Source of the DNA: Vulcanimicrobiales bacterium
GTDB lineage: Bacteria > Vulcanimicrobiota > Vulcanimicrobiia > Vulcanimicrobiales > Vulcanimicrobiaceae
Length of the DNA: 64,000 nt
Assembly: GCA_038215615.1 (NCBI GenBank)
Contig: JBBQQR010000004.1
Coordinates: 73,888-137,887, forward strand
Reading direction: 5' to 3'
Shown: positions 1-64,000 of the stretch, in pieces
Layout of the letters: every line of letters starts with the position of its first letter
Position numbering within the stretch: the first letter of the stretch is position 1
Notes under the pieces: generated by a model
Seen by the model: only the letters and a program-made list of their open reading frames with translations
Database searches by the model: none
Told to the model about the DNA's origin: nothing
Program-made: the position numbers and the translations under genes

Positions 1-108
1 CAGCCAATCGTGACGGAGATTGCGGCCGCCGGCGATTTTTATCCGGCCGAAGATTACCATCAGCGATATTTCGAAAGAAATGGGGTCGCATGCCACATAG
101 CACTATGA
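1..108 (+). CDS. msrA: Peptide-methionine (S)-S-oxide reductase MsrA, C-terminal part (truncated by window edge)
   Basis: Frame 1 reads [35 protein letters not shown]; FYxAEDYHQxY is the MsrA C-terminal signature; ATGA overlap with msrB. Confidence 0.9.
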
Positions 109-584
109 CGCGCGCGGCTTTTGCGATCAGCGTCGCTTCTGCAGTTGGCGCGCTGGCATTTATGCGTGGCGCGCGCGCCAGCGAGAGCTATGCCGTGACC
201 CACAGCGACACGGAGTGGCGGCAAATACTCGGACCGGCACGCTTTCAAATCTTACGCCAAAACGGCACCGAGCCGCCGGGCAGCAGCCCGTTGAACGACG
301 AGCATCGTTCCGGGACCTATTCCTGCGCGGCATGCGGGCTGGCGAACTTTTCTTCCAAAACCAAATATGATGCGGGCGAAGGCTGGCCGAGTTTCTGGGT
401 CCCCCTTCCTGACGCAATCCGCACCCGCGCGGATTACGAGCTCCTCGATCCGCGCACCGAAGCGCACTGCCGCCGCTGCGGGTCGCATCTGGGACATATT
501 TTTGACGATGGCCCCAAGCCGACCGGAAAACGCTACTGCATCGACGGGTTGGCGCTCACGTTCGCGCCGGGGAAAGCCGCTTAG
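105..584 (+). CDS. msrB: Peptide-methionine (R)-S-oxide reductase MsrB with N-terminal export signal
   Basis: GTEPP, two Cxx[20 protein letters not shown] motifs; ATG at 105 overlaps msrA stop. Confidence 0.95.
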
Positions 585-1018
585 AGCGAACCCTTGTTGG
601 CGCGCGCCATCACTTCGTTGAGCGTGAGGATCTCAATCTTCTCCGACTCGCGGATGTACGAGCGGAACTCTTGCGAGAGATAGAACGCCACGAGCCCTGA
701 AGTAAAACCGCTCCCGCCGATGACGATGTACGCTTTGTCATAGCTCGGATTCTCGCGCAGCGCGTGCAGCAGTTTGATCACTTCGTAGGGGACTTTCTCT
801 TCGGCGCTGCCGGCGGTCTGCTGCCATTTCAGCGAAACGAGAAAGCGCGAACCGTTGGGGCGCATGCCGACCAAGTCGGCGCGATGTCTTCCACCGCCCG
901 GCTTACTTCCGACGACAACTTGTTTTTCGACCGCGTAACTATTGTTGAGCAGCACGGCTTCGACGCCCGCTTCGAGGGTGGACCCGGTCTTCGTGCCGAG
1001 GCTGCCCGGAAAAAGCAT
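581..1018 (-). CDS. PD-(D/E)XK superfamily nuclease (putative restriction endonuclease)
   Basis: ADLV...LVSLKWQQTAGSAEEK pattern; 1-nt overlap with the methylase gene. Confidence 0.7.
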   Translation of the reverse strand: MLFPGSLGTKTGSTLEAGVEAVLLNNSYAVEKQVVVGSKPGGGRHRADLVGMRPNGSRFLVSLKWQQTAGSAEEKVPYEVIKLLHALRENPSYDKAYIVIGGSGFTSGLVAFYLSQEFRSYIRESEKIEILTLNEVMARANKGSL

Positions 1019-1833
1019 CAGAGGTTACGCGTGGCCAGCATCTCGCGCGCGTCGTCGCGATTGCCGTCGCAACTGATGCGGCGCGGTGCGTCCAGGATTT
1101 CCACGTCAAATCCGAGTTCGCGGTAGAGCCGCAGGACACGCTTGGTTGCCTGGTTCGAAGCAATGACCGGACCGGGATGAGCCGCAAGGCGCTTGGCGAG
1201 CCGTCGCTGATCCGCCCACGTAAAGCCGCCCGCCGCGTACGAGGTGAACTCGACGTCATAGGGCGGATCGGCGTAGATGAAGTCATCGCCGCGAATATCG
1301 ATTGCTTCGAAATCGCCTTGGACGATCTCGTAACGCGACAGCGTCGGACGGTACGGCAGAAAGTCTTTGTGACATTCGACGTGTTTGTAACGGCCGAAGG
1401 GTACGTTAAAAAAACCGCGCGCGTTGAAGCGGCAGAGTCCGTTGTAACCGGTGCGGTTGAGGTAGTAGAAAAGCGCGGCGGCTTCGGCCGTTTCGCCTTC
1501 GTCTTTACGAATCAATTCGTTAAAGCGCGCGCGGTTGTGGGCGTAGATCTCGCGATCGTTTTTCAGCGAGACGCCGGTGGAACGCAAATCTAAGCCCCGC
1601 TGCAGCCAACGGTAGAATGAGATCAGGTGGGGATTCACGTCGCCTAAAAGCGCACGCCGCGGCAACAGTCCGAGCGTCACGGCCATTCCGCCCGCGAACG
1701 GCTCGACGAGACGGCGCTCGCGGTGTTCCGCCCACGTTTGGAGCAAATGGGGCACGAGCCAGCGCTTCCCGCCGGCCCATTTTAGCGGCGGGGAAAGCGC
1801 TACGGAGGCGATTTCCTCGACTGCGACGGCCAT
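1018..1833 (-). CDS. Dam/D12-class N6-adenine DNA methyltransferase
   Basis: PLKWAGGK, EPFAGG, YLNRTGYNGLCRFN, catalytic DPPY motif. Confidence 0.95.
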   Translation of the reverse strand: MAVAVEEIASVALSPPLKWAGGKRWLVPHLLQTWAEHRERRLVEPFAGGMAVTLGLLPRRALLGDVNPHLISFYRWLQRGLDLRSTGVSLKNDREIYAHNRARFNELIRKDEGETAEAAALFYYLNRTGYNGLCRFNARGFFNVPFGRYKHVECHKDFLPYRPTLSRYEIVQGDFEAIDIRGDDFIYADPPYDVEFTSYAAGGFTWADQRRLAKRLAAHPGPVIASNQATKRVLRLYRELGFDVEILDAPRRISCDGNRDDAREMLATRNL

Positions 1834-1945
1834 GGCCCAATTATTGCCGGGCAGGGTGCCAGCTGCCTGTCACTCTGCAGAGGGGTTCGGCGAAACTTTG
1901 CAGGCCGCAGGGGCGTTGGTCGCAAGGGAGAAAGGATTCCGCCGC

Positions 1946-2021
1946 GCCGACGTAGCTCAGTTGGTAGAGTGCAGCTTTCGTAAAGCTGATGTCGTCGGTT
2001 CGAATCCGACCGTCGGCTCCA
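1946..2021 (+). tRNA. tRNA-Thr (anticodon CGT)
   Basis: 76-nt cloverleaf GCCGACG...CGTCGGC-T-CCA; D arm AGCTCAGTTGGTAGAG; anticodon stem CAGCT/AGCTG with loop TTCGTAA; T loop GGTTCGAATCC. Confidence 0.97.
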
Positions 2022-2024
2022 TCT

Positions 2025-2060
2025 AAAAAATGCAACACAAATCGTGTTGCGTTTTTCTTT
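2025..2060 (+). terminator. Intrinsic terminator after tRNA-Thr (possibly bidirectional)
   Basis: A-run, GCAACAC/GTGTTGC stem, then T-rich tail. Confidence 0.65.
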
Positions 2061-2101
2061 GTGCCATACAGGTGGCACTATCAATCCGTATCATCGATAC
2101 T

Positions 2102-2623
2102 ATGAGAAACATAATTTGCAGACGGCCCGGCTGCGACAACCTCGTCAAGAAGGGCGCGACATCCTATTGCTCCCAGCGGTGCCAATTCGACTTTCTTTAC
2201 GACGAGTTTATTCGTAAATGGAAACTCGGCGAAATCGATGGTTCCAGCCGAAACCTTGATGGACCGCGATCGCGCGTCCGGCGATATCTTATGGAATCGA
2301 CCGGTTACACATGTAGCGTCTGCGGATGGGGCGAGCGCAACCCGAGAACAGGGCGCGTCCCATTGCACGTAGACCACATCGACGGAAACGCGCGGAACAA
2401 TAGGCCAGAAAATCTGCGACTACTTTGCCCCAACCATCATTCTTTGACCGAAACCTTCGGAAATGCCAATAAAGGTAACGGACGCGCCCTTCGGCGCGCC
2501 CGCTATATCAAGGGAATCGACGGCGTTCACTTTTCGCCGCTGATCTTGCCGCAGCGGCGCGGTCGCTTTAGGGCTCGTAGTGGAAGCGCTGCACGAAGGC
2601 GGTTGCGGGCGCCGTTGCAGTAG
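2102..2623 (+). CDS. HNH endonuclease with N-terminal Cys-rich zinc-binding region
   Basis: CRRPGC..YCSQRC; CSVC; LHVDHIDGNARNNRPENLRLLCPNHH; last 56 bp overlap the convergent gene. Confidence 0.88.
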   Translation: MRNIICRRPGCDNLVKKGATSYCSQRCQFDFLYDEFIRKWKLGEIDGSSRNLDGPRSRVRRYLMESTGYTCSVCGWGERNPRTGRVPLHVDHIDGNARNNRPENLRLLCPNHHSLTETFGNANKGNGRALRRARYIKGIDGVHFSPLILPQRRGRFRARSGSAARRRLRAPLQ

Positions 2624-3485
2624 GACGCGTTCCCCAAACGGCCCAAATATCGCCGGTTTTTGGATCGATCGCGACCGTGTGCGGTCCGGGCGTCATCGGC
2701 AACGTGCCGAGGATCGTCGCCGGTCCGTTCTGATTGATTTTGAGCAACGTGATCCCGTTGCCCGCGCACGCCATCATCTGGCGCGACACGTCGAGATCGC
2801 ACTGATCGACTCGTGACGGGTAATCGATCGTCCACAGCAGTTTTCCGGCAGTCGAGTACCCCGACATCTTGTTATTCGAGCCGGCCACGAGCAGCATATT
2901 GAAGGGCGCGTCGTACTGCAGCGGATGGTTATGCTTGATCTCCGGCGTCGAAATCGTGCGCGTCAGCTGCATTCTGCGCCCATCGATAACGGCGATCTCG
3001 CTCTCGCTATCGATGTTCTGATAAATCTCGTGCGTGGCCGGATTGATCTGCAGATACTCCGGCTTGTGGCCCGGAACGACAATCGTCCCGATCTGCTTGA
3101 AGGTCTTCGAGTCGATCACGAAAATTCGCGTACCGTCGTCTTCATCGCCATAGATCCGGCCGAGCTGCCCATCGTAAGCGATTGCGTCGACGGGACCGGC
3201 AACCGCCACGCGCGCAATTTCTTTCAGCGTCACCGGATCGACCTCCGACAGCGCTTTTGCGCCGCCGTTGCCCGTGTACACATGGCCGCTCGTCGCATTG
3301 GGAGCCGATCCGGCGACGCCGCCCAGCTGGACAGTACCAGCGACGGCACCCGTGTCGGCATCTATGATCATAAGCACCGCGCCGTGCGCCGCATAGATGC
3401 GGCGGTGCAACGAATCCACCGTCACGTAATCGAAACCGCCGGGCGGTGTTACCGCTACGGGCGGAGCTGCAGCTACAATAGGCAT
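2568..3485 (-). CDS. YncE/YVTN-type beta-propeller protein
   Basis: GGFDY start, repeated VID/IxV strands and xDPxT turns. Confidence 0.75.
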   Translation of the reverse strand: MPIVAAAPPVAVTPPGGFDYVTVDSLHRRIYAAHGAVLMIIDADTGAVAGTVQLGGVAGSAPNATSGHVYTGNGGAKALSEVDPVTLKEIARVAVAGPVDAIAYDGQLGRIYGDEDDGTRIFVIDSKTFKQIGTIVVPGHKPEYLQINPATHEIYQNIDSESEIAVIDGRRMQLTRTISTPEIKHNHPLQYDAPFNMLLVAGSNNKMSGYSTAGKLLWTIDYPSRVDQCDLDVSRQMMACAGNGITLLKINQNGPATILGTLPMTPGPHTVAIDPKTGDIWAVWGTRPTATAPATAFVQRFHYEP

Positions 3486-3487
3486 CT

Positions 3488-3745
3488 CTACTCCTTCTTA
3501 TCGTTATCGTGGAACGTCCCGCGCTTGGCTCCGGCATCGAGCTCTAAATCGTCCAAAAAATAATAGACGATCTTCCGGTCGTCGAAGCCGACCTTCGCCA
3601 GTTCGCGTCCGTTGAGCGTCACCACCTCGTGGATGTGGCCGGTCTTGCCCGCATACGTGTAGTTGACGGCGGTGTAGCCGGCGTCATCGGGTTTGGGCCG
3701 GGGAACGGCTTTGACGCCGCGCAGCGGGGTGTTATGGCGGTGCAT
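3488..3745 (-). CDS. Small hypothetical protein (~85 aa; start uncertain)
   Basis: Protein-like C-terminal part of ORF 3488..4402 (YAGKTGHIHEVVTLNGRELAKVGFDDRKIVYYF); ends 2 nt before the YncE-like gene. Confidence 0.55.
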   Translation of the reverse strand: MHRHNTPLRGVKAVPRPKPDDAGYTAVNYTYAGKTGHIHEVVTLNGRELAKVGFDDRKIVYYFLDDLELDAGAKRGTFHDNDKKE

Positions 3746-3763
3746 CAGAACCTGTCGCTTTCT

Positions 3764-4318
3764 ATGGAACAAGCCACGATCATTGAGTACAACGGGAAGC
3801 GCCCGAAAGTGGACCCCTCGGCCTTTATCGCCCCAACCGCGGTGCTGATCGGCGACGTCGTCATCGGGGCCGAGTCGAGCATTTGGTTCGGCGCGGTGCT
3901 GCGCGGCGACAATGGTCCGATCCGCATCGGTGCGCGCACGTCGATCCAAGACAACGCCGTGATTCACGTCAGCGAAGGCGGCCTCACGCAGATCGACGAC
4001 GATGTCACGGTCGGCCACGCAGCTATCATGGAAGACTGTCACATCAAATCTCACGCGCTGATCGGGAGCAATGCGGTCGTGCTCACCAACGCGACGGTCG
4101 GCGAGCGCTCGCTCGTTGCGGCGGGCAGCGTCGTCGGCGAGGGTTCGGAGATTCCCGACGGCGTGCTGGTTGCCGGCTCTCCGGCCAAGGTAAAAAAGCA
4201 ACTGGACGGCGAGTCGGCCAAGTGGATCGCGATCAGCGCGCGCGAGTATGTAAAGCTTTCCCGGTCCTACCGCTCCCAGGGCATCGGAATGCGTGAGGAG
4301 CAGCGCTCGCCACGTTAG
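3764..4318 (+). CDS. Gamma-carbonic anhydrase family protein (hexapeptide repeats)
   Basis: PKVDPSAFIAPTAVLIGDV, WFGAVLRGD, IQDNAVIH, TVGH, GSPAK. Confidence 0.93.
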   Translation: MEQATIIEYNGKRPKVDPSAFIAPTAVLIGDVVIGAESSIWFGAVLRGDNGPIRIGARTSIQDNAVIHVSEGGLTQIDDDVTVGHAAIMEDCHIKSHALIGSNAVVLTNATVGERSLVAAGSVVGEGSEIPDGVLVAGSPAKVKKQLDGESAKWIAISAREYVKLSRSYRSQGIGMREEQRSPR

Positions 4319-4370
4319 GTCCCGCAGCCGATGGGTACTCCCTAGTACACAGAAAATGAGGGAGACTCCA

Positions 4371-4559
4371 ATGGCCGACCGCCAGCACAACGAAGAAAAC
4401 ATCTCAAAACGGCTAGCAAGCTTGATCGTGACGCGCAGCCCCTCCAGCCGCGGGGAAATTCCGGAAGATCATTTGGCCGAAGGCGACGCAGACGACCGCG
4501 CGCGCGGCTCACAGCCGGTCGAGCAAGGCGACACGAGGGAAGTCGACCAGCAGGTTTAG
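4371..4559 (+). CDS. Small acidic hypothetical protein (62 aa)
   Basis: GAGGGAG Shine-Dalgarno before ATG; followed by hairpin. Confidence 0.55.
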   Translation: MADRQHNEENISKRLASLIVTRSPSSRGEIPEDHLAEGDADDRARGSQPVEQGDTREVDQQV

Positions 4560-4567
4560 CAGCCGGC

Positions 4568-4602
4568 GGACGGCGAGCGCTAGGCGAACGCGCTCGCCGT
4601 CC
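4568..4602. terminator. 13-bp GC-rich hairpin (terminator or leader structure before korA)
   Basis: GGACGGCGAGCGC / GCGCTCGCCGTCC perfect inverted repeat; no U-tract. Confidence 0.45.
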
Positions 4603-4616
4603 CGAAGAATTCGGCC

Positions 4617-6422
4617 GTGCAAGTCAACGATTTGACGATCCGCGCCGCAACGGTGAACGGCTCGGGTAGTCAGTCCGCGAATTTGGTTTTAGCCAACGCG
4701 ATTTTTCGTTTGGGCATTCCCGTCGCCCCCAAAAACGTTTTTCCTTCGAACATCGAGGGGTTGCCGACATGGTTCGATGTGCGCGTCTCGCCGCAAGGCT
4801 ACCAATGCCGCAGCAGCAGCATCGATATTTTGCTCGCGCTTAACGCCGCGACGTGGCACGCCGACGTCCGCGACGTAAAATCCGGCGGCGCGATCCTGTA
4901 CGAAGAGACGCTCGCGGTGACCGGCGCTACGAAACGCGACGACGTCACGTACTATCCGGTTCCATTTGCGAAGTTGGCGAAAGAGAACATCTCCAACGCC
5001 GACCTGCGCAAGTATTTGACGAACATGATCTACGTCGGTGCGCTCGCGCAGTTGCTGGGCATCGGCGAAGATGCCATCGAGGCAGCACTGCGGGCGCAAT
5101 TTCGCACCAAACTAAAAGCGGTCGACATCAACATGGATGCGGTCCGGCTCGGCGCCAGTTACGCGCGCGAGAACTTGCCTAAGACCGATCCATACAAGCT
5201 CGAACCGATGCCCGGAAACAACGATGGGTTGATCTTGATGGAAGGTAACTCTGCCGCGGCGTTGGGCTGCGTGATGGCCGGCTGCACCGTGGCCGCGTGG
5301 TATCCGATCACGCCCTCCTCCTCGCTCTGCGAATCATTCATCGCTTATTGCGATCGCTACCGCGTCGACAAGGAAACCGGCGAACGAAAAGTCGCCGTGC
5401 TGCAGGCTGAAGACGAACTTGCCGCCATCGGCATGGTCTTCGGCGCGACCTGGGCCGGCGCGCGCGCGATGACATCGACCTCGGGGCCGGGCCTCTCACT
5501 GATGGCGGAATTTGCCGGACTGGGCTATTATGCGGAACTTCCGGGCGTGATTTTTGACGTGCAGCGCGCAGGCCCGTCGACCGGCTTGCCGACGCGCACG
5601 ATGCAGGGCGACGTCGCCTTCGCCTACACCCTTTCGCACGGCGATACCAAACATATCGTACTGCTCCCAGCCACGCCGATCGAAGCCTACGAGTTTGCAA
5701 GCCACGCTTTCGATCTTGCCGACCGCTTCCAGACGCCGGTCTTCGTGCTCAGCGATCTCGATCTCGGAATGAATCTGTGGATGACCAAGCCGCTGCCGTA
5801 TCCCGAGCTCGGCTTCGACCGCGGAAAAATTTTGGGCGCGACCGAGTTGGACGCGGTGCAATCATGGGGACGTTATCGCGACGTCGACTCTGACGGCATC
5901 CCCTATCGCACGCTTCCCGGAACCGAACATGCTAACGCCGGCTATTTCACGCGCGGCTCCGGCCATAACGAAACCGCACATTATTCGGAAGATCCCAACG
6001 TCTATCGCAACAATTTGGACCGCCTCACGCGCAAATTCGATACCGCGCGTGCCGCGGTACCCAAAGCGATCGTCGAAGAGAGCGGCAAACCGTGCGGACT
6101 AATCGCATTCGGCACGACGCACCATGCGATAGTTGAAGCGCGCGCGCAGCTCCGCGAAGCCGGCGTCGAAACGGATTATCTGCGGGTGCGCGCGCTGCCG
6201 CTGAGCGCAGACGTCGCAGCCTTCATCGGGCGGCACGAACGTGTCTACGTCGTCGAGCAAAATCGCGACGGGCAACTCTACGGCATTCTTCGCATGGAAT
6301 TGCCCGCGCACATGATCGAGCGGTTGCATTCGGTTCGCCACTACAACGGCGTGCCGATCGACGCGTCGGCGATCTTCGAACCTTTGCTGCAAGCCGAACA
6401 AACGGAACTCGTACCTGCATGA
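4617..6422 (+). CDS. korA: 2-oxoacid:ferredoxin oxidoreductase alpha subunit (gamma-alpha fusion)
   Basis: NGSGSQS, WYPITP, QAEDE, TSTSGPG, QRAGPSTGLPT motifs. Confidence 0.92.
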   Translation: MQVNDLTIRAATVNGSGSQSANLVLANAIFRLGIPVAPKNVFPSNIEGLPTWFDVRVSPQGYQCRSSSIDILLALNAATWHADVRDVKSGGAILYEETLAVTGATKRDDVTYYPVPFAKLAKENISNADLRKYLTNMIYVGALAQLLGIGEDAIEAALRAQFRTKLKAVDINMDAVRLGASYARENLPKTDPYKLEPMPGNNDGLILMEGNSAAALGCVMAGCTVAAWYPITPSSSLCESFIAYCDRYRVDKETGERKVAVLQAEDELAAIGMVFGATWAGARAMTSTSGPGLSLMAEFAGLGYYAELPGVIFDVQRAGPSTGLPTRTMQGDVAFAYTLSHGDTKHIVLLPATPIEAYEFASHAFDLADRFQTPVFVLSDLDLGMNLWMTKPLPYPELGFDRGKILGATELDAVQSWGRYRDVDSDGIPYRTLPGTEHANAGYFTRGSGHNETAHYSEDPNVYRNNLDRLTRKFDTARAAVPKAIVEESGKPCGLIAFGTTHHAIVEARAQLREAGVETDYLRVRALPLSADVAAFIGRHERVYVVEQNRDGQLYGILRMELPAHMIERLHSVRHYNGVPIDASAIFEPLLQAEQTELVPA

Positions 6423-7456
6423 GCAGCGGCGCACCTCCGGTAAACGTCAATTCCGCCGGCCTCTCTCGCGAGGTCTATAAAGGATTGCCCAGCACGCTGT
6501 GCGCCGGCTGCGGGCACAACTCGATCACCAATCACCTGATCAAAGCGCTGTTCGAGTACGGCGTACAGCCGCACAAGCTCGCGAAGATGAGCGGCATCGG
6601 CTGCTCCTCGAAAACACCGGCCTATTTCGTCGAACGCGCGCACGGTTTTAACGGCGTGCATGGACGCATGCCTTCTCTCGCTACGGGCGCGAAGATCGCC
6701 AACCGCGAGTTGATGGTGCTCGGCATCAGCGGCGACGGCGACACGGCCAGCATCGGCTTGGGCCAATACTGCCACATGATCCGGCGCAACGTCGACTGCA
6801 CCTACATTATTGAAGACAACGGCTGCTACGGATTGACCAAGGGGCAGTTTTCAGCCACCGCCGACCGCGGCTCAGTACTCAAGAAAGGCCAAGTCAACGA
6901 GCTTGAGACGATCGACGTGTGCGGCTTGGCGATTGAGCTCGGCGCCACGTTCGTCGCGCGCTCTTTTTCGGGCGACGGCAAACAGCTGATTCCGCTCCTG
7001 CAGGCCGCGTTCTCGCATCGCGGCACAGCTGTGCTCGACATTATCAGCCCGTGCGTGACGTTCAACGATCACGAAGGCTCGACCAAGAGCTACGCCTACG
7101 TCAAGGAGCACCACGCAATTTTGCACACGCCCGACTATATCGTCGGCGGACGCGAGATCGTTGTGGATTACGAGCCCGGGACGGTCAAGGAAGTGCAGTT
7201 CGACGACGGCTCGCGCATCTTGCTGCGCAAACTTGAGGTCGAATACGATCCGGCCAATCGCGTCGGCGCGCTCACCGTCCTAAACGAGGCGCGCGACCGC
7301 GGAGAGCTCGTTACGGGCTTGCTGTATGTCGATGTGAAGGCCCGCGATCTCTGCGAACGCGAAAAACTTCCGCAGAGGCCGCTCGCGCAGCTCGCAGAAG
7401 ACGATCTTCGCATCTCGCGCGATGATTGGAAACAGCTGATGGAGTCTTTCGGTTAG
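6419..7456 (+). CDS. korB: 2-oxoacid:ferredoxin oxidoreductase beta subunit
   Basis: LCAGCG, SGIGCS, HGR, GDGD TPP motif, YGLTKGQ, SPCVTF; ATGA overlap. Confidence 0.92.
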   Translation: MSSGAPPVNVNSAGLSREVYKGLPSTLCAGCGHNSITNHLIKALFEYGVQPHKLAKMSGIGCSSKTPAYFVERAHGFNGVHGRMPSLATGAKIANRELMVLGISGDGDTASIGLGQYCHMIRRNVDCTYIIEDNGCYGLTKGQFSATADRGSVLKKGQVNELETIDVCGLAIELGATFVARSFSGDGKQLIPLLQAAFSHRGTAVLDIISPCVTFNDHEGSTKSYAYVKEHHAILHTPDYIVGGREIVVDYEPGTVKEVQFDDGSRILLRKLEVEYDPANRVGALTVLNEARDRGELVTGLLYVDVKARDLCEREKLPQRPLAQLAEDDLRISRDDWKQLMESFG

Positions 7457-7459
7457 CCG

Positions 7460-8824
7460 TTAGGCCGCTGGAAAGTGCGACTCATCCCCGTACGGTAAGA
7501 AGAGCGTGTACTCGCGCTGGAAGCGTAACTTCACGGTGCCCGTCGGACCGTTACGGTGTTTGGCGATGATAAACTCCGTGAGATCCGGCTCGGCCGCTTC
7601 TTCTTTATAATAGCCTTCGCGGTAGAGAAACGCGACGATATCGGATTCTTGCTCGAGCGAGCCCGAATCCCTCAAGTCCGCCAGCATCGGGCGTTTTTCG
7701 GAGCGCGTTTCCACGCCGCGGTTGAGTTGCGCGAGCGCGATGACCGGTACGCCGAGATCTTTGGCGGTCGTTTTTAGCGTGCGGCAGATGTCGGAGAGTT
7801 CTTCGTTGCGGTTGGAGTTGCGGCTTAAGACGTTTGGCCTTACCAACTGCAAGTAGTCGATGAAAACAGCCGACAGGCCGGCGCCAGACTGCAGGCGGCG
7901 GCACCGGCTGCGAATCTCGGCGATCGAGATCGCGCCCGAGTCATCGAGATAAATCGGAAGCTCGTTGAGCACGCCCATCGCGTCGGATATCTTTTCCCAG
8001 TGATGCGGCTTGATGTTACCGCGGCGCATGTCGTGCATGCTGATATGGGCTTCCGCGCAAATCAAGCGCTGCACGATTTCGTCGTTGGACATTTCCAGTG
8101 AGAAAAACGCGACCGGCTCGGTCTCCACGCGCGCCGCCGCGACGGCCATGTTGAGCGCAAACGAGGTCTTGCCCATGCCCGGCCGCGCCGCCAGGATGAT
8201 GAAATTGCCGGGCTGGAAGCCCGTAGTCATGTCGTCGACGTCCCGAAAGCCTGACGTGAGCCCGGTGAGGCCGCCGCGGCTGTGAAAGAGCTTGTCGATG
8301 TTTTCGAAGGCCGGTTTTAGGAGCTGGCCGACCGGCACGAAGTCGCGATGGAGCTGCCGCCGGCCGATTTCGAAGACCATCTGCTCGCTGCGATCGAGCG
8401 CGCCTTCGACGTCTTCTTCGTTTTCGTAGCCGTACTGGGTGATCTGCGTGCCGGCATGGATCAGTCCGCGCAGTACCGCTTTTTCGCGAACGATCTTCGC
8501 GTAGTATGTCGCCGACGCGGCGGTCTGCACCGTATCCATGAGCGACGAAAGATACGAGATGCCGCCGACCTTCTCGAGCTGGTCGCGCCGCTTGAGCTCC
8601 TCGGCGATCGTGATCTTGTCGAGCGGTTCGGCGCGATCGTAGAGATGCACGAGCACGGAGTATATCGTCGCGTGCACGTGCGCGTAAAAATCCTCGGAGC
8701 GCACGATTTCGCCGGCTGCACCCATGATCTCGCGGTCGACCAGAATCGAACCCAGCAGCGCCATCTCCGCTTCGAGATTTTGCGGCGGTATACGATCGAT
8801 GACGGGCAGATGCGTTACGGTCAT
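7460..8824 (-). CDS. dnaB: Replicative DNA helicase
   Basis: PPQNLEAE, ARPGMGKT, FSLEMS, IDYLQL, QLNR, DLRDSGSLEQ, KHRNGPTG. Confidence 0.98.
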   Translation of the reverse strand: MTVTHLPVIDRIPPQNLEAEMALLGSILVDREIMGAAGEIVRSEDFYAHVHATIYSVLVHLYDRAEPLDKITIAEELKRRDQLEKVGGISYLSSLMDTVQTAASATYYAKIVREKAVLRGLIHAGTQITQYGYENEEDVEGALDRSEQMVFEIGRRQLHRDFVPVGQLLKPAFENIDKLFHSRGGLTGLTSGFRDVDDMTTGFQPGNFIILAARPGMGKTSFALNMAVAAARVETEPVAFFSLEMSNDEIVQRLICAEAHISMHDMRRGNIKPHHWEKISDAMGVLNELPIYLDDSGAISIAEIRSRCRRLQSGAGLSAVFIDYLQLVRPNVLSRNSNRNEELSDICRTLKTTAKDLGVPVIALAQLNRGVETRSEKRPMLADLRDSGSLEQESDIVAFLYREGYYKEEAAEPDLTEFIIAKHRNGPTGTVKLRFQREYTLFLPYGDESHFPAA

Positions 8825-10797
8825 GAGCGGGCTGACATACTCCGCCGGACCGTGAGCGCTCGCCTTGTGGATTTCTTGTGGAGAGCTAAAGCTTTAAATG
8901 CCTGCTCGATGGAGGCAACCGGAATCACTTCGATTCCCGCGAGCGTCCGATCGATTTCGCGCACGTTTTCCTTGGGCACGAGGATCGCGCGCATGCCCGC
9001 CTGTCGCGCCGCGTACAATTTCTCAATGATGCCCCCGACCGGACGAACCTTGCCTTGTATCGAGAGTTCGCCCGTCATCGCCACGTCTTGCGGAACCGGC
9101 GTCTTGCTTAACGCCGAGTACAGGGCGAGAAAAATTGCCAGGCCGGCCGATGGGCCATCGATATTTCCGCCGCCGATCACGTTTATGTGCAGATCGTAAT
9201 TTGCCGTATCGAGTCCCGTAACGGCGCGCAAGACCGCAGCGGCGTTAAAGACGCTGTCTTTGGCCATCTTGCCGGCCGCATCGTTGAAGCGCACCGAGCC
9301 TTTTCCACGTGCGCCCGCGCTGAATGCCACGGCTTCGATCTCGATGATGCTGCCTAAATAGTGCAGTACGCCCAAACCGAACGTCTTTCCGATCTCGCGC
9401 GCCGCCCGTCCACGCACCAAGGTGTGCGGGACCAGCCGCCCCGCCTGGACGACATTGCGCACGTGCTCTTCAGTAATCAGTACGTTCTCGGCGCGGCGCG
9501 GTTTGGGGGTCTTCGCAGGGGCTTTGGCGCGGTAGAGCGCCTCTCCGAAGGCATCGGCCACAATTTGCACCGCCTGACGCCCTTCAATCGTGTACGAGGC
9601 GATCAGTTGCGGTACGCGGCGCTCGGCCTTCGCGCCCAGCCGCTTAATGGCGGCGCCGACGATCGAGACGATTTGCGACTGCGTCAGCGGTTCAAAGTAG
9701 ACGGCGGCCGCGCGCGACCGGATGGCAGGATCGATATCGCCGGGCTCGCGCGTCGTCGCACCGATCAAGATGAAATCGGCCGGCGCGCCTTCCCGGAAAA
9801 GTTTTTTGATGTACTCCGGCACGTTGGCCGAGCTCTCGTCATAATAGGAAGACTCGAACGTGACGCGCTTGTCCTCGAGCACTTTGAGCAGTTTCGTCTG
9901 GAGCAGCGCGTCCATCTCGCCGATCTCGTCTATGAAGAGCACGCCTCCATGCGCGCGGGTCACCATGCCCAGCTTCGGTTCGGGAATGCCGCCGTCGGCG
10001 AATTCGCGCCGGCTGCCCTGGTAAATGGGATCGTGCACGCTTCCCAGCAGCGGGTTGGTCGTTTCGCGCGGATCCCAGCGCAGCGTCGTTCCGCTGGCCT
10101 CGATAAAGGGCGCGTCTTTGGCAAACGGCGTGTACGCGCGCGCCTTGGCCACCTCGAGCGCCAGCCGCGCGACGGTCGTCTTGCCGACGCCGGGCGGACC
10201 GTACAAGATGACGTGCTGCGGATAGGGCGATGAAATCTTGGCTAACAGCGAACGGATCGCAGCTTCTTGCCCGACGATTTCCTTGAATGACTGCGGGCGC
10301 AGCAATTGCAGCGCCGACGCCGCCAAACCGCGATCGTTGAGCTGCTGCAATTCTTGCAGTTTCTTCTGCGTCGCCGGTGTTTCCGGGCCTGAGTCTTCGC
10401 GCAGCGCTTCCAGTTTCAAATCTTTGAGGTAATCCTGGTGACGCTCGATCATCTTCGTGTTGATCTTGCGCTCGATCGAATCTTCAACGTTCTTCTGCGC
10501 GATCAAATCGGCGAGCTGCTCTTCGATTTCTCCTAAAGCCCGCCGGAAGCTGGGGCGACCCGTGACGCGCTCGATGGTCGGGTCTTCGAAGACCAGCCGC
10601 TGCAGCGCGCAGATGCGGTCCGGCAGCGCGCCCGAGCGCATCATTTTCAGCGCGTTCATTTTACCCGCGCGCAGAACCAACTTGTCCGAGCCGATCGTGT
10701 TGGCGAGCACGTCGTAGAGCGCCGAAACGTAGCGGCCCATCTCGTCTTCGCTGCCGAATTTACGACGGAACCTTACTACGTAGGGACTGTCGCTCAC
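8821..10797 (-). CDS. lonC: Lon-family ATP-dependent protease (LonC type)
   Basis: GPPGVGKT, LFIDEIGE, DGPSAG catalytic Ser, VGGIIEK; lies between rplI and dnaB as in Clostridia. Confidence 0.88.
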   Translation of the reverse strand: MSDSPYVVRFRRKFGSEDEMGRYVSALYDVLANTIGSDKLVLRAGKMNALKMMRSGALPDRICALQRLVFEDPTIERVTGRPSFRRALGEIEEQLADLIAQKNVEDSIERKINTKMIERHQDYLKDLKLEALREDSGPETPATQKKLQELQQLNDRGLAASALQLLRPQSFKEIVGQEAAIRSLLAKISSPYPQHVILYGPPGVGKTTVARLALEVAKARAYTPFAKDAPFIEASGTTLRWDPRETTNPLLGSVHDPIYQGSRREFADGGIPEPKLGMVTRAHGGVLFIDEIGEMDALLQTKLLKVLEDKRVTFESSYYDESSANVPEYIKKLFREGAPADFILIGATTREPGDIDPAIRSRAAAVYFEPLTQSQIVSIVGAAIKRLGAKAERRVPQLIASYTIEGRQAVQIVADAFGEALYRAKAPAKTPKPRRAENVLITEEHVRNVVQAGRLVPHTLVRGRAAREIGKTFGLGVLHYLGSIIEIEAVAFSAGARGKGSVRFNDAAGKMAKDSVFNAAAVLRAVTGLDTANYDLHINVIGGGNIDGPSAGLAIFLALYSALSKTPVPQDVAMTGELSIQGKVRPVGGIIEKLYAARQAGMRAILVPKENVREIDRTLAGIEVIPVASIEQAFKALALHKKSTRRALTVRRSMSARS

Positions 10798-11246
10798 GCC
10801 GGCTCCGCGACGACGTCCAGTGTCGCTTTGGCAACGACGCTCCTTCCCAGTCGAATCTCGACCGGATAGGTGCCCACAGCTTTGATGGCCGCCTTCATTT
10901 CAATTTTGTGTTTGTCGACCGGCGCCGAAAACGTTTGCGTGAAGGCTCGTGCGACGTCCGCGGTGGTTACCGCACCGAAGAGCCTCCCGCTTTCGCCGGC
11001 CTTGGCACGCACGACGACCGGCTTACTTTCCAACAGGGCCGCCAGTTCCCGAGTTTCGGCCAGGGACTCGGCCTCGCGCTTGTCGTGCGCTTTCTTCTGC
11101 TCGTCGAGCACCGTCAAAGCGCCCTTGCTGGCTTCGGTCGCCAGTTTGCGGGGCAGCAAGAAATTCCGCGCGTAGCCCTCGGCGACGTCGACGACTTGGC
11201 CTTTTTTGCCGAGCGGCTTCACGTCGCTCAGCAAGATCAGGCGCAC
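10794..11246 (-). CDS. rplI: 50S ribosomal protein L9
   Basis: LGKKGQVVDVAEGYARNFLLP; GRLFGAVT. Confidence 0.98.
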   Translation of the reverse strand: MRLILLSDVKPLGKKGQVVDVAEGYARNFLLPRKLATEASKGALTVLDEQKKAHDKREAESLAETRELAALLESKPVVVRAKAGESGRLFGAVTTADVARAFTQTFSAPVDKHKIEMKAAIKAVGTYPVEIRLGRSVVAKATLDVVAEPA

Positions 11247-11250
11247 GGAC

Positions 11251-11508
11251 CTACTCGGTGACGAACGGTAAAAAGGCGATAATACGCGCGCGCTTCACCG
11301 CGACGGTCAAGAGCCGCTGATGTTTGGCGCAGTTTCCCGAGATGCGGCGCGGCAAAATCTTGCCACGTTCGGAGACGTATTTCCTCAAGCGCATGACGTC
11401 TTTATAATTGATGTCGATCGTGCGCTCGGTGCAGAACGTGCACGGCTTCTTTTTTACGCGACGGTCTTTGACCACGCGTTTGGTCTTCAGTTTGGTTTTG
11501 GGGGGCAT
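11251..11508 (-). CDS. rpsR: 30S ribosomal protein S18 (zinc-binding form)
   Basis: [35 protein letters not shown]. Confidence 0.98.
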
Positions 11509-11593
11509 TCGAGTTTCCTTTGCTAGGTGGATAGCGCCCCCGGACGCGCCGGAGGCCTAGCGAAGTGACGCAGCGCGCCACTGCCTTGGGCGG

Positions 11594-11878
11594 TTAAATC
11601 CGGCGCGGTTCTCCCGCCCGGTAGCGATAGACGATGCGCCCCTTCGTGAGGTCGTAGGGCGAAATCTCGAGCTCGACCCGGTCCCCAGGCAGAATTCTGA
11701 TGCGGTGGCGGCGCAGACGGCCGGCAACGTGGGCCAGGACCGTGTGCGAGTTCTCCAGCTCAACGGAGAAGCTGGCGCTGGGGAAAACTTGCACGATCGT
11801 GCCGAAAACCTCAAGGGGCGCCTCTTTGGTGGCGCTGGGCTTGCGGCGCTCGAGCGGTTGCTTGGAGCCTCGTCTCAA
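11594..11878 (-). CDS. infA: Translation initiation factor IF-1 with basic extensions (TTG start, uncertain)
   Basis: [49 protein letters not shown]. Confidence 0.93.
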
Positions 11879-12104
11879 CTGCTATGGTCCTTCGTGGGAG
11901 AGGTGCGGGGGCGACCGGAGGTGGTTCGAGGCCCCCTGGGGGGTCACCCTGGCCGATCCGGCCACCTAGTGAAACCTTCGCCGATGGCGAAGCGTTGCAG
12001 GAGGGTTATCAGGCTTCGAAGTCCGCATGGTCTACGTTCCAAGTACTAGCGAGTCGGATCCAGAGAATAACTCACAACTAAAAACTAGGAGACTCGTTAG
12101 ATAT

Positions 12105-12422
12105 ATGTATACCGATGAAACGCTGACCTGTGTGGATTGTGGACGTCAGTTCACGTTCACGACCGGCGAACAAGAATTCTTCGCCAGCAAAGGCTTCACC
12201 AACAAACCCAGTCGTTGCACCGATTGCCGTGCAGCCCGCAAGTCGGGCCGTTCGGGCGGCGGCAGCGGTGGCGGCGGCGGTGAAGGCTACGGCCGTCAGC
12301 GCGAAATGTTCACTGCGACGTGCAGCCAATGCGGCGGCGTAGCGGAAGTTCCGTTCCAACCGCGTGGCGACAAGCCCGTGTATTGCCGCGACTGCTTCGC
12401 GCAACGCCCCAGCTACCGATAA
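12105..12422 (+). CDS. Zinc-ribbon / CxxC-x17-CxxC domain protein
   Basis: LTCVDCG..FT.GEQEFF..KGF.NKPSRCTDCR, Gly-rich linker, CSQCG..VPFQP...PVYCRDCF; AGGAGA SD. Confidence 0.92.
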   Translation: MYTDETLTCVDCGRQFTFTTGEQEFFASKGFTNKPSRCTDCRAARKSGRSGGGSGGGGGEGYGRQREMFTATCSQCGGVAEVPFQPRGDKPVYCRDCFAQRPSYR

Positions 12423-12475
12423 AGTAAGCCTCTCCCGTAGAGGGAGAGAGACTCGCTAACATAAAGGGCCGCCTC

Positions 12476-15133
12476 GTGCGGTCCTTTATCGTAGCCGCGG
12501 GGCTTATCGCTGCCGTGCTTTTTGGCGCACGGCCCGCGCTCCAAGCGCTCGAGCGTTCGAGCGATCGCAATCCCTGCGGACGCGCGCTCCCGGTTCCATC
12601 CGCTTTGCGTTTGCCGGCGACCGTTCCATCAGGCGAGCCGGTCGCGCTGGAGCACACGCTGCTCGATTACTTGAGCTCGTACCGCTACCGCGATTTGGGA
12701 TGGTGCGTTGATAAGAGCTTGCGCGACACCGGTCCCTACATCCACGGCATTGCCTACGGCGTGCATCCGACCGTCCGGATCTATTACTCGCCCGAAGTCA
12801 TGCAGTGGCTTCACAACGGGCAGCGCGGCATGCCGGCCGACGGCGCCGTGATCATCAAAGAACAATACGAGATGCCCAAACCGGCTGCGGCGTTCGCCGG
12901 AGAAACCGGCGCGCAGCTCCGGCCGACGGATTGGACGATCATGATCCGTCGCGCGTCGGCGTCGCGCGACGGCTGGTTCTGGGCAGAAGTTTATCAAGGC
13001 ATGTTCGCCGCTCAAAATGCGGCGCAGACGCAATATCCGAGCGCGGGATTCGGCATCTACTGTTTGCGCTGCCATGCTTCAGCCGCAAAAGCGCTTACGT
13101 TCGTTTCGCTGGAAAATATCGCGGGGTATCCCGGTACACCGCTTCACTACTTCATCGACAATTCGTGGCGCGTGAAAAAACCGCCGCCGCCGCAAGCCGC
13201 CGCCGCTTCACAGCCCGCTCCGTCCCCTTCGCAAGCACCACTCGCGGTTCAAACTTTCCCGCCCGAATCGGTCGACACGTATCTTGCAAAAGCGCACGGC
13301 GCGCACGTTTTCGTAACCTCCGACCAGTGCATGGGATGCCACAGCGCCGCCCCCGGCCTTCCGCGTGGCCCGCTGGCTTGGGTGCGTGGATTCAACGTTT
13401 CCGCATACGGCGAATGGCGGTGGTCGCCGATGGCGCTGGCCGGGCGCGACCCGGTCTTTTATGCTCAGTTCGAATCCGAGCTCGCGTATCTGAATACGAT
13501 GAAAGACCCGCACGCGCGCAACGCGCTGCGCGGACAGATAACCGCCATCTGCTCAACCTGCCATGGCGTGATGGCCAAACGCGCCCTCGCGCTCGATCAT
13601 CCGCATCTGACGTTCACGCCGCAGATGGTTTTCGACGCCGACCCTTCGCATTGGAGTTACCATTACGGCGGTCTGGCGCGCGACGGCATCAGCTGCGCGG
13701 TCTGCCATCATATCGTGCAGACGAAGACGCCGGCCGGCCAGACGCCCCTCGCTTTTTTCTTGGATCATAAGATTAACGGCGAATACGATCTGGGCGCGCC
13801 TGACAAAATATACGGCCCGTTCAAAAACAACGAGATCGTCACACACCCCATGAACGAGGCGCTAGGCGCCAAGCCGCACTATTCACCTTACGTTACGTCG
13901 TCACGACTCTGCGGAAGCTGCCACACGATCAATTTGCCCGTCGTCGATGCTCCGCCCGTCGCCGCCGTTCCCAAAGAACACAGCGTCGAGCAAGCCACCT
14001 ATGTCGAATGGCTCAACAGCCGCTTCCAAAACGAATACGGCGCGCTGCCCGGCGCGAAATCGTGTCAGGATTGCCATATGCCGGCGGGCATTCACGACGA
14101 CGCCCGCGGAGTCGCGCTGACCCACATCGCGACGAAGATGGCGCTCATCGAGGACACGAGCTATCCCGCCACGACCGGCGCCGCGCCCCACGCCGATCTC
14201 AACGTGCGGTTTCGCAAGACCGGCTTCCGCCGTCACGAGCTGCTAGGACTCAACGCTTTTCTACTCTCGCTCTTCAAACAGTATCCCGATGTCCTAGGCG
14301 TGCGGCTCAACGATTACATGAGCGGCTCCTCGACCGGCCTCGACGATGCAATCGCGCACGTCATGCAGCAGGCGCGCACCGCGACCGCAAAAGTCTACGT
14401 GCGAACGAGCGTTACAGGCCGGAAACTGATCGCCGACGTGGAGGTCGTCAATCTGACCGGCCACCGTTTTCCGAGCGGCGTTGGGTTCAGGCGGGCATTT
14501 CTCGATGTCGAAGTGCGCGACGGAGCAACTCCGTTCTTCGTTTCGGGCCGACCCGACGCCAAGGGCCGCATTTTAGGGCCGGGCGGCCGCGTACTCCTCA
14601 GTGAATTCTTTAGCGCCGGTCGGGACGGCCGCCAGCAATACCAAGATCACTTTGACGAAGCGAACCCGATCACGCGACCCGATCAGGTACAAATATTCGA
14701 AGAGCTGACTCGCGATCACAGCGGACATTTTACGACGTCGTTCATCCGTCGCGACCAGGACGTCAAGGATAACCGTTTGCTGCCGCAAGGCTGGTCGAAG
14801 ACCGGGCCAACGCCGACATTGCCCGAGTATTTTCTGCGGGCGACGTACCCGCACGGCCGCGCCGCAAGCGACCCGCGTTATCAGGACGGAATGGGCCATG
14901 CGATCGTGCGGTACGTCGTGATGCTGCCGCCGTCCGTGGATCCGCGGCGCGTGCGTGTCGATGCGACCCTCTACTATCAGTCCTGGGAGCCGTTCTTCAT
15001 CGCCGAGCGCTCGAGCGGCACCGGAACGGCGGCGCAGCGTTTCGCCGCGCTTGTCAATCGCTTAGATCTCGCGAAAACGGCGCTCGCGGGCTGGAAGATC
15101 AAGATTGCGGCAGGCTCGGGTCGCGCGAAGTGA
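12476..15133 (+). CDS. Exported multiheme c-type cytochrome with N-terminal cytochrome P460-like domain
   Basis: Signal peptide; six CxxCH (CLRCH, CMGCH, CSTCH, CAVCH, CGSCH, CQDCH); DGAVIIKE..IMIR..DGWFW before the first heme. Confidence 0.85.
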   Translation: MRSFIVAAGLIAAVLFGARPALQALERSSDRNPCGRALPVPSALRLPATVPSGEPVALEHTLLDYLSSYRYRDLGWCVDKSLRDTGPYIHGIAYGVHPTVRIYYSPEVMQWLHNGQRGMPADGAVIIKEQYEMPKPAAAFAGETGAQLRPTDWTIMIRRASASRDGWFWAEVYQGMFAAQNAAQTQYPSAGFGIYCLRCHASAAKALTFVSLENIAGYPGTPLHYFIDNSWRVKKPPPPQAAAASQPAPSPSQAPLAVQTFPPESVDTYLAKAHGAHVFVTSDQCMGCHSAAPGLPRGPLAWVRGFNVSAYGEWRWSPMALAGRDPVFYAQFESELAYLNTMKDPHARNALRGQITAICSTCHGVMAKRALALDHPHLTFTPQMVFDADPSHWSYHYGGLARDGISCAVCHHIVQTKTPAGQTPLAFFLDHKINGEYDLGAPDKIYGPFKNNEIVTHPMNEALGAKPHYSPYVTSSRLCGSCHTINLPVVDAPPVAAVPKEHSVEQATYVEWLNSRFQNEYGALPGAKSCQDCHMPAGIHDDARGVALTHIATKMALIEDTSYPATTGAAPHADLNVRFRKTGFRRHELLGLNAFLLSLFKQYPDVLGVRLNDYMSGSSTGLDDAIAHVMQQARTATAKVYVRTSVTGRKLIADVEVVNLTGHRFPSGVGFRRAFLDVEVRDGATPFFVSGRPDAKGRILGPGGRVLLSEFFSAGRDGRQQYQDHFDEANPITRPDQVQIFEELTRDHSGHFTTSFIRRDQDVKDNRLLPQGWSKTGPTPTLPEYFLRATYPHGRAASDPRYQDGMGHAIVRYVVMLPPSVDPRRVRVDATLYYQSWEPFFIAERSSGTGTAAQRFAALVNRLDLAKTALAGWKIKIAAGSGRAK

Positions 15134-16637
15134 GCGCGATCATGATCGCGATGGCGACCGCAACCGATAGCGCTGCGCAGACGAGCAGCGCGTCGTGCAT
15201 GGCGTGAACGAACGACTTGTGCACGAGGGCTGTAAACTTGCTCGCGACAGCGAGCAGATCGCCGTGCACAACGGCGCGCGTCGTTTGCGCGATCGCCCGC
15301 TGAGAAGCGTGCAGCTTGTTCATGCGCTCGGCGATCCGGCTGCTCATGCCCGCCGCAAGCAACGAACCTAGCACGGCTATCCCGAACACGCCGCAAATCG
15401 AGCGCCCGAAGGCCAGCGTTCCGGAAGCGAACCCCTCATCCGGCGCGTCGATGACCGCTAAGCCCACCGCCGAGGCGGGTGTGCAGATGATGCCCCAGCC
15501 CAGTCCCGCCAGGGCGAGGGCAGCCGCCACCTCCCACGGCGGCGTGCTTTGTACGGCCGTGGCGAGCCAGACGATGCCGGAAATAGAACACACGAAACTG
15601 AGCACGATATTCCATGGCAATCCGAGTTTTTGTCGCAGCGCATTGCTGAAAACATTCGCCAGAAAGTACGCGGCGTTGCACGGTATCAAACACAGCCCCG
15701 CCGCAATTTCGGAGAGTCCCTGAATATCTTGCATGAAAAGCGAGATGAGCAGCATGACGCCGTACCATGCAAAGTTCACGAGGCCCAGCAACAGCACGGC
15801 AACGTTGAAAGCGCGCAGCTTGAAATAGTGCAGGTGAATCATGGGCCACTTTGCGTACCGTTCGACGGCAAGAAAAAGCGCAAAGCCGACTCCGGCAATC
15901 CCAAAGGCGGTCAGAATGACGGGCGAGGTCCAGCCGCTAGAGTTCCCTTCGATCATCGCATAACTGATCGCGACGATGGCGCCAATGCTGAGCAACTGCC
16001 CCCACAAGTCGCTCCCCGTTTTTAAGTGCGGCGTATTTTCGGTCGCGAAAAACAGACTCGCGATGACGATCAGGCCGAGCGCAGCGGAAAGATAGAATAT
16101 TGCCGGCCACGCAATCCATTGCACGAGAGCTCCGCCGGCGAGTGGCGCGACGCCCGCCGCCAGCGCGGCCACCGTCGAATATAGCGCGATCGTCGAATCT
16201 CTCGCCCGGGCGCCTGGCGCAGTCTCCAGCAGCAAGGCCAGCGGTAGCGAGAGCAGCGCCGCGCCGCCGATTCCCTGGGCGGCGCGAGCAACGATGAGTT
16301 CGACCGGATCGCGGGAAAGCGCGCAAGCGATCGACGCAAGCACGAACAGTCCCACGCTCAAGCCCAACGTTTTCTTACGTCCCAACTGATCGCCGATCGT
16401 GCCGGCTGCCAGCGTGAAGCTTCCCTCCATTAGCGGATAGATGCTGACGATCCACTGTTGATCGCTAATGCCCGCGTGCAACGACTGGCGCATCGCAGGC
16501 AGTGCTAAGTAAACGATGCTCACGTTGAGCACCGAGACAAAGGCCGCCAAATAGAGACCGCATCGCGCGAACGGCGTGCGCCAATCGATCGCAGCGGCTC
16601 GCACGGCGAACCGCGGGCGGACAGGTACTACATGCAA
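15099..16637 (-). CDS. MFS transporter, DHA2 (EmrB/QacA-like) family
   Basis: LNVSIVYLALP, GDQLGRK, ARAAQGIGG; about 14 hydrophobic segments. Confidence 0.9.
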   Translation of the reverse strand: MHVVPVRPRFAVRAAAIDWRTPFARCGLYLAAFVSVLNVSIVYLALPAMRQSLHAGISDQQWIVSIYPLMEGSFTLAAGTIGDQLGRKKTLGLSVGLFVLASIACALSRDPVELIVARAAQGIGGAALLSLPLALLLETAPGARARDSTIALYSTVAALAAGVAPLAGGALVQWIAWPAIFYLSAALGLIVIASLFFATENTPHLKTGSDLWGQLLSIGAIVAISYAMIEGNSSGWTSPVILTAFGIAGVGFALFLAVERYAKWPMIHLHYFKLRAFNVAVLLLGLVNFAWYGVMLLISLFMQDIQGLSEIAAGLCLIPCNAAYFLANVFSNALRQKLGLPWNIVLSFVCSISGIVWLATAVQSTPPWEVAAALALAGLGWGIICTPASAVGLAVIDAPDEGFASGTLAFGRSICGVFGIAVLGSLLAAGMSSRIAERMNKLHASQRAIAQTTRAVVHGDLLAVASKFTALVHKSFVHAMHDALLVCAALSVAVAIAIMIALTSRDPSLPQS

Positions 16638-16638
16638 G

Positions 16639-17775
16639 CTAGGCGGGGGCGGTGGATGAGAGCGCGCACTTGTTCATGCCGACTTCGAGCTCTTCGGCAC
16701 GCTCGGCGGAAATGGGCGCCCCAAGATTGATCTTTCTTATCTCGGCATAAGCCGCAGGCTGACTAGAATGAGAGACTCGCTCTTCTACGCTCTCCACGAA
16801 CGCATCGCGATCGGTGATCGCGGCGCCCGCCAGCAGCGTCCCCAGCCGCCGTTCACAAGCACCGCGTGCATCGAATTGCGCCGCCGAAGCGGCGTGCGCA
16901 GGCAACACTGTCGTCTGCGGATCGAGTTTTCCGAGCACGCCGGAAAGCGACTCGTAGAGATGCTGCGTCCATTCGCGCGCTTTGTTTCCGAGATCCGGCC
17001 TGCCGACGCCCTCGGGCAGCAGCGTGTCGCCGCTGATCAAATAGCGATCGTTCACGAGCAGCGCCGTGCTTCCCAGCGTATGTCCGGGAACGGGAAGCGT
17101 CAGCGCCACAATCTTCGCGCTGCCGATCTCGAACTGCTTAGGCATTGAGTCGCGTTTGAGCGAACTGCCCTGCGCGTCTTCATCGGCCAAATGATAACCG
17201 CCGCCCGCATCGCGTGAAAGCGCCGGGCTTCCCGAAAGATGGTCGGCGTGCAAATGCGTATCGGCGGTGGCACCGATGCGCAGCCCGCTCCGTTCGGCGA
17301 AATCGCTGTAGACGTCGCCGTAACGGGTTGCGTCGACGACGAGCGCCTCTCCGTCAGACGCGACGATGTACGAAAGACAACCCTTGGCGGGACGCACGAC
17401 TTGGTAGAGAGCAAAGGCGTCGCCGGGTTGATTCAAGCGAACGACCCGGTGGTGCGCGGCCCATGCCAGCATGCCGCCGTCTACGTTGATCGCATTGAGG
17501 CCGCGCTCGCGCAACACGCCGGTGACATATTGCGACGATCGCCCGCGGGCGCAAATAACGTAGATGGACTCGGCGGCGGGCAGGCGCGCGAGCGCGCCTT
17601 CTTCGTCTTGGGCGAATTCAGAATACGAAACGTTCGCGAACGTGGGAATCCCCGGGCCCTCGGGATGCCATTGCACCGAATCCTCCGCATCGCGCGCGTC
17701 CAGCAGCACCGCACCGGGATCCGCCGTGCCTTGCAGCAGCCGGTCGAAGTGCGCAATGTCCACGGAATGCTTCAT
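16639..17775 (-). CDS. Rhodanese + MBL-fold hydrolase fusion (persulfide dioxygenase-like)
   Basis: LDAR..ICARGRSS..GGMLAW rhodanese; KGCLSY, DTHLHADH, PGHT, GRPDL, PAH MBL motifs. Confidence 0.88.
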   Translation of the reverse strand: MKHSVDIAHFDRLLQGTADPGAVLLDARDAEDSVQWHPEGPGIPTFANVSYSEFAQDEEGALARLPAAESIYVICARGRSSQYVTGVLRERGLNAINVDGGMLAWAAHHRVVRLNQPGDAFALYQVVRPAKGCLSYIVASDGEALVVDATRYGDVYSDFAERSGLRIGATADTHLHADHLSGSPALSRDAGGGYHLADEDAQGSSLKRDSMPKQFEIGSAKIVALTLPVPGHTLGSTALLVNDRYLISGDTLLPEGVGRPDLGNKAREWTQHLYESLSGVLGKLDPQTTVLPAHAASAAQFDARGACERRLGTLLAGAAITDRDAFVESVEERVSHSSQPAAYAEIRKINLGAPISAERAEELEVGMNKCALSSTAPA

Positions 17776-17784
17776 GCACTGCTC

Positions 17785-18267
17785 CTAGTGGTGAAATGCG
17801 ACGAGCGCGGGTTTGGTGATCATCAAGACCAGCGCCAGCAGCGGAGCGAGCAGGGCAACCGTCCCCCAAACTTCCCAGCGGCGCGACAGTTTCCGGTAAG
17901 CTTCGCTTGTAAGCGACGTACCGGCCGACGCGAGCTCGGCAAGCTCGCGCTGGGCGCGCGAAACCGGCCCGAAGGCCACGCCGGCGATTGCGAAGAGCAC
18001 CAGCGACCACAGAATCCAGCCGGTGCCCAGAATCGTCCACCCGCTTATCGAGGCCGCGCCGAAGCCGGCGATCAGAATCACGATGATCGACGGAATCGTG
18101 ATCAGGCGGTCGCTCAGTATGATTCCGCGCAAGGTGTGCGCGGCAATATCAGGGCGGCCGCTCCGGTCGGCGATCGCTTTCCAGAATAATCCGGTCGCGA
18201 TATTGCCGAGAAATGCGACCACCGCAAGAACATGGACGAGCTTTAACAACAAATAAGCGTTATACAT
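17785..18267 (-). CDS. DUF2269-like integral membrane protein
   Basis: YLLLKLVHVLAVVAFLGN..LMITKP; four TM segments. Confidence 0.8.
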   Translation of the reverse strand: MYNAYLLLKLVHVLAVVAFLGNIATGLFWKAIADRSGRPDIAAHTLRGIILSDRLITIPSIIVILIAGFGAASISGWTILGTGWILWSLVLFAIAGVAFGPVSRAQRELAELASAGTSLTSEAYRKLSRRWEVWGTVALLAPLLALVLMITKPALVAFHH

Positions 18268-18353
18268 CGATCACGGCTCCGGAAGGTCTTTCGGCACGCT
18301 CTTGGGCAAGATTGAAGTCCCAGCCTTTTTCTCCAAGGAGGCCACAGACAGCG

Positions 18354-18620
18354 ATGGATCAGTCACGTAAGGACATATCACGCAGCGAGGCGCTCAAAGC
18401 GCTCGTCGTGCTTCCGGCCCTGGCCGGACTGCTCGCGGCCGGTTCGTTTTCGAGCGCCGACGCAGCCGATAACAAGAAGCAATTCAAGTATCAAGACAAA
18501 CCCGGGACTCACGGTCAGAAGTGTTCGGGCTGCCGCTTCTTCAAGAAGCCGAACGGCTGCTCGATCGTGCACGGAAAGATTAGTCCAAACGGCTGGTGCA
18601 TCGCCTGGGCTAAACGCTAG
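18354..18620 (+). CDS. High-potential iron-sulfur protein (HiPIP)
   Basis: KYQDKP..CSGCRFF..CSIVHGKISPNGWCIAW; AAGGAGG SD; Tat-like leader. Confidence 0.9.
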   Translation: MDQSRKDISRSEALKALVVLPALAGLLAAGSFSSADAADNKKQFKYQDKPGTHGQKCSGCRFFKKPNGCSIVHGKISPNGWCIAWAKR

Positions 18621-19036
18621 TCCTTGCAGAGCTCCGGAGCTTTATAGACCTTGGGCTCCCAGCCCGGCGTCTTAGGCTTCGTATCCAAAAACTGAATATC
18701 TAACAAGACCGCACCCTTTGGTCCGGAGGTGACGTCGTGATAGGTTTCCGCGGGAATCACGATCGCGCGGTTGCCCGAGAGCACCGTTTTGCGTCCGTTG
18801 GTGTTATCGGTGGCCGACCCCGAGAGCAGGTACATAATCTCGCCGAATTCGTGGCGATGTCTCACGGCGGCGAACGTAGGCGCATACTTTTGCTTCAGCA
18901 CGCGGAACGTTACACCGGGAGCGCTGGGGAGGCTCTGGCGGTGCGCCAGGGTGACGCACGAAAAGCCGGCGTACGGGTTTGCCGCCGGCGTTGCTGCGAC
19001 GAGCACCGCGAAAAGCGTCAGGAAAGCGAAAGGCAC
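18617..19036 (-). CDS. Exported cupin-domain protein
   Basis: GGAGG SD and GTG; signal peptide; HRHEFGEIMYLLSG..IPAETYH. Confidence 0.8.
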   Translation of the reverse strand: MPFAFLTLFAVLVAATPAANPYAGFSCVTLAHRQSLPSAPGVTFRVLKQKYAPTFAAVRHRHEFGEIMYLLSGSATDNTNGRKTVLSGNRAIVIPAETYHDVTSGPKGAVLLDIQFLDTKPKTPGWEPKVYKAPELCKD

Positions 19037-19085
19037 GAAACACCTCCGAAAGAAAAGGGATGACGCCCGCAATAAGGAGTGAGCG

Positions 19086-20201
19086 ATGAGTTCAGTTCGA
19101 GTTTTGGTCGGCACGCGCAAGGGCGCCTTCATTCTGAGCGCGGACGGCAAGCGCGACAAATGGGACGTCAGCGGGCCGCATTTCGCGGGCTGGGAGATCT
19201 ATCACGTCAAAGGCTCGCCTGTCGATCCGCAACGTTTGTACGCATCGCAAACGAGCAGCTGGTTCGGTCAGGTCGTGCAACGATCCAGCGACGGCGGCGA
19301 AACGTGGGAACCCGTCGGCAACACATTCGAATATGCCGGGGTCCCCGGCACGCATCAATGGTACGACGGAACGGCGCGGCCCTGGGAATTCAAGCGCGTC
19401 TGGCACTTCGAACCCTCGCTGAACGATCCCGACACAGTCTACGCCGGCGTCGAGGATGCCGCACTCTTCCGCACCACCGACGGCGGCCAAAATTGGGAAG
19501 AGCTCGCCGGATTACGCGAACACAAGACGGGAAGCTCGTGGCAGCCGGGCGCGGGCGGCATGTGCCTGCACACGATTTTGCTCGATCCCAAAAACCCGCA
19601 GCGCATCTTTGTCGCGATTTCAGCCGCGGGCGCATTTCGCAGCGACGACGCAGGCCAGACGTGGAAGCCGATCAACCAGGGGCTGCACTCGCAGTACATC
19701 CCCGATCCCACGGCAGAGGTCGGCCACTGCGTGCACCGCATCGCTATGCATCCGTCGCGTCCCGAAGTTTTGTACATGCAGAAACACTGGGACGTATTGC
19801 GCAGCGACAACGCCGGCGACATGTGGACGGAAATCAGCGGAAATCTGCCGAGCGACTTCGGTTTTCCCGTCGACGTGCACGCGCACGAACCGGAGACGAT
19901 TTACGTCGTGCCGATCAAGAGCGACGGCGAACATTTTCCGCCCGAAGGAAAGTTGCGCGTCTACCGCAGCCGCAGCGGAGGAAACGAGTGGGAAGCCCTA
20001 ACCAACGGGCTGCCGCAGAAGGATTGCTACGTCAACGTATTGCGCGACGCGATGGCGGTCGATTCGCTCGATTCGTGCGGCATTTATTTCGGAACGACGG
20101 GCGGGCAGGTCTACGCTTCTTCCGACGCGGGCGACAATTGGAAACCGATTGTGCGCGATTTGCCGGCGGTACTCTCGGTCGAGGTGCAGACGCTGGCATG
20201 A
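19086..20201 (+). CDS. BNR/Asp-box beta-propeller (exo-alpha-sialidase-like) protein
   Basis: Repeated SxDGGxTW Asp boxes; VGTRKGAF start; TAAGGAG SD. Confidence 0.88.
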
Positions 20202-20494
20202 TCCGCGTCGTGCTTCCGGCCCATCTGCGCACGCTCGCCCGCATTAGCGGCGAGCTTGAACTTTCCGTGAACGGAAAGATCACGCAGCGCTCAGTAGTGG
20301 ATGCGCTTGAGGAGCGTTATCCGACGCTGCGTGGCACGATCCGCGACCATACCACCAAAAAGCGCCGTCCCTACATACGGTTTTTCGCATGCGAGAAAGA
20401 TCTCTCGCACGACCCCATCGACGCGCCGCTGCCGGATTCGGTCGCGGCGGGTAACGAGCCGCTGCTCGTCGTCGGCGCGATCGCCGGCGGTTAG
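20198..20494 (+). CDS. MoaD/ThiS ubiquitin-like protein
   Basis: [14 protein letters not shown]...GAIAGG with terminal Gly-Gly; ATGA overlap. Confidence 0.9.
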
Positions 20495-21261
20495 CGTTTC
20501 GCTAGGCTCGTTTCGACGGTTCGCGTCAGTTCCGCTCCGAATAACAAGAGCTGCGCGGAGTAATAGATCCACAGAAGCACGAGAATGAAATCTCCCACGC
20601 TTCCGTAGCTCGAGGCCGGGCGCGCGTGCGTGAAGTAGATCGATATGGCGGCTTCGCCAACCAGCAGCACGACGCCGGTAATCGCCGCTCCGAGAACGGA
20701 GCTCTTCCAGCCAACATCGGTCTGAGGCAGCACGCGGTAGGTCAGCGTCAGGAATAATCCGAGCGCAAGGATGTTTACGGCGATGCCCGCCTTGAGGCCG
20801 GCGGCATCGGCCACGACCAGCGATACCATCGCCAGGAGCGCGAGCGCCCCCACAACGACCAGCGCATGCAAACGCAGAACGACCGTCTTCCACCAACCGC
20901 CGCGGCGCTGTGCGGGGACCTCCCAAATCTCATCGAGCGCCTCCTGGACTTGCATGAAAATTCCAAACGCCGAGACGATGACGAGTACGCCGCCGACAAG
21001 TAACGCTACGGGACTCGTGCGATGCGAGGATGCGGAGACCAGCATATCAACGAGGTGCGCGCCCTGGGTTCCGACCATCAGTTGGAGCTGATTCTTCACG
21101 AGGTGCTGCGTGTGTTCAGCCCCCAGTACGGTGCCGGTCATCACGATGATGATGAACAGCAGCGGCGCGAGCGAGAACACCATGTAAAAAGAAAGCGCGG
21201 CGGCCATCCGGGAAACCCGGTGCCGCCGCCAGTTATCGACCGTCTTCCGAAGGATTTTCAA
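20491..21261 (-). CDS. YihY/BrkB family membrane protein
   Basis: [35 protein letters not shown]. Confidence 0.92.
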
Positions 21262-21564
21262 CCGGACATTACGCGCCGCGTCTAACGACTTGAACCGCGA
21301 CCAGCGCCGCTACCACCGCCGCAGCGGGTACGGCCCAGCGCAGCCAGCCCGGGCGCTTGCTTTCCTCATCGAAACGAAGGACGGAGCGCCGGAACGGTGT
21401 TTAGCGCAGTGCTGGTTGAGACACGTGTAATACGTCGTTTCCATAACGGCCGTATACCCGCTTCACCTTCATGCACCACGTGCTTCGGGCGGTGTACTCT
21501 CGGCGAGGATCTGCCAATCGCCAAGGACGGAACAATCTATGCGGACCGGCGTATTCGAAGTAGG

Positions 21565-22140
21565 ATGATCGGCTTGGTCGTCGCCGTTTTGGTTCTGGTG
21601 TGGGTCCAGCTATCGCGCACACCCTGGCGCGAGCTCGGCTTCGTGCGGCCCGAGAGCTGGCTCGTGACGGTTGCGGCCGGCGTGGCGCTGGGCGTTGGGC
21701 TCAAGCTTGTCATGAAAGCGGTCGTGATGCCTCTTCTGGGCGCCGATCCCATCAATCACGTCTACCATTATGTAGCGGGGAACCCAGCCGCGCTCGTAAG
21801 CATGGCGCTTACCGTTATTGTCATCGCGGGTTTCGGCGAAGAGTTCGTTTACCGCGGCTTCTTGTTCGAACGTCTCGACAAGGTGTTCGGGTCGAGTGCC
21901 GCTGCCAAAACGTGTATTGTACTGATCACGTCCGTAGTGTTTGCGCTCGCGCACCTTTACGATCAAGGAATTCCCGGCGCCGAACAAGCCGCCGTCACCG
22001 GGCTCGTTTTCGGAAGCATCCTCGCGATTACGGGAAAAATTTGGATACCGATGATTGCACACGCCGTTTTTGACTTAACGGCGCTGGCGCTCATCTACTG
22101 GAACGTCGAGCCCAGCGTCGCGCATTTCATTTTCAAGTAG
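21565..22140 (+). CDS. CPBP family (CAAX/Abi) intramembrane metalloprotease
   Basis: GEEFVYRG, FALAH, AHAVFD motifs; start uncertain. Confidence 0.88.
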   Translation: MIGLVVAVLVLVWVQLSRTPWRELGFVRPESWLVTVAAGVALGVGLKLVMKAVVMPLLGADPINHVYHYVAGNPAALVSMALTVIVIAGFGEEFVYRGFLFERLDKVFGSSAAAKTCIVLITSVVFALAHLYDQGIPGAEQAAVTGLVFGSILAITGKIWIPMIAHAVFDLTALALIYWNVEPSVAHFIFK

Positions 22141-22153
22141 CCGCCGTTCGAGT

Positions 22154-22525
22154 TTACTCCTGAAGACCGCTCTGCTCGTAAATGCCGAGCACGTTGCCGG
22201 CCGGATCGCGAAAATGCGCGAAGATGACGGGCGCTGTGCGATCGACAGGTTTCACGATCTCGCCGCCCGCGGCAACGATTTTTTTCATAGCGGTGTCGGC
22301 GTCAGCAACCATGATGTAGACGATCAATCCGGGATTATCCGAAGGAGGACGGCCCGGAACCCAAGATCCGCTTACTTCGCCTACCGTGTCATCAAAGGCC
22401 ATGCTGCCGTCGCCGCGTCTGCGGTTCTCCCAGCCAAACGCGTCGCGATAAAAATCCGCGGAACGCGCGACGTCGGTCGCCGGTAGTTCGATGTAGCAAA
22501 TTTTTCCTGTGGCGTATTTGGCCAT
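22154..22525 (-). CDS. VOC/glyoxalase family protein
   Basis: ICYIELPA..FY..FGW..FRDPAGN. Confidence 0.9.
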   Translation of the reverse strand: MAKYATGKICYIELPATDVARSADFYRDAFGWENRRRGDGSMAFDDTVGEVSGSWVPGRPPSDNPGLIVYIMVADADTAMKKIVAAGGEIVKPVDRTAPVIFAHFRDPAGNVLGIYEQSGLQE

Positions 22526-22537
22526 AATGCTTTTGCC

Positions 22538-23635
22538 TTATCCGAGAACCGCCACCCTCCTTCGGGCCTGACTGAAAACGCGGCCGAACAATTCTCGCAC
22601 TTGATCGTCGCTGATCTTCAGAGAGCCCTCGGCACAGCTCAGTTCAAACATTGCCCAGCCGGGAATTTGCGTGCGATTCCATCGAGCTGGCATCCATACG
22701 CCGTTTTCCTGCGAAACACGCAGTGCGTTAGCTCGCAATTGCTCGATCTCGCCTCGGACGTACACGTGCGTCATATTCGTAGGCGGGATGTTGGGCGTAA
22801 CGACAACGTCTTGAAAGTCCGACAAAATAGCGGCGATTTCGCGGGCGCGTTTGCAGTAGAGCGGAATTCGCGGCAAGTACCGACGGATACCGTCACGCGC
22901 CGAAACGATCATCGGATACTGCTGCACGAGACGGCCGCCGTGACGCCATTGCCATGCGCGCGCTTCGTCGATGATCGCTTTCGGACCGGCAAGCGCCGCG
23001 CCAGCCACCGCGTTCAAAATCTTGTAAAATGATACATAGACTGTATCGAAAGGCCGCGTCAGCTCGGGCAAGGGCAGGCTGTAGAATGGCTGCGACTCCC
23101 AAAGTCGCGCGCCGTCAAGATGCATCGCAATGTTGGCCTCCTGCGCCCAGCCGCAAATGCTCAGCACCTCGTCCCAGGGGCGTAACGCTCCGCCGATATT
23201 TCGCTCGGGCAACTCCAGCAAGACCGACGAAAGCGGATCGTGGACCGCTTGCAGGTCCGCGAGTGTGTAGAGCGCGTTGCGATCGCCCAGCAGAATCGGC
23301 TGCAAACCGTGCACTATTTGCATGGCGTTGTTTTCGGACACGACGAGATGACTCTGCGGATGCAGCGCCACGTTGCGGCAATTGCGCCGATCGGCGTGGA
23401 TGCGCAAAGCAATCTGTTGCGCCATCGTTCCGCTCGGCATGAAGACCGCCGCCTCTTTCCCCAGCAGCTGTGCGATCTCGCTCTCGAACGACTCTACGAG
23501 CGCGCCTTCTCCATAAACATCGGGGTATTCAGCGTCGCCGGCCGCTTCGGCGATCTCGGCCAGCCGCGCCCGAAGCGGTTGCGGCGGGTGTCCAAAAAAC
23601 TGCCCGCACGAGCGCATTACTTCGTTCCGGTCCAT
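22538..23635 (-). CDS. Low-specificity L-threonine aldolase family (PLP)
   Basis: DVYG, LGKEAAVFMPSGTMAQ, HLDGARLW, SFYK. Confidence 0.9.
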   Translation of the reverse strand: MDRNEVMRSCGQFFGHPPQPLRARLAEIAEAAGDAEYPDVYGEGALVESFESEIAQLLGKEAAVFMPSGTMAQQIALRIHADRRNCRNVALHPQSHLVVSENNAMQIVHGLQPILLGDRNALYTLADLQAVHDPLSSVLLELPERNIGGALRPWDEVLSICGWAQEANIAMHLDGARLWESQPFYSLPLPELTRPFDTVYVSFYKILNAVAGAALAGPKAIIDEARAWQWRHGGRLVQQYPMIVSARDGIRRYLPRIPLYCKRAREIAAILSDFQDVVVTPNIPPTNMTHVYVRGEIEQLRANALRVSQENGVWMPARWNRTQIPGWAMFELSCAEGSLKISDDQVRELFGRVFSQARRRVAVLG

Positions 23636-23703
23636 TCTTTATTGCGTTTGCACCCTCTCAAAGTTGCGCCTGCCCGAAAAAGATTAGTTCCACATACTAA
23701 TAC

Positions 23704-23732
23704 AAAAAGGACCCGCACCTGCGAGTCCTTTT
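23704..23732 (-). terminator. Intrinsic terminator after ssb
   Basis: Minus strand AAAAGGACTCGCA-GG-TGCGGGTCCTTTTT. Confidence 0.75.
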
Positions 23733-23763
23733 CTCGACGTTGCGCCGTTAAACGGCTAAAACG

Positions 23764-24195
23764 CTAAAACGGAATCTCTTCGTCCAGCGAATCTTCGACG
23801 CGCGCTGCGCCTGCTGCAACGGGCGTGCCGTTACCGAACCCTTCGCCCGATTCTTGCTGCGGTCGATCTTGGCGCGAGCCGAGCATTTGCATCGTGTTGA
23901 TAACGACCTCGGTCGCTTGGCGCTTGTTGCCTTCTTTGTCGTCGTATTGGCGAATCGAGAGCCGGCCTTCGACCAGGCACGACATGCCCTTCTTTAGATA
24001 CGTGTTGCACGTTTCGGCGAGCTTCTCCCAAGCCACGATGTCCACGAAGAGCGTGTCTTCGGGCTTCGGATCCTTTTTCGCCGGGTTAACGGCGATACGA
24101 AACTTGGTGACGCCCGCGCCCGAGGGGATGTACCGGATCTCGGGATCGCGCACCAGCGTACCGACCAAAATCACTCTGTTAAACGATGCCGCCAT
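23764..24195 (-). CDS. ssb: Single-stranded DNA-binding protein
   Basis: NRVILVG..RDPEIRY..VEGRL; acidic DEEIPF tail. Confidence 0.97.
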   Translation of the reverse strand: MAASFNRVILVGTLVRDPEIRYIPSGAGVTKFRIAVNPAKKDPKPEDTLFVDIVAWEKLAETCNTYLKKGMSCLVEGRLSIRQYDDKEGNKRQATEVVINTMQMLGSRQDRPQQESGEGFGNGTPVAAGAARVEDSLDEEIPF

Positions 24196-24269
24196 GATGC
24201 CTTACCTTTTCTTCAGATGCTCGTTCCTGGTGCCATGATAAGCCCTCAGACTGCCACCAGTCTGGCACT

Positions 24270-24632
24270 CTACTCGGCGGGAGTTGGTGCCTGCGCTGGG
24301 ACCGGAGGCGCCGCCGCGGCGACTTTTTCAGCCTCGAGCGCTTGCTTATCGAGCCGAATCAGGAGTGCCCGCAGAACGTCTTCGTTCAACCCCAATTGGC
24401 GTTCGAGTTCTTTGGCCGCGGGCGCATCGCTGCGGAACCGCATAATCACGTAGATCCCTTCGCGGACGTCGTGCATCTCGTAGGCGAGGCGCTTCTTGCC
24501 GAGCTTATCGACGTTGAGCACTTCGCCGCCGTTCGACGTAAGAGACTGGGCGATCGCGGCCGCGCGCTGCTCGGCTTCGGCTTCTTCGAGGTTGGGGCGC
24601 AGCAGATAGGTCACTTCATATTCGTTTGCCAT
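24270..24632 (-). CDS. rpsF: 30S ribosomal protein S6
   Basis: YEVTYLLRP..GKKRLAYE..EGIY..EDVLR. Confidence 0.97.
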   Translation of the reverse strand: MANEYEVTYLLRPNLEEAEAEQRAAAIAQSLTSNGGEVLNVDKLGKKRLAYEMHDVREGIYVIMRFRSDAPAAKELERQLGLNEDVLRALLIRLDKQALEAEKVAAAAPPVPAQAPTPAE

Positions 24633-24806
24633 GGCGGGACCCGGTGTTCCCCGAGGCGGGCCGGAGGGCCTCTCAGGGGCTTCTCACCCGCTTTGGCACA
24701 TTCTAAGGCACGATGGGAACGACGCATTAGCAACGCGCGCGTGCGCGCCGGCGAAACGACCGCCCCTCGGGTGCTCCGGCCGACTAGCGCAAGCGCCAAG
24801 GCCGCG

Positions 24807-25529
24807 TCACCGGACAAAAAAGTACGCCGACATCGCTACGCCGATGCACAGTACGACGACGCGCGTGACCGAGGAAGGCACCCGCCGGAAGAAACGCGCG
24901 CCGAAGTAGCCGCCCAGCATCGTAAAGATCGCCATCACGAGTGCGACCTGCCAGACGATGATGCCCGCGATAACAAATGGCACGATCGCAGTGCCGTTGA
25001 TGACGATCGATAGGAGATTCTTTAAACCGTTGGCTGCATTCATGTTGGGCAGGCCCGAAAACGAAAGCACCGCGAGCATCAGAATACCCATGCCGGCCCC
25101 GAAGTAGCCGCCGTAGATCGCGATCAAAAACTGCAGGACCAGCTGCAGCGGCGTATGCGGGCGGGCGGAGTGATTCCGCCTTTTTATAAGCGGGCTGAGC
25201 GCAAAAACCACCGTCGCAAAAAGCAGCAGCCAGGGGATCATGCGCACGAACAGCCTCGGCGGCGTATGTAACAAGAGAACCGCGCCTATCACGGCGCCGA
25301 GCAAACTCACAATACCCGCCACAACCAACAGATGGCGATGCGCGCGTACTTCTTCGCGATAGCCGCGTGCGGAGGCCACGACGCCCAGCCACATCGCCGT
25401 ATTATTCGTAGCATTGGCCGGAATCGCGGGCACGCCCGCGAGCAGCAGCGCGGGGAAGGTCAAGAAACTGCCCCCGCCGGCGACACTATTGATCGCCCCG
25501 CCGATCAAGGCGGCGGCGCCGACCAACAA
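24807..25529 (-). CDS. TauE/SafE family (sulfite exporter-like) membrane protein
   Basis: INSVAGGGSFLTFPALL, ANATN, YGGYFGAGMG. Confidence 0.92.
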   Translation of the reverse strand: MLVGAAALIGGAINSVAGGGSFLTFPALLLAGVPAIPANATNNTAMWLGVVASARGYREEVRAHRHLLVVAGIVSLLGAVIGAVLLLHTPPRLFVRMIPWLLLFATVVFALSPLIKRRNHSARPHTPLQLVLQFLIAIYGGYFGAGMGILMLAVLSFSGLPNMNAANGLKNLLSIVINGTAIVPFVIAGIIVWQVALVMAIFTMLGGYFGARFFRRVPSSVTRVVVLCIGVAMSAYFFVR

Positions 25530-25537
25530 CCAGTGGT

Positions 25538-27706
25538 TTACGACGATGCCTTTGTTTCTCGCTTCGTGACGCGATAGACGCGGCGGACGTCCTTGAGCGT
25601 TTCGAGCTTGCGCAGGATTTTGTGCAAATGATCCAAGTCGTGGATCTGAACCGTGAGGCTCACGACGGCGTGGCGGTCGCGCTTCACGCGCGCGGTGACC
25701 GAACTGACGGCGGTTTTTAACTCGGCGAAAACCGCCATAACGTCTTGCAGCAACGCCGGGCGGTCGAGCGCTTCGACCTCAATGTCCACCGCATGTGTAA
25801 TCTCCGTCTTGCCGATCCAACTCGTCTCGAGCATGCGCTCGGGCGTGGCTGTCATGTAGGCGACGTTCGGACAATCCGCGCGGTGCACTGAGACGCCCTT
25901 TCCGATCGTGACATAGCCGACGATGTGATCGCCCGGTACCGGGCTGCAGCATTTGGAGAGCCGCACGAGCACGTCGTCGACGCCCGCGATTCGAATGCCG
26001 CTGCTCTTGCGGACTGTGCGGCTCGACACCGACGGCGGACGCGCGATCGTATCAAACTCAACGACTTTGGAAGACTTGAGATCATCTTTGATGCGGTTGA
26101 TGACCGAGAGTGCGGACGCATCGCCGAAACCGATCGCCGCAAAGAGATCGCTGGGGGCGGTGTAATTCATGCGCCGCGCGATGCGTTCGATCAGTTCGCC
26201 GCGCAGCACTTCGAAGCCGATGTGGCGCCGCGCGAGCTCGCGTTCGACGGCCTCTTGACCCGCGAGCACGTTCTCTTCACGCCGTTCTTTGCGGAACCAC
26301 TGCTTGATCTTGTGCTTCGCGCTGCTGGTCTTGACGGTGGAAAGCCAGTCGAGCGACGGGCGTCCGCTCGATTTGTTCACGAGAATTTCGCAGATGTCGC
26401 CATTTTCCAGGGTCGAGTCCAGCGTAACGATGCGGCCGTTGACGCGCGCGCCGACGCAGTGGTTGCCGACGTCCGTGTGCACGGCATAGGCAAAGTCGAG
26501 CGGCGTACCCCCGGCCGGCATGCTGAAGACGTCCCCGCGCGGCGAAAAGATGAAGACCTGCGAATCAAACAGGTCGAGTTTGAGATTTTCCATGAATACG
26601 CGCGAATCGCGCATATCCTTCTGCCACTCGAGCAGCGCGCGCAGCCACGACAGTTTGTTCTCAAACTGATCGGTCTTGCCGCCCTCCTTGTAGCGCCAGT
26701 GCGCGGCGATGCCGTACTCGCTGGTGCGGTGCATCTCCATGGTACGAATTTGAATCTCGAGCGCCTCACCTTCGGGACCGACGACGGTGGTGTGCAGCGA
26801 CTGATACATATTAGGTTTGGGCATCGCGATGTAGTCTTTGAAGCGGCCCGGCAGCGGCGTCCAGAGCGCGTGGACGGCACCCAGCGCGGCGTAACAGTCT
26901 TTGACCGAGTCGACGATGATGCGGATTGCCGTCAAATCGTAAATCGTCGAGAAATCGCGCCCGTTCTTCATTTTGGTGTAGATTGAGTAGAAATGTTTGG
27001 GGCGGCCTTCGATCTTCGCGTTGACGCCCAGCACCTCAAACTCGGCATTGAGTTTCGTGATGACCGACGAAACGACGCCTTCGCGTTCCTTGCGCGTTTT
27101 GGCGACGCGTTCCACGATCTCGCGGTAGCGCTCGGGATCCAGCACGCGAAGACACAGGTCTTCCATGTCCCACTTGATCTTCCAGATTCCCAAGCGGTGA
27201 GCGATGGGCGTGTAGATGTCGAGCGTTTCGCGCGCTATCGACAGCTGCTTGGCCGGCGGCAAGCTTGAGAGCGTGCGCATGTTGTGCAAGCGATCGGCGA
27301 GTTTAATAATGATGACGCGGATGTCCTTAGCCATCGCCATAAACATCTTGCGCAGATTCTCGACCTGCGCTTCTTCCTTCGATTGATACGGAATGCGCGT
27401 GAGTTTGGTGACGCCCTCAACCAGGCTTGCAATCTCCTTGCCGAACTCGGCTGAGACTTGCTCGGCGGTGATGCTCGTGTCTTCGACGACGTCGTGCAGC
27501 AGCGCGGCAGCGATCGTCTGCCGGTCCATCTCGAGCTCGGCTAGAATGCCGGCGACGGCCAGCGGGTGTTCGACGTAGGACTCACCCGAGGCGCGGCGCT
27601 GCCCTTCGTGTGCTTCGACCGCCGTGGAGTAGACGCGCTGCAGCCATGCGACATCGAGCGACGAGTCGTAGGTTTTGACGGCTGCGGCCAGCTCCTCAAA
27701 GGTCAT
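25538..27706 (-). CDS. relA: Bifunctional (p)ppGpp synthetase/hydrolase Rel
   Basis: HEGQRRASGE, LHDVVED, KLADRLHNMRT, RFKDYI, YQSLHT; TGS and ACT domains. Confidence 0.97.
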   Translation of the reverse strand: MTFEELAAAVKTYDSSLDVAWLQRVYSTAVEAHEGQRRASGESYVEHPLAVAGILAELEMDRQTIAAALLHDVVEDTSITAEQVSAEFGKEIASLVEGVTKLTRIPYQSKEEAQVENLRKMFMAMAKDIRVIIIKLADRLHNMRTLSSLPPAKQLSIARETLDIYTPIAHRLGIWKIKWDMEDLCLRVLDPERYREIVERVAKTRKEREGVVSSVITKLNAEFEVLGVNAKIEGRPKHFYSIYTKMKNGRDFSTIYDLTAIRIIVDSVKDCYAALGAVHALWTPLPGRFKDYIAMPKPNMYQSLHTTVVGPEGEALEIQIRTMEMHRTSEYGIAAHWRYKEGGKTDQFENKLSWLRALLEWQKDMRDSRVFMENLKLDLFDSQVFIFSPRGDVFSMPAGGTPLDFAYAVHTDVGNHCVGARVNGRIVTLDSTLENGDICEILVNKSSGRPSLDWLSTVKTSSAKHKIKQWFRKERREENVLAGQEAVERELARRHIGFEVLRGELIERIARRMNYTAPSDLFAAIGFGDASALSVINRIKDDLKSSKVVEFDTIARPPSVSSRTVRKSSGIRIAGVDDVLVRLSKCCSPVPGDHIVGYVTIGKGVSVHRADCPNVAYMTATPERMLETSWIGKTEITHAVDIEVEALDRPALLQDVMAVFAELKTAVSSVTARVKRDRHAVVSLTVQIHDLDHLHKILRKLETLKDVRRVYRVTKRETKASS

Positions 27707-27754
27707 GATACTTCCGTGTATCATGCCACAGGGCCGGGGCCGAAGGCAAAGCCG

Positions 27755-28225
27755 CTAGGTAAAAAAGACGAGCGCGATCTTGCCGTCGGGCTGGAGCGCG
27801 AACTTCATGTCGATGCTGCCGTGTTCGCAGGTCATCGTGTAGACGTAGACGTGGATGCCCTTGGCGATGCTGATGCCGTTGAATGTCGCGACTTGCAAAG
27901 CACCGAGCGCCGCCAGCGCTTTTTCGGACGCGTCCAGCACGTCGGCGCTCAACTGAGCGTTGACGTCGTCGGAGTAACGGCTGCGGTCGACCGCGCCGCC
28001 CTGCCAGGCGACAAACTGCTGCAGCGCGAGTTTGCGAATCTTCGGATCTTCGGGCGCCGGCTTGGGCGAAGGCAGCGGCGGCGGCGAGTTTTCAGCCGGC
28101 AGCGCCGTGGCTTGCGCGGAAGACGCAGGGGATGGCGAAGCCTGCACGGTTTGCGCGTGCGTCGTCGTCACAGGAAAGAGCGCCACGCCCGCGGCGAAGG
28201 CGAAAAATATGAGGCTGCGTTTCAT
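27755..28225 (-). CDS. Hypothetical exported protein with Pro-rich linker
   Basis: Signal peptide MKRSLIFFAFAAG..HA; 2 nt after apt. Confidence 0.75.
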   Translation of the reverse strand: MKRSLIFFAFAAGVALFPVTTTHAQTVQASPSPASSAQATALPAENSPPPLPSPKPAPEDPKIRKLALQQFVAWQGGAVDRSRYSDDVNAQLSADVLDASEKALAALGALQVATFNGISIAKGIHVYVYTMTCEHGSIDMKFALQPDGKIALVFFT

Positions 28226-28227
28226 TT

Positions 28228-28740
28228 TTAGTACGTGATGAACGAGGTAACGTCGGCGCCCTTCAAAGCGTCTCGCCCTTTAAGGGCATCGAGCTCGATC
28301 AGGAAGGCGAATCCGGCGACGTTGGCGCCCAGGCGTTCGAGCAGGCGGCGCGTTGCCGCCGACGTCCCGCCCGTCGCGAGCAAATCGTCGACGACGAGCA
28401 CGCGGTCGCCGTCGCCCAGGGCGTCGGCGTGAATCTCGAGGGAATTGGTGCCGTACTCGAGCGCGTAGGACTCGCTGAGCTTGCTGTAGGGCAGTTTGCC
28501 GGGCTTGCGCACCGGGACGAAACCGGCGCCGATCGCATAGGCGAGGGGGGCGCCGAGCATGTATCCCCGGGCCTCGATGCCGACCACATGGTGAATTCCC
28601 GCCTGCTTGTATTTGTCTACAAAGAGATCGATCGCAGCCTTGAAGGCTTGCTTGTCCTTGAGCAGTGGGGTAATGTCACGGAACAGGATTCCCGGCAATG
28701 GGAAATCGGGAATCGCGCGGATGTAGCTCTGAATTTCCAC
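28228..28740 (-). CDS. apt: Adenine phosphoribosyltransferase
   Basis: PDFP.PGILFRDITPLL, GIEARG, RKPGKLP, LEYG, VDDLLATGGT. Confidence 0.98.
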   Translation of the reverse strand: MEIQSYIRAIPDFPLPGILFRDITPLLKDKQAFKAAIDLFVDKYKQAGIHHVVGIEARGYMLGAPLAYAIGAGFVPVRKPGKLPYSKLSESYALEYGTNSLEIHADALGDGDRVLVVDDLLATGGTSAATRRLLERLGANVAGFAFLIELDALKGRDALKGADVTSFITY

Positions 28741-28815
28741 GGAGCACGAGCTTCCGCGAGCCGGTACAAGCGGCCTTTCCGTTGTTCCTGGGGATGATCT
28801 AAAGCTGGACTATCC

Positions 28816-29643
28816 ATGAATCACACAGGACAGGGCAAGCACGCCCGGGAGACACCCGCGGAGTCGCAGCCATTTTCACTTCTCATCCAAGACGACCACC
28901 GTCAGCGGCTGGTGATGGCGTTCGCCGCCGCCTTGGCGCTGGAGATGGTCCTGGCCCAGCTGGTCCCTTGGCGCACGACGACCATCCCGCCCGAACAGCC
29001 CGAAATCATTACGATTGCGAAGCTCGTGCGCATCGAGCAGAGGCCGACGCCGAAGCCCATCGTGCACGCGCACGTCATCGCGCCGACGAACGTGCAGCCG
29101 AAAGTGGTCAACCCGGGAAAGCCTTCGGAAAACCAGCATATCCGGCGCGTCGCTTCCGCGCGGCCGATGGTGCACACGAAATATCACAAAGCGATCGCTG
29201 CCGTCCACATTCCGACAGGCGGACAAGGCACCGGGACCAGCAAGTCCAAGGCGCTCACGGGCGGTGTCGGGACGGGCGGCACGGGAACCGGTGAGAGCGG
29301 CACTGGAACCGGAACCGGCGGCGCGCCCGCCGCGCACGAGCCGTGCGGCTACGTCGATTTCATTCCTTACGATCAGCCGACCATCGACAACGGCACGGGA
29401 CGTATTTGGGAGCACATCTCCATGACGGTGCGATTCCCCGACGGCACTGCACAAAGCATCGATCTGGATTACCCGTGGTTTTACGCGTCGACGGCGGCCG
29501 ACCCGTTCAGAATAACCAGTGCGAAAACGGCACTCTTCCAATTCCCGCCGTCGGGCCAGAGCGTGCCCACCCTCGTGCAGTACGTGATGGATCACACGAC
29601 GGCCGGCGGCAGCACGAAGCTCAAGGAGTGTCCGAGCGGCTAA
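28816..29643 (+). CDS. Membrane-anchored hypothetical protein with Pro- and Gly/Thr-rich linker (TonB-like architecture)
   Basis: One TM segment, PTPKP, GTGGTGTGESGTGTG linker, compact C-terminal domain. Confidence 0.65.
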   Translation: MNHTGQGKHARETPAESQPFSLLIQDDHRQRLVMAFAAALALEMVLAQLVPWRTTTIPPEQPEIITIAKLVRIEQRPTPKPIVHAHVIAPTNVQPKVVNPGKPSENQHIRRVASARPMVHTKYHKAIAAVHIPTGGQGTGTSKSKALTGGVGTGGTGTGESGTGTGTGGAPAAHEPCGYVDFIPYDQPTIDNGTGRIWEHISMTVRFPDGTAQSIDLDYPWFYASTAADPFRITSAKTALFQFPPSGQSVPTLVQYVMDHTTAGGSTKLKECPSG

Positions 29644-29715
29644 CTTTCTTTAAGTTAGTGAAACCCGCTTCGCAAGCGAGCGGTTAAATCTCTTATGTGT
29701 CGTAGGAAAGGGCCT

Positions 29716-30423
29716 ATGAGCCCACGCTATTTTGCATTGTTCGCAGCGCTTTCGCTCGCGGGATGTATCGACGCATCAACGTTTGCCAGTCACAACGTCG
29801 AGGCGAAATTACACCGTTCGATCGCCGCCGCCGGCGCCACTCAATTGAGCGTGATCAATGTCTCCGGCTCGATCACTATCATTGCGTGGGATCGTCCCAG
29901 CGTCGACATTAGCGCGCGCGTCTACGGAGCCAGTCAGGACGCAGTCGCCCGGACGCACGTCGTGACGCAAGGCGGTTCGGAGATCTCCGTTAAGACCGAA
30001 TACGACAACAACGGCGGTATTTTTGGAAACCACAACGGCGCCGAAGTCGACTACACCATCCGCGCGCCCAAGACAATCGCCGTTTCCGTCACGAACATTA
30101 GCGGCCCGACGACGCTGACGGGACTCGCCGGCGACGTCGACGCAAGCGAAATCAGCGGGCGTCTCGACGCCACGCTTGGACGGGTCGCCGGAACGCGCAG
30201 CATTCACATGAACGCCATCAGCGGACGCATCACCGTGCGCATCGACCGCGACAGCAGCGCGCGCGTCAACGCCAGCACGCTCAGCGGTTCGGTCAATGTA
30301 TTTTTCCCGTCGGACCTTCATCAAGGCGTGGTCGGAAACTCCGCCACCGGGCGGATCGGCAAAGGCACAGCCTCAATGACTCTCCACACGGTCAGCGGTC
30401 CGATCGCTGTAGAACCGGAATAG
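29716..30423 (+). CDS. DUF4097-like beta-strand repeat lipoprotein
   Basis: Lipobox LAGC; repeated N(V/I)SGxIT units. Confidence 0.85.
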   Translation: MSPRYFALFAALSLAGCIDASTFASHNVEAKLHRSIAAAGATQLSVINVSGSITIIAWDRPSVDISARVYGASQDAVARTHVVTQGGSEISVKTEYDNNGGIFGNHNGAEVDYTIRAPKTIAVSVTNISGPTTLTGLAGDVDASEISGRLDATLGRVAGTRSIHMNAISGRITVRIDRDSSARVNASTLSGSVNVFFPSDLHQGVVGNSATGRIGKGTASMTLHTVSGPIAVEPE

Positions 30424-30427
30424 ATCC

Positions 30428-30551
30428 ATGAAACTTCGCAATCTTTTTCTTGCGATTGCGGCAGCGGCCGCTTTAACCGGATGTTACTGAAACGCACAAC
30501 ACGTTTTTCAGCGAAACCGACGCTGCGGCTGCAGAGCGCGTCTTGGCATAA
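30428..30551 (+). pseudogene. Lipoprotein signal-peptide ORF ending after the lipobox (frameshifted small lipoprotein or mini-peptide)
   Basis: MKLRNLFLAIAAAAALTGCY* (30428..30490); the +1 frame continues to TAA at 30551. Confidence 0.5.
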
Positions 30552-30588
30552 GAAAAGAGGCCGGTCGCTTACGACCGGCCTCTCCTTT
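30551..30588. terminator. Bidirectional intrinsic terminator
   Basis: AGAGGCCGGTCG-CTTA-CGACCGGCCTCT with flanking A and T runs, between convergent genes. Confidence 0.8.
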
Positions 30589-30605
30589 GGTTCGAGCCTC
30601 GCTCC

Positions 30606-33143
30606 TTACCGCACCGAACCAGCCGGCAAAATGTTGGCTTTTGCGTCCAAAGCTTGCTGAGCCACCGCCGCGAGCGCTTCGAGATGCGCGCGCGTCAATT
30701 CGCTTAGTCCGGAGCTTTGGAGTCCCTGCGCTGCCAACTGCCGCAGTTGCTGGAGCTGAATGCGCGCGAGCGCTTGAGCATCCGCGGGAGTGCCGGGTGC
30801 CGGATTAACCCACATATCCGACAACCGTTTCGCGTAGTTGACTTGCAGATTGCGGCGGATAGGGCCGGCGCTGTTGATTCCGCCCGTCAGATCGCCGAAG
30901 ATGCTCCCGCGCGCCCAGTCGAAGAGATTCGTCAGCGACATGGTGGCGCCGGAGCTGTACTTGGTCTGCAGATCGTCGATGCGTTGCAGCGTCAGAGGGG
31001 CAAAGAGCTCGGCGAGCACTTGGTTCTGCGCCAAGTTGACGATGGTCGTAACGGCCACGTCGTGACGCGGCGTCGGATTGTACGCCCACGCTCCGCCGGT
31101 GAAATCCGACCACTCGGAGTACGTGAGCTTGTTGAGAACGTTCTGGTTGAAGTGCCAGGCAGAATTTGCGAACAGTCCGTTCGCGAGCATGCTCCAAGCT
31201 GCGCGTTCGTCGGCAAGCGAAACCGGCGAGAGCGGTTGTCCTGCGCCGGACTCGCCCTTAGCGGCGCGCGAGATATACTCGCCGCCGATCCAGTGCGCGG
31301 GCATGACCGCACAGCGCAGGTACAAATTGAAGGGAGACGTGAAGGCCTGACGCGCTTCGTCGAACGTATGACCGGGCGCCGGAAAGCGCTGCCCGACGGC
31401 GTTCATGACGCTGTGCATCGTCTTCATCTGCACGTCGCACCACTGTAAGGGGTGGTTGGTCAGATCGTTCTGCGCGACGCGCGGATCGATTGCGTGACCG
31501 AATTGAAACGAGACATCCTCGTCGCTGGCAAAGCGCGTGCGTGGATTCGCCCAGGCCGATGCCCAGCGCCGGAGCGTGGGAACTTCAGCGTTGGGCGTCA
31601 TTGCGTTGGGAATGTAACCGTAACCGTAACGAATCGCATAGTAATCGTACGGACCTAAACCGAGCTGAACGTAATCTCCCTGCGCCGTTCCTTTCGGCCA
31701 GAGGTTGATCGGAGCGTACTCCATCACCGAGTTCCCGACGCCCCAGCGGCTCGTGAACGCCTTGCTCTGCATCTGTTTTGCCGTGTAAGCCGTCGAGCCG
31801 ATGAAGTTATGCTGCAGTCCGAAATCGTGGCCGGACTCGTGCAACATGATCGAGCGGATCAAGTCTTGCGTGAACTGATTTTCCGCGGCCGCCGTGTCCG
31901 GTAAGCCGCGAGCGGGAGCGATGACATACCGGTATGTGCGCCCGACAAGACCTTCGACCGCATCGAAGTTCACGCCGATGTTGAGCTCTTCGCCGGTGCG
32001 CGGATCGGTAACGAGTAACCCTTCCGCACCGAATGCCGGCGAGCTCGTATTGAGCCACCGGATCATGCTATGCCGGATGTCTTCCGGATCCCATGACGGA
32101 TCGGCGGGCTGTTGCTGCACCTGCACGGCGTCCAAGATGCCTACCCGGCGGAACGCGTCGTTCCACGTAAGCAGCGCGGCCTTGACCGTGTCGCGATACT
32201 GATACGGAATGTCGCTGCTGAGATAAAATACGAGTGGGTGCGTGGCCTTTACGGGAGCGGAAGATGTTCGCGGCCCAAAATTCCAACGCATGATGTAATG
32301 AACCGTACGGCTCGTGCCTATCTGATCGGTCGAGAAGTTGATCAGCGGTTGCGTAAAATATCCGACCCGCGGATCGGCGATACGTGGCATATACCCGTTG
32401 TTCGGCGCTTGAATGATGTTGTATGACATCAAGATTTCGAGACTGCGAGGGTCGGGCGCATTGTCGATGCGGTTGGGCGCGGCGGACTGCCACGTCTGAC
32501 TGACGCGTAGTACGTCGTTTTCCGGAAAGGCTTTTGTCACCGCAAAGTACGAGCGCGTCGGATCGAGTCTGTACGCACCCGGGCTAGGCGGACCGAAGTT
32601 CAAGCTCGAGTCGAAATCGGCGACATCGCCCAGCAAGAATGAAGCCGGAATGACGACCGTTGTGTCGTCGGCCGCCGCAATCGGCGCCACCGCAACCACG
32701 GAGGCGGGCAGCGAGAGTTGCACGCCGGTCGCTTCGGGCGTATTCGGCCGTGTTATCGTGTACGTGTTGGGCCAACGAATGACGACGGTGTCGTCGACTT
32801 TTTCGAAACGGATCAACCGCGCGGGGGCAACGTACGGCTCACCTTGGGCCGGACCCAATCCGCCAAGTCCGCTTGAGGGAACGGCAGTTTGGATGAAGTC
32901 GGCCCCGAGTTGGGCTCGTTTTATCGCTAAATAAACGCGGCCGGCCTTGTGGATGATCGGAATAAGACCGTCTTGAACAACGGCGCCGCGCACGAACACG
33001 TCGTAGGGGGCTGGGCCTGAACCCGCGGCTGCGGCTGCCGCTGCGGCAGCGCTGGGCGGCGGAGCCGTTTGCGCGGCGGCCGGAGCCGCCAAGGCCAACA
33101 CAAAAAAACCGCCGAGTATAACGCGAAAGAGACTGGTCGTCAT
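30606..33143 (-). CDS. Exported zinc metalloprotease (DUF5117/DUF4953, EcxA-like metzincin)
   Basis: Signal peptide; PRIADPRVGYF; DPRTGE; HESGHDFGLQHNF; SVMEY Met-turn. Confidence 0.9.
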   Translation of the reverse strand: MTTSLFRVILGGFFVLALAAPAAAQTAPPPSAAAAAAAAAGSGPAPYDVFVRGAVVQDGLIPIIHKAGRVYLAIKRAQLGADFIQTAVPSSGLGGLGPAQGEPYVAPARLIRFEKVDDTVVIRWPNTYTITRPNTPEATGVQLSLPASVVAVAPIAAADDTTVVIPASFLLGDVADFDSSLNFGPPSPGAYRLDPTRSYFAVTKAFPENDVLRVSQTWQSAAPNRIDNAPDPRSLEILMSYNIIQAPNNGYMPRIADPRVGYFTQPLINFSTDQIGTSRTVHYIMRWNFGPRTSSAPVKATHPLVFYLSSDIPYQYRDTVKAALLTWNDAFRRVGILDAVQVQQQPADPSWDPEDIRHSMIRWLNTSSPAFGAEGLLVTDPRTGEELNIGVNFDAVEGLVGRTYRYVIAPARGLPDTAAAENQFTQDLIRSIMLHESGHDFGLQHNFIGSTAYTAKQMQSKAFTSRWGVGNSVMEYAPINLWPKGTAQGDYVQLGLGPYDYYAIRYGYGYIPNAMTPNAEVPTLRRWASAWANPRTRFASDEDVSFQFGHAIDPRVAQNDLTNHPLQWCDVQMKTMHSVMNAVGQRFPAPGHTFDEARQAFTSPFNLYLRCAVMPAHWIGGEYISRAAKGESGAGQPLSPVSLADERAAWSMLANGLFANSAWHFNQNVLNKLTYSEWSDFTGGAWAYNPTPRHDVAVTTIVNLAQNQVLAELFAPLTLQRIDDLQTKYSSGATMSLTNLFDWARGSIFGDLTGGINSAGPIRRNLQVNYAKRLSDMWVNPAPGTPADAQALARIQLQQLRQLAAQGLQSSGLSELTRAHLEALAAVAQQALDAKANILPAGSVR

Positions 33144-33192
33144 GAACCCTCCGGATTAGGACGGGCGCCTCAAGCGCCCAGACCTATGAATT

Positions 33193-35220
33193 TCAGCGAA
33201 CGAGCGGCTGACCCTGCGGATAGATCGGGCGATTCACGATGCGTTCAAGGGTCGTGGCTTTGGAGCTGAGCACAAAGTCGCCGAATTTGGCGAAATTCTC
33301 ACGCTCGGCTTCACCTTCAGCAAAGCGTTCGTTACGCGTTAGGTCGATTTTGCCCGACGCCGGCAGAAAGCGGATGTAACGCCCGTCGTCGTCGATGCCG
33401 GCTTGGATGAGCCCCTCGTCTTCGAAGATCCGTAAAGCCGCCCCGACCGTCCGTTCTCTGACTCGGTCGAACTGCAGCGTATCGGCGATATCGCCCTGCG
33501 ACATCCGCACGACCCCGCCTTGAGCCAGCCCGCGGATACCGCGGTAGAGCTCGCGCAGCACGCCGATGGTAGGCGCCTCCTGATCGATGATGTACTCGTT
33601 GATGCGGCGATCGCCCTCACCGAAGAGCAAGTGGATGTGCGCCGGTTCGCCGTCGCGGCCGGCGCGGCCGGCCTGCTGATTAAACTCGGTGAACGAAAAG
33701 TTGAGGTGATAGAGCACCACGTTGCGGACGTCGGGGAGGTCGATACCCTCGCCGAAGGCCGACGTTGCGATGACGGCGCGCAGCTCGCCCGAACGAAAGT
33801 ACTTTTCCACATCGGCCCGGTCTGCTGCCGGCATTCCCGCGTGGTAAAACATGACGCTCGATCCGAGATCGCGCCGTAATCCGTCGGCAACCTTCGACAC
33901 CTCGCTGCGCGAGTTGCAATACACGATCGCCTTGCCGCTGCCGCCCAGCGTGTCGCGCAGATACCGCAGTTTATCTTTCGTGCCGCGCGCGTCGACCACG
34001 TGCAGATTCTCGCGCACGGACGGATCGATCACCCACGCATCTATTCCAAGCTCGCGCACGATGTGGCCGAAAGCTTCGTCGCGAGCGGTCGCGGTTAAGC
34101 CCAAAACCTGCGGCGAGCCGAGCGACGCGATCGTCGCGGACAATTTTCCGTACGCCGGGCGGTGACTGGACTCGTACGCGTGGTGCGCTTCGTCGACGAC
34201 CAGTAACCCCGGCGCACTTTTCCCCGTAAACGCTTCGCGGTGGAACTGCAAAAACTCAGGCGTGCCAAGAATGATATCCCAGTCGCCCGTTTCAAGCGAC
34301 GACATCAGATGCGCGCGCTCTGCGGCTCCGATCGCGCCGTTCGCGCGCAGAATGCGCAATCCAAATCCATCGAGACGGCGCTTGAGCGCCTCGTATTGGT
34401 CGTTGGCAAGCGCGCGCAGCGGATAGAGCACCAAAGTCTTCTGGCCGGACTCAAGCGCGCGGTACGCAGCCGGGTATTGAAAGCAAAACGACTTGCCGCG
34501 CCCCGTTCCCATAACCGCAAGCGTGTTTTTTCCCGCATCCAGTCGCGCCAGCACATCGCGTTGCGCTTTGTGCATTTCCGATTCACCGATGAGCGCGCGG
34601 CGAACGTCGGCATGATCGGCTTGAGCGCGCGCTTGCACGGCAAACGCATCGAGCGCGCTCCCCAGCGCGCGAAAGACGCAAATATTCACTCCGAACTTCT
34701 TGCCTTCGGTTCCCCCGGTTACGTGCTCGACCCGCGCGCCGTACCCGATTCCCGCGTCGATCAGCGGCGCCAGATGCCTGGCTATTTGTTTGCGCAGGAA
34801 ACCGAGTTGCAGATTTCCGTACCACACGGCAATGGCGTTGGCGTCGAACGGATTCGCGGGCTCGCGCTCGAGCAACAGATCGACGCCCGGCACGATGCCC
34901 GCTACGACGTCCTGCCGGCCCTCAAACGAGACGCCCATGATTTTGGTCGGAAAGGAATCGCGCTCACCGATACCCGCAAACGCATCGCGGTCCAAGAACG
35001 TCTTCTGCTGCGCGAACATGCGCTCGACGAAGTCGTCAATCGACTCCGTTCCGTCGTCGATCGACGGCAGTTCAACCGGCCCCTTCGACTCGCTACGCTC
35101 GCTCAGGACTGCGCTTGGCGCAGGCGCTGAGGTTTTGCCAAAGTTTTCTAATAGCCGCTCGAACGCGGCTTCCGATGGAGTCGGGAGCGGGAGTTTCCTA
35201 TTCTTCGCGCTGCGCGTCAT
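33193..35220 (-). CDS. HIRAN domain + RecQ-like SF2 helicase
   Basis: TKIMGVSFEGRQ..REPANPFDANAI..LGFL (HIRAN); MGTGRGKS, DEAH, TAT, YHAG, ATSAFGEGID, QQAGRAGRDG. Confidence 0.9.
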   Translation of the reverse strand: MTRSAKNRKLPLPTPSEAAFERLLENFGKTSAPAPSAVLSERSESKGPVELPSIDDGTESIDDFVERMFAQQKTFLDRDAFAGIGERDSFPTKIMGVSFEGRQDVVAGIVPGVDLLLEREPANPFDANAIAVWYGNLQLGFLRKQIARHLAPLIDAGIGYGARVEHVTGGTEGKKFGVNICVFRALGSALDAFAVQARAQADHADVRRALIGESEMHKAQRDVLARLDAGKNTLAVMGTGRGKSFCFQYPAAYRALESGQKTLVLYPLRALANDQYEALKRRLDGFGLRILRANGAIGAAERAHLMSSLETGDWDIILGTPEFLQFHREAFTGKSAPGLLVVDEAHHAYESSHRPAYGKLSATIASLGSPQVLGLTATARDEAFGHIVRELGIDAWVIDPSVRENLHVVDARGTKDKLRYLRDTLGGSGKAIVYCNSRSEVSKVADGLRRDLGSSVMFYHAGMPAADRADVEKYFRSGELRAVIATSAFGEGIDLPDVRNVVLYHLNFSFTEFNQQAGRAGRDGEPAHIHLLFGEGDRRINEYIIDQEAPTIGVLRELYRGIRGLAQGGVVRMSQGDIADTLQFDRVRERTVGAALRIFEDEGLIQAGIDDDGRYIRFLPASGKIDLTRNERFAEGEAERENFAKFGDFVLSSKATTLERIVNRPIYPQGQPLVR
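35081..35109 (+). repeat. Short repeat family copy inside the helicase gene
   Basis: CCCTTCGACTCGCTACGCTCGCTCAGGAC. Confidence 0.75.
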
Positions 35221-36532
35221 CCGGTGGCAGCGGCCGCTCCGGTTCGAAGCCTTCGAGGTTCATGTTTATTTCTTCGTGACCCTGATCGAACGCGGTTTCA
35301 TCGCCGCCCGCGGCTTGCGCGTCGAGCGGATCCATCGTGTTCGCCTCTTCGCCCGCTGTCGGCGTCATCTCGTCGCCCGCAGGGGCGTTCTCGTCGCGCT
35401 TGCGTTTGTAGCGTGCAGGCGTTCCCGGCGTAACCGTACGCGACCCTTTGGCTTTCTCGCGGCGAGCCTTACGCGCCGCCACGATGTCTTCGCGCGCCAT
35501 GCCTGAATGCGCGCCAAGCGCGCGGCTCTCTGCAACCGTCCGCGCCGAACGCGTACCTTGCGCGGCCAAGCCCGCCGCGCGTTTGCGCGAAGCCGAATCG
35601 AGTTGGCGTTTGCGGAAAAAGAGCACCAGCGGCGCCGAGTAAAAGATCGAGTGGTATCCGCCCGAGCAAATCCCCACCAGCAGCGCGAACGCGAAGTTCT
35701 GCAGCGATGCTCCGCCTAGCGCGAGCAGCGCGACCAGAGTGATGACGACGGTGGCCAGCGTGTTGAACGAGCGCGTCATCGTCTGCAAAATCGACGTGTT
35801 GACGATCCTGTCGTACGGCTGCCCCGCCATCACGCGGGTGTTTTCTCGTATTCGATCCAGAATAACGATCGTATCCATGACCGAATAGCCGATGACCGTA
35901 AGTACCGCCGCTAGGAACGCATCGTCGGCGCGTTTGTCCGCGAGCGCGTAGATGCCGATCATCATCGCGGCGTCGCGCACGAGCGCGATAACCGTGACCA
36001 AGCCGAAAATGTAGTTCCAGCCGAACCGGAACGCGATGTAGAGGAACTGGATCAGCAGAGCGATGACCAGCGCCTCGATCGCCTTGATCAGATACTCTTT
36101 GCCCAGCGTCGGTCCAACCGACGTGACGGCGGACGAATTCCGATCGACCGGCGCGATGCTTTGCAGCGCGTTCCACAGCGCGGTTGTGTTGTTGCCGAAT
36201 GCGGTCTGCGTTTCGACGGAGTATTTCGTCCACGCGTTAGCGCCCGCGGTTTGGCCGACGGTCGTGATGCGCTCGTCGCTCACGTTCAGTTTCGAAAGCG
36301 CCGCGCGCACCTGGTCTTGCGTAACCGGTTTGCTGAAGACGACATCGACCGCGGTGCCGCCGGTGAACGACAGGCCCAAACGAAGCGCGTGCGATGGCTG
36401 AAATCCGCCGCCCGGCGCAGTCAGCGAATGATAGACCATCGATCCCAGTCCGGCAAGGATGATCAGGTACGAGATCAGCGAGACGACGCGGAACCAGCCG
36501 ACGATATTCCAATTCAGGCGGCGGAAAAACAT
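35198..36532 (-). CDS. secF: Protein translocase subunit SecF with long charged C-terminal tail
   Basis: LGLSFTGGT, VGPTLG, YIAFRF, IGYSVMDTIVILDRIREN, TMTRSFNT. Confidence 0.96.
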   Translation of the reverse strand: MFFRRLNWNIVGWFRVVSLISYLIILAGLGSMVYHSLTAPGGGFQPSHALRLGLSFTGGTAVDVVFSKPVTQDQVRAALSKLNVSDERITTVGQTAGANAWTKYSVETQTAFGNNTTALWNALQSIAPVDRNSSAVTSVGPTLGKEYLIKAIEALVIALLIQFLYIAFRFGWNYIFGLVTVIALVRDAAMMIGIYALADKRADDAFLAAVLTVIGYSVMDTIVILDRIRENTRVMAGQPYDRIVNTSILQTMTRSFNTLATVVITLVALLALGGASLQNFAFALLVGICSGGYHSIFYSAPLVLFFRKRQLDSASRKRAAGLAAQGTRSARTVAESRALGAHSGMAREDIVAARKARREKAKGSRTVTPGTPARYKRKRDENAPAGDEMTPTAGEEANTMDPLDAQAAGGDETAFDQGHEEINMNLEGFEPERPLPPDDAQREE

Positions 36533-36535
36533 CGG

Positions 36536-37912
36536 TTACGTCCCCGCCTTCGACAAGATGCCGACTTCTTCGGGCTTCACGCCGTAGAGGTTCGGGTTGG
36601 TCGCGACGTTACTGTCGACGACCAGATCGACGAAGAACCGCGTGATGAAGACGGCGGTAAAGAGCGAAAACACCGTGCCCCAAAAGAGCGTGTAAGCAAA
36701 GCCTTTGACCGTGCCGGTTCCGAGCATGAACAGCACGCCCGCGCCGACGATCGTGGTAAAGTGGCTGTCGAAGACCGCCGTGAACGCGCGCGCAAAGCCG
36801 GTGCGCACCGAGGCGCGCATGGACTTGCCGGCCCAGAGTTCTTCTTTCATGCGTTCGAAGATCAGCACGTTAGCGTCGACCGCCATACCGATCGAGAGCA
36901 CGAAGCCGGCGATACCCGGCAGCGTGAGCGTCGCGTGCGCTGCCGCCAGCAGTCCGAACATCATGATGACGTAGATCACCAGCGCGATGTCGGCCAAGAG
37001 TCCGGGCAGACGGTACATCACGATCATGAAGAGCAGTACGAGCCCCAGCCCAAGCATCGAAGCGTACAGCGACTTCACGAGATCGATCTTGCCGAGCGTC
37101 GGTCCGATCGTTTCGTTTTCGATGAACGTGATTGGAACGGGCAGCGCGCCGGCATTGAGTTCGTTGGCCAGTGTGATCGTTTGGTCTTCGGTGAACTGTC
37201 CGTAGATCTCGCCGCTGTCGGAGATGGCACCATTGATCGTCGGTGCCGAAATGTAGCGCTTGTCTAAAAAGATACCGAGCGGCTTGCCGAGATTAGCGGT
37301 GGTCAGCGCGAAAAACTTCTTGGGGTCCTTGGTTTGGAAGTTGATCTGAGGCGCGCCGGCTTGACTGTAAGCAGCTTGCGCCGCCTTCAGCTCTTTTCCG
37401 GTGTACACCGTCGGACCGCTCGCGTTATATGCGCCGCGGGCAATCAGCGCGCACGCGTCTTTGGTGGCTTTGTTGAGGTTGCATTTGGCCGCCGTCGGAT
37501 TCGGTCCCAGATAGGCCAGAGCGGCTTCAGCGCGCTGCGCTATCGCGGGCGGAACGATTTTGTATTCGAGCACCGCGACTTGCTTGAGCAAGAGCTCGGC
37601 TTGCTCGGCATTCTTCACCTGGGGAAGCTCCACCAAGATGCGATCGGTGCCGACCTTGTTGAGCTGCGGCTCGGTGACGCCCAGGCCGTTGATGCGGTGG
37701 TCTATGACGTCCATCGTTTCGTTCTGCACGTCGGCGGTAATGGTCTTGACTTCGGGCGTCGTGTTGAGCTGCAGCAAGAGGCGCGCTCCGCCTTGCAGAT
37801 CCAGCCCGAGGTGGATCTTCTTTTGCAGCGGCAGCGCGGCGTAGAGACACAGCGCGACGATGGCGAGGACGACGAGCGCCTTCACCGGGTTCTTCCATCT
37901 ATTCCAGGTCAT
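36536..37912 (-). CDS. secD: Protein translocase subunit SecD
   Basis: LGLDLQGG, GVTEP, GALPVP, IGPTLG, LTLPGIAG, GMAVDANVLIFER. Confidence 0.97.
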   Translation of the reverse strand: MTWNRWKNPVKALVVLAIVALCLYAALPLQKKIHLGLDLQGGARLLLQLNTTPEVKTITADVQNETMDVIDHRINGLGVTEPQLNKVGTDRILVELPQVKNAEQAELLLKQVAVLEYKIVPPAIAQRAEAALAYLGPNPTAAKCNLNKATKDACALIARGAYNASGPTVYTGKELKAAQAAYSQAGAPQINFQTKDPKKFFALTTANLGKPLGIFLDKRYISAPTINGAISDSGEIYGQFTEDQTITLANELNAGALPVPITFIENETIGPTLGKIDLVKSLYASMLGLGLVLLFMIVMYRLPGLLADIALVIYVIMMFGLLAAAHATLTLPGIAGFVLSIGMAVDANVLIFERMKEELWAGKSMRASVRTGFARAFTAVFDSHFTTIVGAGVLFMLGTGTVKGFAYTLFWGTVFSLFTAVFITRFFVDLVVDSNVATNPNLYGVKPEEVGILSKAGT

Positions 37913-38148
37913 GGCTAACCGCCGAATGTTGTGGACGGGCCTCTGCGGGGCCTTCAGCTGCCGCACTGGCTCGAGGATTTTGCGCGGGCCGGGTTGACCG
38001 TGGCGTTGGGCTACGGGTTCCCATACCGCGACTTCAAGAAATGGCGGTTGGCCGCGGGGTGAAGCCCCAGGAATGCTTTCGATGACGGCAACCAGACCAG
38101 GAGCCCCAAATATGTGCCATTACTTGCCATCCTGGCCACCGTATGCGC

Positions 38149-39036
38149 TTAGGCGAAGGAGGGACTCCAAGCCGTCGCCGCTACCAGCGAGCTGACGATC
38201 GCGCGGCTCGCCGGCGATTTGTTGAGCGTGTAGAAATGAATGCCCGGCGCTCCGCGCCGCAGCAAGTCGGCACATTGAAGCGTCGCAAAAGCGACGCCCA
38301 AATCTTCTACGGCCTTGGGTTCGGATTTTCGCTCTTCGAGCTCGACGAGGAGCTTCGGCGGAATCGTCGCTCCGCACAAGGCGATAAAGCGCGTGATCTG
38401 TTCGTAGTTCGTGATAGGCATGATGCCGGGCAGAATCGGAACTCCGACGCCAGCGGCACGCGCGCGGTCGACAAACGCAAAGTATTTGTCGTTGTCGAAA
38501 AAAAGCTGCGTGATGAGAAACTCCGCCCCCGCGTTAACCTTTATGCGCAGATGCTCGACATCCGTTTCGAAATCGGGCGCTTCGATATGCTTTTCGGGAT
38601 GGCACGCTGCACCGACGCAAAAATCAAAATTGCGCTTGATCATCGTCACCAGCTCGTCGGCGTGTGCGAAACCGCCGGGCGGCTGCACGAAAGTCGCGTC
38701 GCGCGGCGGATCGCCCCGGAGCGCGAGCACGTTATCGATGCCGGCCGCCTCGAGGTCGCTGAGCAGGGAACGCAAATCGGCGCGCGAGCTTCCGACACAG
38801 GTGACGTGCGCCATGACGTTAAGGCCGACGTCGTTGCGGATCTGCTTGGAGACTTCGACGGTGCGCGAACGCGTCGATCCGCCGGCGCCGTAGGTTACCG
38901 AAACAAACGCCGGCCGCAGCTCGCGCAGCGTATGTGCGGTTTCCAGAAGCTGTGCGTGCGCTTCGTCGTTCTTGGGAGGAAAGAACTCGAACGAAAAAAA
39001 CGGCCGTTGCGCCGCCAGCGCGTCGCTGATTCGCAT
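38149..39036 (-). CDS. metF: 5,10-methylenetetrahydrofolate reductase
   Basis: SFEFFPPK, SVTYGAGGS, LALRGD, PEKH, ITQLFF, HFYTLN. Confidence 0.97.
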   Translation of the reverse strand: MRISDALAAQRPFFSFEFFPPKNDEAHAQLLETAHTLRELRPAFVSVTYGAGGSTRSRTVEVSKQIRNDVGLNVMAHVTCVGSSRADLRSLLSDLEAAGIDNVLALRGDPPRDATFVQPPGGFAHADELVTMIKRNFDFCVGAACHPEKHIEAPDFETDVEHLRIKVNAGAEFLITQLFFDNDKYFAFVDRARAAGVGVPILPGIMPITNYEQITRFIALCGATIPPKLLVELEERKSEPKAVEDLGVAFATLQCADLLRRGAPGIHFYTLNKSPASRAIVSSLVAATAWSPSFA

Positions 39037-39137
39037 GAACTGCTCTTAACGAAAGCTCTCGGCGACGCCTCTACCAAGTTCCCAGTTTGTCAGGGCATGG
39101 TAGCAGTTGGTAAAGGCTACGCGTCCGCGGGTGCAAG

Positions 39138-40760
39138 TCATAGTTGCCGAACCGTACGATAGCGCCCGTCGTCGAAATGCGCCGCCGGTTTCGCGTAGAG
39201 CCTGGCGTTGGCCAAATCGAAGGTTAGGACGAAATTCTTGAGCACGCCCAAACCGATATTGCCGGCGGCGAAGCGGTCGGCGAATGCGCCTTGGGTGCCA
39301 AGCATAACATTGGCATAGTTGTTAAAAAAGCGGTACGGTCCGATGTCGAGCTCGTCAACGATCGCGCCCACGGCACTGGCCGATCCACCGACGCCCATGT
39401 TGTTGGCGAACCGTCCGCCGGCGTACTCGATCAGGCCGGCGTGCGCGCGGATGAACGGGCTATACACGAGCAGCTCATTGCCGTTGCCCGTATCGATGAC
39501 GAAGCGCCCGTTCGTGCCGTTGACCTTGGCCTGAAGCTCGACGAGTTCGCGATCGCTATCGACGCTGAAACTCGTGCCTTCGGATTTCAGCGAACCGGGT
39601 TTTGCAAACGTCATCGTCTGCGCGTCGGGATCGACCCGGATTTCGGCCGTTGCGAAAAACGGGTAGCCGAGGATGCCGTCGATAGGCTGCGCGCCCGTGA
39701 CTCCGCGCAAGTCGAGTACGGTCACCATCCGAACCGGCAGCGCGACGCCGCCGATGTAAATCGAATCCAACGCCGCAACACCAAGACCACCCGTGCGTTG
39801 CGCGCCCGCAACTTCGAGCTGCCCTTGCGGCGTCAGCCCGGCTTCCTTGGCAACATGCGCGTCGAGCACGACCGCTTGCGCGCCGCTGTCCAAAAGAAAC
39901 GTGTATTCGCGCCCCAAAATCTTCAGCCGCACGTAGTCGTGACCATCGTGCACTTCCAGCGGCACGGTAACCGGCACGTCGGTCTGCACGGTTGGAGCTT
40001 CGGGCAGCGTGAAGATACCGGCTGCAATCGGCCGGTCGATGATGACGTTGACCGTTGCGCGCGTCAGATCGAAGGCGTGGTCGCCGTTTGACTCGACCGA
40101 GCGCTGCGCGATCAGTACTCCTGCGAAGAGGCGGTAGTCGTGGTAGTCCTGGGTGTCGGTTCCGTCCGTGTCGTCGTACGCGACCCGATCGAGCATGGAG
40201 GTCTTTCGATCGAGATAGATCGTTTCGGGCTGTCCTTGCGGCGGAGCGACGGAGATCGCAAAGACGTCGCGGCCGTCCGGGAGCTGCGCAGGTCCCAAGA
40301 ACCGGTCGTATAGCGGCTCGGTCACGAAGCGATCGCCTTCGATGAAATCCTCGGTGCGCTGGCGCTCCAAAAGCAGTCCCCGGAGTTCTCGAATCGCGCC
40401 GTTCTCGTTGACAGCGTACTCCCGGCCGCCCAGACGCAGATTTGATTCACGGCGGACGCCGGTTTTCTCGTCGTAACGCTGATCGCCGCCGGAGCGCCAG
40501 CTATGAAAAATTCCTTGCAGCGCGGCGCCGCTCACCATGCCGACCACCTCGACCGAATGCGCATCGCGGACGTGCATCGCGGCGATTGCCGCTTTGCGCG
40601 CTGCAAGGACGCTGGTAAGGTCAGGCACGGACTGGGCGCGCGCCGCAACCGGCAAGGCAAGCGTCGCGGCGCAGAACGCGACGAGCAGTTTGTTACGGCC
40701 GCAGTCTATAGCGGCGGTAGCTCTCCAGGACGTTTTCGACGTACGCGCGTGTTTCTGCAT
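39138..40760 (-). CDS. Exported tandem retropepsin-like aspartyl protease (start uncertain)
   Basis: FLLDSGA and FVIDTGN catalytic motifs; DGILGY and GNIGL; signal-like [19 protein letters not shown] near 40690. Confidence 0.85.
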
Positions 40761-40851
40761 AAGGCGGGACGCCGCCATACTTCTCGACGGCACCCGGACC
40801 TGCATTGTAGGCGGCTATGGCCTCGGAGTGTAAAGGCCGGGCACGTAACAT
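40693..40851 (-). pseudogene. C-terminal fragment of a lytic transglycosylase (SLT)
   Basis: [32 protein letters not shown]; catalytic ES and GLMQ motifs absent. Confidence 0.8.
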
Positions 40852-40855
40852 GTTA

Positions 40856-40890
40856 GCCGCATGGCCTCCGCCACATCCAGGCCATGCGGC
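40856..40890. terminator. 12-bp perfect hairpin downstream of the rplM-rpsI-DUF3810 run
   Basis: GCCGCATGGCCT / AGGCCATGCGGC; no clear U-tract. Confidence 0.5.
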
Positions 40891-40917
40891 GACCGTCAGG
40901 TTCAACCAGCTACAAAA

Positions 40918-41994
40918 TCACTGCGCCGAGAGCGGTAGCCCGCCTCGATCCAATGGAATGGTGATGAGCAACTGCGTCACTTCGCTGTAATTGCGCACGC
41001 CCGAGGCGACGCGATTGGACTTCAGGTAATTATTGTACATCCGCCAGGAAAAGCGGGAGAAATCAATGTTGACGAAGCGCGCGTTGCGTTGGCGCAGAGC
41101 TTCGAAATCTTGCCAGACTTCGGGCGCGAACATCTTGTGCGGATACTTTTGCAGCGGGGGCAGATACAAGAATACTTCGAGCCAGCCCGAGTACTGCGCA
41201 ACGGTGTCGGAATCGCGCATGCAGGTCAGCGCCGCGATGTAATTGGCTTCGTCCTCGCGATTGTAGCCGGCGACGTGACTCCATTCATGCGCTTGTGAAA
41301 ACGGGCGCTCAAACCACAAGAGATCGGGTGCGAGCTGAGTCTCGAGCGTGAACGGATTGATGAAGCCACTGGTGCCGTTCTTGTCCATGAAAAATCCGGC
41401 CAGCGTCGGTTTGGCTGCACCCACCTCGGGCGTCCAGCGATCGCCCAGCCGTTGCACCACCGGCAGCCATGCGTTGCGAAGGAGTTCGAACGCCAGCGCT
41501 TCACCGCGCGGGGCGTTATCGTTGAGCGCGTGCGCCGGGCGCGCGAGCCGGTTGAGTTCGGCAATGGCCCGGCCGCGCAGGGCGTCAACGTTGCCCGCCG
41601 TTAAGCGTGAACGGTCGTAGGCGACGCGACTCTGCAGCGGCGCGCGGTCGTAACCCCAGCCCCATCCGCCATAAAACCAGAGCGCATACATTCCCGCGAC
41701 TCCGGCAATCCCGAAAAGCATGCGCAGCATCGGCACACCGAAGCGTCCGCGCCGCATGCGTTCGATGTTGCGCCATATTTTGACGATCACCACGACCGCG
41801 CCGGCCGCGATCACCACGTCGCCGAGCGAAAACGGAAGCGCCGGCGTGAATGATCCCCAAAAGTTCTCCCACTTGGGATACCAGCCGTTGCTGAACGCGC
41901 TTTCGACCCACGCCGGCGACGGATGCCAGAGCGCGGCAAAGAGTCCCGCTACGATCAGCAGCGCGTCGGCGAAAAGTTGTACGCGGAGTCTTAG
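40918..41994 (-). CDS. DUF3810-like membrane zincin (non-canonical start inferred; first GTG at 41817)
   Basis: N-terminal [51 protein letters not shown]. Confidence 0.8.
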
Positions 41995-42380
41995 CGTTTG
42001 CTAAATTGGAAGCGCTTGCGGGCGCGTTTGCGGCCGTACTTCTTCGACTCTTTTTCGCGATCGTCGCGCGTCAAGAGGCCGGCTTTGCGCAAAATTTCGC
42101 GCAGTGATTCATCCATTTGCACCAGCGCGCGGGCGATGCCGTGCCGCAGCGCGCCGGCTTGGCCGGACGTGCCGCCGCCCTCGACCTTGACGTCGATGTT
42201 GAAGCGCGTCAGGCTTTGCGTGGCTTCGAGCGGCTGCTTCACGATTTGCTGCAGCGTCTGGCGAGTAAAATATTCTTCGAGCGGGCGTTTGTTGACGGTG
42301 ATCTTGCCTTCGCCCAGCGCGAGTCTCACGCGCGCGACGGAACGTTTACGCCGTCCAGTCCCTAGGAAGTTATCGTTCAA
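41991..42380 (-). CDS. rpsI: 30S ribosomal protein S9
   Basis: [31 protein letters not shown] overlap with rplM. Confidence 0.98.
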
Positions 42381-42802
42381 GGCAGCTCCTGCGGTTTTTG
42401 CGCTTCGTGCGAATGCGTCGCACCGGTATACACTTTTAAACGGCCTAGGCGGACGTCGCGCAATCTATTGGTGGGCAGCATGCCGCGCACCGCGCGTTCG
42501 ATCAAGCGTTCCGGATGTTTGTCCATCAGGTCGCGCGCGGTCTGCAGTTTCAGGCCGCCGGGATAACCGCTGTGGCGGTAATACACTTTTTGGTCCCACT
42601 TGTTGCCGCCCAGCTCGACCTTCTCGGCGTTGAGCACGATCACGAAATCGCCGTCATCGATGTGCGGCGTCCAGGTCGGCTTGTGTTTGCCCGCAAGGAC
42701 GCGCGAAATACGCACGGCGAGAGTGCCGAGACGCTGGCCCGCGGCGTCGACGATGTACCAATCGTGCTTCGTCTCCGCGGTCTTCTGCTGGTACGTGCGC
42801 AT
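42377..42802 (-). CDS. rplM: 50S ribosomal protein L13
   Basis: [36 protein letters not shown]. Confidence 0.98.
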
Positions 42803-42936
42803 GGTCTTCCTTATAAGCGTGGGCAACCGACCTACTATACGCGGAGCCCGCCGCACCCGTCAAGCATGATTAAGGCCACGTCAGACTTTCGCATAGCCAA
42901 AAGGCGGCCGCCTGCCTCCATGAAAAAGAGATTAGA

Positions 42937-43767
42937 ATGAAGCATCGGATCGTCGGTGGTATAGCCGCTGCCTTTTTTGCCTGTTCGGCCCTGGCCATGG
43001 CCGTCGACAAGCCGGCCCCCAAGGGGCCTCCCATCGGGTCGATCTGCGACGAGTCCCTGAGGTCGATTGCCAATACCACCCACGCCCGGGCGACGCCCTG
43101 CGTCGTGACGCGCGGTCACATGGTCATCGAGACGATGTACTATCAGAATGCCTCGCGCGAAGGCGGAACGGCCCTGGCGGCCTACCCCGAGGCCACCTTC
43201 CGCGTGGGGGTCAGTCCGCGCCTCGAGCTGTTCGTGGACGCGCCCTCCGACATCGCCAAATCCGGAACTCATGGCGATGGCATCTTCTATTTCACCCACC
43301 CGGGCGTCGGTCTGAAAGCCTTGCTTTCAAGCAGCAGCACCTTCGCTTCGAGCCTCTCGCTCGAGACCCGGCCTCAGCTGCACGCGCTCGCCCACATGAG
43401 CCTGCTGCCGATGGCGGATGCCACGCTGACCGCTTCGTGGATGCCGCGCCGTTCAAACGTGATTATCACCGGGCAAGCGGGCGCATTCTGGTTCCAGCAG
43501 CGCGGAATGGGTCACGAGCAAAAAATGGCCGCGACGTTTGCGCTCGGGGTCACCGCGCCGATCATGCGCAAGACGTGGCTCACGCTGCAACTGCGGAGTT
43601 TTTCGATAGCCGCATTACATTCGTCGGCGCAAAGTTCGGGGACGCTAAGTCTGCAGCATGAAATCGGCCGTAACGTGTTGGCGAATGTGCAGCTCGGCAC
43701 GGCTTTTAACGCCGCCAGGCATTCCAAGGCGCATTATCTCGGCCTCGGTTTCACCATCCGGCGCTAA
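42937..43767 (+). CDS. Putative outer-membrane beta-barrel/transporter-like protein
   Basis: Signal peptide; PCVV..G..IE..Y; alternating amphipathic strands; terminal YLGLGFTIRR. Confidence 0.6.
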   Translation: MKHRIVGGIAAAFFACSALAMAVDKPAPKGPPIGSICDESLRSIANTTHARATPCVVTRGHMVIETMYYQNASREGGTALAAYPEATFRVGVSPRLELFVDAPSDIAKSGTHGDGIFYFTHPGVGLKALLSSSSTFASSLSLETRPQLHALAHMSLLPMADATLTASWMPRRSNVIITGQAGAFWFQQRGMGHEQKMAATFALGVTAPIMRKTWLTLQLRSFSIAALHSSAQSSGTLSLQHEIGRNVLANVQLGTAFNAARHSKAHYLGLGFTIRR

Positions 43768-44533
43768 TCGGCGGCTCTCCGAACGAGTCGAACCCGTCCG
43801 CGTAACGCACGCCCGCTAAATACAGACCTTGAGGCGGCGCTGTCATGCCCGTCGCGGAACGATCGAGCGACGCCAGCGCCGGCGCAATGCCGGCCGGATC
43901 GCGCTTTCCGGTTCCACACTCAACCAGCGTTCCAACGATGTTGCGGGCCATGCGGTGCAAATATCCGTCGGCGCGAATTTCAATGCGCAGCAAATCACCG
44001 TTGCGGCGAATATCGATCGCGCGAATCGTTCGCAGCGTCGGACCGCTCTCGGGGAGCATGCCGCAAAACGAGCGAAAATCGTGCTCGCCGATCAGCGGCG
44101 CCGCAGCCGCCTTCATCGCTGCGACGTCGAGCGGCGGCCAGACGTGACACACATGGCGCGCGTACAGCGGCGAGCGCTCGCGCCGGTTTAGAATAATGTA
44201 GACGTACGTGCGCTCCAGCGCCGAAAAACGCGCGGAGAAGCCGGCCGGCGCTATGCCGGCATCGCGTATGGAAAGATCGGGGGGCAATTCGGTATTCGCT
44301 GCGAGCGTCAAGCGCTCGAACGGAAACGACGCCGCGGTTCTTAGCGAAACAACCTGTCCGGTCGCATGAACGCCCGTGTCAGTGCGGCCCGCCCCCGTGA
44401 CTTTCACGGTGTTTGCAAAGAGGGTTGAAAAAACTCGCTCGAGTTCGCCCGCGATCGTGCGCAGCTCGGGTTGAAATTGGAAGCCGGAAAAAGCAGAGCC
44501 GTCGTACTCGACGACGGCTCTGATAGTCGTTAG
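43751..44533 (-). CDS. truA: tRNA pseudouridine(38-40) synthase (non-canonical start inferred)
   Basis: IRAVVEYDGSAFSGFQFQ, AGRTDTGVHA, FSARFSA, GEHDF, YLHRMARNIVG, TAPPQGLYL. Confidence 0.95.
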   Translation of the reverse strand, partial: LTTIRAVVEYDGSAFSGFQFQPELRTIAGELERVFSTLFANTVKVTGAGRTDTGVHATGQVVSLRTAASFPFERLTLAANTELPPDLSIRDAGIAPAGFSARFSALERTYVYIILNRRERSPLYARHVCHVWPPLDVAAMKAAAAPLIGEHDFRSFCGMLPESGPTLRTIRAIDIRRNGDLLRIEIRADGYLHRMARNIVGTLVECGTGKRDPAGIAPALASLDRSATGMTAPPQGLYLAGVRYADGFDSFGEPPISAGW

Positions 44534-44961
44534 GCTGCGCGGCGCGGGACCTGGCGTTTCTCGTCCAGATCCAGCAAGTCGGCCCAGGTCGTTACGTCGG
44601 TCCGGTCCAGCGCCACTTGGTTGCGCAGGCCCAGGAAGTATGTCTTCGACTCGCCCTCGGGCTCGTGACTCACGCATTGCCGGTTCCACTGCTCGATTTG
44701 AGCGGGCGTCTTTTTGTCGACGAACTGCTTGGCGTAGGCATCGATCTCCGCATCGCTCTTGGCGTTCTTGATGACGTTGTAGAATTCTTCACCGTTGATG
44801 CCGAGAAATTCGAATACCGCGTGGTCCATCGGGCAGTCGAAGTGGTATTCTCCGACGTTGCCGTGGGCTGTGGCTTTGCCCTTATCGAGGGCGCGACCCA
44901 GCTGCACGATGCCCAGGTATTTTTCGTGCACGCTGCGGGGGTACGTTTTTGTTAAATCCAT
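44530..44961 (-). CDS. DUF5069-like protein
   Basis: DLTKTYPRS..GR..DK..GEYHFDCPMD..FLGI..W.DLLDLDE. Confidence 0.8.
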   Translation of the reverse strand: MDLTKTYPRSVHEKYLGIVQLGRALDKGKATAHGNVGEYHFDCPMDHAVFEFLGINGEEFYNVIKNAKSDAEIDAYAKQFVDKKTPAQIEQWNRQCVSHEPEGESKTYFLGLRNQVALDRTDVTTWADLLDLDEKRQVPRRAA

Positions 44962-45028
44962 GGCCCTTATAACCCGACTTACTTAAAGTAGGTTTCAGGC
45001 AGAGCTCGCCGGCTGCTCCCTATGTGGC

Positions 45029-45895
45029 TTACTGCGAGAGAGGGACGGTGAAGACGTCGGGCGGGATCGAACGCGGATAGCTGATGCCGTCTAGGGTAAA
45101 GCGCCAGATGCCATGGTGCGTCGATATCCCGAAGAAACGCAGCGTCCCGTCGATTATCCCGTCGGTTAAGGTCCAGTAACCGCCGACGTCGCCAAAGTGC
45201 TGTTCCACTATCCCGTGAAAGCCGAAGGCGTCGCGAACCCCGTAGCGCAGCATGCAGAACTCTTGCGTCTGGACGTTGATGATGACATCGCTGAGCTGAT
45301 GCTGCGGCGCGCGATCGCGCGCGACCAGATGAAGGGCGTGTCCCGGACTGCCGTTCGGGCAGGCCTGGGCCCCGCGCTCCTCCAGTCGGTAGATCGTCGG
45401 ACCCATCACATGTATGGCCGCAATCTGGCGCAGGGACGATGGCTCTTGAGGCACGGGCGTGGCGCCGGCCGAAACTGGCTGCTCGACGTCTTGGTAGTTC
45501 AGCATGCCGTCACGCAAGGCACGATATGTACCATACCATGTCGGATCGAAAAACGAACGGGCGGTAACGTAACGCTTTCCATTCTCGTCGATAATCTCGG
45601 TTGCGTAGTCGTCCGTACGGTGGCGCAGTTGCCACGCACTCGGCCCGCTGCCGCTTCCGATCCCAAGCCAAACGAAATGATTTCTTACGAAAAGTTTCAC
45701 GGGCAGGCCATCGTCTTGCGAATGCAGCGTCGAACTTTCAAATGCCGGCTGCGCACGAGACGACGTTGCCTTCACGGCCGCGAGGTAGAGACTCTCGGCT
45801 GCGGAGGGCGGGTCCGCTTGCGCGCGCGTTGCGGAGATGAAAATAGCCGTTAACAGCAACGCGAACGCAACAAAGACGGCCGGGGTTCTCAGCAT
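45029..45895 (-). CDS. Hypothetical exported protein
   Basis: Signal peptide, 288-aa ORF, no recognised motif. Confidence 0.7.
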   Translation of the reverse strand: MLRTPAVFVAFALLLTAIFISATRAQADPPSAAESLYLAAVKATSSRAQPAFESSTLHSQDDGLPVKLFVRNHFVWLGIGSGSGPSAWQLRHRTDDYATEIIDENGKRYVTARSFFDPTWYGTYRALRDGMLNYQDVEQPVSAGATPVPQEPSSLRQIAAIHVMGPTIYRLEERGAQACPNGSPGHALHLVARDRAPQHQLSDVIINVQTQEFCMLRYGVRDAFGFHGIVEQHFGDVGGYWTLTDGIIDGTLRFFGISTHHGIWRFTLDGISYPRSIPPDVFTVPLSQ

Positions 45896-46027
45896 GTCTC
45901 CAATACGATTGCCGGCTCCGAAATGTTCCGCGAGTTAATGGCCCAGGGGAAAGGAAAGCGCGTCGACTGGCCAGGCACGTTCCGGTTCGTCAAACGTCCT
46001 GTCAAAAGCCGAGATGTATTTGCAATC

Positions 46028-47569
46028 TCAGCGAACGCCGCTCCCGTGCTGACGCTGGAGCGGAAAAAGTAAGACGTCTTTGATGCTCGGCTGATTGGTC
46101 AGCAGCATCACGAGGCGGTCCATCCCGATCCCGATGCCGGCCGTTGGCGGCATGCCGTACTCGAGCGCGCGCACGAAATCCCAATCGGGTTCGGGAATCT
46201 CTTCGTCGCCGGCCGAGCGTTGTTTGATTTGGCTTTCGAAGCGGGCGCGCTGATCATCGGGATCGTTGAGCTCGGTGAAGGCATTACTTATTTCGGCGTT
46301 GGCAATGAACAATTCGTACCGGTCGGTGATCTCGGAATCGTCTTGCCGCCGCTTGGCCAGCGGCGAGATCGCGACCGGGTAGCCGGTCACGAAGGTGGGC
46401 TCGTACAAGTGCGGCTCGGCGACGCGTTCGAAGATCTTGTCAAGCGCGTGCGCGTGCGAGGGCGACTCGGGCAAACCCAGCGCGGTGAGTATCGCCGCCG
46501 CGCCCTTGGGGTCGAGTAATTGCTCGCGCAGTTCCTTTCTTGAGCCTGTCCTGAGCCCCGCCGAAGGGCCATGCTCGCGAATCAGTTCCAAGTACTCGAT
46601 GCGCTTGAACGGACGCTTGAATGAGAGCGTCTTGCCGCCGGCTGGCACTTCGTCTTTGCCGCCCGTCATGACGTCGACCAGATGCGCGATTAGCGCTTCG
46701 TTAAACTCGCGCATGTCGTTGACGTCCCAGTACGCGGCGTACAGTTCGAGCATCGTGAATTCGGGATTGTGAACCGGATCGATGCCTTCGTTGCGGAAGA
46801 TGCGGCCGATCTCGTAAACCCGCTCGAAGCCGCCGACGATCAAGCGCTTGAGATTCAGTTCGGTCGCAATGCGCAACTGCATCATTTGGTCGAGCGCGTT
46901 GACGTGCGTCACGAAGGGGCGCGCGGCCGCGCCGCCGGCGACGTGCAGCAGCGTCGGTGTTTCGACTTCGTAGAAGCCTTGCGCGTCGATGAAGCGTCGC
47001 GTTTCGGCGAGAATCTTGCTGCGTGCGAAAAACACCTCGCGCACTTCGGGATTCACGATCAAATCCACGTAGCGCTGGCGGTAACGCTTCTCAACGTCGG
47101 TCAGCCCATGCCACTTGTCGGGCAGCGGATACATCGCCTTAGCGAGCACGTCGAACTTGAGCACATGCAGCGAGAGCTCGCCTTTTTGCGATCTGAACAT
47201 GTAGCCGTGCACGCCGACGATGTCGCCGATGTCGAGCACCGTCCAATCGGCAAATTTCTCGTCGCCGACTTCGTCGCGGCGCACGTAGAGCTGGAGCTTG
47301 CTGGTGCGGTCCGCGAGATCGGCAAAGGCGGTCTTGCCGTGCGGCCGCTGCGACATCAAGCGGCCGGCGATCGACCAGTTCTCGCTCTCGGCTTTTTCGC
47401 CGGTAGACAGAAAATCGTACTTGGCGAGCAGCTCGCCGGCGTTGGTATCGACGGCGTAACGCGTTTGCGCGAACGGGTCCGCTCCGTGCGAACGCAAAAC
47501 GGCCAGATTTTCACGTCTGGCCGCTACGAGTGCTTCTTCCGTCTTGCCGAGTTCGCGGGAGTCCGTGCT
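46028..47569 (-). CDS. lysS: Lysine--tRNA ligase, class II (true start uncertain; first TTG at 47497)
   Basis: PLPDKWHGL, RYRQRYVDL, GGAAARPF, FRNEG, HNPEFT, YGMPPTAGIGIG, VLLFP. Confidence 0.97.
   Translation of the reverse strand, partial: STDSRELGKTEEALVAARRENLAVLRSHGADPFAQTRYAVDTNAGELLAKYDFLSTGEKAESENWSIAGRLMSQRPHGKTAFADLADRTSKLQLYVRRDEVGDEKFADWTVLDIGDIVGVHGYMFRSQKGELSLHVLKFDVLAKAMYPLPDKWHGLTDVEKRYRQRYVDLIVNPEVREVFFARSKILAETRRFIDAQGFYEVETPTLLHVAGGAAARPFVTHVNALDQMMQLRIATELNLKRLIVGGFERVYEIGRIFRNEGIDPVHNPEFTMLELYAAYWDVNDMREFNEALIAHLVDVMTGGKDEVPAGGKTLSFKRPFKRIEYLELIREHGPSAGLRTGSRKELREQLLDPKGAAAILTALGLPESPSHAHALDKIFERVAEPHLYEPTFVTGYPVAISPLAKRRQDDSEITDRYELFIANAEISNAFTELNDPDDQRARFESQIKQRSAGDEEIPEPDWDFVRALEYGMPPTAGIGIGMDRLVMLLTNQPSIKDVLLFPLQRQHGSGVR
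46541..46568 (-). repeat. Short repeat family copy inside lysS
   Basis: Minus strand CCCTTCGGCGGGGCTCAGGACAGGCTCA, translated PSAGLRTGS. Confidence 0.75.
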
Positions 47570-48082
47570 CTAACTCGCTTTCTTCGCGGCCTTCTTCGCC
47601 GGCGTTCCCCGCCGGATGCTTTCAATCTTGTATTTCACGATGCCCCGCGGCGTGGCCACGTCGACCGTCTCGCCCTTCTTGTGGCCGATGAGCGCGCGTC
47701 CCAACGGGGATTCGTTGCTGATGCGCTGATTCACGGGGTCGGCCTCGGCCGAACCCACGATCCAGAACTCATGGCCGGAGTTCGATTTGACGTCCTTGAC
47801 CTTGACCGTGGCGCCCAGGTGCACTTCGTCGGCCGAATAGTCCGACTCGTCGATCAGACGAGCGTTGCGAACCATCGACTCCAACTTCATGATGCGGCCT
47901 TCGATGAACGCCTGCTCCTGCTTGGCGTCTTCGTACTCCGCGTTTTCACTCAGGTCGCCGAACTCTTTGGCCTGCCGGATCCGGTTATTGACCTCACGGC
48001 GATGAACGCTCTTGAGCTCGTCGAGCTCGTGCTCCATCTTTTCCAGGCCCTCTTTGGTGAGGACGACTTCTTTATCGTTCAT
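47570..48082 (-). CDS. greA: Transcription elongation factor GreA
   Basis: LTKEG, GDLSENAEY, ISNESPLG. Confidence 0.98.
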   Translation of the reverse strand: MNDKEVVLTKEGLEKMEHELDELKSVHRREVNNRIRQAKEFGDLSENAEYEDAKQEQAFIEGRIMKLESMVRNARLIDESDYSADEVHLGATVKVKDVKSNSGHEFWIVGSAEADPVNQRISNESPLGRALIGHKKGETVDVATPRGIVKYKIESIRRGTPAKKAAKKAS

Positions 48083-48142
48083 ACTTCCCCGGCGGCCAGT
48101 GATAAGGAAAGCGCCCCCATGCAGGGCGCCAGCGCCGTTGGT

Positions 48143-49516
48143 TCACCCTGTCCGGGGGGCTCGCCTGCTCATGGCCTTCGACGAGGCCCACCCGCGCCAG
48201 AGCGCCAGCGGAACGCCTACCACTATACCCCCGGCGGCGTATATTTGCGAGGTTCGATCCTCAAAAATTACAGTCGCGCCCAAGACGACCATGAGCGCCA
48301 CCAGGCCGATCCCCGGGATGACCACCCCCGTCCAGCGGAAGGCGGGCTGCGCCCAAAATATCCGTACCGCAGCGGCGGCGCTGGCGGCAAAGAGCAAGCC
48401 TAAGAACAGCGAGCTGCCGTTGACGACGAAATCCAGCTGGGCGCGGGCGCTGGGCGAAAGTCCGGTGAGCAGCTCCACGCCGATCACCAGGAGTGCCGTC
48501 GCTACCAGCGACCAGAACGGCTCTTCGCGCGCGTCGAGCGTGCCGAGCGCGCGCGGCAGCACACGGTCGCGACCCATCGCGAAGATCGAGCGCGAGAGAT
48601 AGAGCAGCGTCGTCCACAAAGCGGAACTGGTCGAAACTAGGACGGTCGTTAGAATGACCGGCCGCCAGAGCGGCGCCCCCAATAAATCCGCCACATAACG
48701 CATCGCGTCCGCCTCATTCGCTTTGAATCCGCCAAGCGTGCCGAGACGGTCGAACGCAAACATTGCCACCGCCAGTGTTGCGGTCGTTAGGAGCAAGCCC
48801 GTTATGCCGCCGCGTCCCGAGGCCGTCGGATCCTTTGCCACTTCTTCGGACGTGGCGGCGGACAGCTCCCAACCATCGCTCATCCAAACGCCCAGCGTCA
48901 TCGCATAGACGAAACCAAAACCGCTAAATGCTAGTGCTTTCACGTCGCTTCCCGACGCCGCGTGCGCGACGGCCGCGTGCGGCGACAGCCACGCGAAAAC
49001 CGCCGCCACCGCAACGACGCCGATCTCGAGCGCTAGCGCGGCGGCGGTAACGATTGCCGTCGGACGCACGCCCGCATAGAGCAGCACCGCACTGCCGGCG
49101 ATCCACGCGGCGCCGACGGCGGCATCCCAGATCGGATTTTGCGCGCGGCCCGGCGCGAGCAGGTCGAGCGTATAAATACCCGCCGGTACCGCCGTCGCCA
49201 GCGTCGCGAAAACATTTGAAAGGATCAGCAACCACGCTCCGTACGCGCCGGCATACGATCCGAACGCCATGCGAATCCACGAATACGACGATCCGGCATC
49301 GGGCGCGACGCGCGAGAGCTGCGCATACCCGATGGCAATGCACAGCATGATCGCGGAAACCGAAAGCAGCGAAAGCGGCGCGAACGTTCCGGCCGCCACG
49401 ATCATCGGTCCCATCGTCGACGCCAGGCTGTAGGCCGGCGCCATCGAGGCCGACGACAGCACCGAAATATCGAAGAACCGCAGGACGCGGGGGAGGTGGC
49501 GTGAGCCCTTCGTCAT
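48143..49516 (-). CDS. APC family amino acid/polyamine permease
   Basis: MAPAYSL, PDAGSSYSW, GWELSAATSEE, R..FAMGRD; about 12 TM segments. Confidence 0.9.
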   Translation of the reverse strand: MTKGSRHLPRVLRFFDISVLSSASMAPAYSLASTMGPMIVAAGTFAPLSLLSVSAIMLCIAIGYAQLSRVAPDAGSSYSWIRMAFGSYAGAYGAWLLILSNVFATLATAVPAGIYTLDLLAPGRAQNPIWDAAVGAAWIAGSAVLLYAGVRPTAIVTAAALALEIGVVAVAAVFAWLSPHAAVAHAASGSDVKALAFSGFGFVYAMTLGVWMSDGWELSAATSEEVAKDPTASGRGGITGLLLTTATLAVAMFAFDRLGTLGGFKANEADAMRYVADLLGAPLWRPVILTTVLVSTSSALWTTLLYLSRSIFAMGRDRVLPRALGTLDAREEPFWSLVATALLVIGVELLTGLSPSARAQLDFVVNGSSLFLGLLFAASAAAAVRIFWAQPAFRWTGVVIPGIGLVALMVVLGATVIFEDRTSQIYAAGGIVVGVPLALWRGWASSKAMSRRAPRTG

Positions 49517-49564
49517 GCGCCCATCGGGCGCTGCTCAGGGTCGTTCGACAAGCTCACGATGACA
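49506..49564 (+). repeat. Composite repeat copy at the junction of two genes
   Basis: CCCTTCG..GCTCAGGG followed by TCGTTCGACAAGCTCACGATGACA. Confidence 0.75.
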
Positions 49565-50462
49565 ATGCAATAACCCGTGGCTTTAGATGCAATTCGTGGA
49601 GCACGCGCTCGTAGTCTTCGGGCGTAACGTCGGCCCACTTCTTCCCAAGCAACGCCAGCAGCGCAGCTTCGACGACGTTGGTTCCAAAGGAGCGCCCTTG
49701 AAAGTCGGGCGTCGTCGTGATGAGCATCTTGACGCCGCGCGTGCGCAGCTCGTCGACGTCTTTCTCCGTCACCGTGTTCGTGAGGACGATTTTTCCGTTC
49801 AAGTCGTCCGGCATGAACTGACGCATGAAATGATAGTCGCCCGCGATAATTTCCGCGTCACGATAATACTGCGGATATTTGGGCTTCGGCGGCTGGTCTT
49901 GCTTCTTGCCGGTCGGATAGAAAAACTGAAACGGGAGTTTGCACGCATCCGGCAGATACTTTTCGGCCATCGCTTCGAACTCGTGCAAGCCTTTGACCGG
50001 CTTGTCGAGATCGAGCGCGAAGATGAAATCGCCGAAGAGCACGTCGGCGCCGGCATCCACGAGCGCCTGGGCCATGCCGAAGCGGTCGAGCGCGCTGACC
50101 ATCAGCACTTTCTTGCCCTTGAGGTCGATGCCGAGTTCTTCTTGCATGAACCGTACCGCTTCACGCTCGAGCGTATTCTTCAGGCCGCTGCCGTCCACGA
50201 CCGGCGTCACCTTTGCAGCTTCGAGCAGACGCAAGCCGTCACGCAGCGCAAACCGGTGCTTGCCGGCGTAGAGATACACATCGATTCCGCCCAGGCCTAT
50301 CGCGTCGACCTTACCGTCCAACTCTTTAACTTTCGCAATTGCTTCGTCGAGCTTGCCATCGGTGCCGACGCGCGAAATCTCAAAATTTTCGCCGAGCAGG
50401 TTTACTTTCGCGCTGTGATCGCGCGCGCTCGATCCGAGCGACACCGAAACGACTTTTTTCAT
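49554..50462 (-). CDS. Conserved protein commonly auto-annotated as quinate 5-dehydrogenase (function unknown)
   Basis: MKKVVSVSLGSS.RD; DAIGLGGID; TPVVDGSGLKNTLE; GRSFGTNVVEA; ATGA overlap. Confidence 0.75.
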   Translation of the reverse strand: MKKVVSVSLGSSARDHSAKVNLLGENFEISRVGTDGKLDEAIAKVKELDGKVDAIGLGGIDVYLYAGKHRFALRDGLRLLEAAKVTPVVDGSGLKNTLEREAVRFMQEELGIDLKGKKVLMVSALDRFGMAQALVDAGADVLFGDFIFALDLDKPVKGLHEFEAMAEKYLPDACKLPFQFFYPTGKKQDQPPKPKYPQYYRDAEIIAGDYHFMRQFMPDDLNGKIVLTNTVTEKDVDELRTRGVKMLITTTPDFQGRSFGTNVVEAALLALLGKKWADVTPEDYERVLHELHLKPRVIALSS

Positions 50463-51592
50463 GCTATTCCTTGGGGCGCCGGACTCGCTCGTCTCAACTC
50501 GGCAGCGTGGCGTATCGCCGCGATTTTTTCCGGAGTAATGGCGGCGTCGAAAGCGCGCATGTCGGCAAGCGTGAAGCCGTCTTTCTCCGCGAGCTGCCCG
50601 ATTTCGATAACCTTGTCGACGTCGATTCCGCGACCGAGCGAGTATGGTTCGAGCCGGTTTTCGAGCGCAAGCACCATCGTCTCGCTCATGCATGCGAGCG
50701 CGGTGCGCGGCGGCAGATTCAAATCGAAGTCTTGGCCGGGTTCGCGTACGCGTTCGAAGCGGGGATTGCCCGGCAGCAGCATGTTACCGCCTTCGACTAC
50801 CAAAACGTCGGCACGTTCTTGCGCGACGCGGCGGCTGACGTCGTGCGGCAGCGACAGCTCGCAGACGACGGCGCCCGTCTGTAAATCTTCGGGCTCGATG
50901 ACGTCTTGCGTGGAGCTGGTCGCGGTCAGAATCAGCTGCCCCTGACGAACGGCCGACGAGAGATCCGTCGTATAAGACGATTCGCACGGTAACTCGCCGG
51001 CAATCGATTCGTGAAATTTCGCCAGCCGCGTATTGTTGCGCGCGACCAGAATCAACCGCTTCACGCGCGGTGCAATCAATTTTGCACAGGCCGACCCAAT
51101 CGAGCCGGTCGCACCGACGACGACGGCGGTCGCTTCCGATGCATCGATCCCCAGCTCGCGCGCGCCGCGAAAGAGGCTGGCGATGCCAGCCCAAATCGTC
51201 AGCGAATTTCCGGTCGTCACCGGAACGGGCGAACGTTCGGCCACCGTGACACCGCCGTCACCCACAACGCCGGTAAATGCACCGAGTCCCGCGATTCCGG
51301 CGCCAAGTTCGGTGCCGATTTCGATCGCGCGCAATATACGCTCGTAGACTTTCTCGCGCGGGAATCCAATGATCTGTTCGGGCAAGAGCGCCGCTGAAAC
51401 GAACCAGCCTTCGGTTTCACGTCCGTCGGGCGTCCGGATGCCCGTGACATGCGCCACGTTCCACGCCGGCATCCATTCCATGATCTTCCGGATGATCGGC
51501 GCGCCCTTGCCCTTCGCACTGGGCTCATAACGCACCACATCTTCCAGCGAGAGCGGGTGGATCACAAAACAAAACTTCGGAGTGTTAACCAT
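50459..51592 (-). CDS. Acyl-ACP/thioester reductase-like protein (AAR / PigE N-domain like)
   Basis: KFCFVIHP, GLGAFT, VTTGNSLT, GATGSIG Rossmann motif, PHDV, EGG, LACMSET. Confidence 0.75.
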   Translation of the reverse strand: MVNTPKFCFVIHPLSLEDVVRYEPSAKGKGAPIIRKIMEWMPAWNVAHVTGIRTPDGRETEGWFVSAALLPEQIIGFPREKVYERILRAIEIGTELGAGIAGLGAFTGVVGDGGVTVAERSPVPVTTGNSLTIWAGIASLFRGARELGIDASEATAVVVGATGSIGSACAKLIAPRVKRLILVARNNTRLAKFHESIAGELPCESSYTTDLSSAVRQGQLILTATSSTQDVIEPEDLQTGAVVCELSLPHDVSRRVAQERADVLVVEGGNMLLPGNPRFERVREPGQDFDLNLPPRTALACMSETMVLALENRLEPYSLGRGIDVDKVIEIGQLAEKDGFTLADMRAFDAAITPEKIAAIRHAAELRRASPAPQGIA

Positions 51593-52025
51593 GGGTTTCG
51601 GCTTCCCGTTTGAGCGCCGCCAGCATCATCTCGCTGTTTTCACGCACTTTACGTTCCAGCGTCGGGCCGATCAGCTCCGCCAGCGTCGGAACGCCGAAAT
51701 CGTAGTCCACGCTCAGCACGACATGCGTTTTGCCATCCTGCCCGGCGAACGTCCAACTGCCTTCGAACTTATCCAGATCGCCTTCGAGCAGTTTGTAATC
51801 GATCCGCAAATTGGCGTCGTCGAAACGATCCTCTTCGGTCCATTCGATGGGCGCTTCTTCGACCAAAGTTTTCCAGCGCGTCAACATATGGTCGGAGTGG
51901 CGTTCGAGGATAGTGACCGATTCGACGTCGGGCATAAACTCCGGAAAACGATCCTGTTGTTTGGCCAATTCATAGACGGCGCGAGCTGGAGCTGCGATCG
52001 CGATCGACGTTTCAACATAAGGCAT
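51585..52025 (-). CDS. SRPBCC/START (aromatase-cyclase, Coq10-like) protein
   Basis: FPEFMPDV..W..WTEED..EGDL..FEGSW. Confidence 0.88.
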   Translation of the reverse strand: MPYVETSIAIAAPARAVYELAKQQDRFPEFMPDVESVTILERHSDHMLTRWKTLVEEAPIEWTEEDRFDDANLRIDYKLLEGDLDKFEGSWTFAGQDGKTHVVLSVDYDFGVPTLAELIGPTLERKVRENSEMMLAALKREAETHG

Positions 52026-52034
52026 GTGCTGCTA

Positions 52035-53324
52035 CTACAGAGCGCCGAGCTTCTCGCGGGCGGTGGACAGCCCTGCCTCGAGAGCTGCCAGCGCTTTATC
52101 GATCTCGGCCTCGGTCACGACGAGCGGCGGTTCGAGCCGAATGACGCGCTGCATGTTCAGCGTCCAAGCGGCCGTGACGCCGTGTTTTAGCATCTCAGGA
52201 ATGATCCAGCCGCCGTAGCCTTCGCTGGTCAGTTCCACGCCGACGAGCAATCCAAGTCCGCGCGCCTCGCGCGCCACACCGGGATATTTGCGGGTCAGCT
52301 CCTGCGCGCCCGAGAGCAACTGCGCACCGCGGACGCGGGCGTTCTCGACGAGGTCTTCTTCAACCAGGGCGTCCATTGCCGCGAGCGCCGCAGCGCACGC
52401 AATTTCGCTGCCGCCGAACGTGGACGTGTGCATGACCGGATGTTTGGCGTACCCCGCGTTCCACACCGGTGTGCGCGCGATGTAGGCGCCCACGGGAATC
52501 ACTCCGCCTGAAAGCCCTTTGGCCAACGTCATGATATCGGGGACGACGCCGTCGCGATCGCAGGCGAACATCGTGCCGCAGCGGCCCAACCCGGTCTGCA
52601 CTTCATCGGCGATGAGCAGCGCGCCCGTCCGGTCGCAGATCTCGCGCACCTCGGCTAAATACCCGGCGGCCGGAACGTTCACGCCCCCCTCTCCCTGCAC
52701 GGGCTCGACGATGAACGCCGCCGCATCGCTCAGCGCGTCTTCCAAACCCACAGTCGAACCATAATCCAGGTGCGCGACGTCTTCGAGCAGCGGCGCGTAC
52801 GTATCTTTGAAATATTCGCGGCCGCTGGCCGAAAGAGAACCGAGCGTCTTGCCGTGAAAGGCATCGCGCGTCGCCACGATCGCCCGGCGCTTGGTGGCCG
52901 CGCGCGCGAGTTTGATCGCGCCTTCCACGGCTTCGGTTCCGCTGTTGCAAAAAAACGAGATTTTCAGATCGCCCGGCGCGAGCTCGGCGAGCCGCTTCGA
53001 CGCGCGCCCGAGCATGATATTGAACATCGTCTTGCCCGAAAGCGCCATCATATCGAGTTGCGCTTTAACCGCGGCTACCACTTTGGGATGCCGGTGCCCA
53101 AGCGTGAAGACGCCGTATCCGCCCGCAAAATCCAAATACGCCTTGCCGTTTTGATCCCAAATCGTGCAGCCTTGCGCGCGCACTTCCACGGGACTGCCCG
53201 ACACTTTCATCACGCGGGCGAGCGTCGGGTTTACGTAGAGTTTGTAATTCTCGTACGTTTCATCGTATAACCCCTCGACTGGGCCACCTGCGGTGTCCTG
53301 CTCGGGGTCGTTCGACAAGCTCAC
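52035..53324 (-). CDS. Class III PLP aminotransferase (putrescine/acetylornithine aminotransferase-like)
   Basis: YLDFAGGYG, NSGTEAVEGA, FHGKT, EPVQGEGG, DEVQTGLGR, AKGLSGG, HTSTFGG. Confidence 0.93.
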   Translation of the reverse strand: MSLSNDPEQDTAGGPVEGLYDETYENYKLYVNPTLARVMKVSGSPVEVRAQGCTIWDQNGKAYLDFAGGYGVFTLGHRHPKVVAAVKAQLDMMALSGKTMFNIMLGRASKRLAELAPGDLKISFFCNSGTEAVEGAIKLARAATKRRAIVATRDAFHGKTLGSLSASGREYFKDTYAPLLEDVAHLDYGSTVGLEDALSDAAAFIVEPVQGEGGVNVPAAGYLAEVREICDRTGALLIADEVQTGLGRCGTMFACDRDGVVPDIMTLAKGLSGGVIPVGAYIARTPVWNAGYAKHPVMHTSTFGGSEIACAAALAAMDALVEEDLVENARVRGAQLLSGAQELTRKYPGVAREARGLGLLVGVELTSEGYGGWIIPEMLKHGVTAAWTLNMQRVIRLEPPLVVTEAEIDKALAALEAGLSTAREKLGAL

Positions 53325-53331
53325 GACGACA
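53298..53331 (+). repeat. 34-bp direct repeat of 49531..49564
   Basis: CTGCTCGGGGTCGTTCGACAAGCTCACGACGACA, 2 mismatches. Confidence 0.85.
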
Positions 53332-53333
53332 TA

Positions 53334-54332
53334 CTAAGCGGCGATGGAACGCTCTAGAGATTCGATGGTTTCCTCGACGACCGCGATGACGTCTTGCGCT
53401 CTATCGAGGCGCATGATTCGTTCGCGCAAAACCGCCGCGCCGGAAATACCCTTCAAGTAGAGCGCAATATGCTTGCGCATCTGCGGGACGGCGCGCGTTT
53501 CGCCAAGTTCTTCGAGCATTGCGCGGTAGTGCACGCCGATGGCGTAGCGCAGGCGATCGGCTGCGGATGGCACGGCTTGCGCCGCGCGGCCTTCCATCAG
53601 ATCGCGGATCTGCGAGATGAGCCACGGGTTGCCGAGCGTGGCGCGACCGAGCATGATCGCGTCCACACCGCTCTCGCGCATGCGATTCATCGCTTCGTGC
53701 GCGTCGGCAAGATCGCCGTTGCCGATCACGGGAATATCCACCGACTGCTTCAAGCGCTTGATGTGCGCCCAGTCGGCGTTGCCTTTATAGAACTGCTTCG
53801 CTGTGCGCGCGTGCAGCGTCAGCGCTTTCACGCCGGCCTTTTGCGCGCGCTGCGCGGCTTCAACGTAGACAAGCTTATCTTCGCTCCAGCCGAGTCGCAT
53901 CTTCATCGTCACCGGACAATCGACGGCTTCAACAACGGCGCGCATGATCGCCTCGCAGCGATCGAGATCGCGCAAGCATGCCGAGCCGCCGTTCGTTTTC
54001 GTGACCTTGGGAGCCGGACAGCCGAAGTTGATGTCCACGATGTCGGCGCCGCACTCGCGTACGATCTTCGCCGCCTTCGCCATCACTGCCGGATCGTCAC
54101 CCCAGAGCTGCGTGCTCACCGGTTTCTCGAGCCCGTGCTGGTCGATCATCTCCATCGTCCGCTTCGCGCTCGACGCATACTGCAGCGCGTTGGCCGAGAC
54201 GAACTCCGTCACCGTCAGGCCCAGGCCGAACGGTTTATACAGTGCGCGCATCGTGCGGTTGGTCACGCCCGACATCGGCGCCAGCACCAGCGGCGGCCAA
54301 ATCTCGTGCGGCCCGACGACCAGAGGCTTCAT
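53334..54332 (-). CDS. dusB: tRNA-dihydrouridine synthase B
   Basis: LAPMSGVT, TEFVS, DINFGCP, KMRLGW, LHART, IGNGD, GNPW, RKH. Confidence 0.95.
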   Translation of the reverse strand: MKPLVVGPHEIWPPLVLAPMSGVTNRTMRALYKPFGLGLTVTEFVSANALQYASSAKRTMEMIDQHGLEKPVSTQLWGDDPAVMAKAAKIVRECGADIVDINFGCPAPKVTKTNGGSACLRDLDRCEAIMRAVVEAVDCPVTMKMRLGWSEDKLVYVEAAQRAQKAGVKALTLHARTAKQFYKGNADWAHIKRLKQSVDIPVIGNGDLADAHEAMNRMRESGVDAIMLGRATLGNPWLISQIRDLMEGRAAQAVPSAADRLRYAIGVHYRAMLEELGETRAVPQMRKHIALYLKGISGAAVLRERIMRLDRAQDVIAVVEETIESLERSIAA

Positions 54333-54373
54333 AGCGACCGTATTCTAGCACCCCTTGCGCTTCCCGGCTATTC

Positions 54374-55084
54374 TCAGCGTTTTCTTGCCCATATCCAGAC
54401 GTTTTCGCCGAGTGCCGGATGACGTATCGCCGCGAATCTGAATAGCAACACGCTCGGCAGTTGCAACAAAAGCCGTTCAGGCCACGGCGTCGGCAAGAAA
54501 TATGGCGCATCCCACAAGCCGTCGTAACGCACGTCTTGAACATCGAACCCGCACGCATCGAGCAGTTTTTCGAAGTACGGCGGCTCTTGGACATTGCAGT
54601 GCGTTTCGTCGCGATACGCGAACCATCGCTGCCCCTTAAGTCGCCGGCCAACCGAGCGCGTGTTGGGCGTGGAAAGAATAAAAATACCGCCCTGCCGCAG
54701 GCGTGCGGAAATCTTCTGCAGCAGCGCGCGATCATCGGCAACGTGTTCGATCACATCGAAGAGCGTCACACCATCGAACTGCACGTCCGCAAACGGCAAA
54801 GCCCCGTCCGGATCCATTCGCTCCAATGCAATTCCGGGATTCCGCTGCGCGGTCAGCCTGAGCGCTTCCTCGCTCACGTCACATCCGCGGCGGTTTGGAA
54901 AGTCGGAAATGTCTTCCAGAAACTGCCCCGTGCCGCAGCCGACATCCAGGATCGCGGCGCTCGTGGAAAGTTCCCGTCTCAGCTTCGCTGGCACGTAGCC
55001 CTTCGATCCGAAAAGTTTTCCATAGAGATTCCGCCGGCGCGGCGCGAAATAGTCACGCCCATACAGATCCGGACCTCCGCTCAC
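54374..55084 (-). CDS. Class I SAM-dependent methyltransferase
   Basis: ILDVGCGTG, GCDVS, FDVIEH, LSTPN; GTGA overlap with upstream gene. Confidence 0.9.
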   Translation of the reverse strand: MSGGPDLYGRDYFAPRRRNLYGKLFGSKGYVPAKLRRELSTSAAILDVGCGTGQFLEDISDFPNRRGCDVSEEALRLTAQRNPGIALERMDPDGALPFADVQFDGVTLFDVIEHVADDRALLQKISARLRQGGIFILSTPNTRSVGRRLKGQRWFAYRDETHCNVQEPPYFEKLLDACGFDVQDVRYDGLWDAPYFLPTPWPERLLLQLPSVLLFRFAAIRHPALGENVWIWARKR

Positions 55085-57216
55085 AGCGGGCTTGCGCCGG
55101 CCAACTTCGCTACTTCATGAAGCGCGTAGAGCATCCACACTGTTTGCTCACCGTTGCCCGGTCCGTTGAACACATTTGAGTTCGGGGGCGGAACGTTTAC
55201 TTGCGATGCCTCGAAGACCCGCGGCTCGTGATTGAGCTGCTGCTCGTCCTGAACAAACGCCAGCGTCTGCTCGACCTGTCTCCAATCGCCCTTCTGGGCG
55301 AAGAACAACATCTGCCAGGCAAGGACCTTGCCCGACGTGATCGGCGCCGGATCGATGTCGGCGGTAAACCCGATGCTGATGACGCGATGCCCGTTCCAGA
55401 CAAAACTCCCGTACCGCATCAATGCCGCGATGGTTTGATCGTAGATCTTCGGGTCTGTGCCTTCCCAGCCGGCGGCGGTCGGGCCGAAACTAAATTCTGA
55501 AAGTCCCGGATAGATCTGCGTCATGTTTTTGTCTTCGAACATTTCCGCATAGACGCTGTGCCCATCCAGTTTCCACGTCATGCGGCGCGCTATGGCGCGC
55601 TCAAGGGTAGTCTTGTCATTCTCCCATCGCATTGCGTGCGCGGCATCGCCCCGTGACCTTGCCACGCGGATCATCTCGCGCAGCGACTGAGCAACAAAAG
55701 ACTGCGTAAAACTATCGTACGTGTCCCAAAACCGTTCTTCGCGATAATGCTCGAGATGCAAATTTCGCACCAGACCGAAACTCGGCGTGAAATACGGCTG
55801 GGCCATCGTTGCATCCATGAGCGCGGCGACTTGGCCGTACGTCGAGTTGACGAATGACGGCGCGTTTGCGGCGCGTGCGTAGAGCGCCCATGCCAGAATC
55901 ACGCCGGATTGCCCGTCCATTTGGTCGGTCATCTCAGGCGCTCCGGAGGTGAGCACGTAATGCGGAACCCGCGCTTGTCCTGCCTGCTTGGTCGCGTTGA
56001 GCGTGTATTGAAGAACATCTTGAGCTCGTTCAAAGTCGCCCGTAATCAGCCACAACTTGACCAGCGCAGCGCCGGTGCGCGCGAAGTAACTCGGCGCGTA
56101 CGCGTTCGTGAGCGACTCCAAGAAAAACCCCGGCGGGTGACTTCCGCCTTGTCGAGATTGAACGTCCTTATAATTGAAAGAATAAAAATTTCGCCACCAC
56201 TCCGACTCGAGCTCACCTTTCACAGCGGCCCGATCCGCGGAAGAGGACGGGGATGAAGCAGCACCTGGCGGTTTGGGCGCCGGACCGCTTACCGGAAAGT
56301 CATCAACGTAGGTATAGGACCCGGCAGCGTAATCGTACGGCATCGACGCCACGATGAATGCAACCTCGTTGTTGGGATTCAGCGCGACCGCAGGCGGCTG
56401 CAGCAATCTTCCCGAGATGGGTTGCCAAACCGGAATCGTCTTGCCGCGCGAATCAAATCGCGAGAACCACACCTCGTTGTTGCCTCCCCGGACGAAGGCG
56501 AAGAGCCTGTTTCCGTTAGGATCAAAGATGAGCGCCGGTGCGGAGACGGTGTTCCCCGATATGTTGGCAAACGTTTTATGAACCGAGCCGTCGGCGTTTA
56601 ACGTCCCAAACCAGAGCGTGTCGTTCGACGAGCGCACCAACACCTGTATCTCTTGCAACGAGGAATCCCACGCCGCGGCCGGCGACGACGGCGTCGTCCC
56701 CGGCACCGAAGTCCAGTCCTTGGAGAAACTTCCGTCCGAGTTGAGCGTTGCAAACCACAGCCGGTTATCCGCCGAACGGCCGAGGATGTCGATTTTCTTT
56801 GAGACCGGATTCCACACCAAGGCCGGCGGCGACGCCAGAATCCCGGAGAGCTCCTTCCAGTTCTCATACACACTGCCGTCGCTATTCAGCGCGGCGAACC
56901 AAAGATTGTTATCGGGAGAGAGCACGAGGATGTCGATCTTGTGAAGCACCGGATCCCACACGAGTGCCGGGGGCAGCGGCCGGCTGCCGGCGATGTTGAT
57001 GAACGGCTGAGTGATGACCTTATTGTGATCGACCGCGGCAAACCACAATTCGCCGCTCGAACCGGCGACAACCACGTAGACCTTGTTGGTATCCGGACTC
57101 CAAACCGCCGCCGGAGCTGAGAGAGTTCGGCCGCTCAGTACCGTCCATTTCGCCAGAACGGTGCCGGGCGTTACACACAATACGCACAACAAGAGGGCAG
57201 CCGGTAAGAACCGCAC
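55081..57216 (-). CDS. Exported protein: lectin-like beta-propeller repeats + putative six-hairpin glycosidase domain
   Basis: Signal peptide; about six ~48-aa repeats (SG..PA.VW.P..DN.LWF..L.SDGS); helical C-domain with QMDGQ and EERFWDTY. Confidence 0.6.
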   Translation of the reverse strand: MRFLPAALLLCVLCVTPGTVLAKWTVLSGRTLSAPAAVWSPDTNKVYVVVAGSSGELWFAAVDHNKVITQPFINIAGSRPLPPALVWDPVLHKIDILVLSPDNNLWFAALNSDGSVYENWKELSGILASPPALVWNPVSKKIDILGRSADNRLWFATLNSDGSFSKDWTSVPGTTPSSPAAAWDSSLQEIQVLVRSSNDTLWFGTLNADGSVHKTFANISGNTVSAPALIFDPNGNRLFAFVRGGNNEVWFSRFDSRGKTIPVWQPISGRLLQPPAVALNPNNEVAFIVASMPYDYAAGSYTYVDDFPVSGPAPKPPGAASSPSSSADRAAVKGELESEWWRNFYSFNYKDVQSRQGGSHPPGFFLESLTNAYAPSYFARTGAALVKLWLITGDFERAQDVLQYTLNATKQAGQARVPHYVLTSGAPEMTDQMDGQSGVILAWALYARAANAPSFVNSTYGQVAALMDATMAQPYFTPSFGLVRNLHLEHYREERFWDTYDSFTQSFVAQSLREMIRVARSRGDAAHAMRWENDKTTLERAIARRMTWKLDGHSVYAEMFEDKNMTQIYPGLSEFSFGPTAAGWEGTDPKIYDQTIAALMRYGSFVWNGHRVISIGFTADIDPAPITSGKVLAWQMLFFAQKGDWRQVEQTLAFVQDEQQLNHEPRVFEASQVNVPPPNSNVFNGPGNGEQTVWMLYALHEVAKLAGASPL

Positions 57217-57220
57217 GCGC

Positions 57221-57988
57221 CTATTTTCCGGAATGAAATCGACGCAAGCCGTACAGACTCAAGTGCGGATTCACCGCGTGGATGATCTTGGTGTGACGCG
57301 CAACCACTTCTGCCATTCCGCCCGTCGCGACGACCTTCGCGTCGGTACCGAGTTCCGCTCGGATGCGAGCGACCAGCGCCTCTGTTTGGCCGACAAAACC
57401 GTAAACGATTCCCGACTGCAGCGCGGAGATCGTATCCGTCCCGAGCGCTTTGCCGGGAGCTTCCAGCGCGATCTGCGGGAGTTTCGCCGTACGTTCCACC
57501 AGCGCGTCGATGGAAATGCCGATGCCGGGGGCGATCGCGACGCCGAGATAGAGCCCTTGCGGATCGATGGCCATGAACACCGTTGCGGTACCATAGCTAA
57601 TCACGATGAGCGGCGCGCCGTACAGTTCTTGCGCGCCGATCGCCGCCGCAACCAGATCCGCTCCGACTTCGCCCGGGCGATCCGTACCGATGCGCATGAG
57701 CGTTTGCCGGTGCGCTTTGAAAAAGACCGGCAGGCTGTTGAAATAGCGCGAGCACGCTTCTTCCAGCGTTTGATCGAGATTGGGAACGACGCTCGCAACC
57801 ACGATCGCGTCGACGTCCGCCGGACGGAGCGGAGTGGTTCCGAAGAGCTGCACAAAAAGCGCGCCGAGTTCGTCGGCCGTGCGTTTGGGGTCGGTGCGAA
57901 TACGCCAAGCCTGCACGAGCTCCGGTTGCCCGGCCGCGAAACAGCCGAGCTTGGTTTCAGTATTGCCGACGTCAACCGTTAATAACAA
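57221..57988 (-). CDS. coaX: Type III pantothenate kinase
   Basis: LTVDVGNT, ASVVP, VGAD, GTAT, IAPG, ATGG. Confidence 0.95.
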   Translation of the reverse strand: MLLTVDVGNTETKLGCFAAGQPELVQAWRIRTDPKRTADELGALFVQLFGTTPLRPADVDAIVVASVVPNLDQTLEEACSRYFNSLPVFFKAHRQTLMRIGTDRPGEVGADLVAAAIGAQELYGAPLIVISYGTATVFMAIDPQGLYLGVAIAPGIGISIDALVERTAKLPQIALEAPGKALGTDTISALQSGIVYGFVGQTEALVARIRAELGTDAKVVATGGMAEVVARHTKIIHAVNPHLSLYGLRRFHSGK

Positions 57989-58007
57989 TTCAATTCAATC
58001 GTAGGTG

Positions 58008-59225
58008 CTACGCACCGGAGTCCTGAGCGGGGTCGAAGGGAACATCGTTCAGAATGCAATCGAGCAGCCTGGCGGCCAAAACCTCTTTCGAAGCGGCCCC
58101 TAGGTCGCGCCGGCCATCGTTTCCCCACAACACGGTCAATGCGTTATTTTGCGCGCCGAAGCCGCGCCCGCCCGCAACGTCGTTCACGACGATCGCGTCG
58201 AGATGTTTACGCGTCATCTTTTCGCGCGCGTTGGTTTCATGATTCTCCGTTTCGGCGGCGAATCCGATAACGATCCCGCGGTGCTTTTCACGACCGATCG
58301 CCGCAAGCACGTCAGGCGTGCGCACCATGCGCACGTCGAGATCGCCTTCGCCCTTTTTCGTCTTTTGCGGTGACGAGGTCTCCGGACGCCAATCGGAGAC
58401 GGCGGCGGTTGCGATGATCAGATCCGCGCTCTTAGCCGGCCCGACCGCCGCAGCGTACATGTCCTGCGCCGAGACGACGTCGAGAACTTCCACACCCGCG
58501 GGCGCCGCCAGATGCGTCGGGCCAAGAATGAGCGTCACCTCCGCGCCACGCAGCACGGCTTCGCGCGCGAGCGCAATGCCGGTCGCGCCCGTTGACGGAT
58601 TGCTGACGAATCGAACGGGATCGAAGGCTTCGCGCGTGGGCCCGCCCGTGATCAGCACGCGCTTTCCTTTCAACGATTGGGTGCGCGTAAGAATCGTTTC
58701 CAGCGCTTGCAAGATCGCATCCTCGGATGCGAGGCGGCCGATGCCGGTCTCGCGTTCCGCCAAAAAACCGCTCTCGGGTTCGGCGAATTCGTAGCCGCGC
58801 TCGCGCAGCGTGCGCAGATTGGCTTGCGTCGCCGGATCGTTGTACATTGCGTCGTTCATTGCCGGCGCGATCAGTACCGGGATGCGGGCCGCGAGCAGCG
58901 CGCTCGTCACCAAGTCATCAGCGATACCTTGCACGAGCTTTGCGATGACGTCAGCTGTAGCCGGCGCAACGATCGCAACCTGCGCTTCGCGCACCAGGCG
59001 GATGTGCGGAATCGACTCGGGCGCGTCCCAAAGCGACGTATAGACTTGGCGGCCGGTCAATGCAGCGAAGGTCAGCGGACCGACGAATTCTTCAGCTGCC
59101 GCGGTCATGGCGACGTCAACGATAGCCCCCCGCTGCACTAACGCGCTGGTCAATGCCGCGGATTTATAGGCGGCGATGCCGCCGGTGATGCAGAGCAGAA
59201 TGCGCTTGCCGGAAAAAGCGCTCAT
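58008..59225 (-). CDS. coaBC: Phosphopantothenoylcysteine decarboxylase/ligase
   Basis: TGGIAAYK, APATA, PAMN, GPTRE..DPVRF, AAVSD, GFAAET. Confidence 0.97.
   Translation of the reverse strand: MSAFSGKRILLCITGGIAAYKSAALTSALVQRGAIVDVAMTAAAEEFVGPLTFAALTGRQVYTSLWDAPESIPHIRLVREAQVAIVAPATADVIAKLVQGIADDLVTSALLAARIPVLIAPAMNDAMYNDPATQANLRTLRERGYEFAEPESGFLAERETGIGRLASEDAILQALETILTRTQSLKGKRVLITGGPTREAFDPVRFVSNPSTGATGIALAREAVLRGAEVTLILGPTHLAAPAGVEVLDVVSAQDMYAAAVGPAKSADLIIATAAVSDWRPETSSPQKTKKGEGDLDVRMVRTPDVLAAIGREKHRGIVIGFAAETENHETNAREKMTRKHLDAIVVNDVAGGRGFGAQNNALTVLWGNDGRRDLGAASKEVLAARLLDCILNDVPFDPAQDSGA
58020..58040 (-). repeat. Short repeat family copy at the 3' end of coaBC
   Basis: Minus strand CCCTTCGACCCCGCTCAGGAC, translated PFDPAQD. 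Confidence 0.75.
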
Positions 59226-60049
59226 GGCCGGATCCAAAGGTTATCGAGCAGGCGCGTGCGCCCAAAGCGCGCCGCGCCGATCAGGAAAGCCGGCGCGCGA
59301 AGCGCTTGCAGGCGCGAAAACGTGCGCGCGTCGACCAGGTTGAGGTACTCCAAACGCGCGCGCGGGCTCAAGACGCCGGCCGCCGCTTCGCGAGCCTCCT
59401 CGACGGTTTTTCCGGCCCGGATCTCTTTGAGCATCGTCTGCAACGCTGCGTATAACGTCGGCGCCGCGGCGCGTTCTTCCCCGGAGAGATAGGCGTTGCG
59501 GCTCGACATCGCGAGGCCGTCGGGTTCGCGAACGGTCTCGACGATCTCCACGCGCGTGGTGAAGTTCAAATCCTCGACGAGTTTCGTCAGAACCGCAGCC
59601 TGCTGTGCATCCTTCTGTCCCAAGAAGAGCACGTCCGGCCGCACGATGTTGAGCAGTTTCGCCACGACCGTCGCCACGCCGCGAAAGTGCGCCGGACGCG
59701 CCGCGCCTTCGAAGCGCGTGCCGAGCTTGCCGACGTCAACGAACGTCGTGAAATCCGGCGGATAAATCACGTCTTTCTCCGGCGCGAAGAGCACATCGAC
59801 ACCGGCCCGGGCGAGCTTATCGGTGTCGCTCTCCAAGTCGCGCGGATAGCGTTCGAAGTCTTCTTGCGGTCCAAACTGCATCGGGTTGACGAACAAGCTC
59901 ACCGCAACCGACGTACACGAACCGCGCGCCGCTTCGACCAGCCGCAAGTGTCCGGCGTGCAGCGCGCCCATCGTTGGAACGAAGCCGAGCGGCCGCGTGA
60001 GTTTTTCGAGCTCGGCGCGCACGGGTGCCAGCTCGCTTTCAACCTTCAT
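59222..60049 (-). CDS. panC: Pantoate--beta-alanine ligase
   Basis: VPTMGALHAGH, FVNPMQF, YPR, HFRGVATVV, GQKDAQQ, SSRN, RLLDN. Confidence 0.97.
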   Translation of the reverse strand: MKVESELAPVRAELEKLTRPLGFVPTMGALHAGHLRLVEAARGSCTSVAVSLFVNPMQFGPQEDFERYPRDLESDTDKLARAGVDVLFAPEKDVIYPPDFTTFVDVGKLGTRFEGAARPAHFRGVATVVAKLLNIVRPDVLFLGQKDAQQAAVLTKLVEDLNFTTRVEIVETVREPDGLAMSSRNAYLSGEERAAAPTLYAALQTMLKEIRAGKTVEEAREAAAGVLSPRARLEYLNLVDARTFSRLQALRAPAFLIGAARFGRTRLLDNLWIRP

Positions 60050-60056
60050 CTTCAAG

Positions 60057-60362
60057 TTAGGAGCTGCGCGTAACCCTCAGTACGGTGCGTCCGACCTGGA
60101 ACGGCGTACCGGGCTCGATGCGCTGCTCCCCGCGAACGCGCCGCTCGTTGACGCGCGTCCCGTTGCGGCTCTCGAGATCGCTCAAAAGCAAGCTGCCGGC
60201 ATCGCTGCGCAGGCGCGCATGGCGGCGCGAGATGTAACGGTCGAGGGTAATGCAGGCGCCGGCCAAGGTCTCGTCCCGGCCGATCACGATCTCGTCTTCG
60301 AAGGGCCAGGTCTTCCCGTCAAGCGGCCCGCTCAAGACCTCCAGAACAAAGGTCGAGTGCAT
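60057..60362 (-). CDS. Stand-alone FHA domain protein
   Basis: IGR..ISRRHA..DLESRNGTRVN. Confidence 0.92.
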   Translation of the reverse strand: MHSTFVLEVLSGPLDGKTWPFEDEIVIGRDETLAGACITLDRYISRRHARLRSDAGSLLLSDLESRNGTRVNERRVRGEQRIEPGTPFQVGRTVLRVTRSS

Positions 60363-60414
60363 GAGTGCTAACTATTCTCTGAAAGGGGACGATACTCTCT
60401 AGGGCGGTGAGCTG

Positions 60415-60420
60415 TATAAT
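60415..60420 (+). promoter_or_regulatory. Sigma70 -10 element, probable leaderless promoter
   Basis: Perfect TATAAT 7 nt upstream of GTG at 60428; no SD between. Confidence 0.55.
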
Positions 60421-60427
60421 GGGCACG

Positions 60428-60634
60428 GTGAACGAGCGAATCGACGAGCTGCTCCACCTGATTGAGGTGGAACCCGACGCGCTCCGCGAGGCGGAATTTG
60501 CGCAGGTTGCGTCCATTCTGGAGACGATGGTCGGCAAGACCGTGACCTCGGCCGAGCTCGAAGACACGCGGATCGTCATCACGACCGCCGACGGCAATAA
60601 GTACTTTTTCTACGGTTTTCTGGGCTTAGACTAG
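60428..60634 (+). CDS. Small acidic hypothetical protein
   Basis: 68-aa ORF filling the gap between FHA and PilZ genes. Confidence 0.65.
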   Translation: MNERIDELLHLIEVEPDALREAEFAQVASILETMVGKTVTSAELEDTRIVITTADGNKYFFYGFLGLD

Positions 60635-61002
60635 GTTCGCGCGCGCTGCTGCAGCTCGTGGATGAACTCCACGATCTCGCTTTGGTCGGGCGCCGCAATT
60701 TGCGTGAATGCGACGCCGTGCGCATACTGTTGACGCGACGCATCAAAAAACGAAAGCACTACGCGTCCGCGCACCATCATTTCGCGCTCGCCCCCGGGCA
60801 GCGAAAAACGCATGGTGATGTTTTGGCCGGCACTCAGATCGCCTGTGGTGATCACGCGCATGCCGCCCCCGCTCAAATCCACGGCGCTGCCCTCGAGAGC
60901 CGCGTCGTTTCCCGATACGGTCACGCCCACCGGAAAATCAACGGCGGCGCGGAAAAAGCGGCGCTGCTGCGGGCCCGAGCCCGAGGGTTGCTCTGTGCTC
61001 AC
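60631..61002 (-). CDS. PilZ domain (c-di-GMP-binding) protein
   Basis: QRRFFR (RxxxR) and DLSGGG (DxSxxG) motifs; start uncertain. Confidence 0.92.
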   Translation of the reverse strand: MSTEQPSGSGPQQRRFFRAAVDFPVGVTVSGNDAALEGSAVDLSGGGMRVITTGDLSAGQNITMRFSLPGGEREMMVRGRVVLSFFDASRQQYAHGVAFTQIAAPDQSEIVEFIHELQQRART

Positions 61003-61048
61003 GTGTAGTCGGCTTCTGTATGGAAGCTGAGCGCCCTGCACTCCAATG

Positions 61049-62272
61049 TTAGGAGCTCGTCAACGCGCGCGCGGCGAAAAGCGCGCCCAGAATCGCGTGC
61101 TCGGTGACGATTCCACCTTGCAAATAGACTTCAAACGGTTCGCGCATCGGCGCGTCGCACGAGAGTTCGATCGTGGCTCCGCTGATGAAGGAACCGCCCG
61201 ACATAATGACCGGCTCGGCATAACCCGGCACGGGGCCTGGTTCGGGGCGAAAGCGCGCGTTTACGGGCATAGCCGATTGCAGCCCTTGCGCAAACGCGCG
61301 CAGCCGCGCGGCCGACCCCAGGCGGATCGCCTGCACGATATCGGTTCGCGTTTCGCCGGCGCGAGGGTCGACCTCGTAGCCCAGTTCGCTAAAAAGTGCA
61401 GCGGCAAAGTCTAAACCGCGCAAGCATTGTTCGACAATCAGGGGAGCCACGAACAATCCGTGGATGAAGGCACGGCCAAAGCCGAGCGTCGGGCCGACGC
61501 CGTCTTTGAGTCCGGGCGCATACAAGCGATCGGCGACGCACGCGATCAGGTCGCTGCGGCCGACAATGTACGCTCCACCCGGCGCGAGCGATCCGCCCAG
61601 ATTCTTGATGAGCGATCCAATCGCGAGGTCGGCGCCCACGTGCGTCGGTTCGCGGTCTTCCACGAGCTCGCCGTAACAATTATCGACGACGATCGCCACG
61701 TCGGGACGTTTCTTTTTTATCGCCGCGAAGAGCGGTTCGCACTCCCCAATCGAAAGCGATCGCCGTGGCGCATAGCCGCGCGAACGTTGCACAAATACGG
61801 CCGCCACGTCGCGGTCCTCGAGCGCTTTCTCAATGTCATCGGCTTCCTGATACTTCATCCCCTGACTTACCAACGAGTTCGGCGCGTCAGCGATCGCATT
61901 GCGCAGGGTGTCGTAGGGTCTACCCGTCGCGCTGAGCAGCATTTTACCGTGCGGCACACATGCCGCCAGCGCGGTGACGATCGCGTGCGTGCCGCTGACG
62001 AGCGAAAGCCGCGCGAGAGCTCGCTGCGCGCCGAAAATGCGCGCGAGCAGCGCTTCATATTTAGCCCGTGCCGGATCGTCGTAACCGTAACCGAACGAGC
62101 CGGCAAAATCGCTCTCCGCGACCCCTTCTTCCAAGAATGCCGCGAGCACGTTGGTCTTTACACGCGCTTGCGCGTCGTAGCTGATCTCGGAAACGGTCGC
62201 TTCGGCGCGCAGCGCTGCTTCCCGGACCGGACCCGCGAAACCGAAGCGCTCGCAGAGCAGCTGCACGTTCAC
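61049..62272 (-). CDS. Methionine gamma-lyase family / aluminium-resistance (YnbB-like) PLP enzyme
   Basis: GYGYDD, VSGTHA, GRPYDTL, QRSRGY, VDNCYGE, GSLIKNLGG, TIELSCD, YLQGG; GTGA overlap. Confidence 0.93.
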   Translation of the reverse strand: MNVQLLCERFGFAGPVREAALRAEATVSEISYDAQARVKTNVLAAFLEEGVAESDFAGSFGYGYDDPARAKYEALLARIFGAQRALARLSLVSGTHAIVTALAACVPHGKMLLSATGRPYDTLRNAIADAPNSLVSQGMKYQEADDIEKALEDRDVAAVFVQRSRGYAPRRSLSIGECEPLFAAIKKKRPDVAIVVDNCYGELVEDREPTHVGADLAIGSLIKNLGGSLAPGGAYIVGRSDLIACVADRLYAPGLKDGVGPTLGFGRAFIHGLFVAPLIVEQCLRGLDFAAALFSELGYEVDPRAGETRTDIVQAIRLGSAARLRAFAQGLQSAMPVNARFRPEPGPVPGYAEPVIMSGGSFISGATIELSCDAPMREPFEVYLQGGIVTEHAILGALFAARALTSS

Positions 62273-63390
62273 GGCAACGCCGCCTCGTGCCGTTCGTAAG
62301 CGCGCACGAACGGCAGGTACACCACGGTGGCGAGCGCGATATTGAAGAGCACCAGTATGACGGCCCGCCAATCCAGCGTCGCAAAATAAACCGCGGCCGG
62401 AGCGGGCACGATGCCGGGAATATAAGTGTACGCGCGCGCGACGACATTATTCGCCGTGGCGAAGTATGCGATCGTCGCCGTCATCAGCGGTACGCCGATA
62501 AACGGCACGACGAGAAACGGGTTGGCAACGATCGGCAATCCGAAGAGCAGAGGCTCGTTGATGTTGCATAGAGCCGGACCAACGGTTGCGCGGGCAAGCA
62601 GCCGCAGCCGCGGAGCCCGGCTGAAGAGCAGTAAAAATGCGATCGGCAGCGTCGCGCCTGCGCCGCCGGGGAAGACAAAAAGAAAAAGCGAGACGACCAC
62701 GATGTGCGGCAGCGGCGCATGGTGTAAGAACGCATCGGTGTTTTGGCGCTGCAGCGTCAGGTACAGCGGCGTGATCACCGCGGCGAGTACTGCCGGTCCG
62801 TGCACGCCGACAGTCCACAGCAGCGTTTCGAGCGCGACCACCAGCATCAGAGCGCCGTACGAATCGCCGAGTCTTCCCAGTGGGTGAAGCGCCGCAGCCG
62901 CTGCGTTCGCGGGCGATGCGTGCAAGAGAAAAGCCGTCATGAGCAACGCGAGAACGATCGCGACGCAGCCTACTTCTCCGGCTTTGCCGGCGCGCCGGCC
63001 GGCAGCGGCGGCGCCCGCGACGATCAGTGCTAGGCCTATGGCCAAGAATAGTCCGGTTCCACCGACGAGGTTCAGATATGCCGGCGGATGCCAAAGATCG
63101 ATCGGTTGCGGCAGCGCCAACAAAAAAGCCGCACATGTTGCAGTAACCAGCAGCGCCCGCGGCAGACGCAAATGCAGAGCTAGCCGGTACGACAGAATGG
63201 CGGCCAGTGCCGCAGACATGACGCCGAACCCTGGCAGTTCGGCGGCGACCAGGCGTTGCAAAAACGAACCGCTCCCAAGGAGCATGAATACCGGAATAGC
63301 CGCCAGGAGCGCAAAGAAGCTGCGCGGCAAGCTTTCGCGCACGGCGATCAGTGCGGGCAGATCGCCGAAGGCGCGAAGGGACGCTAGCAG
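62269..63390 (-). CDS. PTS cellobiose/lactose-family EIIC-like membrane protein (CTG start inferred; first GTG at 63342)
   Basis: LWTVGVHG, GGAGATL, NINEPLLFGLPIVANP, YLPFV.AYE. Confidence 0.88.
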   Translation of the reverse strand: MLASLRAFGDLPALIAVRESLPRSFFALLAAIPVFMLLGSGSFLQRLVAAELPGFGVMSAALAAILSYRLALHLRLPRALLVTATCAAFLLALPQPIDLWHPPAYLNLVGGTGLFLAIGLALIVAGAAAAGRRAGKAGEVGCVAIVLALLMTAFLLHASPANAAAAALHPLGRLGDSYGALMLVVALETLLWTVGVHGPAVLAAVITPLYLTLQRQNTDAFLHHAPLPHIVVVSLFLFVFPGGAGATLPIAFLLLFSRAPRLRLLARATVGPALCNINEPLLFGLPIVANPFLVVPFIGVPLMTATIAYFATANNVVARAYTYIPGIVPAPAAVYFATLDWRAVILVLFNIALATVVYLPFVRAYERHEAALP

Positions 63391-63996
63391 TTAGATCTTA
63401 CGGACGACGGCTTCGACGCGTCCGACGATGGTGACATCGTTCGAGAAGATTGGCGCCATCTGCGGATTCTCCGGCTGCAAACGAATGCGTCCGTCTTCCT
63501 TATAGAAGCGCTTGACGGTCGCTTCGTCGTCGACCATGGCCACCACGATCTCACCATTCTCGGCGCTAGGCTGGGGCCGGACTAAAATCAAATCGCCGTC
63601 CAAGATTGCGGCGCCGACCATTGAGTCACCCTGAACGCGCAACATGAACGCGTTGGACGCCCGCGGAGCGAACGACGCCGGCAGCACGAATTCGCCTTCG
63701 ACATTCTCCTGGGCCGTAATCGGAACGCCGGCGGCAACCCGCCCGATGATGGGCATGACAACGCTGTCCGGTGGGTTTCCGCTCGGGGCTTCTCTGCGCA
63801 GCGCGCGCGGCTTCGTAGGGTCCCGGGTGATGTAGCCCCGGCGCTCGAGCGTCTTGAGGTGGGCGTGAATCGTAGACGAGGACGACAGCCCGACCCGCTC
63901 GCCGATCTCACGGACCGACGGCGGATAGCCCCGCTCGGCCCGAAACTCTTCGATGACCTCGAGGATGCGCCGCTGGCGCTCGGTTGCTCCCTCCAT
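63391..63996 (-). CDS. lexA: SOS transcriptional repressor LexA
   Basis: TERQ..IL, GYPPSVREIG, VAAG cleavage site, GDSM, ATVKRF. Confidence 0.97.
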   Translation of the reverse strand: MEGATERQRRILEVIEEFRAERGYPPSVREIGERVGLSSSSTIHAHLKTLERRGYITRDPTKPRALRREAPSGNPPDSVVMPIIGRVAAGVPITAQENVEGEFVLPASFAPRASNAFMLRVQGDSMVGAAILDGDLILVRPQPSAENGEIVVAMVDDEATVKRFYKEDGRIRLQPENPQMAPIFSNDVTIVGRVEAVVRKI

Positions 63997-64000
63997 GCTA

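What the first reader, a model, noticed from the sequence alone, without database searches (positions are those of the whole stretch)
41817..63393. Recurrent absence of ATG/GTG/TTG starts in genes abutting an upstream stop codon
Seen: in truA (44533), the DUF3810 gene (41994), lysS (47569) and PTS EIIC (63390), family-like N-terminal sequence extends up to the previous gene's stop with no canonical start. truA and DUF3810 have a CTAA overlap with the geometry of the usual ATGA/GTGA/TTGA overlaps common in this window; tauE has a similar GTAA at 25541 but a TTG 4 codons later. lysS and EIIC are in frame directly after the stop. ACG lies within one or two codons in three cases. Inference: this lineage may re-initiate efficiently at near-cognate codons (CUA, ACG, CUG, GUA), implying relaxed start-codon selection.
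Basis: partly seen in the sequence, partly recalled or inferred. Interest (0 to 1): 0.75.

Follow-up and report, generated by a model that had tools for sequence, protein, structure and literature searches.

The report
Near-cognate start codons at gene junctions
In this uncultured soil bacterium and its genus, about twenty or more core genes have no normal start codon and most likely begin at weak look-alike codons (CTG, ATA, GTA, CTA, ACG, GTC) next to the previous gene's stop, so gene finders cut these proteins short.

Summary
The organism is a Ca. Rubrimentiphilum-like Vulcanimicrobiota. truA, DUF3810, lysS and EIIC lack a usable ATG/GTG/TTG at their N-terminus; tauE is not forced (TTG four codons on). 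Assembly error is excluded. With one pipeline, 25 of 761 close gene pairs have no canonical start, against 2 of 477 in four control sets (p=3e-4); other genera of the class show 7 of 334. Profile models start at or just behind the odd codon in 21 genes, among them smc, pth, prfA, tmk, coaE, purA. smc has ATA in 10 of 10 genus genomes and ATG/GTG/TTG at the same column in 20 of 20 others; coaE has GTC in 10 of 10. Best reading: fMet initiation at near-cognate codons, mostly by re-initiation after the upstream stop, giving low output behind strongly translated genes. IF3 and initiator tRNA look ordinary, and infC keeps its ATA start; the cause is not found. No protein-level proof. Not found in eight paper searches; this scan noted a similar set in a Gaiellaceae genome (e1-3035058).

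The parts
40918..41994 (-). DUF3810 gene; proposed start CTA (41994-41992) overlapping the rpsI TAA (CTAA); ACG one codon earlier is an alternative
   Evidence: Pfam model position 1 at residue 34, first GTG at residue 60; CTA in 4 of 4 genus loci, in-frame TAG three codons upstream
41991..42380 (-). rpsI (S9), upstream partner of DUF3810
   Evidence: PF00380
43751..44533 (-). truA; proposed start CTA (44533-44531) overlapping the DUF5069 TAA
   Evidence: (TIGR00071 position 3 two residues behind the CTA)
44530..44961 (-). DUF5069 gene, upstream partner of truA
   Evidence: PF16798
46028..47566 (-). lysS; proposed start ACG (47566-47564), three bases behind the greA TAG
47570..48082 (-). greA, upstream partner of lysS
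   Evidence: PF03449/PF01272
62269..63390 (-). PTS EIIC gene; proposed start CTG (63390-63388) directly behind the lexA TAA
   Evidence: (TAA|CTG in 9 of 9 genus genomes with a match); no profile support for the first 16 codons
63391..63996 (-). lexA, upstream partner of EIIC
   Evidence: PF00717/PF01726
24807..25541 (-). tauE; GTA overlap with the relA TAA, but TTG at 25529 can serve; undecided
   Evidence: G003 has TTG at about the GTA column
11594..11878 (-). divergent IF1 paralogue with basic N-terminal extension; the only IF1 found in this genome; side finding, not shown to cause the trait

Best explanation
These genes are translated from near-cognate start codons (CTG, ATA, ATT, ATC, GTA, CTA, TTA, GTC, ACG) read by the ordinary initiator tRNA. 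Most sit at or within a few codons of the upstream stop, so the ribosome that has just terminated (or its 30S subunit) is already in place and restarts on the weak codon, in some cases helped by a Shine-Dalgarno motif inside the upstream gene. Because many upstream partners are strongly translated (rpsA>coaE, rpmE>prfA, rpsI>DUF3810, greA>lysS, rplY>pth), a restart rate of a few percent gives enough of a low-abundance enzyme, so mutations from ATG/GTG/TTG to a weaker codon are tolerated or favoured and become fixed in the genus. Shown: absence of canonical starts, coding-type conservation of the stretches concerned, column-exact exchange with canonical codons in relatives, excess over controls. 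Inferred: that initiation occurs on exactly these codons, that it is re-initiation, and the step-down purpose.
For:: 18 of 25 candidates matched NCBIfam at 1e-25 and in 17 the model begins (positions 1-6) before the first downstream canonical codon (smc model 1 = residue 6, first canonical 60; pth model 1 = residue 22, first canonical 44); Pfam adds ltaE, a HAD enzyme, a GT2 and DUF3810; smc ATA in 10 of 10 genus genomes, canonical at the same column in 20 of 20 others; coaE GTC in 10 of 10 behind GGAGG (9) or GGAGAG (1), canonical at the same column in 17 of 20 others; prfA stop|CTG in 9 of 10 genus genomes and ATG in the tenth; tmk CTG in 6 and GTG in 3 of 10 at one column; purA ATC in 9 of 10 with an in-frame TGA two codons before it in 7; in the stretches a gene finder would drop, changes fall on third codon positions (smc 30 of 35 variable columns, prfA 21 of 24); 25 of 761 against 2 of 477; 35 of 991 coupled against 13 of 721 uncoupled genes (p=0.02); upstream genes have more ribosomal-protein-like codon use than at canonical overlaps (46 against 426 pairs, p=0.002). 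SD-like signal in 10 of 25 curated sites, like canonical overlaps (37%, 34%) and above uncoupled gene ends (18%).
Against: No N-terminal peptide, ribosome profile or reporter. The enrichment at coupled genes is modest and not significant at one of three thresholds (28 of 991 against 12 of 721, p=0.08). The codon-bias effect is small, and canonical -1 overlaps have as many top-decile upstream genes (19% against 17%); several upstream partners are not known as abundant proteins (rnc, a GH125, lexA). coaE and purA could be de novo SD-led starts. At NTAA/NTAG overlaps the TA is forced by the stop, so the exact codon is not independently conserved; for DUF3810, purA, leuB and tmk a second near-cognate codon lies within four codons. 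About half of the 46 automatic candidates lack profile support. SD energies use an assumed anti-SD because the 16S 3' end is not assembled. Related genomes are not independent, so p-values overstate.
Confidence: 0.7

Rival explanations
1. The class has a generally relaxed initiation machinery (low effective IF3 proofreading or a modified IF1), so near-cognate codons work efficiently everywhere, coupled or not.
For: Nine codon types, including CTA/TTA/GTC with two mismatches to AUG, on genes such as prfA, lysS, pth and tmk; SD-led coaE and purA; a few uncoupled candidates. All 10 IF1 copies of the class that were parsed have an ATG/TTG 15-28 codons before the usual N-terminus, giving a basic extension, whereas most IF1 frames in other classes are too short for that. 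IF3 has a C-terminal extension and Tyr where family f5 has His.
Against: infC keeps ATA behind GGAG in 6 of 6 family genomes, which suggests IF3 still senses weak starts (autoregulation per PMC5472188 passages). The Tyr is also in families f4, f6, f7, f8, f10 and f12. Initiator tRNA has the usual determinants; rsmD and ksgA are present, rsmB just under its cut-off. G003 and G008 carry an ordinary infA and share the odd starts.
Confidence: 0.17
2. The starts are real but this is the ordinary, overlooked background of gene-dense high-GC bacteria, not a trait of this lineage.
For: The scan noted about fifteen such starts in a Gaiellaceae genome (e1-3035058, not tested here). Other genera of the class give 7 of 334, not different from G000 (p=0.19). 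Controls are small (400 kb each), one is a plasmid, and none is an actinobacterial, Deinococcus or Chloroflexota chromosome.
Against: E. coli 0 of 93, pSymB 1 of 129, G062 1 of 121, G106 0 of 134; pth lacks a nearby canonical start in 9 of 10 loci of the class against 1 of 20 loci of other classes; experimental surveys found four such sites in S. aureus (PMC13009471 passages) and four in D. deserti (PMC2830850 passages).
Confidence: 0.08
3. The proteins are made as fusions to the upstream product, by stop readthrough (in-frame cases) or frameshifting (overlap cases); for prfA this would be RF1 autoregulation.
For: EIIC and prfA stay exactly in frame behind the stop in 9 of 9 and 9 of 10 genus genomes, always followed by C.
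Against: lysS keeps ACG while the spacer to the greA stop is 2, 3 or 5 bases. tmk swaps CTG and GTG at one column, prfA has ATG in G009. The codon after the stop is CTG in both in-frame cases, which readthrough does not need. The stop before prfA is TAA in 8 of 9, not the RF1-specific TAG (specificity recalled). smc and coaE relatives have canonical codons at the same column.
Confidence: 0.04
4. Canonical starts further up- or downstream are used, or the codons are assembly errors.
For: truA has a canonical codon further upstream in frame in 54 of 78 loci; pyrC has one in G000; EIIC has a GTG 16 codons in; tauE has a TTG four codons in.
Against: The truA upstream codons lie at scattered offsets (-6 to -65) and 19 of 78 loci have none; upstream of the CTA changes fall on the wobble positions of DUF5069, not of truA (14/2/3 against 3/2/11). 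Downstream starts would remove nucleotide-binding loops of SMC, Tmk, CoaE and PurA and the GNPG...H stretch of Pth (motif names recalled; Pth aligned to solved structures). Codons are shared by up to ten independent genomes and match run X1 contigs.
Confidence: 0.03

Closest known systems
Translational coupling by termination-reinitiation at ATGA / TGATG overlaps (PMC6728339, passages; PMC12548453, passages)
   Same: Same geometry: 295 of 537 pairs open at -4 have ATG/GTG/TTG there and 97 more at -1; the odd codons occupy the same or nearby positions.
   Different: The overlap codon is CTG, ATA, GTA, CTA or TTA. The words ATAA, CTGA and 'non-canonical' do not occur in the main text of PMC6728339.
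Single-gene non-canonical starts under IF3 control: infC (ATT/ATA/ATC), Streptomyces sigR (GTC; PMC5472188, passages)
   Same: Weak start codon read by initiator tRNA, lowering output; GTC and ATA occur here too, and infC here starts at ATA.
   Different: Here at least 21 genes of unrelated pathways, mostly internal to operons, and IF3 repression is untested.
Small genome-wide sets in Staphylococcus aureus (infC, cvfC1, ccpN, citZ; PMC13009471, passages) and Deinococcus deserti (dnaA, rpsL, infC, Deide_03051; PMC2830850, passages)
   Same: Conserved near-cognate starts on ordinary and core genes, missed by annotation.
   Different: About five times more genes in a smaller genome; adds GTA, CTA, TTA, GTC and ACG; those in S. 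aureus all carry extended SD motifs, whereas 15 of 25 curated sites here have little or no SD; those sets are experimentally shown, this one is not.

Membership tests
Termination-reinitiation coupling | Start overlaps or lies within a few bases of the upstream stop | tested here: met
   the 25 curated sites lie between -16 and +10 of the end of the upstream stop, 16 of them at -4 (they were picked at junctions); unbiased enrichment
Termination-reinitiation coupling | Canonical start codon in the overlap (ATGA, TGATG) as described | tested here: not met
   CTAA, ATAA, GTAA, CTGA, TAA|CTG and others
Termination-reinitiation coupling | Downstream translation depends on termination of the upstream gene | not testable with these tools
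   needs reporters or ribosome profiling
IF3-controlled non-canonical start (infC/sigR type) | No canonical codon at the homology-defined N-terminus; near-cognate codon conserved among relatives | tested here: met
IF3-controlled non-canonical start (infC/sigR type) | Strong SD spaced 5-9 bases before the codon | tested here: inconclusive
   present in 10 of 25 (coaE, pth, hemB, smc among them), absent in prfA, tmk, EIIC, DUF3810; anti-SD assumed
IF3-controlled non-canonical start (infC/sigR type) | Output falls when IF3 rises | not testable with these tools
   no expression data; no RNA holder listed
Lineage with relaxed initiation machinery | Altered initiator tRNA, missing P-site rRNA methylases or defective IF3 | tested here: not met
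   none found; IF1 and IF3 extensions remain untested leads
Programmed readthrough or frameshift fusion | Fixed frame relation to the upstream gene in all relatives | tested here: inconclusive
   not met for lysS; met for EIIC and for 9 of 10 prfA

The most novel reading that the evidence does not exclude
Vulcanimicrobiia use the start codon as a graded dial across operons: re-initiating ribosomes accept almost any codon with a central U (and ACG), possibly through a class-specific IF1 with a basic N-terminal tail, and one to two percent of genes, including release factor 1, peptidyl-tRNA hydrolase, LysRS and SMC, form a set whose output follows IF3 level. This would be a natural genome-scale case of re-initiation escaping start-codon proofreading.
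Probability: 0.25. Interest if true: 0.85.

Novelty: new variant of a known kind. Interest (0 to 1): 0.66.

Why it matters
The textbook picture is that bacteria start at ATG, GTG or TTG with a handful of exceptions per genome. Here the exceptions number twenty or more, include housekeeping genes and codons such as CTA, TTA and GTC, and are fixed across a genus. It offers natural test cases for an open question, whether re-initiating ribosomes are held to the same start-codon check as de novo initiation. It also has a practical cost: the 11 closest database Pth proteins all start downstream of the GNPG motif, so core enzymes of this abundant soil lineage are filed as truncated.

Tried and rejected
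ACG as the common start: fits lysS only. Automatic orthologue start-switch count against G003, G015 and G049: too noisy (internal anchors, 'other' codons as frequent as near-cognate ones); not used. Loss of the ordinary infA as the cause: G000 lacks it, but G003 and G008 have it and share the odd starts. IF3 His-to-Tyr as the cause: also in six other families (10 of 31 loci, among them E. coli, were not parsed); their genome-wide rates were not measured. YciH/SUI1: not found, uninformative. No RNA holder listed. secA and several other automatic hits have a canonical start 30-60 bases downstream and were dropped by eye; prfB is the known frameshift case (recalled). tauE: only one relative was at hand. 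DUF3810 outside the genus: N-terminal alignment too loose to call. pth in the wider family: 95 of the 120 best database hits have a full-looking N-terminus, so canonical starts remain common there. PMC179599 (recJ GUA and IF3 mutants) is not held; only its title was seen in a reference list. Further control genomes (families f4, f7, f11 and genus g25) were not examined, so the edge of the trait inside the phylum rests on G062, G106 and the pth loci.
Full report
What was checked. Pfam names the genes. The best relatives of truA are titled Ca. Rubrimentiphilum, Ca. Baltobacteraceae and Vulcanimicrobiota; the genome G000 is 2.21 Mb in 54 contigs, 61% G+C, 100% complete. tauE has a TTG four codons in and is not a forced case.

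Not an assembly error. Contigs of run X1 cover the DUF3810, truA and lysS junctions without a difference (X1 may be the source sample). More telling, the codons are shared by independent genomes: truA has CTA in 6 and TTA in 3 of 9 genus genomes, always overlapping the DUF5069 stop, while the next codon is ACG in 7 and ACA in 2. Over 78 of 80 family loci (2 partial ones dropped), 5 have a canonical codon within -5..+2, 19 have none near and none upstream in the frame, and 54 have one further upstream at scattered offsets. Upstream of the CTA, changes fall on the wobble positions of DUF5069; downstream, on those of truA (14/2/3 against 3/2/11 in 7 genus rows). EIIC has TAA|CTG in 9 of 9 genus genomes with a match, while other relatives have longer N-termini. 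lysS keeps ACG in 4 of 4 genus loci with 2- or 3-base spacers and in G003 with 5, and 4 of 4 other rows have ATG/GTG one codon on (8 rows from 17 loci). DUF3810 has CTA in 4 of 4 genus loci with an in-frame TAG three codons upstream.

Genome-wide. I trained a coding model on the genome. Of 891 close co-directional pairs, 537 have the second frame open at -4; 295 have ATG/GTG/TTG there, 97 at -1, 111 elsewhere within 30 bases, and 34 have none. Including short upstream genes, 46 of 992 junctions have no canonical start within 30 bases yet carry coding signal from the junction on. I picked 20 of the strongest outside the window and scanned them with the 5 window genes: 18 of 25 matched NCBIfam at 1e-25, and in 17 the model begins before the first downstream canonical codon, mostly within a few residues of the odd codon; EIIC matched only in its C-terminal half (positions). 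Pfam adds ltaE, a HAD enzyme, a GT2 and DUF3810; two candidates got no N-terminal support. That gives 21 genes, 19 with no canonical codon upstream in frame, plus infC. Using the first canonical codon would remove the nucleotide-binding loops of SMC, Tmk, CoaE and PurA (motif names recalled) and the GNPG...H stretch of Pth, which aligns with solved Pth structures.

Column-exact exchange. smc: ATA in 10 of 10 genus genomes, ATG (10), GTG (8) or TTG (2) at the same column in 20 of 20 others. coaE: GTC in 10 of 10, six bases behind GGAGG-type motifs; canonical at the same column in 17 of 20 others, within two codons in 2, CTG in 1. prfA: stop|CTG in 9 of 10, ATG in the tenth, canonical within seven codons in 20 of 20 others. 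tmk: CTG 6, GTG 3, ATA one codon up in 1; 13 of 20 others canonical, 5 of 6 in family f3 CTG. purA: ATC in 9 of 10. pth: no canonical codon within five codons in 8 of 9 family loci and 1 of 1 f3 locus, against 1 of 20 loci from other classes (loci chosen by profile score). In all eight genes tested, the stretch a gene finder would drop changes mainly at third positions. These genes were chosen because G000 lacks the start, so they show fixation in the genus, not a rate.

Rate against controls. With the same pipeline on 400-kb sets, forced junctions with no upstream canonical codon number 25 of 761 in G000 (80 of 86 20-kb pieces), 5 of 168 in G003, 4 of 160 in G015, 3 of 174 in G049, against 0 of 93 in E. 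coli, 1 of 129 in pSymB, 1 of 121 in G062 and 0 of 134 in G106 (first pass). G000 against the four controls p=3e-4; against G015+G049 p=0.19. So the trait looks class-wide, with extra fixed cases in the genus. Kin are not independent and the controls are few.

How it most likely works. Shown: position, conservation, excess. Inferred: the initiator tRNA reads these codons, mostly when a terminating ribosome restarts nearby. Forced cases are commoner in coupled genes (35 of 991 against 13 of 721, p=0.02; 28 against 12, p=0.08; 20 against 6, p=0.03 at three thresholds). SD-like motifs precede 10 of 25 curated sites, as at canonical overlaps. Upstream genes lean to ribosomal-protein codon use (p=0.002, small effect) and include S1, L31, S9 and GreA and L25 (recalled from sequence); others, such as RNase III, a GH125 and LexA, do not fit as well. 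In E. coli non-canonical codons give 0.01-2% of AUG (10.1101/063800, passages), in S. aureus about 10-30% with strong SDs (PMC13009471, passages); behind a ribosomal-protein gene that can be enough for Pth, RF1 or CoaE. Against an easy story, IF3 excess inhibits re-initiation in E. coli, above all without an SD (PMC2268962, passages), so re-initiation is not known to escape IF3.

The machinery. The initiator tRNA (C3:82946) has the unpaired first position and three G-C anticodon-stem pairs (features recalled). IF3 is intact and starts at ATA behind GGAG in 6 of 6 family genomes. ksgA and rsmD pass their cut-offs, rsmB is just under. G000 lacks the ordinary infA between map and rpmJ and keeps a divergent IF1 in this window, but G003 and G008 have both copies and the same odd starts. 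The class's IF1s carry a 15-28 residue basic N-terminal extension, and IF1 is implicated in 70S re-initiation (PMC12548453 and PMC5972666, passages); this is a lead only.

What is known. Single non-canonical starts (infC, sigR GTC; PMC5472188, passages), sets of four in D. deserti (PMC2830850, passages) and S. aureus (PMC13009471, passages), and coupling at ATGA/TGATG (PMC6728339, passages) are described. Passages of PMC13515050, the Synechocystis preprint 10.64898/2025.12.20.695498 and the IF1 preprint 10.64898/2026.06.26.734871 showed nothing comparable. Eight searches found no paper on start codons in this phylum or on a set of this size at gene junctions; subscription journals are mostly not covered and no supplements were read, and those of PMC6728339 and of the 64-codon study could list such cases. 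This scan has similar notes on other DNA (e1-3035058, e1-5125055, e1-7660493, e1-6481915), none checked here, which suggests the habit is not confined to this class.

Verdict. A real, conserved feature that reaches well beyond the window: a new variant of a known kind, larger in scale and wider in codon range than described cases. Near-cognate initiation itself is about 90% likely; re-initiation with step-down as the main mechanism about 70%. Interest 0.66.

Noticed in passing
window 11594-11878 (-); G000 C6:107137-107191: Divergent IF1 paralogue is the only IF1 found in G000; the ordinary infA is cleanly missing between map and rpmJ, though G003 and G008 have both. Several family genomes, two of them single-contig (G018, G033), also showed only the lower-scoring copy.
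   Followed up: partly
L506-L509, L513, L514: IF1 of class Vulcanimicrobiia has a 15-28 residue Arg/Lys-rich N-terminal extension; IF3 of family f1 and S13 of G000 have Pro/Lys-rich C-terminal extensions.
   Followed up: partly
L269 / L403-L411 (G000 C14:34931): prfA (release factor 1) starts in frame directly behind the rpmE stop at CTG in 9 of 10 genus genomes; a link between termination efficiency and RF1 synthesis is possible.
   Followed up: partly
window 62269-63996: In the genus the EIIC gene is N-terminally shortened and abuts lexA; relatives have longer N-termini. In G008 the match is split in two pieces.
   Followed up: partly
window 11900-12170 (-): Small zinc-ribbon-like ORF with paired CxxC motifs upstream of the IF1 paralogue (seen; family not checked).
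   Followed up: no
P0002-P0012: The 11 closest database Pth proteins are 165-170 residues and start downstream of the GNPG motif, an annotation artefact of the GTA start.
   Followed up: yes
G000 C36:9883-9976: A selenocysteine tRNA is present.
   Followed up: no

Follow-up and report, generated by a model that had tools for sequence, protein, structure and literature searches.

A four-gene locus in an Eremiobacterota genome that may encode a split PigE/TamH-type module for alkylamine formation

Four adjacent minus-strand genes in the 64,000-nt stretch of DNA analyzed here (the window), which comes from an uncultured soil bacterium, appear to encode a split PigE/TamH module of a housekeeping type, for whose long-chain alkylamine product incorporation into a membrane lipid is the most likely fate; the probability of this reading is put at roughly 0.5. 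In order, they encode a class III (omega-type) aminotransferase (AT, 52035-53324; 429 aa, GTG start), a small SRPBCC/START-fold protein (SRPBCC, 51585-52025; 146 aa), a putative AAR/PigE-N-type NAD(P)H-dependent acyl-thioester reductase (RED, 50459-51592; 377 aa), and a 302-aa protein of no described family, labeled "quinate 5-dehydrogenase" by NCBI (P4, 49554-50462). All four reading frames of the sequence-only reading are present at these positions.

The genes are tightly packed: 9 nt separate the stop codon of dusB (53334-54332; TIGR00737, 1e-104) from the AT start, and another 9 nt the AT stop from the SRPBCC start, while SRPBCC and RED overlap by 8 nt and the RED stop and P4 start share an ATGA (4 nt). 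They form part of a co-directional string spanning at least 57216 to 46028. A scan of 45800-57600 found no promoter-like sites, and terminator-like sites in the same interval were not above shuffled expectation. The placement between dusB and greA-lysS noted from the sequence is correct as to the flanks (greA, 47570-48082, and lysS, 46028-47497, both identified through tblastn hits on homologous loci), but omits an APC-family permease gene between P4 and greA (48143-49516, minus strand; 457 aa, PF13520, 4.9e-21). This is a possible accessory of uncertain membership: five of 79 loci have a permease of this type behind P4, and unrelated APC permeases take that place in L022 and, with SCP2 intervening, in L042, L052, and L053. 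A 34-nt direct repeat (32 of 34 nt identical) has one copy over the AT start codon (53298-53331) and the other across the P4 stop codon and the P4-permease spacer (49531-49564); it was not found in three genomes of the same genus.

RED matches the PigE model NF053554 at 1e-63 (216 bits; residues 35-364 on model positions 36-357) and the AAR model TIGR04058 at 3.1e-27, but the latter score is far below the equivalog cut-off (95.8 vs. 449.7 bits), so that PigE is at least as close to RED as any proven fatty acyl-ACP reductase is. Matches to solved structures include PigE (PDB 4ppm, 4.1e-39) and AAR (6jzq, 1.4e-18), with the Cys aligned in both. The motifs picked out earlier (KFCFVIHP, TTGN, GATGSIG, and ACMSE) are all found in the translation, and F9, H12, P13, T126, G128, G160, G163, G166, C301, and E304 are invariant in 29 diverse sequences; the catalytic Cys and the GxxGxxG loop are both retained, and Cys301 is the predicted acyl-enzyme nucleophile. 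In the model and structure-database comparisons RED thus groups with AAR and PigE and not with shikimate/amino-acid dehydrogenases, which supports, at the level of sequence, the AAR/PigE-N/TamH-TR family membership originally proposed for it. A weak match to glutamyl-tRNA reductase (4.5e-7) covers only the Rossmann part (residues 151-258). The gene is single-copy in the genome.

AT, one of seven class III aminotransferase genes in the genome (PF00202, 2e-101), matches the same PigE model at 8.2e-122, with residues 20-368 on model positions 376-730; this bears out its proposed correspondence to the transaminase half and supports its assignment as a probable homolog of that half of PigE and TamH. 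It also scores 426.5 bits against the putrescine aminotransferase model NF008570, under the cut-off of 612. Among solved structures, it matches putrescine aminotransferase (4uox) at 1.9e-101 and PigE (4ppm) at 2.5e-87.

The longest open reading frame for P4 (49554-50693) overlaps RED, but the most likely start is the ATG at 50462 (MKKVVSVSLG..., 302 aa), since the 120 listed homologs measure 300-309 aa and align with 95-100% of this 302-aa query. P4, also single-copy, has no Pfam or NCBIfam match. Its AF2 model (pLDDT 96) has as its best structural matches AAR (6jzq; Z 14.6 over 248 residues) and the carmabin TAD (Z 14.3), with glutamate dehydrogenases at about 10.9, while a sequence-level comparison with AAR by hhalign found nothing. 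The glycine (nucleotide) loop is absent, and the catalytic Cys appears to be missing as well. The "quinate 5-dehydrogenase" description, also used in the sequence-only reading, can be discarded: there is no PF01488 match, and the model is closest to AAR. P4 is better described, going by its predicted structure, as a likely AAR-fold paralog lacking the glycine loop and, it appears, the Cys, and as a constant partner of RED. Four of the five long P4 matches (P0266, P0310, P0368, and P0389) are P4-RED fusions, and such a fusion is modeled as one compact protein (pLDDT 92.7, pTM 0.80). One P4 is fused to an acyl-condensing enzyme resembling BioF and serine palmitoyltransferase.

The SRPBCC protein matches PF03364 (3.5e-21) and PF10604 (4.1e-13), both above cut-off, and probably binds a hydrophobic ligand. 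Its nearest solved relative is the START protein TTHA0849 of Thermus thermophilus HB8 (2d4r, 2.8e-22), with which it is collinear and gapless over 140 residues (1-140 on 1-140). The major phospholipid of T. thermophilus, the source organism, carries an alkylamine. TTHA0849 itself is still called hypothetical in the relevant part of a 2026 review (PMC13525633), and its crystal structure is described as having a very small cavity, about 18 cubic angstroms (PMC13525633), which a long chain would fit poorly unless the protein opens.

The genes co-occur widely, as had been anticipated, in the host phylum and at further loci. Of the 121 genomes of the phylum that were sampled, 120 carry P4 and 118 carry RED, in most cases next to each other, so that the arrangement is not due to chance; both are core genes of the phylum. 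Among 81 genomes of a Bacillota-type phylum, 47 have both, 15 have P4 only, 19 have neither, and none has RED only (RED 47, P4 62). In 6 of the 81 P4 was found and RED was not, and P4 may therefore have a function of its own. An AT-RED fusion is encoded elsewhere in 6 of 12 P4-alone genomes (3 of these 6 were checked). Such fusions adjoin P4 in L078, and L123-L125 also have the AT-then-RED order in fused form. The supposed four-gene unit holds for its conserved P4-RED core, but AT and the lipid-binding protein are sometimes encoded elsewhere or fused. SRPBCC is present in 37 of the 79 loci, and P4 is followed by an SCP2 gene in L042, L052, and L053; together with the P4 fused to an acyl-condensing enzyme, these partners speak for a lipid-related role. 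Where the genes are dispersed, AT orthologs of 43-49% identity were found in all five genomes tested, outranking paralogs (1e-93 to 1e-115 vs. 1e-70 to 1e-79).

The chemistry first given for the known enzymes agrees with the pertinent sections of published accounts: PigE acts on a thioester by reduction and on the resulting aldehyde by transamination (PMC8341465), while TamH makes a C12 amine from a TamA-ACP-bound acyl group (PMC9594044). PigE, from the MAP branch of Serratia prodigiosin synthesis, likewise combines an AAR-like reductase bearing an active-site Cys with a class III aminotransferase, and its model is the best or second-best match of both RED and AT. It is, however, one 837-861-aa polypeptide, reductase first, encoded in a pigment gene cluster and acting on 3-acetyl-octanoyl thioester, a branched keto-thioester (PMC8341465), whereas in the window two separate genes flank the SRPBCC gene, P4 is present in addition, and the surroundings are of a housekeeping kind. 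The closest functional analogy, judged by description, is PtTamH of tambjamine YP1 synthesis in Pseudoalteromonas tunicata, whose transaminase and AAR-type reductase convert a carrier-bound fatty acyl group to a C12 primary amine (PMC9594044); its domain order is that of the fusions above. Unlike the window genes it is fused, is served by a dedicated adenylation-ACP protein, TamA (none resembling it was seen among the neighbors scanned), and feeds an alkaloid. AAR has the same fold as RED, with the GxxGxxG loop and catalytic Cys, and performs the thioester-to-aldehyde reaction expected of it; with P4 it has the fold in common, without sequence-level similarity. The carmabin TAD (PDB 9e4s-9e56) shows the AAR fold also used in proposed amide-forming chemistry, but keeps the invariant Cys and binds NAD, where P4 apparently does neither, and is located at the end of NRPS modules (bioRxiv 10.1101/2024.10.28.620694, in part).

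By these likenesses, RED would accept on Cys301 the acyl group of a phosphopantetheine thioester, for which fatty acyl-ACP from fatty acid synthesis is the most likely candidate, and reduce it with NAD(P)H to the aldehyde; AT, drawing on an amino acid for the amino group, would convert this to a primary amine. The SRPBCC protein, or an SCP2 protein instead in some Firmicutes, may hold the water-insoluble aldehyde or amine. P4 may act together with RED, in acyl-carrier docking or regulation, or carry out a next step such as N-glyceroyl amide formation. The long-chain alkylamine would then most likely become part of a membrane lipid built on an amine, similar in type to the N-glyceroyl-alkylamine phosphoglycolipids.

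Other products can be considered. RED might reduce a short or functionalized acyl thioester, AT aminate the aldehyde, and the APC permease move the resulting small polar amine or a precursor. A special case would be PanD-independent synthesis of beta-alanine for pantothenate and CoA, from a malonyl-thioester via malonate semialdehyde. Putrescine aminotransferase is the top family and PDB match of AT, APC permease genes occur behind P4 in three settings unrelated to one another, a search for panD (PF02261) in the 100%-complete host genome found none, panC (59222-60055) and coaBC (58008-59237) lie ~5 kb upstream in the same direction as the four genes, and coaX precedes dusB-RED in L091. However, panD is present in four of five other RED+P4 genomes and in Thermus and Deinococcus, both of which also match the AAR model, so RED+P4 does not stand in for panD. 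The genes are accompanied by lipid-binding proteins of two different kinds, SRPBCC and SCP2, the putrescine aminotransferase score is well under its cut-off, and the closest characterized reductases all use hydrophobic acyl chains, as far as the sources excerpted here describe them (PMC8341465, PMC9594044); a small polar product seems unlikely. Somewhat less credible is a unit of RED and P4 alone, making a fatty aldehyde or derived alcohol for ether-type, wax, or other lipids, with AT a lineage-specific addition. In 12 of the 79 loci RED and P4 are neighbors while neither AT nor SRPBCC occurs within 7 kb, the order dusB-P4-RED-greA-lysS occurs without AT, and true AAR passes its aldehyde to a non-transaminase partner (AAR-ADO; PMC8341465, in part). 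Against this stand the AT orthologs ranking above paralogs in all five tested genomes where AT is not adjacent, the RED-AT fusions in L078 and at least three checked genomes, and the higher score of RED against the PigE model, in its reductase part, than against that of AAR (216 vs. 96 bits).

The fixed setting (dusB upstream in 32 of the 79 loci, greA downstream in 49 and lysS in 42, in several phyla) might instead suggest an RNA- or translation-related housekeeping role for P4 and RED, for instance by reducing an aminoacyl-tRNA ester in the manner of GluTR, with a transamination to follow; GluTR ranks second among the templates for the PigE N-domain according to part of PMC8341465. This is improbable: the similarity of RED to glutamyl-tRNA reductase is limited to its Rossmann part, the genome has a genuine hemA (6.4e-119), beside a class III aminotransferase gene, and P4 and AT are located elsewhere in Peptococcaceae-type genomes. 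The setting may be historical, since in these phyla the string dusB-greA-lysS is old and is conserved whether or not the insert is present. Least credible of all is a module for a secondary metabolite resembling prodigiosin or tambjamine, which the PigE-model matches of both enzymes and plasmid-borne fused homologs in Ralstonia, Pseudoalteromonas, and others might suggest. Scores for RED and AT are far under the PigE equivalog cut-off (850 bits), the conserved pair consists of single-copy core genes of a whole phylum, here in a 2.2-Mb genome, and the neighbors scanned include no gene of the pyrrole, PKS, NRPS, or adenylation type, in line with the earlier remark on pyrrole and PKS genes.

N-glyceroyl-alkylamine phosphoglycolipids are known from Deinococcus, Thermus, and some Bacillota (Firmicutes). 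The sequence-only reading had drawn on this Deinococcus-Thermus context for its alkylamine-lipid proposal; the comparison bears on the lipid, but the host, by the names of its relatives, is a member of the Eremiobacterota, for which we know of no reported alkylamine lipid. Among 14 control genomes the AAR model matches only Synechococcus (true AAR), T. thermophilus, and D. radiodurans, and the commonest phyla among P4-like clusters in the ESM Atlas, as a lead only, are Vulcanimicrobiota, Deinococcota, and Bacillota. The phyletic link to alkylamine lipids is suggestive but indirect. No CDP-alcohol phosphatidyltransferase (PF01066) was found in the complete host genome, which is suggestive of a need for unusual polar lipids; one of 14 other genomes of its family has a match, a marginal one, and D. 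radiodurans is the only control genome without one. This absence is not a general correlate, since T. thermophilus and five Bacillota/Armatimonadota genomes tested have PF01066. The sole cultured member of the phylum is described, in the section of PMC9758169 on its lipids, as having only unidentified polar lipids and glycolipids. The enzymes that make the alkylamine chain in Thermus were, by the corresponding passage of PMC9636437, unidentified as of 2022; the four genes are good candidates for those behind the long-chain amine of Deinococcus, Thermus, and some Firmicutes membrane lipids.

The four genes of interest lie in one long co-directional string on the minus strand. From its upstream end this comprises panC (59222-60055), coaBC (58008-59237), a gene for a 711-aa protein without clear family (55081-57216; faint matches to propeller repeats only), a class I SAM methyltransferase gene (54374-55084) directly upstream of dusB, and dusB itself (53334-54332). 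The block follows: a class III aminotransferase gene (AT; 52035-53324, 429 aa), a gene for a small SRPBCC/START-fold protein (51585-52025, 146 aa), a gene for a predicted thioester reductase (RED; 50459-51592, 377 aa), and a fourth gene, P4 (49554-50462, 302 aa). After these come an APC-family permease gene (48143-49516), greA (47570-48082) and lysS (46028-47497), the last two named by tblastn matches to homologous loci rather than by a family scan. Spacing is tight: 9 nt separate dusB from AT and AT from the SRPBCC gene, the latter has an 8-nt overlap with RED, and the stop of RED shares an ATGA with the start of P4. The four-gene operon noticed in the sequence-only reading was thus confirmed, with its gene coordinates and motifs correct. 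The longest P4 open reading frame begins upstream, within RED; the ATG at 50462 is nevertheless the likely start, since the 120 listed P4 homologues measure 300-309 aa, with 95-100% coverage of the 302-aa protein.

A consensus scan around the block found no promoters or terminators beyond shuffled expectation. In the 60-nt spacer that divides the permease stop from the greA start lies a GC-rich hairpin (48110-48130, minus strand; 8 pairs, of which 6 are G-C); the terminator-like count for the region does not exceed shuffled expectation. The gene for the 711-aa protein overlaps the methyltransferase gene by 4 nt, both being co-directional with the block. The four genes are flanked exactly by a direct repeat of 34 nt, the copies agreeing at 32 positions: the copy at 53298-53331 spans the AT start codon and first nine AT codons, while that at 49531-49564 spans the P4 stop and starts a 14-codon open reading frame, the stop of which overlaps the permease ATG. 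The repeat was not found in three genomes of the same genus, in which the alignment of AT begins only at residue 15-19 and P4 stops at residue 300. A strain-specific rearrangement and an assembly artefact are both possible origins.

RED resembles the AAR-type reductases (AAR, acyl-ACP reductase). Residues 35-364 match positions 36-357 of 837, the reductase part, of the NCBIfam model for PigE of prodigiosin synthesis (NF053554; 1e-63), and residues 52-341 match the model for cyanobacterial AAR (TIGR04058; 3.1e-27), with 95.8 bits against an equivalog cut-off of 449.7 bits. Sequence matches in the PDB are to PigE (4ppm, 4.1e-39) and AAR (6jzq, 1.4e-18). The catalytic cysteine is given as C294 in SeAAR and C296 in PigE in the relevant passages of PMC9594044 and PMC8341465; in both PDB sequence alignments RED C301 falls on this residue. 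C301 is also invariant among 29 RED sequences (identities as low as 38%), as are the three glycines (G160, G163, and G166) of GATGSIG, which forms the GxxGxxG nucleotide-binding loop, H12-P13, and the T and G of TTGN. With a full-length match, the cysteine and the glycine loop all present, RED is a member of the AAR/PigE-N/TamH-TR thioester reductase family, and the likeness to AAR and PigE proposed from motifs is borne out by the profile and PDB comparisons. The sole Pfam match, to PF01488, covers just the Rossmann part (150-258, 36.6 bits), which accounts for the “shikimate dehydrogenase” labels of RED homologues in databases; the 25 best NCBIfam matches listed include none for shikimate or quinate dehydrogenase.

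The aminotransferase likewise has PigE-like features. It belongs to PF00202 (2e-101; 340.1 bits, gathering score 30.5), and matches the transaminase part of the PigE model (8.2e-122, below cut-off) as well as two models for putrescine aminotransferase, NF008570 (1e-127; 426.5 bits, below the cut-off of 612) and TIGR03372 (364.5 bits, below the cut-off of 658.65). Its top PDB matches are putrescine aminotransferase and PigE. In PigE, as described in part of PMC8341465, the aldehyde from the reductase is transaminated by the C-terminal domain; the corresponding account of TamH of tambjamine synthesis (PMC9594044) has PtTamH as a fusion of transaminase and AAR-type reductase, producing a C12 amine from an acyl group bound to the TamA carrier and refusing acyl-CoA. 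The sequence of reduction and transamination to an amine given for these enzymes in the sequence-only reading agrees with both sources, and the enzymological reading of the predicted RED and AT products is well supported. There are two differences from these systems. PigE and TamH are single polypeptides, whereas here reductase and transaminase are encoded by separate genes with the SRPBCC gene between them, although relatives have fused forms; and PigE and TamH belong to pyrrole-alkaloid clusters, while the neighbors here are dusB, the methyltransferase and permease genes, greA, lysS, coaBC, and panC. A plasmid search with RED found fused PigE-like genes only (in Ralstonia, Leisingera, Pseudoalteromonas, and others); these are annotated just as aminotransferases, in 144 plasmid records of which 128 are from Ralstonia (e.g., CP022773.1, an R. 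solanacearum megaplasmid).

The small protein between them matches PF03364 (76.2 bits, gathering score 23.4) and PF10604 (50.3 bits, gathering score 27.4). Its nearest solved relative is Thermus thermophilus TTHA0849 (2.8e-22, collinear over 140 residues). A 2026 review still terms this protein hypothetical and describes its cavity in the crystal as very small (PMC13525633).

The fourth protein has no match in Pfam or NCBIfam at E ≤ 1e-2 (0.01), and no meaningful sequence match in the PDB. NCBI names its family members “quinate 5-dehydrogenase,” which is also what both informative names among 20 GC-rich or longer representatives (Clostridia/Firmicutes) say; the sequence-only reading likewise spoke of a “quinate 5-dehydrogenase”-like protein. 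P4 matches neither PF01488 nor any of the curated models for shikimate and quinate dehydrogenases. The family is substantial, with 971 representatives (50% clustering, E ≤ 1e-3) and at least 598 loci among GTDB species genomes in a search run with a 14-sequence alignment. Conservation is higher than in RED, with identities between Eremiobacterota and Bacillota of about 55% for P4 and about 43% for RED. P4 gave no tblastn match on plasmids.

An AlphaFold model of P4 based on 56 sequences (pLDDT 96, pTM 0.92) has as its top structural match AAR itself (6jzq_D; VIA-align Z 14.6, rmsd 4.2 over 248 residues, the whole length), followed by an AAR-like terminal amidation domain from the carmabin pathway (Z 14.3); the next family, the glutamate dehydrogenases, is at a Z of about 10.9. 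On this model P4 shares the AAR fold and is an AAR-fold paralogue. No similarity emerged when the P4 and RED alignments were compared profile against profile (hhalign), so the kinship is one of predicted structure. Twelve P4 residues are invariant (S8, G10, R31, G33, G58, G59, G91, R127, D145, G208, D209, and N262), and no cysteine stands in any column that is invariant or nearly so across the 56 sequences. From motifs and secondary structure, we read “SAxDRxGMA” in P4 as standing where the glycine loop would be, and we infer that N262, at a helix start (“GTNVxEA”), occupies the place of the RED cysteine (“ACMSET”). P4 thus apparently lacks both the catalytic cysteine and the GxxGxxG loop. That so many of its polar residues are conserved points to a protein that binds a ligand or catalyses a reaction, rather than to a dead scaffold.

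Two variants of P4 may be mentioned here. One representative of 762 aa (P0318) consists of a BioF/Kbl/serine-palmitoyltransferase-like alpha-oxoamine synthase with a C-terminal P4 domain, by its sequence a second type of putative acyl-thioester-using enzyme coupled to P4. In two loci from Actinomycetota-labelled MAGs, P4 occurs as a tandem pair (49-57% identical to the P4 of the window), preceding RED in one (L029) and AT-SRPBCC-RED in the other (L033).

Several lines of evidence tie P4 to RED. In many related loci the RED open reading frame ends 4 nt beyond the P4 start, which fits the same ATGA overlap as in the window. Five of the best 150 P4 representatives exceed 650 aa; four are P4-RED fusions, and the fifth is the fusion of the BioF/serine-palmitoyltransferase-like enzyme to P4 just mentioned. 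A model of one of the P4-RED fusions (P0266, 687 aa) is compact, with two modules (pLDDT 92.7, pTM 0.80), and lends weak support to a defined P4-RED interface. A complex prediction for the separate RED and P4 proteins (score 0.01, mark 0.32) is neutral as to binding.

The distribution of the two genes points the same way. In a sample of the phylum to which the window belongs, P4 turned up in 120 of 121 genomes, with all 61 genera represented, and RED in 118 of 121, including all 91 of high quality; the two are adjacent in nearly all. A second sample took 81 genomes, each at least 90% complete, from the Bacillota-type phylum that includes a Desulfofundulus genome. Both genes were found in 47 of these, P4 only in 15, RED only in none, and neither in 19, which gives 62 genomes for P4 and 47 for RED. 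Among the 15 with P4 only, three have a diverged RED adjoining P4, and six have a RED domain elsewhere, within frames of 874-1080 aa (the three checked are AT-RED fusions in the TamH order); no RED was found in the remaining six. RED is therefore present in at least 56 of the 81.

The wider set is looser. In the 79 best P4 loci (tblastn with E ≤ 1e-8 and a single segment spanning at least half the query; genes counted within 7 kb), all four genes are together in 34. Twelve have P4 and RED only; two have P4, RED, and the SRPBCC gene, both at contig ends; one has P4 and the SRPBCC gene only; one (L078) has P4 with an AT-RED fusion; and 29 have P4 without any of the other three. Five genomes from this last group were examined, and each has RED at another site; in the four of Peptococcaceae type, that site is the string dusB-(HTH gene)-RED-greA-lysS. 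All five also have an AT orthologue (43-49% identity, well above the next paralogue), in four of them beside ylxM-ffh, while the SRPBCC protein was found in just one, which suggests that the lipid carrier SCP2 may stand in for it: in Pelotomaculum, Desulfofundulus, and Desulfovirgula loci (L042, L052, and L053), P4, apart from RED, is followed by genes for SCP2 and an APC permease. These three loci adjoin cell-wall and sporulation genes, and the SRPBCC protein was not found in their genomes. The conserved core is thus P4 and RED. This pair occurs nearly phylum-wide in the sample, with AT and the lipid carrier split off, dispersed, or fused.

The flanking genes over the 79 loci include dusB (32), greA (49), and lysS (42), and some Bacillota have the plain order dusB-P4-greA-lysS. 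We read dusB, greA, and lysS as an ancient string with the P4-RED pair embedded in it, rather than as a pointer to an RNA-related function. In 14 extra loci, around dispersed AT, RED, and P4 genes and AT-RED fusions, no genes for glycerate, glycosyl, or phosphatidyl transfer were found alongside; the neighbors are housekeeping or unrelated genes (ylxM-ffh-rpsP, HTH proteins, cell-wall enzymes, miaA). Two Eremiobacterota loci have a gene for a 448-aa methyltransferase-like protein (Methyltransf_9/23) between the SRPBCC gene and RED (L012:4498-5844 and L013:4531-5877).

What amine such a pathway might supply is suggested, though only indirectly, by the lipids of other bacteria. In Deinococcus and Thermus, the major phospholipids carry a long-chain alkylamine as their third hydrophobic chain. 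As of 2022, the part of PMC9636437 dealing with the Thermus phosphoglycolipid described the enzymes forming this chain as unidentified. N-glyceroyl alkylamines are listed for Moorella thermoacetica in a table of PMC13274423, and alkylamines dominate the lipids of several Bacillota according to the title of Bale et al. (2025). A full-text literature search, with Bale et al. (2025) outside its coverage, found no assignment of genes for alkylamine lipids. The AAR model matches only three of 14 named control genomes: Synechococcus (over the cut-off), T. thermophilus, and Deinococcus radiodurans. The origin of TTHA0849, the nearest solved relative of the SRPBCC protein, in T. thermophilus is a further pointer. 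As a lead, reported without alignment, the ESM Atlas has three P4-like clusters (scores 0.97-0.98), in which the commonest phyla are Vulcanimicrobiota, Deinococcota, and Bacillota.

The host itself is a member of the Eremiobacterota (Vulcanimicrobiota), not of Deinococcus-Thermus; the closest RED and P4 homologues (at most 96% identity) are in MAGs named Candidatus Rubrimentiphilum, Baltobacteraceae, Vulcanimicrobiaceae, and Eremiobacteraeota. Its genome (2.21 Mb, rated 100% complete) has no detectable CDP-alcohol phosphatidyltransferase (PF01066), so that the usual routes to PG, PS, PE, and cardiolipin seem to be missing. The only one of the 14 control genomes to lack PF01066 is D. radiodurans, making this a membrane-lipid oddity common to the two; the family is present in T. 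thermophilus and five other tested genomes, which counts against the link to alkylamine lipids. It was found in 24 of 51 sampled genomes of the window's phylum, and in one of 14 other genomes of its own family, as a marginal match.

Other products have to be weighed against a long-chain amine. A small polar amine is possible, given that AT resembles putrescine aminotransferase and that APC permeases recur. That the pathway stops at the aldehyde is a weakened proposal, the AT orthologues and AT-RED fusions speaking against it. A PanD-independent route to beta-alanine is a weak rival, attractive though it is for this genome, in which panD (PF02261) was not found while panC and coaBC sit just upstream of the block; against it, four of five other genomes carrying RED and P4 have panD, as do Thermus and Deinococcus.

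A role like that of glutamyl-tRNA reductase, in making 5-aminolevulinate (ALA), is unlikely. RED scores 29.2 bits on the model for that enzyme (TIGR01035), below the cut-off of 209.55 bits, and a true hemA (396.7 bits; 24797-26056 of contig C21) with an adjoining class III aminotransferase gene is found elsewhere in the genome. AT is one of seven class III aminotransferase genes there; with these and the true hemA, neither arginine nor heme synthesis needs the four-gene cluster. A pigment pathway of the prodigiosin or tambjamine kind is unlikely too, as P4 and RED are found in almost every genome sampled from the phylum. A long-chain alkylamine for lipids of the N-glyceroyl-alkylamine type is the best available hypothesis for the product, at about even odds (a probability of roughly 0.5). 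A fuller proposal, which we put forward tentatively and think doubtful as a whole, is that these genes make the alkylamine chain of N-glyceroyl-alkylamine phosphoglycolipids; that P4 represents a new AAR-fold-derived enzyme family for a step after amine formation (e.g., formation of the N-glyceroyl amide); and that the host's class of Eremiobacterota, without a CDP-alcohol phosphatidyltransferase, like D. radiodurans, has mainly amine-based membranes instead of PG, PE, and cardiolipin.

What is new here is the nature of P4, mislabelled in databases; its core association with RED; the PF01066 oddity; and the phylum of the host. A conserved set of reductase, aminotransferase, lipid-binding protein, and P4 would make the question of the alkylamine genes testable in the tractable genera Thermus and Deinococcus. 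If the proposal is true, P4 would be defined as a new protein family in place of a supposed quinate 5-dehydrogenase, and natural stand-alone enzymes for converting fatty acids to fatty amines would be at hand. The Eremiobacterota are an abundant soil phylum, and these genes would then give a first handle on their unidentified membrane lipids.
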